Source: Tubulanus polymorphus | Taxonomy: Eukaryota > Animalia > Nemertea | Assembly: GCF_964204645.1 (NCBI RefSeq) | Contig: NC_134025.1 | Coordinates: 8,742,001 to 8,806,000 of the forward strand | Length of the DNA: 64,000 nt | Direction: 5' to 3' | Shown here: positions 1-64,000 of the stretch, in pieces | Numbering within the stretch: position 1 is the stretch's first letter | Layout: every line of letters starts with the position of its first letter | Position numbers and translations under genes: made by a program | The notes under the pieces: model-generated | Seen by the model: the letters and a program-made list of their open reading frames with translations, nothing else | What the model was told of the DNA's origin: nothing | Databases searched by the model: none

Positions 1-253
1 AGAATCTGGGATTGAAATAATTGACATACGGGGACAAAATAATGACTGGGGAACGGCAGCAAGATTCATATGCATGTAATAATGTCAATGAAGCAAACGT
101 AAAACAGGAAAACTAGGCTATTGGAAACAAATAATTCTATATAATTTCTCTCATCCCAATGTCCTTTTTAACTAATTCTCAATATAAAATACAATATGAA
201 ATAACATGAATTGCAATGATATTAAGGATCATTAAGATGATCTGAGAATTTAC

Positions 254-3200
254 CATTGTTCCAATCTTCATCGGTGTCGTCGTCATTGTTGTCGAGGAAT
301 GCTGGCATCGCTTGTTGCAAATCTCGCTCTAAACATAACACCAAGTGATTGAACCCGACCTCCACTGTTTCCGCGAGCACGTTCTGTGCATCTACGCTGT
401 AGGCATTCAGGTCGCGATCTTGTTTGAAGAAGTTCAATATCTCCGATGCATTCGCCATCCAAAAGGAGAGGCCAGCTGCGTCATCCCGATTTTCCTATAT
501 GATAACAAAAATATTCTTAACTCTACTTAAGACAGGGTACCCCATTAATTACCACTGTTTGATTTTATGCGCAACCTAGCAATTTCATCTGTTTAAAAAA
601 ATTTCCTGACTGACTACTGTATTCCCTGATTTTTTTAAAGAAGAGAAACTGCCCTGACTTCTCTGATTTCCAGTTTAGAAGCCACCCTGTTAGATATACC
701 AAATTTTAAGAAACAATTGACAAATATATTCACCTCAATAGTGCACTGCACGAGGCTAGCGATTTTGTTCACGAATGCTGTCAGTCGATGTGCACGTTCA
801 GACGGATTATGTGGGTATGGACCTGTCACACGAAATCTCGTCGCCATATACAGCGAATACGTCGGAGCTAACTTAAACATCACACTCAGCGGGTCGATAT
901 CAGTTATCAATGAAGCCAGGAAAGCATCTTCTCCTAGGAAAAAAGATCACATCATTCAGTTACGGTCTGAGTGTTCTTTTCACGTTAGCAGCGGTGAAGG
1001 TTGATCAAATATTTACCATCATCTCTAAATTCTAGAGAAGCGGGGAGTACGTCCTCCTGGTAATCAGTGCTTGGTGGTGGAAGAGTATTGGGATCTTGCA
1101 TGGCCCTAGAAATGACACATAAACATACTGATCTAAATACTCATTATCTTAAAATACACAGAATCACTAGTGGTAGTAGTGTAAATACCTATGTTGCATC
1201 ATATCGTTGTGTGGTGGATAGGGTGCCTTAGGGTCACCTTCATAGATCGGATCTGTGGATTTCTGCAGTGGAGACGTCACTCGTTGGAGCTGCTTCTTTA
1301 AAGTAATACTCTAATTAAAAGACACACCGACGAAAAAGACGAAAGGTGTTAATTGAAAGCGAGATAAACTATTAAAAAAAAAACTGAACTGAAAAACCTG
1401 TCGTCAGTACATAAACTAAACTAGGACAAACCATGTTGCCTTTAAAATGCAGAGGTACATAAGGTGTAAGGATTGAGAATAACCAAATGGAGCAATGTGG
1501 ATGTCTGTGACTAAACCAATTCATAATAGGCTACTGGAAAAATGATTAGTGCGAGTGAATAAATCAGGTTAATTTCTAGAGAATGAAATCTTTAAAGGTA
1601 CACAAAAAATGTGCTCATCCGTTTAACAGTAAGGGATGTGAATATGATTGCTTAAGCAATTTTTTCTGTTCTAACAAAACTTGTAATAAGGTCAGAACCC
1701 ATGAAAGTTGCAATTTATAGTTGCTTACCTCACCGACTAATGGATCGACAAAGCGGAATAGATTATGCTTGCCAAAACGAATAGTGTTATTGTCTTGCAG
1801 TAAAGTAGTTTCATAAATTCGTTGGTTGTCGACATAAATTTCAGCATCTTTCACAATTGGCGTGGCAGTAACTATACCTTCGGCATGAGCGATTACACAA
1901 TGCCGAGGCATAATATGTTGCCCGTATAACTGAAGATGTTGAGCTGCTGTACCGAGAGCTTGTCCGCTACCGATTTCAGTCATGTCAAATTTCAACCGAT
2001 GTATTCGTGGATTATATGGCTCAGTGCCATCTACAATGAAATTACATATAGATAAATATATATTTTCTAACCTGATACTTAAAATTAGTGAATAGAGCAA
2101 TGACATTACATATTCATTCAAGATTTATCCCCGCTATCGATCATAATAAATTGCCTTATTGCCATTACGAGAATAATAGTAGCATAATACACTATCAGTC
2201 GTGACACATTCAACGGTATTTTTTGATAAGTCAACTTTTGTGTGATCAAATTATCTAAATTAGATCCTCTGGCTGCAATTAATGTCATTATATACCGACC
2301 ACTGCCGCATAATACAAACCTGAATTCAATTCAATCAAGAATGGCAACTTTTCAATGGGTATTCCTTGGAACGTTTGGTTCTGATCAACATCAGATAATG
2401 GTCTCCCATCTGGTTTACGTTTAGGTTGCTGGCCTTGAGGTCTCCTACGTATTTGTATCATGACTTCGCCTGAAATTCAGATCAGTAATCCTTTAATATC
2501 GAATATAAGTACACAAACACCGAACGGTATCTACCACAAATGTCTCATATTCTGTAAAACGCAGATAGCCCGGTTGCTCAAGCGAGGGATGATAAACTTA
2601 TGCCAGAGTTGATACATTATGACCAGAATGTGACTGACTGCGTTAGCTAGGTAACTGTATTGATTACATTAACCACGGACAATAAGGACATTCCATTAAA
2701 TAAACAATCGTATCAAACAAACACACAACTATTTGACACACGTCACCAATTCGTTAAATCATCCTTAGTTGCACTCATCCACTTACCGAAGTTAATTGTA
2801 AATGTTAAATACCCAAGCCCAAGTTAGAAGTATCGATAGAAAAAAAAAAAATCATCAAAGTAGTAGAAACTAAGGGTCCAGGGACACTATGCCCTCTTAG
2901 TGAGTAGTCTTAAATGTTCGACGATCTGACAATTTCGATTGTCAATGCCCCCATGTGATCATATACAGAAACCAATTACGTTAAAACTGGCCGCAATCAT
3001 AGAACATATAAATCCCAGTACGATTGGAGATACTACGTAATTCAACGCCCCTGGTGAAGAAGGTCTGGTATGTAGAAGCAAATGACTTTGAAAATCACCA
3101 CATATAGAAAGTGTCACGATGTAAAAATTTCCCATGATTGTCTAATATGATAACAAAATGTGCATGGGAACCAATAAATCGGGGCCAACTTTTGGGCTGC

Positions 3201-6200
3201 AGATGTATCTAGTACGTTAACCAAATCTCATACGATACATCAAAGCATGTCAGAGTCTTCCCAAGACAACTTGATTCTATCTTCTACAAACGGATTGATG
3301 GACGACAGATTGGAGTCTCAAGAGGGCTAAAAATGTCCATACCTTTCCTGGGATTATGCTGAAGTAAAACGATCATAGGGCAATGTTCATCAGCCAGCAT
3401 CTCATCATGTGGAGGACCTCCATTGGGAGGAAACACGACCTGTTGAAAAGAGCAATCTTCACATGAAGAAATGAATGCGCAAACTACAACTTTCTTCTAC
3501 TATTTTAGTTATTTTTCAGACTTGCTCAAAAATGAAAACAGATAAAACATCTATAGTTATTTATTTGACAAACCTTGTACAAACAAAAAGCTTTCGGATC
3601 TTCTTTTTCCATTCCATATTTTTCCAGTGTCTGTTCGACAACAGTTTCAGCATTGTCAGCAGTTGACAGTACAAGGGTTTTATAAGGTACATCTGGACGC
3701 AGTGATTCCCCAAAGATCTTGACAGCATCGCCTGAAAAGATTGAAAAAGAACAAATGATACAAAGAGTCTTTATTATTCTAAGTTTATTTCATTATGGTT
3801 AACGTCCACTTACCAGCGGCTCCATCAGCTGCTCGTAATTTCTGTAGTTTCTCAGCTTTCTGTTGACGCCTTCGTTTCATCACAGCTTCAGGATTTGATA
3901 TCGTTCGAGTGAAACTCGTTTCTGGCAACTCGCTGTATAGCTTTTCAGTCACGCTATCGTTTTCTTTACCCTTCGCTTTGGCTTCTTTATCTTTCTTCTT
4001 TTTCTCCTTCTTTTCCCGTTTCGATAGTTTCCGTTTGAAATTCGACTGTTGCTCCGGCGGTTTAGTGTGGAAACCTTCCATCTTAAAATAGGGGAAATAT
4101 ATCTTTCAACTACTGAAATTCCTACATCGAATCCATGTCTCTTGAGCAAGAAATGATTTAGCAATGATATCTTACAAAGGCTGTTTTCTCATCTTCTCTT
4201 TTGAGTAGTAACCTTCCTTCCCGGTCATCTTTACCCCAACTAAGTTGTACCAGCAATGGTTTGTCTTCATCATTTAATTTCCTTTCATCTGGAATAAGAT
4301 ATTTTCCTAGGTAAAAAATACACTCCTCCAAGGTGTAATTTAAATTTTAGGGGAAGACACACTATTCATTCCTACAGACAGACTATATTTAGGGTAGAAA
4401 ATTCTAGGGGAAGGTATCTTTATATTGAGAATAAACTCAATACTTTCTGGGCCATTTCTCCTGACTCAAAACAGAATTATGTCATTGGCAATCATACGTT
4501 CAAACATTCCAACGTAAAGCGTTGACACATACAGCAATTAATACTAACACAAAATCGATACTATCGGTCAAGTGGTTTGTGATTATTTTGCGTTGTATGT
4601 TGTCACACGAACATCATCATAAGAGCCTCCTTTAAAACATTCCACGAACTCTCACCCTACAGTGGCAGATTGCTAAGTAACAAGTTTTTATTATCTGTAC
4701 ATACGTCTAAGAATCCTTCGGAATGAGTATGTCACTTTGTTTCAGTGAAAATATGAGTCAACATATAATTGAGTGTTCATTGTGTGCACTAATAGCAGAG
4801 GGGACTTTAAACACTTTCCAATGCCATATCACTGGCTAATTTGTAGCCGAAATTCCATTATCAATTCATAGAAATTAAGTCTCTTTACCTTAATTTCCTA
4901 TAATTTAGACTCATGGGTATTCATAGTTCAGAGATTATTCATTCATAAGCTCAGTAGTAGTAGTAGTAGTAGAAATAATACATGAAAAACGTGTTAGTTC
5001 AAGAAAGCAGTCTTTCTAATAGTATTGTTTAGTAGACTATAATCCACAGGGGTGTAGATATCTCAGCTATAAACAGATATTCAAACTGACTGCAAATTTG
5101 TGCAGTTTTTTCTGTATTGTTCATTTCCTATGACTACTGATAAGAAAATGTACTAAAGAGTAATGTGATGCAGGCTTTATCGGATTACTACTGAGTATTG
5201 CTAGCTTATCAGGTTAGCATAACTGAAGTCATTTGATACTAGTGAACCAGAGAAATTGGTGGCTACAGATCTGTAAAATTCAATGAGCTCTTTTCATTAC
5301 ATTGCCAATAATCATAAAAGGCCACTTAACAATCAGATTTTTCTAGTGTACAGAAAATAAGTACCAAAATCTATGAATTATAAATAAATTTAGTTCATAT
5401 GCAGCCGGCATGGATAGCCTACATCATCATCATGATATAGGAACTAAATACTCAAAGAATGTTAGCTATGCTGCGAAAAAGATGACAGGCTTCGATTATG
5501 AATACATTCCTGTCGAGATCTGCGTTCATCTAGCCTATATCGAATTAATCATGAATAAAGATGCAACGCAGTGGAGGCGTATGAAATCATCTAACCATGC
5601 GTCAGAGTAAAAAGGCGTTGACTACTATCATTATAGGATGTTATTATCAACAGATACACAATTATTCCACTGTCTTTTGGAATGTGGAATTCCAACTATG
5701 TGAACACAAGAATATCACCAAAAAAACATCTCTTTTCACATTTAGTCTTCACCGTGTTAATTCTATGAGATGAACTAGCAAATTAAGCAATTCATGATGT
5801 AACACTAGGCTTGATGCAAAACCTTCAATTTGGACTCATATAATTTGTAAGGTGACACAGGACACCTAGAGGCATTATACTGGCATTGTACTAACTATGC
5901 TTACTGGGCTTATACAGTGCCACGGTGACAGGACATGTAGGTACACTAAAATGCACAGCGCTCACTATGTGTACTGTTTATTTTATAACTACTATGCATA
6001 CTTTCAAAAACAAATTAGAATACATAGAATATTTCAAGAAAAATCATCAGCTTAGTAATAGGAAAGCTGGATCTTCAGCTGTATCATTTCACCTCACTCA
6101 AATGATGTGGTCTTTTGCTCAGTCTTTCAAAGACATTCTTTCTTGGACTATATTAGCACAGGCTTTGTATTCAATACTTTAAAAGGCGATCTATGACAAT

Positions 6201-8010
6201 TAAGAATCTTACGACCAATTGATAAGAGTTTACTTAAGGTGATAACTTACCGCCGTTTACGTGGACTTCATATAGACAAAATTTACTCATTGACAACATT
6301 TTCATATCCGGACGGAACTTCTCAATCAGCGTGTCAAGAACATCTTTACACATCGCTGTACTGGACACTCGGATGCAGGTCGTTGAAACTCGGCCGTCTT
6401 GGTCGTGGAAGAAAAATCGCATAACGCCATTAAATTCATTGTTCTGCAAGAAAAGAGTTTAACTCAATGAAGAAAACAGTATCGTTATGTCCCTGATTTT
6501 CATGTTGTTTATGTTTTCTATGAGTGATAAGGGGGTAAATTTGTAAAAAGAAAATCAGCTTTTAAGTAGTTTTTTTTAATGTTTTTCTATTTATTGATCA
6601 AATTTCATATATTCCTCCTGGAATCCATATACAGTTGTGTCGACTATGAATATGCCATCTAGTATAGGCCTATGTCAAAACATATTGATTGTTTCCTGTA
6701 CTAAGATCATAGAAGATGTAATTCTATGAGAGGTCAGGTGGCAAATAGCCAACTGTTTACCATTATCAATCAGCAATAATAATTCCATATATACATGACT
6801 CTTTCATATTGTCAAATCTCATTATCATTGAATCTTCAAGAGAAAAACATCATTTCTGCTTGTACTAAACTAAGATACAAACGAAAAACAATAATCAAAT
6901 TTAACTATGTGCTGGGGCAGTTTGGTCAGCGGTGTATTTAACTTTTGATCCAGTAACTTGCAAGAATTCCCAAACAGTATGAGCCACTGTTTTATGTTAG
7001 GAAAGAAAACACACTTGTTGGTCGTAACTCACAAAAACAACATACCACAAATGACTCAACTAACACTGGTACCACACAGCCAAGCCTATTGGGATCACCT
7101 ATTCTTCTGTGGTAATTGTCCAATTACTGACTAAACAGGGTACTTAAAAATGTTCATAAGAATGAATCACTGTGATAATCATAATCAAAATATAGGCTGC
7201 TCTTTGTAAGACTGCAGTTAATCTGTAGCCTAGATTGTGTACAGAGTTTCCAGCCTAAGTGATGTAAGCTATAGGCCTAGTTTTAAACAATGAAAATCCC
7301 CCTAAAATGGCAAAACACATGTCCATCATTTCAGACATGGCCTACGCGCCTTAAATATAATTTGAATTATTCTACCAAAAATTAAAACAAGTAGGATTTC
7401 CAAAACTCAAGTTCAGTTTCATCGATGTTGGTGTTAGAGTAGCAGAAACGGTGATTTCACAATGTCATATATATGGTAAACTAAATGGTTAAGCTCATCA
7501 ATTCGATTAAAGCATTTCCATTTGTAGGTTTCGATTGGGTCGAATCACCAATTTTCTCTTCTCTGGTACGACCAGAATACACTATATCTATTCCAGAATA
7601 GCATTCAATCCATAAGCCAGATACGAGCCTTAGTAGAGGATTTCTAATCATGATTCCTGCACCTTCTTGGGAAATGCTTTATATTACAAACCAGAGATAG
7701 AGATTTGATAAAACATTCAATTCATTGACGTTATTAGCCTGCCCTATCAATCTCTAACATTTTAACAACCTGCTGTCTCAATCTTAATACAACACATCAA
7801 TCGCCGTTCAATTCAGCAGCATACCCAATAGCTATACATGGATGAAATGGGTGGTTGGACAAAACACACATAACCAAATGTATAAAAGAACTTCATCGAA
7901 TAAACATATACCTCATCTGGCATCGACAGTGAAAACAAATCGAGTCGATTTTCATTCCATTCTTGTATTTGATGCACCAGTTTCTGGCGTTCTTCTGCTA
8001 CATTAACCAT
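254..8010 (-). CDS. AFDN: Afadin (AF-6/canoe), 5' portion, multi-exon; continues beyond the left edge of the window
   Basis: Exon 7912-8010 MVNVAEERQKLVHQIQEWNENRLDLFSLSMPDE. Exon 6251-6443 EFNGVMRFFFHDQDGRVSTTCIRVSSTA...IEKFRPDMKMLS (RA1). Exon ~3812-4081 NFKRKLSKREKKEKKKK...LPETSFTRTISNPEAVMKRRRQQK. RA2 exons ~3343-3731. FHA exon ~1728-2030 (LQLYGQHIMPRHCVIAH). DIL-region exons FKLAPTYSLYM and FWMANASEILNFFKQDRDL. Boundaries are GT-AG. Confidence 0.96.
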
Positions 8011-8525
8011 CTTTACGACTTATTGTAGTTCATATACGTCAATCTAATATTTTGAACAACAAATAATCCCGGTAATCCTCCTATAATCGCATTTATTCCA
8101 TGGTAAATCCACAATTTTCGAGGGAATTTCGGGCATATACACCTTCTTGGGGTTGCACGGTACGCATGCGCAATCGAATTCTGACTCAATGGGTGTCGCG
8201 CGAAGTCGAATTCGCGAACCTGACCTAGTTTCTGTAGGCTTACACGTTCGAATCCCAACTTCGATATTTTATATTTGTCACGTCTTTTATTTACCTATAT
8301 AAAAGTATATATACTTTTTTGTAAATTTCTAATTGCAAGTGTTTTTCACATGAATCTTATGGAGCAATACAATGAAAGCTTAATGCACCGGCGATTGTCT
8401 GGCTCTGGTGGTGGAGATTCATCCATCATGCATCATCTTCTCCACCCTCTGTCTGAATCGCGCGCTTGGGTTGCGAAGCCCTAAAAGCATCATCATTATC
8501 ATCGCTTGCGCTTGCTCGGAGAAAA
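8011..8525. promoter_or_regulatory. Probable bidirectional promoter between afadin and the MORC gene
   Basis: Divergent ATGs about 515 bp apart. CpG-rich patch with an NRF1-like ACGCATGCGCA (~8162-8172) and TCGCGCGA/TTCGCGAA palindromes (~8196-8218). Confidence 0.55.
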
Positions 8526-11500
8526 ATGCAATCTCAGTCAGCAGTACTGTTATCAGAATGTAGGCCTGGTAATATCCAAGGCCCTGCCCCTGCTGCTGCT
8601 GCTGGGGGAATCAAGTTATCGCAGGTACAGAACTGACCTAACAGACAAGAAATAATTCCACCTTCCTACTAAAAAAAAAAATTAAATTACACTACAAAAT
8701 TACATACATTTAGTTTCACTTCTCGATCGACCGCCCCCACCCAGATAGTTAATAGGCTATGGAATCAGCAGTGGTCAACTCATACTCGGGTTAACTCATA
8801 CACTATTGTGTGTGGACAACTTGTCCCTGCATTTTGACAAACTATTCACCTCCTTACTTAAAAAACTTTTTCCCTGTTTAATTTTTGGAAGTAGTTATTT
8901 AGCCGGATCCGGTTACGGACTTATAAAAGATATTTTGCCAGGTCCATATATTAGATAATAATAAAATCATTTTTTTGGGTTTAGGGTTAGGGTTTCGATA
9001 GGGTTAGTGTCAAGAGGGTGAGAAGAGGGTCCAGAGAGTTCCGTTTCACAACTAGGGATAGGGTTAGGGTAAGGGGAGGCTATATGTATTTAAAACATTC
9101 GGGTGGTTTTCAGCGTGCTCGATGGTCTAGTGGGAAGACACTGGGCTAGTAATTTACTTGCCCGGGTTCGAGTCTCGCTCTATCCGCTATTATCTCTAAC
9201 TCTATTCTCCACACTTTCCTTGAATTTTCTAAATACCCCACTTCTGTGCGCATGCGCGGCGTAAATCAGCCAATTAGAGACGATATCCGGCAAAATATCC
9301 TTCAGAAGTCAGTGACCGGATCCGGCAAAGTAACCACTTCCTTAATTTTTTAATAAAGATCTGGCCCGATAAGAATCAAGCCCGGCTGAATGGTGGCCAT
9401 CCTAGGGGCTCATATTTGAAGTTTGGGGGTGAATAGTAGCTTAGATCATCTAATGTCCCTGGTACTTTCTTTTTATAGTACTTTTGCCAAAATCAGAAGT
9501 TTTTACATATTTTTTAGCTTTTGAAGAGGTCCCTCAATTTTGCTTATTTTTCATATGTCACGCCCCTAGGTTCCATCATTTTAAGAAAAAATTAGGTCAA
9601 TTGGACACAAAATAAATATCCTGTGCCCAAAAAAGTTTACCTCAAGACATGAAGCTTACGAATGTGTGTCAATTTTCATTGACATTCGTGATGGGTATTA
9701 AACTCAGGCAGGTTTTTTGATCAATCAATTTTTTTGCAATTAGGGCCGTCTTAGTCTTCCCTCAGCATGTGAAAAGGGTTTTTTTAGGAGAATACTAACA
9801 GGTTGGTGTTTCTTTTTCAGACAAGCCCAAAATTCTTGCATTCTAATTCTACTTCACATAAATGGGCATTTAGCGCTATTGCTGAGCTTGTAGGTTAGTA
9901 TTGTGTTAGTTCTGATTGGCAAAATGCATCAGTATTGAGATATCTCGTTGCTCTTTCCGGTGCTAGTGTTGCGGCTAAAAGCGTCCTGCTTTAAGAATAT
10001 CACGGGTCAATTTATTTAAAGCAACTTTCATTGATTATAGACAATGCATATGATCCTGATTGTGGAGCTAAAGAACTACAAATTTTGGTTGAAAAAATTG
10101 GAAATGTGGATGTATTAGTTTTCAAAGATAATGGCAAAGGGATGTCAGAACAGAAGCTTCATAAGATGTTAAGGTGTGTTGGCCTTTTGTGCATTAAAAC
10201 AGTATTTTAGCTAGGCCCGTAATTATATCTACCTTGAAAAACAGTGATCTTATTGATTTATTATTCTTTCAGTTTTGGTTACTGCGAGAAGGTGATTGTT
10301 CAAAACCATAAACCAATTGGACAGTATGGTAATGGTTTTAAATCTGGTTCAATGCGACTTGGAAAAGATGCACTGGTTTTCACTGTGGACGGACACTCTA
10401 AGTCTATTGGATTTCTATCTCAGTCTTACCTTTTGGATGTAAGGGCGGAAACTGTCCTCATACCATTGGCAACGTGGGAAAAACATAATAGAAGTATCCT
10501 TTTTTGACCAGTTGAGTTGTCAGAAGATATCCCTTATTACTTTATATACCCTTTTTGCTAACTAAAATTGATTGATTTGTTTTTCTTAAATAATACAAAC
10601 TAGCGTATTCAAAAAACAGAGCTGAGAACCTTGATGTAATATACAAGTATTCCCCTTATAAATGTGAGACTGATATTTTGAAACAATTTGATGACATCAC
10701 TGCCAATGGACCTACTGGAACAAAAATTGTCATTTACAATCTAACCAAGTAAGTCTTAAGCATGACAATATTTGTAGGACAAACCCTTAACCAAGCTATA
10801 AGCTTATAAGATATAAAATTACAAGATAAATGGTTGAATGGTAGACAGTCTCTTGCAAAATTGAAATTTCTAAGATTTTATTGACTGCTAGGATATCATT
10901 AACTAGGTTTACACAAGCTTAGAACATACATCGGTGATTGACCTACGAAGATCCTCTTCTGGACAACAGAAAATGGCGCTTTTGCAATCTCGTGAAAACT
11001 GTTGAGTTTGACTATATTTCTGGTATTAGCATTCTTTGTTTGGTTACCGCAGGTCTACCGATGGTCGCTATGAGTTGGACTTCACAACTAATCGTTCAGA
11101 TATCATTCTATCTGAGCATGAAGTATTAGATAATGAAGTGCAAGTGTCTGATACAGCAATCCGAGATTATACTCCTGCATACAAGAGATCTCTGAAAGTA
11201 GGTTGTTTCAAATTGTTCAATTTTGGTTTTAATTTGGGCAGCAGTTCCAAATGTATTCATACATGCTTGATTATTTGAAGGAGTACTGTTCGATATTGTT
11301 TCTGAAACCGAGAATGAATATAAAGATCAACAATCATAAGGTTCGAACGAAAATGGTGGCTAAAAGTCTTTCCCAAACAGAGCATGATTTTTACAATCCA
11401 CGATGGATTGCGAACATGCCCGGTGCTAAGGTGAGTTTTCAGAGCAATTTGTGTCTTGTAAATAATGTTATTACTACAGTGATTTTGCGTGCTGCATTAT

Positions 11501-13847
11501 TGTTCATTTAAACTGCAGCCTGTGAAAATAACATTTGGCTTCAACATAAAAAATGCTGCTACTGAATATGGAATCATGATGTATAACAAAAACCGGCTAA
11601 TAAGAGCATTCGAGAGAATAGGAATTCAGAAGAAGGTGAGGTGAATCGAAAATAGTAGCGTGTACCTGTAATAAATTTTAGTTATTTATTTTAGCTTTTT
11701 ATTCACACAAAAAAACCATTTGTAGAATAACGGGGATGGAAAAGGAGTTGTAGGTGTGGCTGTTCTTGACTGTTTGAATCCAACGCATAACAAGCAAGAA
11801 TTCCTTCCTGATGAACGATACAAGTGAGTCATTGAAAGTACTACTTTATCGACCATTCCAGTCACTGTCCGCGATTATAGCCAATATTATTACTGGTAAA
11901 TGTAATGTTTGGTTTCAGTAGTGCAATTCATGCTTTATCTCAGAAATTAGCCGATTACTGGATGGAAAAAACATCATCAAATAGAAATATTGAAATAGGG
12001 TATGTCTAATTTCAAAAAGCATAAGAAGATACAACTCTCTTCCCTGAATTTGTCATAGTGTATTTTTTACGTCTTATAACGCTTTCAGGCCATTACCTGA
12101 CAGTACATGGGCTCAATGTGATGAATGTATGAAATGGCGTCGCTTGCCACCAGGTATAAAACCAGATGATCTTCCAGATAAATGGTATTGTTGGTTCAAT
12201 CCTAGTGACTCACACAAGTAAGCTACTTCATACTGTGGGGAATGAATAATTACATAATATTTAGATACATACGATAGATAAACTAGAAAATATTTTTCCT
12301 CTGAAAAATCAAGAATATATTTGTATGAGATAGGGCTTAGATGTGAGAATTATGAATACACTACTATGTGATTGGGCTCAGATTTAAAGATAGCTTTATT
12401 GTATTTGTTAATAGAATTTCGGATAAGGGTTTAGGAAAAAATGACCATCCTAATAAGGTATAGGAAGCCTCTTTTTCTTGAATTAAATGTGGTAGGTTTT
12501 AGTAGTCCCATGTTATTTTTATCTAATAGTGACTGCAGTATTGAAGAGGAATCAGAGGCTCAAGATGAAGAGCAAGTTATTCCCCGTGCATCATATCCAA
12601 AAACACAAAAAAAACTCAAGTGCGTATAGATCTTTCGCCCACTTGGGCTGTAGCATTCATGCATTTCACCAAGTGGGCATAGTATCCCTGGACCCCTCTG
12701 CAGTTTTTCTAAAAACCACATGTTAAGCAGATCCTATAAGGAGTTTAATGATATTATATTTTGTAGGGAATTAAAAAGAAGATCCGAAGTGAGTATTGTT
12801 TTTTATTTCCCATACAGTGCCGTGAGCACTTCCAAGAATCATGAGCTTCCTTTTTCTATAGGTTGATTTACGCGTGAAAAACCAAGAGATTGAAACAATG
12901 CGCAATGAAGTAAGCAAATTAACAAAGCAGGTTAGCCAATGGCGCCGTACTGGCATTTTATGCACATAAAGATTAGATAAAATTACATGAATCGGGATTC
13001 AAACTAAAGTAATACATGTACATTATAGACAATGTATGTGAAATACAGTGTACTGAGATGAATGTTTTATTGTTTATTGAAAATGTGGCTTTTTTTAGTT
13101 CCAATTAGACAATTTAGCTAAATTAAAAAAACAAGAATCTGCGTCGAAACAAAAAATTCTACAGCTCCAACGAGAAATCGATCAGATTAAAGGTGATCAG
13201 GCTCGTTCAATGCTCAATCAATCAGTACCAGTAAGTATAGTTTCATATTTACAACCACCATTGCTTAGTTCTTGGCAAATTGAAATGGCATGATGTATCC
13301 TCTTAGGAACCACACCCTAGTACTAGTAATGCGAGACCAAGTTTCCCTAGGATTCAGTTGCAGTAAGTTGTTTTATTTCTGATGTAATATATGCAATATA
13401 GTATGAGAAATATTCGCTCACTTTTGGTTTTTGTGTTTCAGGCAAAGACAAAATGCAAGTGAAGATGATGTTCAGATCAGGGATGTTCCATTTGTTGACG
13501 TGAAGGAGGAAGAATTTCCAGATGAGGAAGTCAATAAGAAGGAAAGAAATAAACGTCATAGTCCAGAGAATCAAGTTGGTACGTCGAAGCGATTTAAAAC
13601 TGAAAATACTGGTATATCAGTCAGCTGCCAAACAATTCCTGTGAAAAACAATGTTAAAAATCTCAGAGAAATGGTCTTAGAAGAAAAATTGAAGAATTTG
13701 CGTAAATCTGTATCGCAACTTCTTCATATAATTGTTCCAGATGTTCCTATTACAAATCTCGAGAAGATCGATAAAATTGTCAATGAATTGATTATAGCGA
13801 ACAGTCAAGATGATGCAGCAGCTAGTGGTGCTGCAAATGATAATTGA
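8526..13847 (+). CDS. MORC3: MORC family CW-type zinc finger ATPase (MORC3/MORC4-like), about 15 exons
   Basis: Exon 1 8526-8624 (...GGIKLSQ) splices to 9821 [33 protein letters not shown] motifs DNGKGM and [62 protein letters not shown] finger [16 protein letters not shown]...DKWYCWFNP (~12089-12217). C-terminal coiled coil [12 protein letters not shown] ends at 13847. Confidence 0.93.
8887..9341. mobile_element. Non-autonomous DNA transposon (MITE, Mutator/MULE-like) in MORC intron 1
   Basis: About 54-bp imperfect TIRs (GGAAGTAGTTATTTAGCCGGATCCGGTTACGGAC... / ...GTCAGTGACCGGATCCGGCAAAGTAACCACTTCC) flanked by a perfect 9-bp TSD TTAATTTTT (8878-8886 and 9342-9350). Internal TTAGGG-like repeats and a tRNA-like segment. 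Confidence 0.85.
9112..9188 (+). other. Degenerate tRNA-like / SINE-head Pol III promoter segment inside the MITE
   Basis: A box TGGTCTAGTGG (9123-9133), B box GGTTCGAGTCT (9165-9175), terminal AGCG/CGCT pairing. The anticodon arm is not canonical. Confidence 0.6.
10494..10603 (+). other. U12-type (minor spliceosome) GT-AG intron in the MORC gene
   Basis: Donor GTATCCTTTT. Branch-point-like TTTCTTAAAT about 12 nt before the TAG acceptor, with no polypyrimidine tract. Removing it keeps the frame ([24 protein letters not shown]). Confidence 0.85.
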
Positions 13848-13972
13848 TGCAGCATAGCTGCATGAATATATTTATATGCTGTAGTCTTTCTAATTGATTG
13901 TCATTGAATGACTTTTGATTTATACAATTGTACAATTGTACTCGAACCTGCTGCTACATGTATGATGATAAG

Positions 13973-14139
13973 GGGGGTCATTCATTTATTACTTATGCAT
14001 TAGATGAGGGGGATGGTTAAGTGCAATTGTAGACTGTAATGCTTAATGTATATGTAAAAATGGCCGATTTTGTGTACAGAGGGAGGGAAGGGGTTGAAAA
14101 ATTCATATTTTATGCATAGGTAATGAATGAATGATCCCC
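13973..14139. mobile_element. Short MITE (PIF/Harbinger-like) just 3' of the MORC stop
   Basis: TIRs GGGGGTCATTCATTTATTACTTATGCAT / ATGCATAGGTAATGAATGAATGATCCCC; preceded by TAA. Confidence 0.7.
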
Positions 14140-14454
14140 AAAAGGCAAAAAATTGATACCTTGTTTCTCCTTTCTGCTGAGCTAAAAAGTTGACCCGGCC
14201 AGCCGCCTATCTACCTTTGTACATTACTACTGGAGAAGAAAACTGATTACAAATTTCATTGCATTTTACAAAATGACCCGGCTGATTAGGAGAAATAGGG
14301 TATCTTTTTGTTTAGTCTGGAGGTTTTTCCTTCCTTCATCGTGAAATACCGGATCTTAACATACTGCTGAAATAATGTGTGCCTGCAGATGTGGTGTAAT
14401 ATGTTAACCATGACACGGTCAATCATATTTCATTTTGTGCTGAATTCCATTTTC

Positions 14455-14649
14455 GAAAGGTGTTAAATGATTGTTGAAAGCCCTTGAAAAAGTTAATTTC
14501 TTCTGTTTAAATATTTCACTTATCGTCTATATCAGAGTATAGTAGCTCCATATTGGAAAGGTGTTAAATGATTGTTGAAAGCCCTTGAAAAAAATTATTT
14601 CTTCTGTTTAAATATTTCACTTATTGTCTATATCAGAGTATAGTAGCTC
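14455..14649. repeat. Two-copy direct tandem duplication, period about 101 bp
   Basis: GAAAGGTGTTAAATGATTGTTGAAAGCCCTTGAAAA...ATCAGAGTATAGTAGCTC occurs at ~14455 and ~14556 with few mismatches. Confidence 0.85.
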
Positions 14650-15918
14650 AAATATTCTTTGAAATGAAGATAGTTTACCTTTGTTTGAATTTTGTCAATT
14701 GGTCGTTTTTTGTCAAAAGTTTATCAGCATGTTTATCACTACTATCCAGGTATATTTATCTTGTTGTATACCACCGATTAGCATTTAAACCTATCACAGT
14801 CAACCCAGCGGTTTTACGCACAATATTTTTGAATCCCATTTACAAAACCTTAGTTCATTGTAAATTAGAATGATGTTTAGTTAGATATCTAGCGCCTTTC
14901 GTTTATCCGGCACGGGAGGGTTCAAATTGTACGTTGGCCGATTATGCCATCTTTAACCACCCTCCCCCTTGTATGATCTTAGTACTGGTAATTAATTTAT
15001 CGACTCCCCATGACAATGCGTGATGACAATCCCTCATCTACCTTCAAATTCAACATGATAACGTCAGGACTTCGATAGCCTAATGATCAGTACCCAATGA
15101 AACAATTGATCAGATCTCTCAGATGTGATCTACGCTCTCACATTGCTTTCCCTGATGCGGAGGATTTTAATTTCATTTACTATGAAGAAGGATAAGAGTG
15201 TTGTGATGGGTGAACTGTAATTTATCTTTGGATTAAGAGATTTAACATTCTTTTCTAACCCCTCCATTCCGCACATTTGAAGTTAGTAAGTACTGGGGAG
15301 AATTTTTATCCCCCTTCCCAAAAATAATACGTACTATTCAAGAATTTTTTGAGTTGACTCCTGGCTGTGTACATAATTATTATCTGTTTATAAAATAAAT
15401 ACATGTTCCAGTCAATGATTTCTCCGGCTTTTCTTATTTATAGTCGTAACACTGCAAATTTCTGTAGTCAAATGTCTAATTTAGCAACTGTCAGTATAAA
15501 ATCCTTCAGCAAGATCAAGGCTCCATTACTACATTTTATCTGCATGTCATCTCTCTGTTGGATTTTGGATTTAAGTTGAAAAGTGGTTCTAAGCATGTAA
15601 GGTACCAGTAGTTGGGATTGAGGTTTACTGACACCGTCGTCCGCTGGGGCCTACATGTATTTTGTCGATTTGACAGGATATCTTCATATCACATTGAGGA
15701 TGCAAAATACGATGTAAAACATGAACAATACATTTATTCAGGGAAGTATGTATATTTTTGAAAGCTGTGACTAATCCAAGCATTAATCAAGTTATTCACT
15801 ATCCATAATACCAGGAATGCAAATTCTACTGTAGACTCTGCCTTACACACCAGTCAGTAAAATTTTCGGAAATATCTCTGACTTGTTATTCGCCAAGTAC
15901 ATGGCACTATATTGTTTA

Positions 15919-18256
15919 TCATCTCTTAACAAATTTGGCTATAAAAAATCCAATGGTGTCATGGTTACACCTAATTAAATGTCTTTCTAATTCGGAAATT
16001 TCCAAATGATGTTGTCTTTGACGTGTGTCGCTAGGATCAAATCTTTGTAAAAGTTTTAACTTTACATCAGATAGTCCAGCTCCGTACAAACCATAACCAC
16101 CAACATGTGGCTCCTGAAAAAAGAAAACACCTAAGTAAGCTTAACTCCAAAAGATATTTGGCTCATAATGCTAAAATCAAACATACCTGTTGATCAAGAG
16201 CTAGACAGGCATATTTGTCTAAGGCCCATTTCACTAACTTTTCGTTTTCTTCTAAAGTTAGTGTACATGTGCTGTAGACAAGGGTTCCACCAGTTTTCAA
16301 TAAGGATACTGCCTAAAATATGAACATAATGTTATATGACTTGCATCACGGCATTTTTCATTCATAATTTGCGGGTATACCTACTGTTTTAAATAGTTTT
16401 TTCTGCAACACACTGTAGGAATTTAATTCTTTTATGCTCATTTTATTCTTTAGCGAAGGTCGTTGACCTAGAGCGCTGCATGGCCCATCTAAGAGTATGC
16501 GATCAAATGCCTTGGCAGGATATGGAGGACTACCATTTAGTTCTATAAAAGAGATTCTTGATTAAGACTTGTAGTGAAGATTGTTGGTTTATGTTGTTTA
16601 GTAACAGTATTCTTTTATCTACTGCTGATATGAATTCATAACATACGTGCATTTTCATCCATGGCCTTTGTGCTGTCATATCCATAAATTTCTACACAGT
16701 CCAAACCCAACTGTTTAACATTCATTCGAATCTTTTCAAGTTTATTTTTAGCTTTGTCAAGCCCTATAACTCGACCCTAAAAATAAGAATATTTATTAAC
16801 ATCTATGTGGGCCCGACATGTTTGATTTATTCAGTTTGTTTTACATACTACGGGCAGTAAAAAGCTTAGTTTCATACTCACTTTATTTTTCATTAGTGTA
16901 GCTATATGGGTTGTTTTTCCACCTGTAATAAATTGAGTAAAGTTTTCAAACGACTACACCAGCACAGCATAAACATGATCTACCCATTCAAACTAGATGT
17001 AGGAATATCTTACCAGGGGCTGAACACATATCTAATACAATTTCACCCGGTTGAGGATTGAGAACATGACTGCAGACAACTGATGGCAAATTTTGTGAGA
17101 AGACCATTGATGGAAGCAGATCATTCAGCGACGGCGCATCATACAGTGGCTCAGTCATCTGCACACCTAAACCGCTTCAAAGATATCAGTAATGCTTTCG
17201 TAAGTTTGAAAATGAAGTGCACCAATTGTGTCTTACAGTACCAACAGCACCATATACCTTGGTAGATTCGAGTCTGAGGAACAGAAAAGATCTTGTCTAC
17301 TAATCTTTGCTATTCCATTACCAACAAATATCTTTTTCCCTTGAAAAGCCTGAGTCAAACCTTTTCTACACATCCCATCAATGTCTGAAAACACTGAAAC
17401 TGTATCATCAGCCTGCATACCTGAAATAGACGGCATGTAGCGTTACATGACGGATCACAATGAAAGTATTGAAGAATAGCATCTGATAGTTCATAATACT
17501 GTACGCTTCTAAATGTACTAGCAAAAACTGTGTACCTGGATGAGCTGCCATAATTCCCTGAGCAAATATGTTGGCTCCGCGAAGAACAGCCATACCGCAA
17601 GCCAGATCTACTATAACTTCTTTTTCATGCTGAAAATGATTAAGCATAGCCAATCATGTTTGTAGGTACCGGTATGTATCGGATAAACGTGAATGACTAA
17701 TGAAACATTACGCTTCCACTTACATGTGGAAGATGTTCATTTTTTTTATGATTAGGTACGACTAATGTATCGGGCAGTAATGGATGTTGTAAGATTTCCG
17801 GTGTGGGTAGATTTTTGATACTATATTGCTGAAAGAAAAGAAACAGAGAGGGTTAATAGATAAATAAACAACAATTACCCCCTCAAAAAAGGCACAACTT
17901 GACAATGCAGTAGCCTATTACGCTTGCCTGTTTCTTATCTAACCTCTTTAAGTGCGATAGCAAGTTTCATTTTGATATTCACCGTCGTTTCAAAAAGCGT
18001 ATTAACCCTTAGAATGGTGTATTTGGGCGGTGTTGCTAGTTCCCGTAGAAGAGATTCGTATCTTTCATCGTTGAAATCACTTTTTTGAACCTTGTCCTTT
18101 GCCTTTTAAAAAGATGAATAAACCAAGAATATTAGAAGTGGACTTGAACTTGGGGAGCGATCATTCTTCTACACATGAGTTGAAACATACTTCTTCGTTA
18201 ACATAACTTGAACGTAGTTGCTCGGACACCTCACTATCTAATGATAAATGTGACAT
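15919..18256 (-). CDS. NSUN6: tRNA (cytosine(72)-C5)-methyltransferase NSUN6, multi-exon
   Basis: PPKYTILRVNT; VIVDLACGMAVLRGANIFAQGIMAAHP (PUA domain); LDMCSAPG-GKTTHIA; FDRILLDGPCSALGQRP; LVYSTCTLTLEENE; C-terminus DTIGFFIAKFVKR with stop at 15919. Start is ATG 18256 or 18262. Confidence 0.95.
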
Positions 18257-18522
18257 TTGCATCAACCTGAAACCCAGTTGGCGGACGATGTTACTGAAAT
18301 AACACTTGTTGACCAGCAGCAGATGTAACATTTGTGAAATGTAAAAAAAGTTTGCGAACAATGTTGACCGTCTAGTGCTGCCCCTATGTACAACGATAGC
18401 GGGGAAAATGTGAACTAACGTAATACTCGCTTGCCAAAGTGGTTGCCTGCCCCGCCGGTAACCAGTCTAACAAACTATTTACCAGGCCAAGAAAATCCTC
18501 GGACTCTTAACAGCAACAACTC

Positions 18523-18654
18523 GGCCCAGTTTCACAAAAAAGTTAACTCAAATTTTTGGTGCAATTGCTATTAGTTACTTCATGTTTTCAATGAGGAAGG
18601 ACAACATTCAAACTTAACCGTTTTCGGCTTAAACTTTTTCGTGAAAATGGGCCC
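18523..18654. mobile_element. Short MITE between NSUN6 and the poly-TIR gene
   Basis: TIRs GGCCCAGTTTCACAAAAAAGTT / AACTTTTTCGTGAAAATGGGCC. Confidence 0.65.
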
Positions 18655-19070
18655 TTGATATTATTTCAAACTTAGAATTAGATAGATAGTAAAAAATAGT
18701 ACCTGCATCGGGGTACTTCTATTTTACTTGAGGAGAGGGGGGATGGGTGTTGATTGGCTCAGTCACCGCTACGACCGCGTGTTTACATCATTTAGTTTAT
18801 GTCTCGCCATTGCAAGAACTCGAGCCAATCAATTTATTATGAATCGCGACAACTCGGAACTGTTAACCAGCCAAGTGCACTCATCTGTTGTTAGAAAATG
18901 AAAAAAACATTTGACGCTGAATGCAGTGTCCGCATTAGCTAGTGTTTTTGATAATTCTCAGTCTCTAATTTTTCATTCTTTAGTCATATCATGTCTACAT
19001 CGATCATAATCACGCACTTCATGCGGGCGAAAAAAATCGAAACGGCGGGATGCACCGAACAACTATTTTT

Positions 19071-19220
19071 GTTTCATGGATATTGCTCATTACTTGTCAT
19101 GCTGTCAATGATTACTTCATCGCTATGGTAATCGCGTCAATATGCCTGTTCATCTCTAATTTGGCGGACACTAATTAAAGATTTTGCCTGTATATTGATG
19201 CGTTTCGTTACTATGGTTAT
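19071..19220 (+). promoter_or_regulatory. Cluster of RFX X-box-like motifs upstream of the giant gene
   Basis: GTTTCATGGATAT (19071-19083), ATCGCTATGGTAAT (19119-19132) and GTTACTATGGTTAT (19207-19220) resemble GTTNCCATGGNAAC. Confidence 0.4.
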
Positions 19221-19385
19221 AATTCATTAATGAGACGCATTGCTACGTAAGGTAGGCCTACCGGTAGACAAAACATATCGACACCACTCGTCTAGAGATA
19301 AACTTGTAAAACTAGAACGATAAGTTATATTAGTATCACCACAGCGTTAGAAATTGTATGTCTCGATTAACATTTCAATTAAATC

Positions 19386-22300
19386 ATGTCGAAGCCAATA
19401 CCACCGCGATCCCGCAAATCGTATCAGCGCATGTTATCCTACGAGCATTGGTTTAACGAATCTGACAAGAAAGGCCCAGTAGTTAGCAGCGAAGATTATT
19501 TTTCGTCTAAGGATGTAGCGCGTTTATGGGTGGAAACACGCCGAAAAGACCTATTGCTGGCGCTCGGCCTGCTGCAAATGTATCCGAGTTTGATACAAGA
19601 TGAAGCGATGGACGACGTTTGGAGGTATCTGAAACCGTATCTGCGCGATGAATATCAACGGGAACCGCACGGTTTGTCCGATGATGAGGATTTATCTGAC
19701 GAAGAGGATGAACTTTATCACCAAATGTTCAGCTGTCCATCACTGTATATATGCACCGACCACAGCCTAGATTCTTCGAAAAGCGACGGCGATGGAGCCG
19801 AAAATGTTGATTCAACAATGCTGAGACCTATTACCGCGTGTCTTTTGCCATTCTTCTTTGTGCATCTTGGCCCAAATGTTTCAGCCGAATCGGACGAAAT
19901 CGATGGTGAATTTTCAAAATTGTGTTCTAGTATATCCGATGCGGATGTCTTTATATTCATTGCAACCGAACGATCTCTGAGAAATCAACACTGTATAAAC
20001 GCCATATGTATTGCCCAGTTCTACGACATTCCGCTGATCATGATAACAGAAACTGGGTTTTCTTTGCCTACGGACTGCGCTAGACCAACCGTTTTGAAAT
20101 ATCTGGGAGTCGACACATGTTTGGATACCAAAAACGAGGAAGAGTACATGGAATTACTATCCGATGGTGAAGATGACTCTTTTTTCATCACAGAACTCAA
20201 GACAACACTTTCGCTTCTCAGTGAAGTGTCGCTTAGCGGCGAGGCAATAGGTTTAGTGGATTTGAAGCGGCTCTTACTGCTAGCACACTCGGAAGCAATT
20301 ACATATGATCTACAATTTCATAAAGGATCAATTTTGCATTTGTACGAACGCTTGCAAGTATTTCTCGGAGGAAAAGCGAAAGAGATACGAAATTATCTAA
20401 TAACTGATACATCAGAGAATTCTGACCATGCTGAAACGAAGTTGATGGCTGAAAGTATGGAGCAAGTTCCACTCCGGGGAATGCTCCGAAGAGGACCCAG
20501 TGATGAATCTGGTAAGCATTCCATTTTCATAAATTAAGTTTCGATTTTTATCTAAAAAAGCAGTTTTTTCTTAGTAAAGGGTAATTTTTTTCAGAACGTT
20601 TACGAAAATACAAATCTTATAGACTTTTGAGACTGTTTGAAGAATTGCGGAAACGTGATCTACCATCTGGAGTTTTCCCTACGTTTTCTGGCGCCCAAGA
20701 CTGGATCGAGCGGCACAAGGATGATCTTTTGATTGGTATGAAACTTTTAAGATATTACCCTGAATTGAAAGATGACGATCTATTCAGTAATATTTGGCAG
20801 TTTTTAGAACCATTCATAAAGCAGGATTGTTTTTGGCAGCAGTATGCCGAGGAGGATACAGGCCGACAATCACCTTTTCGTCTTCGAACACCTATGCCGC
20901 TTCCAAGTGTACGTAAAGGTATTCCCGTAGTTTACATATCAGGCGAGAATGAAGATATAGATGTACTTTCAGCGAAATCCATCAATCCTGATGAAGGTGG
21001 CCGTAAAACATTGGAAGAGATCTCACATTCTTTACTGCCCTATTGTTTTGTTCACGTGGGACCGTCGATAGGTGAACATAATATGAGCAACTATTCGGAA
21101 ATGTGTTCTCGTATCATAAACTGCGACTTGTTCATTTTTATGCTGAACAATGGATCCCTAAATGTTGATAGTTTATGCGCGCTGGAAATTGCTCGTCATT
21201 ACAATGTGCCTACAACTTTTATCAAAGAACTCAAATTTTGCGTCCCTACTGAAGTGGTAAAACCACGACTGTCGGCTTTCCGTTTGAAAAGCAAAGTGAT
21301 TCCACAAAGCCAAATCGACGCTTTGGCCAGCGAAAAACCTATTTGTAGGAAATATGGAATAAGCGCTCCGACGGAACAGTTTGATCGTTTGAAACATAAT
21401 ATTGCTTACGTCACTGATTATGAGAAATTACCGGATGACGACGAAAACAGCATTCATAAAATGTTGTTGGATGCATCAAAAACTGCGATGATCTATGAAA
21501 GTTTAGACTACGAATATTCGACGCAGATGCTGTATAAACATTTGTCGAAAATCCTTGGAAATATTTTCCCGATAATCAAAAACGACGTGCACGAGGTCTC
21601 TGGTGATCCTTCGGATGAAGTTTATGAATTTGAAGCCGATGATGATAAAAATGAATTTGAAATAGTACAAGACATCGGTAAGTTCCGTTCACAAAAAAAT
21701 AAACTGTAGTCAACTGTATCACTTATGTATATGTTTAAACCATTCCAGCTCTAATGATCTTAAGAACTGCCTAGTGATCATACGAAAAAATAAAACACGC
21801 TTGAGTTTCGACTTGTATAATCTATTGGTTTTCAGAAACCCACTCGCAGGCTGAACACTTGACGAAATCATCCTTGCCATCGACACCAGAATTCCCTTCA
21901 CTAAGTGGCGCTCAACAGTGGCTGATTCGACATCGTGACGACATCAATATAATGGCAAAACTTCTCGGAATTTACCCTAAATTGATTGCTGACCCAAAAT
22001 TAGATCTACTTTGGGAAGCAATAAAACCATACCTCCAAAAACAGTATCAAGACATGCGAGAGATTATGTCCTACTTGACTGTCGAAACTGATGAAAATAT
22101 GGTTGCTGACTTCCCCGGAACAACATATTGTATTCCAATGATTTTCATGTGCGGAGATTCTGATGATATATCGGCATTGAGTGAAAATAGGCTCGTAAAT
22201 GAAACTAGCGAAGTCGTACAATTGATGTCACTATCTTGCCTATCATTTAGCTACGTCCACAAGGGAACTGCTTCTCCTGGTTCAGCAGACGATTACGCTG

Positions 22301-25300
22301 AATTGCGCGGTCAAGTTCTAAACAGCGACGTATTCATTTTCTATGCATGCAATGAGTCTTTGAAAAATGATGATTGTTTGAGAGCAGTGAGTTTTGCCAT
22401 CATGTACCGAATACCGATGATCTTAGTCAGAGATTCCAAATTTAATTTTCAAGATGAAATATTAGAGAATGGCCTGATGATATTCGATAATGACATGAGA
22501 GCAGCCATGTTGGATTGGTTCATCTCTGAAAACAATGATGCCGTTGTATGGAATAGAAACTTCTATTTGCCTAGCATTCTACGTCTTTATGCCAAATTGA
22601 CGCACTATTTGGGCGAGGTATGTAAAGCAAACCAACAGAAGTTAGTTGAATATATGAAATCCGGACCAGAAATAAAATCCAGGTCATCAATCACTCGGCG
22701 AAAAAGTAGTACAGATTTGATGGCAGTAAACCGAAGACCGGGCCTGAATATCGACGATGCCTTTCTTCCACTGATCAGAGAAGAATCGGGTGTATTGACA
22801 AGACCTTCGACACCTGTTACCCCTACCGAATCAGATGACGATGATACGTCTAAACATAAAATTCTTATTCGTAAAGAATCGAAAGCTGTACTTAGTGCTC
22901 TTCATAGCAGAATCGGTAATGTATTATCATGTAAACATTATGAATCAAATGGTTTATGATCAAATTATATTGCATCTGATATAAGTATTCTAATAATCAG
23001 GATGCCTCATTTACAACGCAGTTAAACCTTAGTTATTGATTCAATTGTCTTTCAATTTGATCTCATTTATGTATTCATATTTGTTGAAGTGTATGCATCT
23101 TTTTCTTGCTTCAGACGTTGGTTATAGACGTGCCTTTACATCTATGAAAGAATACGACGCTTGGAGAACGAAAGAAGTTCCACTGGGTACGTTCCCTAGC
23201 TGCGAAGGTGCGCAGAAGTGGATCGAGTGCAGAATGGATGACATCAAACTCGGAATTCAATTGTTCAAGAAGTACCCATGCCTTATACTGGAACCACTGG
23301 TTGATGACGCATGGAATGCTGTTGCTCAGTATTTAATTGATACATATCGCTATCGCCGGACCGAAACCTGGCGGTATAGATCCGACTTGGAAAACCACAC
23401 GCCATACGTACCTTCTATTTTCATCTGTCGCGACGGTTTCGACGTCGTTGATGTCATTACGAATTCGCAGCGTGAAGTAAATGCAACTTTAGATAGAATG
23501 GTGAAAATTCTCTCGCAGTTTGGATTTGTGCACTCCGTACCCGTATTACCGATTGGAAGTGATAGCTACACAGCAATCGCTAGCAGAGTCGCCAACAGTG
23601 ACGTGTTCATTTTCGACTTGAACGAAAAGACTCTGAAGAACCAGCACAGCATTACTTCACTCGCAACGGCAGCTTTCAACAGAACACCCATTATAATGCT
23701 CAGGGAGTCGAAATTCCAGCTTCCCGATATTTTCATTCAACCAAATATACAACGAGAACTTTCCAAGACGAAACTAAGACGGCAAAGTACTCGGTCGAAA
23801 TTAGTTCGTCGCCAGTCATCGTTTACCATGTCCGGAGTGTCGGATCGACCAAATGTAGATATTGAAGAAATCATTAGGTCTGGGTATGATGACGCACTAA
23901 TCTACTACCCATCATTTCATTTGTCTGTACTATTACAACTGTATGACAAGTTAGCGTTGTATCTCGGTCCGATTTGCTTACAGACGAAAGATAGATTAAT
24001 GAAAATGTACGACGAACAGTTCAATAACGAAGATGAAAGCGATTTTCAGATTGTGGAGGATAGTGCACACATTGCTGCTCCTCTCCACCGAGTACAGATC
24101 TCTATAGATAATGACGAGGCCACACGATCGTCCGAGGATGATGGTAAAATTCTAGACCATGATCTTAACGAGACGATTAGAGATGATCTGAGTAGTTTCA
24201 ATGATATGCGTGTCTCTAACGATATAGCTTCTGAACCTTGCACGGCCGAACTAATGAATTCGAGCGCTGACATCATAGACAACGGTGACGAGGCATCGCA
24301 TAACGATAGCGATGAACATTTTTCATCCAGTTATGATGTTGAGGAAAATGGACGAAATCTCTACAGTGAGCAAACAAATCTCGGTAAGCTTGATCGTATG
24401 GATAGAAAAGAATCTAACATTCAAGATGAATGAATTGAATTGTAAATAATTTTTGTGAACATCATCAACTACATGTATGTACGCGTATGCTTATTCGGGT
24501 TACATGTTTATCGTTTTATAGATAAAAACACTGATCAAGAACAATTGAAATCACTCGATGAACAATCATATTTTCGAGTACGGGAGATTATATCAGACGG
24601 ATGGCAGTCTGATGATGAAGATTCAAGAGCTGGTAGTATAATAAATCTGATAAATAATGAAAAACTGTACACTCCACCTCAATCACCCTCACCGACAGGT
24701 AAATACTCTTCGGCATCATAACCTCTCTATATCTGTTATTTCATGAATAAAAAAGTTTGAAAACTAAAACGATTAAAGATGAGACATCGGCATGGTCAGT
24801 TACATACATGTATGTATTTTCTGTAGCGTGCCATTGTAGTTAATCAAGATGGCAAATTAATTAACGAGATCAATACCTCCTATACCGCTCGTTAGCTACA
24901 CAGCTTCACTATTATAGATGATAATGATACACAGTATCAGCTGGAGCTGGAGGGCGTGTCAGGTATTTTAAATAGACTATTGCATTTTGTATTGATCATC
25001 CGTGTTCTATCTACTTAATCCAGAACAAACATTGAATGACGCGCTCAAACAGTCTCCCTCACGTTTGCCATACGACGAGGACAGACTCGAAGGAATTCAG
25101 TTCAGAGCAACGGTTCGACAGCCATCGCTCGACGTTACGAATACAACTATCAATATTGGATATACAGAACTTCGCAACGATGCAAGTACATTTGACATTG
25201 ACGTTCAAGGCTGCCTTCTCAAGTTAACGAATGGAGACGTTCGTGATAGAAGATGCGCGTCAGAGGAGTGGCAAACTGATGACGAAAGAAGCACTGCAAG

Positions 25301-28300
25301 TATAAGTTCAGTTTGGCCAAGAGAGCCATCGCTTCCAACCGAAGACCATCCGTCGTCTACAGGTAAGTTGAAAAGAAAAGTCAAACAATTTAGATTTTAT
25401 GTTCATCGATAAATCGATTGATAAAAGCAATGTAGCAGTATAGATCTACTAAATATTTCAATGATGACATATCTCAGTATTTGGCAAAAATTACATGAAA
25501 TTTATGGGTGATCTGATAACGTTAAACTCACATTGAAATGAATACGTTTTTGAATGGTTACTTTACCAGATATGGATACCGAAAAAAAAAGAATTGATGA
25601 AGTGATGACGAAATTTTCAAGTGCCGATACGTTAATACCTGTCCAGCAAAAGTGTGAAACGAATGACCTTCTTCAATATTCTGATAAAGAAGAGAATATC
25701 TCTGAGTTCAATATGTCTGGGAAACGATATGGCGAAAGCAAATGTGCATTCGAAGATTTAGAACACAAATGTGACGTGAAAGATTTGATAAATATGAAAG
25801 ATGAAACACAAGTTTCGATCAATGATGACACGATGGGAATCGACAGGAATGATATTTATCGTGAAGTTGGAAGCTATCAATCGCAAGAATCTGTAATCAA
25901 TGGGAATGAATGTGTAACTGCTCACGAAATTGAAAAACGCTCAAGATTATCTGGTGATAGTGTTAATTTGAATACAATTTCTAGCATTAGCGAAAATTTA
26001 ACAGATCCGCTAAAAGGCGTTGCCGAATCTTGCGTCAGAGAACAGAAGATAGAATTCGTTGACGATCTTATTTTCATCGAAGTTGAAACACCAGTCGAAC
26101 CTTCACTCATGCTCGGTGCGTCGGACGTAGAATTTGATACGATGAAAAGTGATTCCGTCAGGCACAAAGTAAGTAACATCGATGGGATCGATGAAGAATC
26201 TGCTATGGATGACGTCGATAGAAATGTAGTATCGAAGAATCAACGTGAAACAGGAGAAGTGAGTGACATGCCAACAGATAGCGGATTAAAATCTGAAGAT
26301 GATGCCTCCGTTTTCAAGGCAATCGATACGGCTGATGAAATGGACGATAATTTGTTCGGATCAGGAGAAGAGAACGGCGCAAAGTCAACTAGCAAAAATA
26401 AATTGGAACGAAGTGACTCGTCTTATTCTGACGTTATGTCGCATAATATTTCAGAAAAGTATGATTTAGAAGAAAACGAACCTACAGGCGACGGGGAAAG
26501 CATAGAAAAAGTATTGGAGAAGGATTTTCTGACTGATGACTGCAAAGGCAAGTTAGTTGAAGATTTATCAGATGAATGTAAGCACGTAACGGGGACACAA
26601 GATATGCACAGTTTTCAGTTATCGCACAATGATATATGCGATGACAAGGAACTAAGCGGTCACTCGATAATCAGCAAACAGTCAGCATCATTTGTTATTT
26701 GGAATGATCATTCACGGGCATCAGATATCAATGATTTTGCTGAAAACTACGTACGGAATTGGAGATCTGATGAAATTGCTGATACTAGACAAATGTCTGA
26801 AAACTCATTAAAAGTTGCCATAAATGAATGTAATTCGCTAGAGAATATTCCAAAAATATCCGACGAAATTGTTGATAACTTTGATACTGATTCGTTGGAA
26901 AAAGCAAGACTTTCGGCTTTCTCAGCGAGCACCGAAGGTGGCAAGGACTGTTTGTATTTCGACAACGATTCTCTCGAGGAATTACCTATGAATAATCATC
27001 ACTTACACCAAGTATTTGGATTATCAAATCACAAAGGTTTGTTTAGCTTTCATATTCATCCTGCAAATCTAAAATCTACAGTGGTGTCAAAATATGTTTC
27101 AAATGTCAGTTTCAGGTTCCAGTAACTCACAACTTGAATGGACAGATAAATCCATTGCTAAAGATTGGTTGTGCAAAAATCAAATGTACGTCACGAAAAC
27201 AATGGAAACTCTAAACAGATATCCAGACTTACTCGATGATATCGGCATGAATGGTTGGAACATAACAAAAAAGCCTAGCAATAGCTCTGTAGGTAGGCCA
27301 AATGTCTATCTATGCGGTTACGACAAGGCTTTAGATCCAAAGATGCCAATAATGTTTCAGCAACCTAAAGCGCTGGATCAAATAACCAAAGCATTAACCC
27401 CTTATTGTTTTGTTCACCATGGGCCACCACAAACTGCAAATACCAGCGAACAATTAAAGGATTTGGTCGAACAAGATGTGTCGAAGTCTGATATTTTCAT
27501 ATTTTATCGCAATGAATTTTCATGTATCGATCCTATTTCCCTTTATGCCCTGGCACTTGCTGAAGAATATAAGAAGAAAGTATTTTACATTTCCGACAAG
27601 GAATCAATGGTCATCGGGAAAACCAATAAAAAAGTGATCGATACCAAGACTACAGTAGACAAGGAGATAATGGAGTTAGATTATGTTGTGAGTGACCTAA
27701 GGGAAGAATTAGAACAAATCAATGCAGACTCATTCCTGCATGAAAACGGTACATTGGATTTTGAAACACTGAAGGCGTTTCACAATGCTTTAAACAGTTG
27801 TTTAGATGGTTTATTTGATCTAGAAGAGGAAAAGATAAGAAATCTATTCGACGAAGGTTGCTTAGCAGATTCACGGAATGATGAGGAAAAAAAACTGAGA
27901 AATATCCCCCTGATCCACGTTTGTATGGGAGAACCAAACATCACAATTGCGTGCGGTGACTCTAACCTTCCTAAGGGGATAGAAAAAATACTTCGCGTCC
28001 TAGCCCCGTACTCTTATGTCCATATTGGGCCGACGTACGGTGGATTCGGCGACGACAGGGAGAAATCATATGCTTCGATCTGCGAAAGTGATTTAATGGT
28101 ATTCGTTATGAACGACATGAATCTCGTCAGTCAGGCGAGCATTAATACTCTCTACTACGCTTATGGGCAATCCTTGCCGATCATTTACATCAGAACTCCG
28201 GAATTTGAACTGGACGAATGTGCGTCTCCAGATTTATATGAATTACGCGAACAGCCAGGATTTAAAAGTGACATCAACATCATAGATATCCTTTCAGAAG

Positions 28301-31300
28301 GTCATTCAAATGCTGTTGTATACGATATCAAAGCAAATGCGGATTCATTGGTTACGTTCATGGAAAAGGTGGCAGATGTCTTAGGAGGAAGAATGGAAGA
28401 TATTTTGATGGATGTTAGAATTGCAGCAGAAATAAACAATTCAAATGCTCTGATGGCAAGTTCTTCGTCACTGAGGTGTTCGGAGAAAATCGAGGCCATG
28501 TATTCAGATCTCGAACATCTAACGCACGAGGAAAGAGTACAAAGAATATCTGCAGGTAGAGTTAGTTGTGTCATAATGGCACTCTCATATATTTTGACAT
28601 TACATTATCTAATGGGACTTTGTTTCATGTTGCCTTCTTTATTTCAGTTACCCCGAATTTGCCTATGTCAACGCTTGATGCAATCGCCTGGCTCGAATCC
28701 AAAGAGAGAAACAATGCTATATATGAAGCAATCCTTACAGACCACGAGGAGTTACTCGGTCATTCGTGTTTATGGGAACTACAGAACATTTTCACGAATG
28801 CCAAAGAAAGGAAAGAAAAATTTGGTAAACTTGATCGTCCTTTAGTAATAATTTGTGCAGAAAACCTCAGTGAAATTCCAGGTTCGGAAGAAATGCTTAG
28901 TTCCATATTACCACACGGCTTTGTACACATCGCGTTTCAAAATCAGTCTAAAACGTATCCTAATATTGCTGATGTTCACCTACTTGTTTTCTTTATGGAC
29001 GAGGCATCCTTGAATAACCAGAATTGCATAGACATGCTATGTTTAGCAAAGTTTTATCTAATTCCAACCACATTTATTCGCAAAGCCGACTTTGTGCCCA
29101 ATAGCTGGTTGCCTCCACAGATAAGTGTTCTGCCCAGAGGAGGAAGCAAATCTCACTTTGATGAGATAATTGATGTTATGCAAATTGTAATGGATGGATT
29201 CGAAAATTCTACAGTATATGTTGATTATCTGGAAGAAAAAGCTCTGTATGAATGGGCCAATATGATTCCCATATATATGCTTGGCAAAGATGTCTTTGAT
29301 TCATTGCAACAACTTTTCGATCGTAAAGTGTTCAAAGAAAAAAGAATTTCGCTAAAAAGTAAGATATCAATTTTCAGCCGTAGTTTTAAAGGTTGTGCCT
29401 TTCTAATTTGAATCAATGAAATAATTTTACCAATTGCAGACCTTCCTGAATATCCTTTAAATGAAGAGGACGCAGAACAATGGCTATTCTCAAAGCAAGA
29501 GGAATTACCGATATACAAGTCTATTTTCGAAGAACATCGATTTCTTTTCGAGAAGTCACCTTTCGCATTCTTCACAGAGCAGTTTAATTCATTTTCGCCA
29601 CATGATAATGGTGGCCAGAATGTGTTTATATGTCACAATGAAGAACGAGAATATATAAGAGAAATTATTTCGCAATATGCCAGGGTCAGTTCAATATCCG
29701 TGAAAGATGGTGATGCTTTATGTGTTAAGGAAGACCGGAAAATCACGAAAAATGATCTCCTCATATATTACATGAATGAACAAACTCTCAATTGTCAGAC
29801 TACGATCAATATTCTTGGTCTGGCCAAATATTATGGATGTAAGATATTTTTCCTCCGTGAAACTACATTTGAACCAGTGGAATACATTTCCCCGGATATT
29901 TACTTACTTCCACCAGATGTAGATCAAGATAGATTTAAGAAATTCGTTAATATTGGCGAAATTATGTTAGATGGCCAAGAATCTGCGATACAGTTTGACA
30001 AAATTGTCGAAACGAGTGCCCTTGGTGTTGTTGCCCGTCATATAGCGCCGTATTTTGGAATATATGTCGATGAACTATTACCAAAGATCCCGAAGAATAT
30101 AAGTGACACCAGACATTCAGATAATCATCCCGAAAATAACGCATCTAAAATTTGTTCAGATATTGAACAAGCTCGTAACTGGCTGATTTCGAAAGAAGAT
30201 GACATCTCGACCCTAAAAACAGTATTAACCGAATTCCCAGAACTCAAAGTCGAAATATACCTGTCAGATTTATCTCACATTTACAAGAGTAAGGATGATT
30301 CTGATGTAGACATAAAAATGACAGCTCGACCTGACAAAGTTCTTATGTGTTGCGACGAACTGAAATCGAATGAAAATTGTATAAGTCGAATTCTTGCGAA
30401 TAATTCTTTTCTACAAATTTCAACCTGTGATCGACCAATTCAGACTGATATTTATAAACAAATATCCACCACAAACCTTTTAGTATTTTTCATAAGTGCA
30501 AAAACTCTGAATGATCAGAATCACATAAACCTGCTATGTCTAGCTCAGTATTATAATATCCCGACGATATATTTGATGGAAAGTGGTTTCGAACCAGAGG
30601 ATTGCACGTCACCAGATGTATCTATGTTACCAAACGACGTCGATCAGGAGCGATTCACCACCGAAATCGATATCGGAGAAATCCTCACAAATGGAATGGA
30701 TTGCTGTATCGAAATTACGAAACGAATTGATGAGAGCACGTTGGATACGATAGTGAAACGGCTATCGGCATCGCTTCATCTCGAGGACTTCAGTTTGAAA
30801 AACTTCGTACCAGAAGAAGATGTGAATATTGATGCTTGTACTTCGACTGCTGATCTAGAAAGTGATAACGATGCCACTTCTGAAGGTAATACGACTAAAT
30901 TTTCCCTGGGGTCTTGACAGTGCAATGGGCCTGTATCTGAAATTTCCTCATGAACTAAACTTCATTATTTATTTAAGATTGGCCCGATTTAAGAAACATT
31001 GACGATGCTCGAAAATGGATCGTTTCCAAAGAAACCGATATTCTAATCATGAAATCAGTTATCGAAGAATTCGGGGAATTAAAAGCTGAAACATGTCTGA
31101 AACATTTGCCTGGATCCTTCAATACAACGGTTGAAAGTGTAACTATGATTGATGGTCATTCGTCCACTGATAATGCCGAATATATTCACAAAAGTGTCAT
31201 GACAGGTAACCATTGAAGAGCTTTTTGATGGTGTTTAATTTTGTCCCATTCACATTGTTTAATGTGTTCTATTTGCAGAGTTTCCAAGAACCTTTTCCGA

Positions 31301-34300
31301 TATCGAAGAAGCTCGTGACTGGGTGAATTCTAAAGCAGATGATATCTCAATAATGAAATCTATAATGACTGAATTTACTGAACTCAAAGACGATTCATGC
31401 TTGAATGAATTATTAGCATTTGATCAGACTAAAGAAAATGACTCTGATACAGACATCAAAGAAGGTTCTGATGCAGAAGCTAAGATCAACATACAATCTA
31501 ACAAAGTTCTTATGTGTTGTGACGAACTGAAATCGAATGAAAATTGTATAAGTCGAATTCTTGCGAATAATTCTTTTCTACAAATTTCAACTCGTGATCG
31601 ACAAATTCAGACTGATATTTATAAACAAATATCCACCACAAACCTTTTAGTATTTTTCATAAGTGCAAAAACTCTGAATGATCAGAATCACGTAAACCTG
31701 CTCTGTCTAGCTCAGTATTATAATATCCCGACGATATACTTGATGGAAACTGGTTTCGAACCCGAGGATTGCACGTCACCAGATGTATCTATGTTACCAA
31801 ACGACGTCGATCAGGGGCGATTCACCAGCGATATTGATATCGGAGAAATCCTCACAAATGGAATGGAATGTTGTATTGAAATATCGGAGCAAATTGATGA
31901 AAGCTCGTTGGATACGATAGTGAAACAGATATCGGCATCGATTCATCTCGAGGACTACAATTTGGAAAACTTCGTACCAGAAGAAGATGTGAATATTGAT
32001 GCTTGGACTTCGACTGCTGATCTAGAAAGTGATAGTGATGTCACCTCTGAAGGTTATACGACTAAATTTTCCTTGTAGTCTTGAAAATGGACCTGTATCT
32101 GAATTTTCTTTATTTATTTCATTGTTTATTTTAGATTGGCCTGATTTAAGAAATATTGACAATGCCCGAAAATGGATCGTTTCCAAAGAACCAGATATTC
32201 TTATCATGAAATCAATTATCGAAGAATTCGCTGAATTGAAAAATGAAACATGTCTAAAATATTTGCCTGGATTCGTCAATACAACGGGTGAAAGTGTAAC
32301 TATGGTTGATGGCCATTCGTCCACTGATAATGCCGAATATATTCACAAAGGTGTCATGACAGGTAATCATAATATTTGTATAGGTTTTCGACAATGTTTT
32401 TGTCCTATACACATGATCTATCATTTCCTTCTACTTGCAGAGCTTCACAGAACGTTTTGCGATATCGATGAAGCTCTTGACTGGGTGAATTCTAGAGCAG
32501 ATGAAATCTCAATAATGAAATCTATAATGACCGAATTTACTGAACTCAAAGACGAATCATGCTTGAATGAATTATTAGTATTTGATCAGACTAAAGAAAA
32601 TGACTCTGATACAGACATCAAAGAAGGTTCTGATACAGAAGCTAAGATCAACATACAATCTAACAAAGTTCTTATGTGTTGTGACGAACTGAAATCGAAT
32701 GAAAATTGTATAAGTCGAATTCTTGCGAATAATTCTTTTCTACAAATTTCAACTCGTGATCGACAAATTCAGACTGATATTTATAAACAAATATCCACCA
32801 CAAACCTTTTAGTATTTTTCATAAGTGCAAAAACTCTGAATGATCAGAATCACGTAAACCTGCTCTGTCTAGCTCAGTATTATAATATCCCGACGATATA
32901 CTTGATGGAAACTGGTTTCGAACCCGAGGATTGCACGTCACCAGATGTATCTATGTTACCAAACGACGTCGATCAGGGGCGATTCACCAGCGATATTGAT
33001 ATCGGAGAAATCCTCACAAATGGGATGGAATGTTGTATTGAAATATCGGAGCAAATTGATGAAAGCGCGTTGGATACGATAGTGAAACAGATATCGGCAT
33101 CGATTCATCTCGAGGACTACAATTTGGAAAACTGCGTACCAGAAGAAGATGTGAATATTGATGCTTGTACTTCGACTGCTGATCTAGAAAGTGATAGTGA
33201 TGCCACCTCTGAAGGTTATACGACTAAATTTTCCTTGTAGTCTTGAAAATGGACCTGTATCTGAATTTTCTTTATTTATTTCATTGTTTATTTTAGATTG
33301 GCCTGATTTAAGAAATATTGACGATGCCCGAAAATGGATCGTTTCCAAAGAACCAGATATTCTTATCATGAAATCAATTATCGAAGAATTCGCTGAATTG
33401 AAAAATGAAACATGTCTAAAATATTTGCCTGGATTCGTCAATACAACGGGTGAAAGTGTAACTATGGTTGATGGCCATTCGTCCACTGATAATGCCGAAT
33501 ATATTCACAAAGGTGTCATGACAGGTAATCATAATATTTGTATAGGTTTTCGACAATGTTTTTGTCCTATACACATGATCTATCATTTCCTTCTACTTGC
33601 AGAGCTTCACAGAACGTTTTGCGATATCGATGAAGCTCTTGACTGGGTGAATTCTAGAGCAGATGAAATCTCAATAATGAAATCTATAATGACCGAATTT
33701 ACTGAACTCAAAGACGAATCATGCTTGAATGAATTATTAGTATTTAATCAGACTAAAGAAAATGACTCTGATACAGACATCAAAGAAGGTTCTGATACAG
33801 AAGCTAAGATCAACATACAATCTAACAAAGTCCTTATGTGTTGTGACGAACTGAAATCGAATGAAAATTGTATCAGTCGAATTCTTGCGAATAATTCTTT
33901 TCTACAAATTTTAACCTGTGATCGACCAATTCAGACTGATATTCATAAACAAATATCCACCACAAACCTTTTAGTATTTTTCATAAGTGCAAAAACTCTG
34001 AATGATCAGAATCACATAAACCTGCTATGTCTAGCTCAGTATTATAATATCCCGACGATATATTTGATGGAAACTGGTTTCGAACCCGAGGATTGCACGT
34101 CACCAGATGTATCTATGTTACCAGATGACGTCGATCAGGAGCGATTCACGAGCGAAATTGATATCGGAGAAATCCTCACGAATGGAATGGAATGTTGTAT
34201 TAAAATTACTAAGCGAATTGACGAATGCACGTTGGATATGATAGTTAAACAGACGTCAGCGTCGCTTCCTCTTGAGGCCTTCAGTTTGGAAAACTTCTTA

Positions 34301-37300
34301 CCAGATGTACTCAATATTGATGCTGGTGCTTCAACTCATGAAGAGGAAACATGTCTGAAACATTTGTCCGAATCCTTCTATACAACGGTTGAAAGTGTAA
34401 CTATGGTTGATGGTCATTCGTCCACTGATAATGCCGAACATATTCACCAAGGTGTCATGACAGGTAACCATAATATTCAAATCTTTAACAGCTTTTTGAT
34501 GGTGTTTAATTTTGTCCTATCAATCTAATCTTTCTATTTGCAGAGTTTCCAAGAACCTTTTCCGATCTCGAAGAAGCTCGTGACTGGGTGAATTCTAGAG
34601 CAGATGATATCTCAATTATGAAATCTATAATGACTGAATTTACTGAACTCAAAGACGATTCATGCTTGAATGATCTATTAGTATCTTATCAGACTCAAGA
34701 AGAAAATCACTCTGATACAGACATCAAAGAAGGTTCTGATACAGAAGCTAAGATCAACTTACAATCTAACAAAGTTCTGATGTGTTGTGATGAACTGAAA
34801 TCGAATGAAAATTGTATAAGTCGAATTCTTGCGAATAATTCTTTTCTACAAATTTCAACCTGTGATCGACCAATTCAGACTGATATTTATAAACAAATAT
34901 CCACAACAAACCTTTTAGTATTTTTCATAAGTGCAAAAACTCTGAATGATCAGAATCACATAAACCTGCTATGTCTAGCTCAGTATTATAATAACCCGAC
35001 GATATATTTGATGGAAAGTGGTTTCGAACCAGAGGATTGCACGTCACCAGATGTATCTATGTTACCAAACGACGTCGATCAGGAGCGATTCACCAGCGAA
35101 ATCGATATCGGAGAAATCCTCACAAATGGAATGGATTGCTGTATCGAAATTACGAAACGAATTGATGAGAGCACGTTGGATACGATAGTGAAACGGATAT
35201 CGGCATCGCTTCATCTCGAGGACTTCAGTTTGAAAAACTTCGTACCAGAAGAAGATGTGAATATTGATGCTTGTACTTCGACTGCTGATCTAGAAAGTGA
35301 TAACGATGCCACTTCTGAAGGTAATACGACTAAATGTTCCTTGGAGTCTTGACAGTGCAATGGGCCTATATCTGAAATTTTCTCATGAACTGAACTTCAT
35401 TATTTATTTAAGATTGGCCCGATTTAAGTAACATTGACGATGCTCGAAAATGGATCGTTTCCAAAGAAACCGATATTCTAATCATGAAATCAGTTATCGA
35501 AGAATTCGGGGAATTAAAAGCTGAAACATGTCTGAAACATTTGCCTGGATCCTTCAATACAACGGTTGAAAGTGTAACTATGATTGATGGTCATTCGTCC
35601 ACTGATAATGCCGAATATATTCACAAAAGTGTCATGACAGGTAACCATTGAAGAGCTTTTTGATGGTGTTTAATTTTGTCCCATTCACATTGTTTAATGC
35701 GTTCTATTTGCAGAGTATCCAAGAACCTTTTCCGATCTCGAAAAAGCCCGTGACTGGGTGAATTCTAGAGCAGATGATATCTCAATAATGAAATCTATAA
35801 TGACTGAATTTACTGAACTCAAAGACGATTCATGCTTGAATGATTTATTAGTATCTTATCAGACTCAAGAAGAAAATCACTCTGATACAGACATCAAAGA
35901 AGGTTCTGATACAGAAGCTAAGATCAACTTACAATATAACAAAGTTCTTATGTGTTGCGACGAACTGAAATCGAATGAAAATTGTATCAGTCGAATTCTT
36001 GCGAATAATTCTTTTCTACAAATTTCAACCTGTGATCGACCAATTCAGACTGATATTTATAAACAAATATCCACAACAAACCTTTTATTATTTTTCATAA
36101 GTGCAAAAACTCTGAATGATCAGAATCACATAAACCTGCTATGTCTAGCTCAGTATTATAATAACCCGACGATATATTTGATGGAAAGTGGTTTCGAACC
36201 AGAGGATTGCACGTCACCAGATGTATCTATGTTACCAAACGACGTCGATCAGGAGCGATTCACCGGCGAAATCGATATCGGAGAAATCCTCACAAATGGA
36301 ATGGATTGCTGTATCGAAATTACGAAACGAATTGATGAGAGCACGTTGGATACGATAGTGAAACGGATATCGGCATCGCTTCATCTCGAGGACTTCAGTT
36401 TGAAAAACTTCGTACCAGAAGAAGATGTGAATATTGATGCTTGTACTTCGACTGCTGATCTAGAAAGTGATAACGATGCCACTTCTGAAGGTAATACGAC
36501 TAAATGTTCCTTGGAGTCTTGACAGTGCAATGGGCCTATATCTGAAATTTTCTCATGAACTGAACTTCATTATTTATTTAAGATTGGCCCGATTTAAGTA
36601 ACATTGACGATGCTCGAAAATGGATCGTTTCCAAAGAAACCGATATTCTAATCATGAAATCAGTTATCGAAGAATTCGGGGAATTAAAAGCTGAAACATG
36701 TCTGAAACATTTGCCTGGATCCTTCAATACAACGGTTGAAAGTGTAACTATGATTGATGGTCATTCGTCCACTGATAATGCCGAATATATTCACAAAAGT
36801 GTCATGACAGGTAACCATTGAAGAGCTTTTTGATGGTGTTTAATTTTGTCCCATTCACATTGTTTAATGCGTTCTATTTGCAGAGTATCCAAGAACCTTT
36901 TCCGATCTCGAAAAAGCCCGTGACTGGGTGAATTCTAGAGCAGATGATATCTCAATAATGAAATCTATAATGACTGAATTTACTGAACTCAAAGACGATT
37001 CATGCTTGAATGATTTATTAGTATCTTATCAGACTCAAGAAGAAAATCACTCTGATACAGACATCAAAGAAGGTTCTGATACAGAAGCTAAGATCAACTT
37101 ACAATATAACAAAGTTCTTATGTGTTGCGACGAACTGAAATCGAATGAAAATTGTATCAGTCGAATTCTTGCGAATAATTCTTTTCTACAAATTTTAACC
37201 TGTGATCGACGAATTCAGACTGATATTTATAAACAAATATCCACCACAAACCTTTTATTATTTTTCATAAGTGCAAAAACTCTGAATGATCAGAATCACA

Positions 37301-40300
37301 TAAACCTGCTATGTCTAGCTCAGTATTATAATATCCCGACGATATATTTGATGGAAAGTGGTTTCGAACCAGAGGATTGCACGTCATCAGATGTATCTAT
37401 GTTACCAAACGACGTCGATCAGGAGCGATTCACCGGCGAAATCGATATCGGAGAAATCCTCACAAATGGAATGGATTGCTGTATCGAAATTACGAAACGA
37501 ATTGATGAGAGCACGTTGGATACGATAGTGAAACGGATATCGGCATCGCTTCATCTCGAGGACTTCAGTTTGAGAAACTTCGTACCAGAAGAAGATGTGA
37601 ATATTGATGCTTGTACTTCGACTGCTGATCTAGAAAGTGATAACGATGCCACTTCTGAAGGTAATACGACTTAATGTTCCTTGGAGTCTTGACAGTGCGA
37701 TGGGCCTGTATCTGAAATTTTCTCATGAACTGAACTTCATTATTTATTTAAGATTGGCCCGATTTAAGAAACATTGACGATGCTCGAAAATGGATCGTTT
37801 CCAAAGAAACCGATATTCTTATCATGAAATCAGTTATCGAAGAATTCGGGGAATTACAAGCTGAAACATGTCTGAAACATTTGCCTGGATCCTTCAATAC
37901 AACGGTTGAAAGTGTAACTATGATTGATGGTCATTCGTCCACCGATAATGCTGAATATATTCACAAAAGTGTCATGACAGGTAACCATTGAAGAGCTTTT
38001 TGATGGTATTTAATTTTGTCCCATTCACATGGTTTATTGCGTTCTATTTCCAGAGTTTCCAGGAACCTTTTCCGATATCGAAGAAGCTCGTGACTGGGTG
38101 AATTCTAGAGCAGATGATATCTCAATAATGAAATCTATAATGACTGAATATACTGAACTCAAAGACGATTCGTGCTTGAATGAATTATTAGCATTTGATC
38201 AGACTAAAGAAAATGACTCTGATACAGACATCAAAGGAGGTTCTGATACAGAAGCTATGATCAACATACAATATAACAAAGTTCTTATGTGTTGTGACGA
38301 ACTGAACTCGAATGAAAATTGTATAAGTCGAATTCTTGCGAATAATTCTTTTCTACAAATCTCAACTCGTGATCGACCAATTCAGACTGATATTTATAAA
38401 CAAATATCCACCACAAACCTTTTAGTATTTTTCATAAGTGCAAACACTCTGAATGATCAGAATCACGTAAACCTGCTCTGTTTAGCTCAGTATTATAATA
38501 TCCCGACGATATATTTGATGGAAACTGGTTTCGAACCCGAGGATTGCATGTCACCAGATGTATCTATGTTACCAGATGACGTCGATCAGGAGCGATTCAC
38601 GAGCGAAATTGATATCGGAGAAATCCTCACAAATGGAATGGAATGTTGTATTGAAATTACTAAGCGAATTGACGAATGCACGTTGGATATGATAGTTAAA
38701 CAGATGTCAGCGTCGCTTCCTCTTGAGGCCTTCAGTTTGGAAAACCTCTTACCAGATGTACTCAATATTGATGCTGGTACTTCAACTCATGAAGAGGAAA
38801 CATGTATGAAACATTTGTCAGAATCCTTCTATACAACGGTTGAAAGTGCAACTATGGTTGATGGTCATTCGTCCACTGATAATGCCGAACATATTCACCA
38901 AGGTGTCATGACAGGAAACCATAATATTCAAATCTTGAACAGCTTTTTGATGGTGTTTAATTTTGTCCTATCAATCTAATGCTTTCTATTTGCAGAGTTT
39001 CCAAGAACCTTTTCCGATCTCGAAGAAGCTCGTGACTGGGTGAATTCTAGAGCCGATGATATCTCAAATATGAAATCTATGATGACTGAATTTACTGAAC
39101 TCAAAGACGATTCATGCTTGAATGATCTATTAGTATCTTATCAGACTCAAGAAGAAAATCACTCTGATACAGACATCAAAGAAGGTTCTGAAACAGAAGC
39201 TAAGATCAACTTACAATCTAACAAAGTTCTGATGTGTTGTGATGAACTGAAATCGAATGAAAATTGTATAAGTCGAATTCTTGCGAATAATTCTTTTCTA
39301 CAAATTTCAACGTGTGATCGACAAATTCAGACTAATATTTATAAACAAATATCCACAACAAATCTTTTAGTATTTTTCATGAGTGCAAAATCTCTGAATG
39401 ATCAAAATCACGTAAACCTGCTCTGTCTAGCTCAGTATTATAATATCCCGACGATATACTTGATGGAAACTGGTTTCGAACCCGAGGATTGCACGTCACC
39501 AGATGTATCTATGTTCCCAAACCACGTCGATCAGGAGCGATTCACCAGCGAAATTGATATTGGGGAAATCCTCATAAACGGAACCGAATGTTGTATTGAA
39601 ATATCGGAGCGAATTGACGAAAGCACTTTGGATACGATAGTGAAACAGATATCGGCATCGCTTCATCTCGAGGACTTCAGTTTGGAAAACTTCGTACCAG
39701 AAGTGAATATCGATGCTTCTACTTCCACTGATGATCTAGAAAGTGATAGCGATGCCACTTCTACTGGTGATGGTAGTGTATATTTTTAAAGCTTTCATAC
39801 TTAATTCAAAGAATACACAAACGAATATCCCTTAAACTATTCTATTTGTTTCTGTTTTGCAGAAATGCGCCTAGAAATCAATGGCATCGATGATGCTCGA
39901 GAATGGATCATCTCAAAAGAATCAGATATTTTGATAATGAGATCTATCATCAAAGAGTTCGATGAATTAAAAGATGTAGCATGTTTGAAAGATCCAACTG
40001 CCTTCCACAATTCAAAAGACGAAAGTGTTGTATCTATGGTTGATGGTTATACGTCCACTGATGATGCCGAATGCACACACAAAGGTGTCATGACAGGTAA
40101 CTGGTTGTCATTTTCATGTGAAATAGCGGCACTTTTTTCTCTGTTATGAATACATATTCGTACATCTTTTCTAGAAATTTATCAAACATTCTGTAACGTC
40201 GCTCGTGACTGGGTGAAATATAGAAAAGATGATATATCAACAGTGAAAACAATCATGACCGAATTCAACGAATTAATCGAAGAGACATGTCTTAAAGATT

Positions 40301-43300
40301 TGGACGATTATTTTTGTCTCAGAAGAGACATTGACACCGTCGATATTTGTACCTCAACTGATATAGAATATTCAGATAAGGCGATTTCAACAGGTAAATG
40401 ATACAACCTATTCAAACATTTTAATATTTCTTGATTATTGACTATATTTCTTGTATTGCTTTTTCTTTTATTCATCTATACAGAGTTTTGCCAAGAATTC
40501 AACACAATCAATGACGCTCGAGAATGGATCATTTCCAAAGAATCGGATCTTTCTACCTTGAAAACCGTTACCTCGAAATTCAGTGAACTTAAAGATGTTG
40601 TCATTTTGAGAGACCTTTATGAATCTGTTTACAACCCAAAAGAAAATATCACCGATGCATTTACTTGTACTGACGAGGTGGAACATGAAAATAAGGCAAT
40701 TTCAACTGGTAAAAACTACTAAGAACTATACCTTTTAAATAACTATTTGTATTTTGTATATATCCGGATGAAAGATCCTAATTCTTTCCTTTCCAGATAC
40801 GCCCATGCCAACGGAAGAGAATAGACATTTGGATAGTAAAGTTCCCCTTGTTGCGATAGGAAGTCAATTTCTGTACCCATCATCACTTGACATGAGTGCG
40901 TCGTCAAAAGAAACTCTAGATCGCATTTTGACGCCTGTTTTGCCATTTTGTTACGTGTTTAGCACATCAGCTCCAATCACCAACAGTGAAGAGTTATTAA
41001 TGTTAATTGAGAAAATTCGCAACTGCGATATATTTATCTGTCATCTCGATGATGAGTATATTTACTCCCAATGCTGCATAAACTCCCTGGCACTTGCGGT
41101 GTTTTTCGACCGGCCTGTTATCATGATTCGCGAGCCTCTGTTCACCCTACCGAAATCGCCTTATCAATCGTTGCAACCGAACGTAATCGAATTTCTCACC
41201 GAGACAGCAGGCAAATATGAAAGTGACATCTTAGACTTTGTTCGCGATAATTACCAAAAAAAGGTTGGAGATTTCAATGACGTGTTATCACGCGGTGCAG
41301 ATTCTGCCTTGATTTACGATGCCGGTTTTGAGGAGATGTTCACGCTGCGTCTATACGACTGCATGGCTAACTTTATCTCGGATGACGTTTTTAAAGCTGG
41401 TGTCATAAGTGCACGTCAACGGATAAATACGTGTCGTGAGTATCTGTTTGAGAAGGAACCTACCGAAGCTTCGATTAATAGTTCTATTTTCGAAGACGAC
41501 GTCCGTAATTCCCTCGAGTTGACGCCGGATTCGGTCAACGCGTTGTCGACAACTTTAGATGTCGACGCAGATACATCAACCCACCCTTCAATATACGTTC
41601 AAACGGATACTGAAGTTGACACCGCAATGATAAGCAAACGTGAGTCTTCGACTATGCTAATTATAGATAACGGATCTATCGCAAATGTACGGTATTTTCG
41701 ATTAAAAAAGCTGATATATGTCGTGTACTTGATACGGTCCCATGGAGAGCACTTGGATTCAAATTTCTATTTCGATACACCATTAAGCACACCAAAGATA
41801 AAATGCAATAATTCATGATTTCAAAATTATATTGAAAAAAATAATTTCTCCGGACGGGACGTTATCATACCTTCAAATGAAAGGGCAGCCATTTGTATAG
41901 ACGGTAAGTATGTTAGATAATGCGCATGTAGTAACCTTAAACATTTCTTGTGTCTTTTTTGCCAGCAAATGATACACGTGAATACCGACCACTACGCACA
42001 GCCATCAGCCAAAAGAATTTCGACGATGCATTCAGGGAAGAATTATCTGGTGTCATCCCGACGTTGAATGGAACCAAGGAATGGTTTAGACGAAATGATA
42101 GTGTCTTTTTAACCGCAAAAAATTTATTGCTTTGCTACCCCGATATCATTGAACACGATAATGCGACTATGAGAAATTTGCAAAAACTAGTTAGCATTAT
42201 TGAACTGAAAGAATGCAACACTACAGCCCCAGATTCTGGTGTCGATTTACAATCGGATTCTACTCGTCCTATACCAGTTTTACTGATTTGTTCTGCGGAA
42301 AAGATGGATAATTCGGAATTTCACCTGAGAAGAACTGTCAGCTTTCTCAGCTCTCAAGCTTTCGTTCATGTAATGCCGAACGATTTAGAAGAGCAGTCGA
42401 CAATAACCGATTCTGTTCTAGGTGCAGACGTTCTAGTTTGTTACTTTAGTCAACGTTTTATGAAATCGCAAACCTGCGTTAGCACCCTTATCGCTGCCTC
42501 TTTCCACAATGTTCCGATCGTACTTGTACGCGGCGAACTTCAAGAATTACCGGAAGATCTATCGTACTCACAGGTTTGCTTTGAAAAGGATAATTCGAAT
42601 AAGATGTGTGAACCAGACGCAAGCAAAATTCTTCTGGACTTATGGGATACGTCAGCTTTGATACATCGTGATTTTTATTCTTCGATTGAGTCGGTGTGTA
42701 AAAGGTTAGAACCTCTTGTCGGGAATACCTTCAAATCCTTAGAAATGGAAAAATTAGACAAGGATGATGGAAACTTGCAGTCACTGAGGAGATCCAGTGA
42801 ACCATTCGTTTCATGGGCAGACGGTAGAAGGAAAAGAAAACTAGGTAGGTTCATTCTCTTATGTATGAATTACTATAGAGATAGATCATCGTGTAAATTT
42901 CGTACATATTTCCTATACATACCATTGGGAATATACTCTCGAGATGTAACGTTTCTTTGTGTGTGAATTCGCTATTCGCTGCGAAATGTTGATTAATCTT
43001 TATTTCATTTTTTTTTCATTTTCCTAATCAAAGGTTCATTGAAAGGAAATGTCATTTTCCATTCTTTAAGAGAATATAAGGATGCTGAGATAGGTATTTT
43101 TCCAACCTATGAAGGTGCCAAAATATGGCTTCACAGACGTGCGTTTGATATGGCAGTAACAGCTAATCTTTTACGAAAATACAGAAATTTAGCGGATGAA
43201 CCTGAACTTGCTGGTTTTTGGGACGTAATCAATTCCCATTTCGATAAGAACATCGAGGAAAAACGAGGTTATCCCGCACTCTTCAAAATTAATTCGTCTC

Positions 43301-45974
43301 CGTTTACCACACCACAAAGCTGTCCGACCCCTTTGATCTATGTCTGCGGAGATGCGACCGTGTCAGTAGAAGATGTTAAGAAATCGCGAATGACAATCAT
43401 AGACCGGATAACAAAATCACTTCTTCCGTTTTTCTATATCCACCATGGCGCATCGCTACCGACGGATGACGACGAAGTTCCGGATATTTGCTCTCGCATC
43501 ATGAACAGCGACGTTTTCATGTTTTATTTGAGCAGGTATACGCTTGAAAATCCATCATGTTTAGAAGGCTTGTGCGTCGCGATTCATTACAAAGTTCCTA
43601 TACTGATGATAAGAGAACCGAGATACAAATTACCGGAAAAGCTACCTGAATGTGAAGTTCTACAGAGACTGCGAGGCAGTATAAACGTCAAGTCTATTGA
43701 CGATGAGCTGGAATTGAATGATGTTTTACGGCTTGGACATGCGGAGGCAATAGCCTACGTTGGAGAATACCACCATGCCGGGATCGCTAGGTTATTCGAT
43801 AGATTAGAACGGTTTTTAGGAAGTGATTTCAGGGACTTGAAATTCAGATTAACGAAATACGTAAAACAGGATAGAATTCGACGAAAATTGTTGTTTAAAG
43901 AAGTTCAGCATGATTCAACACGCAAAGACAATGTCACCAGCGATTTATTTCAATATGTGACTGATTCGAGCCATTCGACTGATATAATGCACCATTCATC
44001 CCATGATATAACTCCGATTTCCATTTTGGAGGTCACCGATAAAACAGACAACGTCTTAGATGAGATAAAAACAAAGATTTCGATCAAAGATGTTGGGACG
44101 ATGACAGATCCATTAGAAGGTAACCATTCACTAAGAAATTGAAAATCATTCTTTAGATAAAAATGAATTCTCTTGTGGGCTTCTTGTTATATTCGTATAT
44201 TAGGGTAGATTTTATAATTTCCGAAATCATTATTGGTCGATCGATTTTGTTTTCAGTTGCTTCGAAATTTGACATACAGTATTGCCAGACGGATCGAGCA
44301 TTCAAACTGTGGCGAGACGAAGAACTCCCCTCTGAAGTTCTGCCAACGTTCGATGGCGCTCAAGAATGGTTCAGAAGACATCGTGATGATGCAAACCTGA
44401 GCCTCATGTTATTGCACGCGTATCCGGAACTCATTCTCGATGCGAGCATGGAAAAAGCTAAAGAATTCCTGCTTCCTTTGTTAAACGAACTTACAAAGGT
44501 CACGGCCATTGACTCCAAAAAGCACCAACTGAAATCATCACGCACTGATAAGATTCTGCAGCCTTTTAGTTTGTTGACGCCGTATGTTTATGTTTGCGGC
44601 GATGAATCTGATGTCACCACTATCACATGTGAAACCAGTATAACTCCAGTTACGCGATCGTTACTACCTTACTGTTACGTACATTTGGGTCCGGCTTTAC
44701 CCCCGTTTGAAAACAAATATTCCGAAATATGTTCCCGTATTATCAACAGCGACGCATTCGTTTTTGTCGTTAAAGACGAAACGTTAAACAGCCAGTTGTG
44801 TATAAATGCACTAGCGATGGCGGCATTTTTCGACATTCCTATAATAATGTTCAAGCCACCGCATTATAAACTTCCTTCGCGATATGTCCGACCAAACATT
44901 CTGTTAAACAACAGGAAATATCGTAGCAGAAACGATGGTTTGGTCGATCAGACCGATTCTGTTGCCAGGCCCCCGACACCAGTGTTTATGGACGAAGAAA
45001 TCATCGATATAGGTTGCGTATTAGCGAAAGGTCTCGATGAGGCTATCACATACACACATGGATTTAGTGTACAATGTATACTAAAACTGTACGACCGATT
45101 ATCAATTCATTTTGGAGAAACGTTTAAATTTGCCCAGAACAAATTACGTTTTCGTTCCGGTTCCGAAAATTCTAAGGAAATTCGGCGATCATTGTCAGTA
45201 GAAACTGCAAGAGCAAAAAGAGAAAGCGGCCCGAAGTTGCCACCAATTATACAAACTAAGTTCCTCCACGATCCGATTACGCAAGTACACCTCGATTCCT
45301 CATTTCCAACAGGTGGAACGAGACTATTTGAAGATCCTACGATTGTAAACAGCTCTTTCGATTCGGGTTCGTTAGAACTACCCATACTACGTCCCATTAT
45401 CAGTGGACGTGCCATGGGGAAAAAGAAAAGAACGAAAAGTAACAAATCTAACGTTTGCGAACAGAGCGATAAAGGCGTCAAAAGTGATCCGAAGAATGAC
45501 TCTAATAAAAGTCTGGAAATCAAAGGTACTAAAATTTTTCCATCGCTGCACAAGGCGAAACAGTTATTCAAACGTCCAATACTTCCGAATGTGAATAATA
45601 TTGGCCGAATTTCATCAGTCGACACGAGATCATCCGCCGATACCCAGTCTATTCTAAATAACACTATGGGTGACGATTCTGTCTTCCGTTCACCGAGAAG
45701 ACGGCGACCTCAAGACGCGAAATTCAACAAGCAAATAAAAAAGTCGCGGGACAACATCCGACCATCGACGAAAGACACTAAAAAGACTGTGTACTTACTG
45801 CATCGGGGTAAGGACAGGATGGATACGAAACTGATACCGTGGCCACCTACTGATGAAACATGGAAATACCTTGAAGACAATGTTGTCGATCCGTGGCGTA
45901 GCACTCCTATAAATTTCGATTCAGTATGCTTAGATCCAGATATTTTACAAAGCACTGATACAGACCTTCAATGA
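19386..45974 (+). CDS. Uncharacterised giant protein (~7,700 aa, 32 predicted exons) with about 21 tandem TIR-like domains plus recurring helical modules
   Basis: Hand-spliced exons: 19386-20511, 20595-21677, 21836-22915, 23115-24383, 24522-24698, 24918-24962, 25024-25362, 25570-27036, 27116-28555, 28648-29358, 29440-30885, 30978-31205, 31279-32052, 32135-32362, 32441-33214, 33297-33524, 33603-34463, 34544-35320, 35413-35640, 35714-36490, 36583-36810, 36884-37660, 37753-37980, 38054-38914 (or 38902), 38996-39766, 39863-40096, 40175-40393, 40484-40708, 40797-41639, 41966-42844, 43034-44119, 44257-45974. All internal exon lengths are multiples of 3 and all introns are phase 1. Repeated motif: P-x-[IV]-[YF]-[IV]-C ... 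[FY]VH ... I-x-NSD[VL]F[IV]F ... [ST]L-x-N-x-x-C-x-x-AL-x-x-A-x-x-Y-x-IP[IT]I-x-[IL]RE-x-x-F-x-LP. Confidence 0.8.
30140..40096 (+). repeat. Recent intragenic tandem array of ~1.16-1.17-kb units (TIR-like exon + intron + 228-bp exon + intron), 9 TIR-like copies
   Basis: Near-identical ORFs at offsets of 1162 (32029 vs 33191) and 1170 (34588, 35758, 36928); the introns are also near-identical. Confidence 0.95.
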
Positions 45975-46566
45975 ATCGCGTATCACTGGCAGTGTATGGT
46001 GTTTATGAGTACGCGGTAACAATATTGACAAATATCACTCGTAAAGCCCCCGCGCGCTAGGAGAAAAGGGTGGCATGGCCTCTCCTCCCTCCTAGTCTGC
46101 AGTACCATGTTTAATCATTTTGTCCGCGTTCCGCCTAGTGTGTGCCGGGACTGCGCGCCGTGGCTGCAGCACCTCCCTGGGCGAACCAATCGAAATATCA
46201 TGTTTTAACAAGTGACATAATTGGAAGAAGAAGCAAAATGCTCTAATATGCATACAATTGTAGAAATGGTGTTGGCGTCTAAATTGTGATTATTTCATTT
46301 TTGAGTTTATTCCATGCGAAAGAAGAAATTAGGTTGCTTAAAAGGAAAATAAAAAGACAGTGAATCATAAATTTGGTTCGACGTCAATAGAAAATCGTTA
46401 CTAAGTCCATGCAGTCTATTTAATCACTTCAAACTGATACTCAGAAAAAAAGCATCCATGATTGTCAACATAGTAACGAATTTTGAATTTTTGGCGCCGC
46501 CAGTTCACCTAGTGGCCAAAGATTAAAATGCAAATCAGTGAATATAATCAGATAATTTTTTTATTT

Positions 46567-49500
46567 TCATGAAACCATCAATAAATCATAACGATACGAG
46601 ACTTCATCAGTGAACGTGGTGTTCGTCTTTATACAGTACGGCATTTCGGCACCGTGACTGCAGGTTACGCCCGCGATCAGGTGTTCAATGACCTGATACA
46701 AGCCAACACATACAACCCCGACACCTAGCACAACAACGACTGTTGGCAACACGTTTGCCTTTGATAGAATGGGTTCATTTCGTAGTTTCATATAACATAG
46801 CGCCGGGAATAAGAAAATCATCGGCGCTGCTGTCACAACCCCCTGAAAAATATAAAATGATTTTGTAATGATACGGGGATGATGATAGTAACGTATATGT
46901 ACTTAGCAAATGAAAAAAAAGAAACAGATATTCAAAGTTACATTATCGGACATGGGTACATGCATTATATATTACGAATAATTTTTTGATGAATTTTGTT
47001 ATAGCTTTTCACCAATTGCTAATTCCCTTTACGATAAACAACTACGAAAAACATCTGAACGTTAGCTGGATTTCTATTTTCTAAACAAGCTGAATATTAC
47101 AGTAACACGAGCAGAAAGCCTTTCTGCATCGAGACCCTGCCAAAAAACACCATTCATTAACTACCTTCATAATGTGTAATCCTATACTTTCTGGGAGATG
47201 CGCCTTTCCAAAAAAACTTACGGTTATTTCTAGAACGATAGACACACAGTCAGTGGATAGCGATATGGCCAGTGTTGTACCGGTAATGATAATCGTCTCA
47301 ATAACATGGCGTAGTAGAGTCTGCGGACTTTTAAAGAATACGTTTTCTATCACCTGGTACGTAAAGAGCAAAACATCATTTCCACTAGAATAGCTCGGAA
47401 GAACATGATTCCGTTCCCAAAAAAAGAAAAGTCTTAGAATGAATAGAAATTGACACATTTACCTCTCTCACGACGAAACACTCCAGGGGATAGGTAAGCA
47501 TTATGTTGGTTGTATACATAAGCCTCGCAATGTTTGCCATGATGTCGTTGTTGCAGAAATTCTCCAAGATATTTCCTGATTCGAAAAAAACAAATCATCT
47601 TGAATTACTAAGGCCACCCTGTTTCAAACCAACTTATGCTTTACACGTTACCGTGTAATCGCCATATAGTTTTCTAAGGTAATTCAATTCGTGAGTAATA
47701 AAAATGGAGAAATTGAGTCTGCTATTTTGATTCAAACCTTGAATTTCCGAGCGGAATGTACTGTAACCGCAGCACCCGACAATAGCCATCATTACAACGA
47801 CGAATGACATACTACTATGCGTAATCTTTGCCCACTGCGACGTTGTCTTAATCCTCAATGAATCCCAAATAAGGAAAGCATTGTGGTGACAAAGATAGGC
47901 TGAAATAGAAGGCCTTAAATTCAGCTTTATAACATTCCCTTCACAATAGATATATCTTCCTAATCAAGTTAGGTCGATACAGGCACCACCTTGTACACCA
48001 AGGTGGGGAAAGGTGATTACTGCAGAATTAACCCATAAAATTTCTGAGGTCCAAGGTTCTGAGGTTTATGCTACTCACCAAAGGCCATAATGCTGACACC
48101 CTGAAGAAATTTTGGTTTAGCAAATTCCCAATCGGATGGTAAATGTGGACTTCATAAAATGGAAAAAAATGCGTCATACAACATATTGCTTTATAAATAT
48201 AAGGGAACTGTAGAAATAATTGACTAAACAAGGTATGACACGTTTACAGCCTGGATGAAGGATGTTTTGTAGTTAAGTGGTATATTGTGGGGTTTGATCG
48301 AAATGTTTTGAACGTGTCGATAAGGTCGCCATTTAGTTGGCACTGCTGACTTATTGATGATTGTTTAATGCGTCTGAGTGGCAGGTACTTACACAGCTGT
48401 GTCGACCATAATAACCAGTTTATAAATGAGAAATGCACAAAACAGAATGATCATGCTTAACGAAAATGCAGCAAACTGAAAGAAACAATGAAAACATCCT
48501 CACGAACCATCGAATATGAATTCTTTCGATCACGAATGGTATACCTTCTCTAATCTGGACACATTTCTGAACAGAGATATGGGAACCATGATGACGATAT
48601 TTGCTGCCGCGATATAAAGCTGACGGCTGTCTAATATGGTACCCGTAATGGAATCTGTAATAACAGACGACCATTAAACATCGGTTTAGACACAGAAGTT
48701 ATCTGATCGGAATATATCGCTCGCCTATTGACTGTTTTGGGACTGGAATCATATATCAATATCAATTTGAAGCTTAAGAGTTTGATTAAAACGGGAGGAT
48801 ATGCTGTTCTTTACTCTGGTACACGTGCTTTAGTTCCTAATGTATATAACATATGTTTATATAACAATCACCGAATCTCCTTTGTTATTTTGTACGCTAG
48901 ACCTCGCATAGCTACCCCAATTCCACCAATAAGCTATCATAGCAGGTCCAACTAAATAACATCAATACATGGCTGCATTGACCGCAAATTACATACAGAA
49001 ATATAATAAGATATCAGGATGGATTATTCTCCCGCCAGACCATTCGGTCGTCGGCTTTTTGTAAAAAGAATATCTATTACTGATTGGATTACGAGCTACT
49101 TACGTCCGCCTATCCATTCGGCTAGCTTCGTTAAATTGTCTCCTACAATTATGTTATAGCTGACCATTGCCAGATACGGATACAAAAACTGTACGAAAGT
49201 AATCACGACATAACCCGGTTTTCCGAACGCTGCTTGAACAACCTCCTAGATCGCGGGAAAATATTTGTCAGAGACGTGTTTCTGGGGGATTTAGTGAATC
49301 GGGTATATACAGTCAAAGTCCATTGCAATACCATCATTATTCAATGCCTATGCTAAATTTGAGATAATTCACTTTTTCAGGAATTTGAGTATTATATAAT
49401 GTAATATATACTATTCGCGTTTTCATTTCGAACGCGTTTTTATTCCGTGAAGAGAATGTATTTCACCGCTTACGCAAATGGAAATTACCTGATATGTTGA

Positions 49501-50617
49501 CTTATTGCATAATGTCCCAGCTTTAATCAGAATAATTAATGAATAATCTAAAAATAAAGTAGACTGAATTTATCAAGCATGTCGCTCAATTGAAAACTAT
49601 TCATCTGATATTTACAAGATGACCTGCTCTAAGTCTTTTGGTCAGTTGTTTACATATCTGTTACCGTGCTTGACAGCCTAAATCCTTATGATATACCATA
49701 TTAGCAGAGTGCGTTGTTGAGGTTTTTATATTGTCCCTTACATATTCCTTTTTTGCAGAAGTGATAATTTTTAAATAAACGTACCATTTATCAAGCCTGT
49801 AAGAATCAATAAAATTGAGCCAAGTCCGATTCCACTCGTTCCAATAGCATAAGGGATTCCTGGAACAATGGATGATATAATGATATGACAAAGATGATTA
49901 TGCATCATTTGATATAATCATGAGCTTAGGTTAAAGAATAATCACATCAGATACATTGCATAATGCGGGGAGATGAGAGGAGCTGGATCTTTCTTATTTA
50001 ATCTCTTCGTTATTTATAAGATCAACTTTTTCGTTAATGATGATATCGAAGATGTAATTAACCCACTGGGATCATTGTACTGTATTGTCGGATATAACTC
50101 TACAGTGACATAATATTTGATAAAAATATCGAAAACAAAATACAAACCGATTATTCCAGCTCCAATAATAGAGTTCGATGTATTGAAACACGCCCCAAAG
50201 AGTCCACTTTTTAGGTTTTCGTTACTATTGGTTGCCGCTTCGGTGTCTGTTACTAATGGAACCTATAATGTTAAACGATTACGTCTAAAGAAGGGGAGCA
50301 CATCATTGGCATTGGAAGTGATTTAACCACAGCTGATGTATTCATCTATTACATTTAACCTACGAGCAAAATTGCTCGTAGATTTAACCATGGACGTATA
50401 AACTAGATTTCTAGTTTATAAGTCCATGATTTAACTTAACATAAGACTATTCAAGCGGGTCTTATCAAATTTGGTGTGATAGTTCTTATCAATAATAGCC
50501 TATCTAGTTGAATCAGACCTTTTGATGTTCTTCCGTTGCATTGTAAGAAGATTTGTTCGTCGATGCAGATATCAATAATGGTGTTGTATTACGTGAACCA
50601 TCTTTGTTTTCGGACAT
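46567..50617 (-). CDS. SLC38A11: Putative sodium-coupled neutral amino acid transporter 11 (SLC38 family), multi-exon
   Basis: Exon 1 50519-50617 (MSENKDGSRN...). GACFNTSNSIIGAGIIGIPYA; DYSLIILIKAG; YQEVVQAAFGKPGY...FLYPYLAMVSYNIIVGDNLTK; AYLCHHNAFLIWDSL; GNILENFCNNDIMANIARL...LTYPLECFVVREV; TCSHGAEMPYC near the C-terminus. Confidence 0.92.
50389..50428. repeat. Near-perfect 40-bp palindrome (mini-MITE or hairpin remnant) in SLC38A11 intron 1
   Basis: CATGGACGTATAAACTAGA-TT-TCTAGTTTATAAGTCCATG, with ATTTAAC on both flanks. Confidence 0.6.
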
Positions 50618-53600
50618 GTCGTATGGCGCTCTACCAGTGATCTTGTCTTGATACTCTTATCACTTGTCTTCGGTTCCCTTTGCTTGGAACAAAATCACCA
50701 AAATATATTCCTCATTAATCTTTGATCGTATGTTTATGAACGTCAATTACGCATGATTAAGGAACTGGCCACTTATTTACATGTATCATCAATAAGATCC
50801 CATACTTCAATATCCCAGTCTTATATTACGTACTTTAAGAAACAGGTTAATGCAGTTTCATATACCTTTTGCTAGTTATATGCGGGGCTCCTTCGGTACT
50901 GGTTTATGGTCCTGGAAGCGCCATTGTTCTGAATATCAATCTAACTCCGTGTCTTTGGTGAAATCAACTGGGTCAATATATTAGATATACGCCATTATCA
51001 ATAGAAATGGCATTCTTCGCCAAAGAGAAGAAATGCCAAAGGGATATACATATATATCCGAGACAGTAAATGGCTGCGAACTCATCAGTAACTCATATAT
51101 CAATATCACTTTGTCAATAATTTACTAGGGATATGATATTGCAGCAACATGATATATGTAAAAAAATCGAGTAACTTAATGCAGATTTACAGCTATCAGA
51201 AAATAACTACATCAAGATTTGTCTATTCAGATGCGCGGGTAACTTGTTGATAAACAATCAGTTAGACGTTTACGTCACCAGTTCGTAGAAAATGTCGACA
51301 TCGTTATCACCATCATTTCATAATTAATGCGATATAGTTTACGAGAAAAACTCTGAGTAAAGGGCACTGAATACTGAATAATGCGTGGTCGGTTTCTCAT
51401 GATTATGCTTTATATGCAGAAAATAACAAGGCATTATCTCAGATCTCTACATTTGTTAGCTGGAAAAAGTTCGAACTGGCACGTACGTAGGCTGGTGTGT
51501 GGGTAATCGGTAATCTCTTTGTTTTTATTTGCGTCGGGGGAAAATATGTCTGACTTCTTAAATAACGAAACTCTTTTCAAACTTTGATCGATGTTTTTGT
51601 GTTGATAAGCATTTTCCTATATAGTGAACTAGACCATGCGAGTTCAAACTGGTTGGGGGAATAAATGTATACCTTTGCTTGAGTTGGTGACTTGAGAATC
51701 CATTTTGAACATACCTTGCGTGGAAACGCCGTTATATCTCGAGGAATTGACCTGCTTTTTGGTAATCGAGTCAATGAAATGGATATGTATACAGTAAATA
51801 AAGAATAATGCCCAATTTTGTAGCTAAGTTTTCAAATTGAATATTGTGTTATCGTTCAATTTAGCTTTTGTATGTGGATGCACTAAATACGATATCTTTA
51901 TATTATGTGATATTAGGCTAAAAACGATACCTTATTTCTCCTTATCGGCCGGGGCATTTTGTAAACCGCAATGAAATCTGTAATCAATGCGAAACAAGAT
52001 ATCAATTTCTTAGCCTAATGCTACATGTATATGTTGTTCTATGCTACAAAGTTCTTTGGTGATTCACTTTTTCTGGTAAACTACTCAAGCTTCACATCAG
52101 TCACGTTTTGATAGAATCAACGACTATGCAGCAAAGTGACATTCCGCGGTTATTTTCTAAGTTGTTTTCTGTTCCTCATAATGAATGGTATATCAATTAG
52201 CACTACTTGTACAGCTGATGAATTATAAGACCACTAGCCAATGGAAAACAAAAACAAAAACAACAAATACTCATTTTTTCATTCGGAATACATTCTGTTT
52301 AAAACTTTATTTTCGATGAAAGGCAACCTACATCGATACCGAAAATAATTTTGATAGTCATTGGTCAAATATATATGAGGGTATACAACAAGAAGCACGC
52401 TCGTTCTTCTACAACGGACTCTGATTCCTTTCTCCGTAGATCTGCTTGTGGCCGATGTCAACAATAACAAATTTCGTACTGAAGCTCAACGAATTTACTT
52501 TCTCAATAACTCTCGTGGATCGGATACTGTAACCGACTTCACCAACACATGTATAGTATGTTCTATTTAATATAATGATATACGTCTACAGTGTTACTTA
52601 AATATAGCTCGGTCGAATAACAAATATATCATATCATGGATTTAAGAGTGGACCTACGCCTTAAAGAGTTAGTAGAGTTGGTGATTGAAGTTTATCAATC
52701 ATTGTGAATCACTATTAGTTCTATGTGGTATTTATCCTATCAATTGAACGGTATAGTACGGTATAATACGCAATCAAAATCAGTGAATCGTTACATCTAT
52801 ATACATAAACTAAAAACAGAAAATAGCCCAAAAATCACCCCGGCCATGCATTTATCTATTCATTTTTTAAAGTTCCTAAATGTATCTCATCAGCTCATTT
52901 CAAATTTTCTAAAGCGCCAATCGAGCAGTGTTTGGAATGGACATTGATTATTAAGCATTTGGAATTGTTTTGACATTTTACCTATCATTACACCACCAAG
53001 GTAAATTTGCCATGTTGTAATAGGCTAAACAGCCAATGATTTGCGTGAATATTAGACTCGCTTCTTCTACGGGCATCATAGCTCACTAGGTCTGATAGAT
53101 TTTGATAGATGGCTTTTATCGTAATCAAGGAACTGAGCGCACTTAATTACGAAGGTGATCGGCCACCGTAATATTTTTCATTAAACGTCGTGCTTCGTTT
53201 TAAAGAGATGAAACTTAGGCCTTTACAAAAATAGTGATCGGGATTTTTCATATACTGTACATGTCTGAAGGATAAAAGCAATATCATGCAATTAATACAT
53301 TTATAACAGATATAACGGCTAGAGTTATTTTTCAACGACATTGGCAAATCTTATGGCTCCCAAAATACAGTTTCATCAGTTCAGTCCACGAGAGTCGCCG
53401 ATTTTGAACTGCTTATACCCGCATATACGATTTGATTAAACTATTTCATTACCTCGGACTTTATAGGAACGTTTTCCGACCCATGTATGCCTGTTTGTTT
53501 CAAAAAATAAAATCATCTCACAGTATTCCAGGGGCCACAAGACGTGCATGCCTGCGAGACAAATGCAATTTTATATCCTTTTTACATATATGTTTTATAC

Positions 53601-53960
53601 AAATCATCCTCAGAAAGACAACAATGACTACTTCACCATAAAGTGCCAAAGGTTTAGGCTGACAAGCATTCCAAGGTATTTGAAAAATATCGGGCTGAAT
53701 GATCTAACAAAAGTTCTTAATGGCGCCTCTGAATTTGGACGATGGTTTTTCTTTTTCAAGACATACCTTTCTGTACATTACAAACGAAACTATCTTACGT
53801 TACATCGATAAAATATCACAGAAACATCGCTGTTGACGAATACACAAAGAAAACAAACAAATTTAATTTTTTATCAGGCATTCAAAAGTAGTCCAAGGTT
53901 GGCTTTTTGGAGGATCATTGGAGATCACTTCCCATAGAGTCCGGAATATTTTTTTCGGGT

Positions 53961-56727
53961 TCAACGGTAGAAACCACTCTTGATCAAACGGTCGAACAGA
54001 AATTTTACTTCGGACCACACACCGCTCGGCATACCCATAGCTAACAGTGGCTCCTGGTCATCGTTGGCGATGGCCTCAAGGGCATCCTTCAAATTCTGAT
54101 ATTGTTTCCTGTTAAGATTTACTCGGTGGCGGAAGTCGTCTATCGTTTGGCTCACTGCAAAAATCAAATCGGAAAATATTTGCAATTCGGTGGTCAAACA
54201 AGCCAAGACCATTCATAATGAATGTTCTCCAAGAAATAAGATTTATCAGCCCCCTGCCAAAGTCCGCTTAAAATCCACCTAGCTATAACTTATTATTCCT
54301 ATCGTGAATATGAATAAATGTTTAAGTAAAACATTCAACCACCATTATTGATGTTGGATGTTGGAGACGTCCATTCCTCTGACCCCCCCTCCATCACAAA
54401 ACATCAATTTTCTCGGAGAGAGACTGCATGTATCGAATTCAATCAGGGTACAGACTTGATGCTATGAAACGTCCGTAATTTAAACATGAATCACCATCAT
54501 CATCGTCATCATCAACATCATCTTCATCATCATTATCTCTGACAGAAAATACCGATTTCTTCGTCAATATGAATTGCAATTTTCTGAAGTAAAATTGATT
54601 CTTCACGCAGTAACCTACGCTACACGAATACCGCAAGGTTTTTGTTTTTTTTTTCTAAATTCATTTTACTACTTTTTATTCCGATCATTGATTCTAATGC
54701 ATCATCATTACAACGCCTATGATGCAATACGTTGTAATAGAATGATAATTGGTTGTATTTGATTTGATTTATCTACACGCATCTGTACCTAATCATTATT
54801 TATGTAGAGTTCAATTCAATTCATTTCGATCAGAAAGTCTGTAATGGAGACAAACACTCAGTTTGAAGCGTGCCGTTTGTCTATGCAACCCAGTATAATA
54901 TATTCAATTGAGTGACTATTTTACACTTAAAGCAATGCAAAACCCGATTTTATGTGACAGATGAAAAAGAAATAATTAAATGTGCCAAGACTGTAAATTG
55001 CGGCTTCCCTGAAGTCGTGTGTTTATGTTACGCTCGTGCGCCGTTAGATACAGCCATACATATACCTATGGATACTTTGCACGACATAATTGAATATAAT
55101 GATGAAATATAGCCTGTGAATTTATTTACATGGCAACGCAAATACTTGGTTGGATTGTTTCCTGGTCGCGCTGCACTGCGCAGTTTTAGTTTTATAACCC
55201 GATGAAATAATGCATTGCGTGCCTCCTGAGTTTGAACCACTACAGATCGAGTCGGGGCGTACGGTTTCGGTCACGTGTTTAATTGAAATATAATTTCATA
55301 AGTTCATTGGGTTCATTAGCCTTGTTTCGGTTTGCCGATCACTGGTGTTAATAGAGAACTCTCACTGGGTCGGTCGGAGCTCGACAGAAATAGAAATTAA
55401 TTAACTACTCAGTAATGATAGTTTCGTGTGCCGATAACTTAAAAATCGTTGGTGATGAAATGGAATTGAAAACGATTCCGAGTAAATGACCACCGTATAC
55501 CTTAGTCGCGTGTGCGTCATCCCTTCATTCAATTAGCAGTGATTGCAATATATTGCCTAAGGTTAATTGTTAAATTCTTCGGTGACGAACCGCGGCAAAA
55601 TTAATTAACTTAATTTATTATTAACGGGCCTTTTAAATTTCTTGCGTGTAACCCATCATGCGAAGTCAGAGCATCCCATATTATCGACACCGCTTTCGTC
55701 GGCACACTCTATTAGCCGCAGGGGAAATCACCGTGATGCAACAAACCTTAGGCGATATTATATTGCCATTTTCTTTGTATCTGATAGGTCGAAAGACATG
55801 AATTTTTGATAGATGAAGATCGTACATCATGCGGATCTCCCCTCTCATCCACACGGGAAAACGATCAACTCTCGATTGGCAACAGCTAACTGAATATTGC
55901 AATGAAAGCTATATAAAATCCCCATTTGTGACTGTTCGGTGAAAAGGTGGCCGAAAAGTGGATTGCAAGCCTGTAATTTGATTAACTTTTGCACCGAAAT
56001 CATCACAGCTTTTTGTATGTATGAAATGCGTGCATTTCTGTTCGAATGAAAAAGCTAAGTAAATTATACATTTTATAGATCTATCTATCTTTGCCATTTT
56101 GGTCTGTTATGTTAGTGCGAATTTAGTGATTTTTATGTAATGATAATCCTCACGGCGACATTAATGAACCGTTAAATTACGACCTGAATTTCAGGCACCG
56201 TGATTGTACCCGACGGTTATAGAATGACTATCGAGCAACAAAAAGCAAAAAAAAAATTATTGCAGACTAACGTAGCTTCATATAGTTGATAACATATTCA
56301 TTGTGAGTTAGAAATTCTTACCTGCTAAGTTGTGAACGATCGTAGATACCGGTGCATTGCCTAGCAGATGTGGCAGGATCCACCCTTTTTCCTTCCTAAT
56401 GAAATTTACCATGTCGTCTACAGGTGGTCTAACGGCTGTAATGATATTAAATAACATTCAGATGTTTTCATTTCTCGGCCAAAAGGTGTGTGTCTGAATT
56501 AACTCGAAATACATCCAGCAGTAGTTAGTGATAAAAACCAATAGATGGGAGGTCAACTTTTGAAATTGACTTTTTACTGAACATACCTGCGGTACATAGT
56601 TCTTCGTCTTCGTCGGAACCATCTCTACAGTCAAAGTTTTCATCGCAGACGAATTCCATAGAAATACATTGATTTGCTGATTTGCATGGCCATGGCTTTT
56701 CCTTTTCGTCGCAGGGGTTAAAATCAA
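53961..56727 (-). CDS. LDLa-domain prohormone-4 / IDLSRF-like neuropeptide precursor, last three exons (signal-peptide exon not found)
   Basis: Exon 56587-56727 DFNPCDEKEKPWPCKSANQCISMEFVCDENFDCRDGSDEDEELCTA (LDLa, DCxDGSDE). Exon 56322-56435 VRPPVDDMVNFIRKEKGWILPHLLGNAPVSTIVHNLA. Exon 53961-54154 VSQTIDDFRHRVNL...LLAMGMPSGVWSEVKFLFDRLIKSGFYR. This matches the remembered prohormone-4 layout. Confidence 0.85.
54493..54535. repeat. Imperfect (CAT)n microsatellite in the prohormone-4 intron
   Basis: CATCATCATCGTCATCATCAACATCATCTTCATCATCAT. Confidence 0.7.
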
Positions 56728-59700
56728 CTAAAAAATAAAAGAAGGTATACACTTTTTATTTCACTTGAATGAGATTTTGTAATGTGTGTTAATGAAAATG
56801 AACTACTATACGTCAAAGATACTAAATTTAAGAAGGCGGGGATTTCGCCTACGGTCATTATATTCGCTCTCACAAACTGGCCAACTAATGGTCGCTATAT
56901 AATTGATTTCACCATATATTCGCCTCTAGGTGTTTCATTAATATGAAATTGGACACTTTCAGTTTGTTCGTTCCCGTTGCTAGTCGAGACGGTGCTTATA
57001 ACCGAGGTTTAGTATCAGATTACTTTTGTCTGTTGCAGGTATGAACATGAATCTCATATTACCGCATCGTTGAATTCAAAAAGAGCAATGTCTGAAGTCT
57101 GTAGTAGTTGCGAACAAGATTGATACTGATATATGAAATTCATCCATGCGTGATTCAACGATACACATGAAGCATCTGTATCTGTACTGCGAGTTATTCA
57201 GAAATAATGCTAGGCGTTTTGAATTTAGAATTTTTTTTCTAAAGTTTTGGGGAATGTTCATAAATTTTTGTCGGTTTATAAAACACTTCACGTCGGCAGC
57301 CGTGTATTGTTCACGAAGCACTCACGGCATGGCGAGCCGCTTGCTTATGATTTCGTATGATTCCTCACGTATCCATATGTCCACATCAATCATCACTGAA
57401 GACTCTCAAAATTATCAAGGGACCGGGTACGGCCTACTCGGCCATCACTAACGATAACCTCAAAAACTCGTAGTTATTTATGTACGGTCACATAACTGAC
57501 GAGTTTCTAATCCGTTGTGAATCGACGTCGGATTCGGGTGTCCTGAGAATTCTGATTATGTTGAAATTTTTTGCCGTTCGCATTGTGTTAATGCGCAATT
57601 TGACTGTGAGAAAAAGATTAAGTCATTGACGGTCTTTCGATTCGAGAGCTTTTTAACCTAAGACAGAAGCAAAATTGAGATACATAGAGTCCGCAATTGA
57701 CGCGTTTCATGGTGGAATATTGGCAGCACGAAAATGTTGGAAAGAAATTTCTCTCATTACATATTCATCAACCGTCTGGTAGCTAGAAAAAACTTAACTT
57801 CATGGCTTTTACCTGAACCGTGTATCAGATTTAGCCATTGTTCAATGAAATAATGTTTTGCGGAGTCACATGTAAATTTAATATGGATCCGGATGATCTA
57901 GGGAAATGTCTTGAATCAGGGAAGTGTCTTGAATTTCAAACCGACAGCTTTTTATCTGCCGCTTGGAAGTGATAAATATTCTATTGGAACCCGAAGCCGA
58001 AAAATACCCGGATGAAAAGCACTAAAGCCCCCAGTATACAAATACTGCCACGTTTGGGTTCATAATTGCTTATCATCGCTGCATCCCACTGCGCCCATCG
58101 TGTACACAATATACGGAATGATTGTCTGTCAGATGTAATCTTAACAAAATCCCAGGCGTATATAAAATACCTAAGACGCACGGGTCCCGTGTCACTAGTT
58201 ATAAAACTATTCGTCAAGCGAACTATTTTTGTCGCTCGACGGTGGAAATAAATCTTGACTGATTTCATGATGTAGGCGCCCGGGTTAAAGGATTGGTACG
58301 TCTGACGTATGTACGCATATCTAACGTCGTTACCCGTATCCAAATGGAATTAAGCGAACTACACGCATTTCCCCATTCCGAACTGTAGGCGATATTTCAA
58401 ACTTCCCCAATATTCTCCATCCAATGACGGCCACCAGTATACCGGAAAAAACCGTAAACTGCATTTAGAACAAAGATCTCTTTGTGCCTCCTTTTATTCC
58501 AACCGCGTTTATTAAGATAAGCGATCAATTAACCCCCTGTTATGTTTAAAAGCGTTTCCCGTAGAATTTTGTAATCTAATTAGAATTTCTTGTAAGAATT
58601 TTAATTAGATCATTAATAGCCATCACTGGTAAAATGAAACGACGTGAAAACACAATATTCACGTCGCGTATAAATCGAGTTTAGTCACGCTTAGATTTTG
58701 ATTAACACGTCCAAGTTTTTATATAAACGCGTTTAAAACGATTTACACAAATAAATGTTAAAACAACCCCGAAATCCGTTCGTTGGCGCTCCCGAATTGA
58801 TGATAGATTTAAGTGTTTGTACCTTTGTGAACATTTTGACGTTCCCGAATGTCATCCCACGCACAATGAAGTAACGTTAAATTATCGTGATATGCGCGAT
58901 TAAATATGAAGACGAGAATATCTCCTTATCAAATTTAATCAATTTACCATCGTTTATCGTCTCTAAAACCTTATTGCGTACAGACACGATACATCTCACG
59001 AGACAATTCTGTCACTCTTTTTGTTATCGTATCACGAATATCATCCCTACGGTTGATTTTCCACCATTGGTTTTCGCTTGAATCAGAATAGAGCTATTTT
59101 TATTGCAATGTGCGGAAATCGGAGAAAAAATATGGACGATCAGATTTATAGATTTTTTTGGTGTTGAATCAGAATGCAAAATTGGAAATTTCAGTTACTC
59201 CGAAGAGACAATCGTCCATTCATTCTGAACAGGCAAGCGACTTGTTGGGTTTATTTTTTGCCCGTCTTATTTGTTAGGAGCTATAGGCCTAAGGTGCTAA
59301 TTCGCAGTTTTTGGGCGATCTTATTAGACTTTAATGGCCGAACGAATTTTCATTTTCGGTGTTGACAGCCATTTTCAACAATGGTGACACCGCCGTTCAA
59401 GTGATGTGAGCAGTCATTCCCGTCAAATAAAATATTCATTTGTGTATGATTAAATCTTTCGTGCTTATATTTCACAAACGCGAATATTTTTATATTGAAC
59501 TCGCCGTTGAATGCATGATGAATCCGTTGCATCCGTAGCAACGAGAGTTTTGGAATTCGATATGTGATCCATTTATTATGATATAATGCATTAATTCACT
59601 TATCATATGCGGGCGTCGTGTGGTGCCACGTCGTTGTTTCCTTCCTTCGTTTAATTCATCGAGAAATTTAGCGTCGATTTATTTTACCCACCTCACAACC

Positions 59701-62700
59701 ACCTACCATTCAAAAGTACGCTACGGATTTTCAAGTACAAAGTAGAATTCTTTCGTCGAACTCAGTTGTTCTTTACTTTTCGACGCCGTAAAAACCGTTA
59801 CAATAATGTTTATAAACATCGATTACTATAACATCGATGATAATAAACATCGATGCGTTATTGAAGGGGTCCAGTGAGTCGATGTGCACTACGTCATCAA
59901 TATTGGCGTTTCAAAAAATCAATCACATTTGTAAATTCTGACTTTAATTTTGTAATTTAATATATTTCGTGACTTTTTGGTAATGAATTTTGATTGGATG
60001 CGCCCTACGGTAACGGGGCTTGCCTGGTTAGACTGGATGCCGGTCAATTCAATTCAATTGTCAATATATTCAAATTCAAAATAACATTATTGATCCTTAA
60101 TATTGTATCATATTATTTACCGTCAACTATATCAGGCAATACATACGTGTTATTTTTCTTCAAGGCCCCAATAAACTTTCAAGTTAGTTTCCTTGTTCTT
60201 ACTACAATCAGTAAGCAAAGCCAACAGCACTTATTCTCACTGCGTTCCCATCAATATCCTTTATTATATAAGTCAATCCAAAGCACCAAAGAATTTACGT
60301 TTGATGGATGAATTGTTGATCCAAACAAATCAAGGTCGTCGGTGCTGAATTAAGGACATTCTGAATAGTCATATTGTAATTTTTGGAATTAATAATACAA
60401 GGCCTATATACTTTCCGTTAGTGTACGGGCGACATTGTTAACTTTTCAATTTACGTGAATCCATTTTAAATTCTATCATTAACATTCCCTCTATGTTGCG
60501 TTTGCTATGAAAAACGCCCATTTTAATCATCTAATAGCGCTCGTGGGATATCGCAACCTGATTTACCTCAAAAAGCAAATTCTACGCCATATGATTGATT
60601 TGATGTGCATATAGTTTAAATACATGCATGAAGCAAAACGAGTGCAAATTTCCCTCGTATTACACGCAGCTATTAGGGGTTTTAAGTGTTTGTTCAATTA
60701 TTTGATTAAATAAAGACAACGTAATCCTATATCTTTTACCAACCGTTCCAACTTTAGAAATGTCTTGTATGACTTGTATAGAACCATCCTTTGTGATTTG
60801 TATCAAATAAATTGCACGACTGCTCGATACGGGTATTCTTTGCTGATGAAAAAACCCCGTTCGACATATCTGAGAGCTCGTTGCTTGAATGCAGAATGAC
60901 CCGACTCAGCAGTTGGTGGAAATATATGAAAACGTACAAATCATTTCGGCACTGTTTGGGATGGGATTCGTCTTGGTAGGCGTCGACAATGGTGGACTTT
61001 TTTCAGTCTTTATGGGCATTCCACGCACCTCATTACGCCTTTTTCCGGCGACGCTGATGTAGCAGAATTGCCAAGCGTTTAGCGATTATACGAGCGCATA
61101 AGTGCTAAATTGAACGAGTAATTTCCCGCCAATAAATCCATAATATTTAACCAGAGGCTTGCTCACATTGATTACAACGATATGTTAATCTTTATGGCCT
61201 CTTGGCTATGAAATAGTTGTGATTTTGTCACAAGAAAAAAAAAACAATGGCGGCAAACGAACACGTCATTGTGACGGGGAAAAATCCGTCAACCAATCAA
61301 TGACTGTTCCCATAGATTCTTGTTCCCATATTCAATGAAGGATTGACTTGATGAAATTGATTTTAAAAATTGAACTTGAATATGGAACTTATACAACATT
61401 TCTATTTACATATTAAAGTCACCCGACGCCGGGCGCGCTATTGTATGTATTTATCGATAAGATCAGAATCGATTTCGCCGGTATATCTAGACATTTAGGA
61501 GAGACGCCAGAAGCTATCTTCGATGAGCAATTGCTTTGTATTTGATTCATGTAAATATTCTAAATATGATTAGATATGTATTCTAAGAGAAAGATTAAGT
61601 GTTCTTTCACTGAAATGACATTGCGATCGAAACCAGAATTGATTAGATGAATTTATTCTCCCTATTTGAACCATATACATGTAAATAAAACAAATATTAC
61701 GCCTTTAATGAGGTGTAGCTCTGGGCTATGTAAACGAAGAACTGCCGAGTAACTTAATTGAATATTTTAGGAGAATTTGAAGTTCATCATATACATTATT
61801 CGCTGTTCAATTAGACTTAGCTTTCATCTGTAAGCACGGATGGAAAACACGAATGGCGATATCCTACGCTGTCAATAAGAATTTGATTCATTATCAAAGC
61901 ATCTCATGATAATGGAGTTAAGGCTCAACACGGTACTTCATCGCTACTTATTAAGATAATCAGAAAATGTAGCCATCAGGCAGACATCGCCGAGCTTAAA
62001 CAGAAGCGCTTTGGTTACGCACCGGCCGACGTCGATCGCAGATATAATTAATATTGCCGTAACATTTCATCTGATAGTACGGCTAGAGGCGACAATCCGG
62101 CAACCTAAAACCAATCTTTGAATGTTAGTAAATTTCGGTATTCTAGGTTCATCGACGAATGACGATTATATTTTTAATATTATTGCAATGTAAGCTGCTG
62201 GAGACGCCGACGATATATACATATATATGTATTACCTTATATATATATTGTATAAACAAAGACCCATCGATTCGTACGTGAAACATTGATTGCTCCAAAA
62301 CCCATAAAAAGCCACTTTTTGAAATTTCCTATAACCGATATTACATATAACAAAACCTGTAGCGGTAATTTACCGTGTGAAGGGTAACGTATATAGCTGC
62401 TGCCATACAACGTTAAAAGCCGCAGTAACGGAATCGAACTGATGTTATTTAATACCACATTCAATGGTGAGCGTATACAAATAGCGATATTTCGACACAT
62501 GATTTCGTAAAATGTCGAATTCCGGTTCCTGCGTTCGATATTTTCAGGAAGCGTGATGGTAAGATCGCATACGCTTTGAGAGCATCTTGATACGTAAAGA
62601 TTAAGAAAAAGATGTCTCCTGTTTCAAATATAGACATACAACTTTTTGTGAAGTGACAATAGGATCACATGTGACGACGATGATATTATACACGATTTAA

Positions 62701-64000
62701 AAAAAAAACGTATTAAACGTCTCAAATTAACCCATGTTTTATAGGTCTTCATCCACGTCATGTTTGATTATGCACTTCAATAACTTCTCGTTTTCTCGTT
62801 TGCATATTTTTTCTACATTCTCGAAAGAGTTTATGTTTAGTCAGGAACTTTGATTTTGGATTTGACGAGTATGAAACATAATACTGACAAGTTCTCTCGG
62901 TAAAGCTTACTGAAAAGCTTCGGTTTCATCCTGTCACATTTGCAACGATAACTAGGATCTTCACATCACTTGAAATGATGCAACGGATAATCCGTAAAAT
63001 GTGATATAGATGTTTCTCTTGGTATTTCGTCTATTCAACAGCTGTGTACATTCACGTGATCTAGGAAACTTCCGATAAAACCTGGTACAAAGTCGATGGT
63101 CTTCACAGCTCGTGGACCGATTGCGGTCGTGGCCGTATCGTGTTATTGACCAACGGGATCTGACGATGTGGATGTGCCGTTAAAGAATCGACAAAATAAT
63201 TATCTAACGCGCGAGTTTATCGAAGAGCTGATTTTGAAAGAAGCAGAACTATCGAGAAAACTATTCATCAAGCAGTTTAACGGCGTTGAATTAAAAATCA
63301 ACCATCAACCAAACCAGAGAGGCTTAAAAAAGATTTTCCACACATGCTTTCATAAAATATCAATGAAGTTTAGGCCTGTATGATAAGCACCAGAAACGCT
63401 GAATAGAAGACTCAGTGTTTAAAGTCAAGAAGTAAAAATCCACGGTTGATTTTTTGAAAGGTTTCTTGTCTGACAGTTTCGGAGTTTATCAACATCAGAG
63501 AAACCGAAATGATATGATAATGGATAACAGCAATTTTACTGTAGAATTACTATAATTCATGATTATATCATTTTGGTTTCTCTGATGATGGATGGAGTTT
63601 ACGTAGATAAACTCCGAAACTGTCAGTTAATAACGTTCTAATCATAAACTGTGGGTTTTTACTTGTAAATAATACTTTAACATAACACTCGTAGAATGAC
63701 AAAGCCTGATACAGAATTAAGCTTATGTTGCAGTTCATATAAATGGATTTATTTTACATGTTCTAACGTTTGGATCGGATTTGGAACACAATTTGCATCA
63801 TAACAAGAAACGTAGGTGAACGTGCCAAAGCTTCCCTAACTTTTAAGTCTCATTTTAGTTTTACCCGTTGCTCAGCTCATGGAGTTCGAAAATATCACGA
63901 CGAAAATAGCAGTAAAACTCTATTCAATACACTAAATATAATTGAATATACATAACGGTGAATGCCCACCGAGGAAGCAATGAAAAATAAATGACTACCT

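Follow-up and report, generated by a model that had tools for sequence, protein, structure and literature searches.

The DNA stretch under consideration, hereafter the window, comprises 64,000 nucleotides of the nemertean Tubulanus polymorphus (contig NC_134025.1, positions 8,742,001 to 8,806,000). Judged from its sequence, the locus likely makes a single giant protein. The predicted protein contains 21 alpha/beta TIR-like units together with short helical modules, 28 in number; 9 of these modules occupy an exon alone. The parts of the gene, in window coordinates, are:

19386..45974, forward strand: whole predicted gene, 32 exons, 7,708 aa
19386-20511, 20595-21677, 21836-22915 and 23115-24383, forward strand: exons 1-4, four old, deeply diverged units
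24522-24698, 24918-24962, 25024-25362 and 25570-27036, forward strand: exons 5-8, an acidic low-complexity linker of ~675 aa, free of units; the exon choice is least certain here
27116-28555 (two units), 28648-29358 (one unit) and 29440-30885 (two units), forward strand: exons 9-11, five units
30978..39766, forward strand: exons 12-25, a young array in which 8 exons with a TIR unit and 6 exons with only a helical module are interleaved
31279, 32441, 33603, 34544, 35714, 36884, 38054 and 38996, forward strand: starts of the TIR-unit exons of the array
30978, 32135, 33297, 35413, 36583 and 37753, forward strand: starts of the helical-module-only exons of the array (228 nt)
38915..38916, forward strand: variant donor of intron 24, GA in the assembly, GT in the sister copies
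39863..40708, forward strand: exons 26-28, each with a helical module alone
40797..44119, forward strand: exons 29-31, three old units
44257..45974, forward strand: exon 32, a complete family-type protein, up to the TGA
about 45777-45851, forward strand: C-terminal motif T-x-Y-L...P-x-L-I-x-W-P in exon 32, placed by alignment to the family

The predicted start codon is the ATG at 19386. Exons 1-4 each consist of a helical module, a TIR-like core and a disordered linker. The second unit of exon 11 is a member of the young array clade. Exon 31 attains the top family-profile score (122 bits) and was chosen for folding; its core extends from about 43327 to 43821. In exon 32 a helical module and a TIR-like core are followed by a basic disordered tail and the C-terminal motif. 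The motif scores in this exon only (E 0.007 among 32 exons); when the whole window is scanned in six frames it does not rise above chance. The predicted protein carries a net charge of about -585, with an acidic linker and a basic C-terminal tail. The helical module of ~50 aa and the acidic linker of exons 5-8 had been omitted from the original prediction.

The model is read as one frame with one stop, located at its end. This agrees with the original prediction of a single ~7,700-aa frame joined through phase-1 GT-AG introns with one exception at 38915, and each exon start named there is a genuine AG acceptor. All 31 introns are phase 1 and measure 61-326 nt; 30 possess GT-AG boundaries and intron 24 is GA-AG. 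The length of every internal exon (30/30) is divisible by three, i.e., the exons are symmetric. Within -100/+60 nt of the modelled donors the best consensus donor coincides with the modelled site for 30 of the 31 introns, and is phase 1 in 30/31; the best acceptor is phase 1 in 29/31 and identical to the modelled acceptor in 28/31. These controls have two limits: the search intervals are centred on the modelled sites, and the copies of the array do not count as independent cases. Reading through the introns meets a stop codon in 27 of 31. A DNA run, either independent or the source of the assembly, yields a single, gap-free contig across 18617-30363 that differs in 3 letters. At the array start the summed contig depth of this run climbs from 42 to about 250, as a real multi-copy array should give.

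A profile built exclusively from relatives outside the window recovers exactly 21 units from the 32 exon translations (i-E 3e-12 to 2e-38), the number originally counted, and the 28 helical modules are likewise recovered by profiles from outside relatives only. Pfam finds no TIR, TIR_2 or SEFIR match at E<=1 in any of the gene's 19 window frames, and nothing at cut-off; nor does it find ARM or SAM domains in these frames, and the exons are accounted for by the units, the helical modules and linkers of low complexity. Neither a Walker A motif nor an RWG motif occurs in the 32 exon translations. Transmembrane segments were considered and rejected, since hydrophobicity over 19-mers peaks (KD up to 2.05) inside unit cores. 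The earlier statement that NACHT and membrane segments are missing thus stands for the NACHT P-loop and for membrane segments outside the unit cores.

At intron 24 an in-frame GT donor is available 12 nt upstream of the GA, at 38903. Read-through at 38915 leads to a stop at 38979 and a product of about 5,740 aa with 16 units. The GA donor may truncate or shorten the product.

The original prediction assigned a TIR-like topology to the units, and structure prediction supports it. One unit, that of exon 31, was modelled by AlphaFold with a pLDDT of 81.4; strands and helices alternate and five strands are present. The best VIA-align match is the TIR domain of SARM1 (Z 13.1, rmsd 2.9, 126 aligned residues), followed by C. 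elegans TIR-1 (Z 13.0), the RPS4/RRS1 TIR (12.6) and IL-18R-beta (11.6). These matches cover residues 81-253 and barely include the helical module. Foldseek places TIR proteins at ranks 1-5, and the nearest clusters in the ESM Atlas are TIR_2 (score 0.90-0.93). A fold from the single sequence (pLDDT 41) gave meaningless structure matches and was discarded. Profile searches against PDB sequences returned no significant match. The Pfam TIR, TIR_2 and SEFIR models stay silent at cut-off, and a profile-profile comparison with TIR_2 repeats reaches a probability of 96.9 over 52 columns, those repeats having been recruited by the same profile. The units are predicted to possess a TIR-like fold, one by its model and the others by homology. 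Close behind the TIRs in the fold searches are MilB (Z 11.0) and deoxyribosyltransferases (Z 10-11). Since folds of the nucleoside deoxyribosyltransferase type score nearly as high, TIR-type surfaces are not proven by the match.

The unit is not an orphan. Profile searches match it down to E 7e-38 with a family of invertebrate proteins, of which we collected 86; each is 180-722 aa long and has one core. Named members come from molluscs, a bryozoan, a sea cucumber and nematodes, e.g., Patella vulgata XP_050405039.1, Haliotis asinina XP_067682090.1, Watersipora subatra XP_067941883.1, Holothuria leucospilota KAJ8044744.1 and Caenorhabditis angaria CAI5446141.1. All named relatives are labelled uncharacterized or hypothetical, or carry automatic TIR/SEFIR labels. 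The N-terminal helical module is present in 45/86 and the C-terminal motif in 62/86, and the unit of the giant corresponds to the N-terminal half of such a protein. No alignment member (0/100) is matched by the Pfam TIR, TIR_2 or SEFIR models at E<=0.05. Over the helical module, 3/100 members resemble the HipN-type dimerisation domain at E 0.004-0.012, their 15.7-17.2 bits falling short of the Pfam cut-off of 23. Conserved in the family are C90 (81%), C161 (68%), R/K179 (95%) and H232 (53%), and the 100-row alignment has no invariant polar residue.

None of the 86 relatives from other species has more than one unit; in the searched libraries multi-exon giants of other animals would be split or missed, so that this absence weighs little. 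A metagenome scan with exon 32 gave 158 pattern matches and no relatives. Word-index protein searches (exon 31 against 500-2000-aa proteins; alignment A3) gave no matches; these blanks carry no evidence, since the profile search did find relatives. A reading of the C-terminal motif as RVxF-like phosphatase docking fits 22 of the 62 relatives with the motif and is a lead at most; exon 32 does not fit, having Pro at the forbidden place. In the literature we encountered neither an account of the family nor any animal protein in which the TIRs number more than two; the supplementary tables of 10.64898/2026.04.20.719644 might list automatically labelled nematode members. The original notion of an undescribed family thus holds for the literature and fails for the unit itself, which belongs to a conserved one-unit family, previously uncharacterised and new here.

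The catalytic glutamate is missing. In the gapless 52-column profile alignment the TIR_2 glutamate, present in 88/89 repeats, falls on family column 164. At this column all 21 units of the window have A, S, T, M, I, L or G, and none has Glu; in exon 31 it is Gly (codon 43567-43569). Among the relatives E occurs in 5/86 and D in 7/86, i.e., Glu is missing in 81/86. Glutamates are found 1 residue away from the column in exon 31 and 2 residues away in exon 2. As set out in 10.64898/2026.04.20.719644, the glutamate is essential to TIR catalysis and Glu-less TIRs are mostly scaffolds. The earlier comparison with SARM1-type TIRs consequently survives for the fold only.

In a tree with 12 relatives the 21 units form one clade (support 98/97). 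The tree shows that all units descend from one member of the one-unit family. It resolves old duplications and a young nine-copy array. An AU test on the placement of exon 32 gave p 0.29. Twelve unit lineages are ~0.6-2.9 changes/site apart, and retain the core pattern and open frames. Most middle units score 37-62 bits with the family profile, versus 99-122 for exons 31-32. In the young array pS is 0.007-0.20 and pooled pN/pS is 0.44, with no stops and no frameshifts. The absence of a broken copy and this ratio point to coding constraint; the value is only moderate, and relaxed constraint fits as well.

Known systems share individual traits with the giant. The one-unit family has the TIR-like core, the N-terminal helical module, the C-terminal motif and the mostly missing glutamate in common with it, yet possesses 1 core where the giant has 21 cores and 28 helical modules. 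SARM1 and C. elegans TIR-1 are the closest structural matches; the unit differs by an identity of 12-16%, long insertions, the missing Glu, the lack of ARM/SAM domains and the lack of a Pfam TIR/TIR_2 match. The TIRs of MyD88, MAL/TIRAP, TLR and IL-1R share the fold (Z 9.4-11.6) and do not rely on catalysis, which is the mode of action proposed for the giant. Unlike these adaptors and receptors, which have one TIR per chain and assemble on stimulation according to PMC8635717, the giant lacks a death domain, a receptor ectodomain and a transmembrane segment. Multi-TIR_2 proteins of likely bacterial origin (with WD40, CHASE2, LRR or WG repeats) carry 3-7 TIRs per chain in 13/13 scanned and have weak profile similarity to the unit over alphaB-betaD. 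They differ in being canonical, with Glu in 88/89 repeats, a C-terminal sensor domain and far fewer copies; we infer an independent origin. In mollusc Toll-2, as reported in PMC4929906, a TIR was duplicated within an animal protein as in the giant, yet there two canonical TIRs are attached to a membrane LRR receptor. The TeTIRs of TEP1, NWD1/2 and NPHP3, described in 10.64898/2026.09.21.753143, are also divergent, extended animal TIR-like domains which standard models miss, and NPHP3 is also Glu-less; by that account an RWG loop is part of them and a NACHT ATPase follows directly, features which are both absent from the giant. Nucleoside 2-deoxyribosyltransferase, DNPH1 and MilB have a similar fold (Z 11.0 versus 13.1 for TIR), and again Glu is missing in the giant.

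What might such a protein do? The original prediction had suggested a pre-assembled filament, scaffold or decoy. We favour, at a little below an even chance, a single giant with 21 predicted Glu-less TIR folds which operates as a non-enzymatic multivalent scaffold for other TIRs or for each other. The ancestral gene's N-terminal exon, flanked by phase-1 boundaries, would have duplicated repeatedly, long ago and then recently, leaving one C-terminal tail. Scaffold TIR signalling is described in PMC8635717 as weak, nucleation-limited head-to-tail assembly, and two tandem TIRs in a mollusc Toll raised output in the report PMC4929906. Since contacts between TIRs are weak and require a high local concentration, 21 tethered copies would supply avidity and make assembly triggered by a ligand unnecessary. 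The units at the ends that are best conserved (exons 31, 32 and 4) would keep the binding job of the family; the acidic, more degenerate middle units would contribute length and further valency. The helical modules may serve for pairing or for the docking of partners; a homodimer prediction for them scored 0.01, with the alignment unused and the fold uncertain. A bolder version appears rather doubtful to us: that a covalently pre-built 860-kDa chain of 21 dead TIRs is made, seeds or caps TIR signalling (e.g., SARM1/TIR-1), and exposes a phylum-spanning class of invertebrate pseudo-enzyme TIR regulators, nematodes included.

The same dead TIRs could act as a decoy or sink, soaking up or capping catalytic or adaptor TIRs (SARM1/TIR-1) or TIR-targeting pathogen proteins, so that signalling is damped and copies grow by an arms race. 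The missing glutamate and the SARM1 TIR as nearest fold are compatible with this, as is an array which is very recent, still growing and rich in amino-acid changes between copies; a constitutive seed would presumably be dangerous. Against it, pN/pS is below 1 without a sign of positive selection, and the parent family consists of one-unit proteins conserved between phyla, in contrast to immune families of fast turnover. We consider a decoy unlikely.

Runaway near-neutral exon duplication, in which the last exon does the ancestral job while the protein tolerates the additional units as passengers or as an acidic spacer, we likewise regard as unlikely. Symmetric phase-1 exons duplicate easily and all internal exons are symmetric; the central units are degenerate and acidic, a damaged donor persists at 38915, and the C-terminal motif is kept in exon 32 only. 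However, the retention of core and frames in the twelve diverged lineages needs long purifying selection, and pN/pS in the young copies argues in the same direction.

Very unlikely are shorter products in place of one giant mRNA, whether through alternative starts, polyadenylation within introns, skipped exons or a division into several genes. Introns 2 and 5 contain AATAAA, symmetric exons permit any skipping, and the GA donor has been mentioned. Such products, separate genes among them, are disfavoured by the short inter-exon gaps of just 61-326 nt, by the matching splice sites and by the fact that, of the 31 exons that follow exon 1, 17 lack an in-frame Met upstream or in the first 10 codons; nor does the family's C-terminal motif score outside exon 32. 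Least probable is a multivalent metabolite sensor or enzyme of the TIR/nucleoside-deoxyribosyltransferase superfamily binding or processing nucleotides via a non-canonical site, for which speak the close ranks of MilB and the deoxyribosyltransferases, the conserved C90, C161, R/K179 and H232, E/D at the catalytic column in 12/86 relatives and the nearby glutamates of exons 31 and 2, and against which stand the alignment's lack of an invariant polar residue and the absence from 21/21 units of the glutamate on which, according to 10.64898/2026.09.21.753143, TIR and MilB/DNPH enzymes both rely.

Returning to the non-enzymatic scaffold, TIR signalling rests on weak contacts needing nucleation, and a giant which tethers 21 TIR folds would be a natural experiment on removing the nucleation barrier. 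This number would far exceed the two of mollusc Tolls and the 3-7 counted in the scanned proteins of likely bacterial origin. Apart from the giant itself, the unit reveals a family of Glu-less TIR-like proteins that is conserved in invertebrates. As the Pfam TIR models miss it, annotation-based TIR surveys would likely omit most of the family, and its Caenorhabditis members make it testable.

The poly-TIR gene, a predicted plus-strand gene of 32 exons (19386-45974), contains 21 TIR-like α/β cores. All were found by profiles built from outside relatives alone, which upholds the 21 recurring units of the original prediction. Outside-relative profiles and a window-built profile further located 28 helical modules, each about 50 aa long (one scan gave 27, another added that of exon 9). 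Nineteen are positioned ahead of a core and nine have exons of their own (12, 14, 16, 19, 21, 23, 26-28). A low-complexity, acidic linker is encoded by exons 5-8. Except for the last exon (+12), the chain has a strongly acidic character (net charge about -585). No Pfam domains were found in the gene. The absence of a NACHT domain and of TM segments, as originally stated, is borne out: the exon translations possess no Walker A motif and the hydrophobic peaks are confined to the cores.

The AlphaFold model of exon 31, with a 100-row alignment as input (pLDDT 81.4, pTM 0.70), consists of a four-helix N-terminal module followed by five strands alternating with helices. Comparison with 48,161 chains by VIA-align placed the SARM1 TIR first (Z 13.1, rmsd 2.9, 126 aligned), followed by C. 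elegans TIR-1 (13.0), RPS4/RRS1 (12.6), IL-18R-beta (11.6) and Cat1 (11.4). MilB (11.0) and deoxyribosyltransferases (10.7 and 9.9) came next. The Foldseek ranking is consistent with this, and the nearest ESM Atlas entries are TIR_2 clusters (0.93 and 0.90). The anticipated TIR topology was recovered in the model. Of the checks proposed at the time, structure prediction returned a TIR fold for exon 31; Pfam TIR, TIR_2 and SEFIR gave no match at E<=0.05 among the 100 sequences of the alignment.

A profile of 15 window units, searched against 1.84 billion representatives, gave 192 matches at E<=0.001, the best 150 of which are listed. From these, 86 one-core proteins of 180-722 aa were retained as the parent family; the remainder were 44 long proteins that carry canonical TIR motifs, and 20 fragments or short matches, which were left out. 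Among the matches listed, all 86 members have exactly one core and 45 have a helical module. A C-terminal motif, T-x-Y-L/I-x-F...P-x-L/V-V/I-x-W/F-P, is present in 62 of 86, about 47 residues before the end. In the window it aligns in exon 32 only (E 0.007 among exons); in a six-frame scan of the window its score does not exceed chance. By this alignment exon 32 looks like the entire ancestral protein, whose front half appears to have been copied in exons 1-31. Nine of 28 family clusters checked bear an organism name: Patella, Haliotis, Littorina, Lymnaea, Sinanodonta, Watersipora, Holothuria, Auanema and Caenorhabditis angaria. The Auanema protein as query yielded 17 matches, 16 of them named, all nematodes; three carry automatic TIR, TIR-like or SEFIR labels. 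None of the named members has a described function, and nothing in this analysis beyond the fold ties the family to immunity.

Every one of 13 long matches scanned has 3-7 TIR_2 domains. P0037, P0039, P0044, P0086, P0104 and other matches of the profile search are likely bacterial, with 3-7 canonical TIR_2 domains before WD40, CHASE2, LRR or WG repeats. The pooled TIR_2 repeats align with the family profile at 96.9% probability, gapless over αB-βD. In this alignment the catalytic glutamate, kept in 88 of 89 repeats of these likely bacterial proteins, falls on family column 164. None of the 21 poly-TIR units has it: the column holds Ala, Ser, Thr, Met, Ile, Leu or Gly, and the nearest Glu is one residue off in exon 31 and two in exon 2. 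The assignment to a TIR_2/SARM1 type therefore stands for the predicted fold, yet fails for the catalytic residue. According to 10.64898/2026.04.20.719644, TIR catalysis requires this glutamate; the window units are therefore likely pseudo-enzymes. In the 86 relatives the column comprises Gln 21, Leu 16, Asp 7, Thr 7, Ser 6 and Glu 5. The twelve Glu/Asp-bearing members (P0014, P0020-P0022, P0028, P0031, P0046, P0053, P0057, P0074, P0082, P0114) may be active or ancestral forms.

TIR domains engage in weak contacts, assemble head-to-tail in a nucleation-limited manner and operate as scaffold or enzyme (PMC8635717). With the glutamate gone, the scaffold mode would be left for the window units, and 21 tethered copies would provide avidity. 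In molluscs, a Toll that carries two TIRs gives stronger signalling than a single-TIR one (PMC4929906). A weak likeness to the dimerisation domain HipN is seen in the helical module of 3 of 100 members, below cut-off; a putative pairing of modules in cis would fit the way in which module-only exons alternate with module-plus-core ones. That the protein is a multivalent scaffold is plausible, at slightly less than an even chance. That the poly-TIR protein is instead a decoy or sink appears rather unlikely.

A quick tree of 100 cores puts the 14 window units that it includes into one group (SH-aLRT 97). A careful tree splits all 21 from 12 relatives (98/97), to be read with the caveat of long branches. 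Deep divergence (0.6-2.9 changes per site) marks twelve of the units; the other nine, exon 11b and eight exons of the young array in exons 12-25, are near-identical. These two sets indicate at least two rounds of duplication inside the gene, with frames open throughout. The eight array exons have pS of 0.007-0.20 and a pooled pN/pS of 0.44. We regard a tolerated runaway duplication as unlikely.

In a six-frame translation of the window, long plus-strand frames run from 19383 to 45971. The gene model, assembled from splice consensus, has 23,127 nt and 7,708 codons, the sole stop being terminal. All internal exon lengths are divisible by three. The predicted phase-1 GT-AG joins were reproduced: all 31 introns are phase 1 and 30 are GT-AG; at 38915 intron 24 starts with GA, against GT in its sister copies. 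An alternative in-frame GT is present 12 nt upstream; use of that donor, or skipping, can preserve the frame, and read-through would end the protein at 38979, after 16 units. In windows centred on the modelled sites, with array copies not independent, the model coincides with the best consensus donor for 30 of 31 introns and with the best acceptor for 28 of 31. Retention of 27 of the 31 introns brings a stop in frame. Introns 14 (32363-32440) and 16 (33525-33602), 78 nt each, are open in frame, so their retention would leave the protein unbroken. We infer a single transcript across the exons; that the locus yields shorter products only is quite improbable. In a public DNA run, which may be of the source sample, one contig spans 18617-30363 with 3 differences, and summed contig depth is about six-fold higher at the array start. 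Least probable of the readings is a non-canonical nucleotide site in the units; MilB/DNPH enzymes have the same glutamate as TIRs (10.64898/2026.09.21.753143).

The fold, multi-TIR chains of 2-7 copies and exon duplication, an ordinary process, are already known. Searches of the TIR literature brought up no account of the parent family or of a 21-copy architecture. A pseudo-TIR chain of 21 copies appears undescribed, as does the parent family that Pfam misses. The claim of an unrecognised family is correct to this extent, yet the unit does have one-core relatives (86 collected).

Neighbouring features of the poly-TIR gene in the window
225-8019, minus strand: Afadin-like gene with two RA domains and one FHA domain
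9995-13844, plus strand: MORC-like gene with exons for a GHKL ATPase and a CW zinc finger
~13990-14300 and ~18360-18660: two dispersed high-copy repeats (bin depth ~22,000 and ~7,000 vs 42, DNA run X1)
14446-14657: 101-bp tandem repeat, 2.1 copies
~15400-18105, minus strand: NSUN6-like RsmB/F methyltransferase, ~1.3 kb from the ATG of the poly-TIR gene and head to head with it
46570-50262, minus strand: SLC38-like amino-acid transporter, convergent with the poly-TIR gene and ~600 nt past its stop
56528-56755, minus strand: exon with an LDL-receptor class A repeat

The afadin-like and MORC-like neighbours mark the DNA as that of an animal. The second dispersed repeat is flanked by the NSUN6-like gene and the start of the poly-TIR gene.
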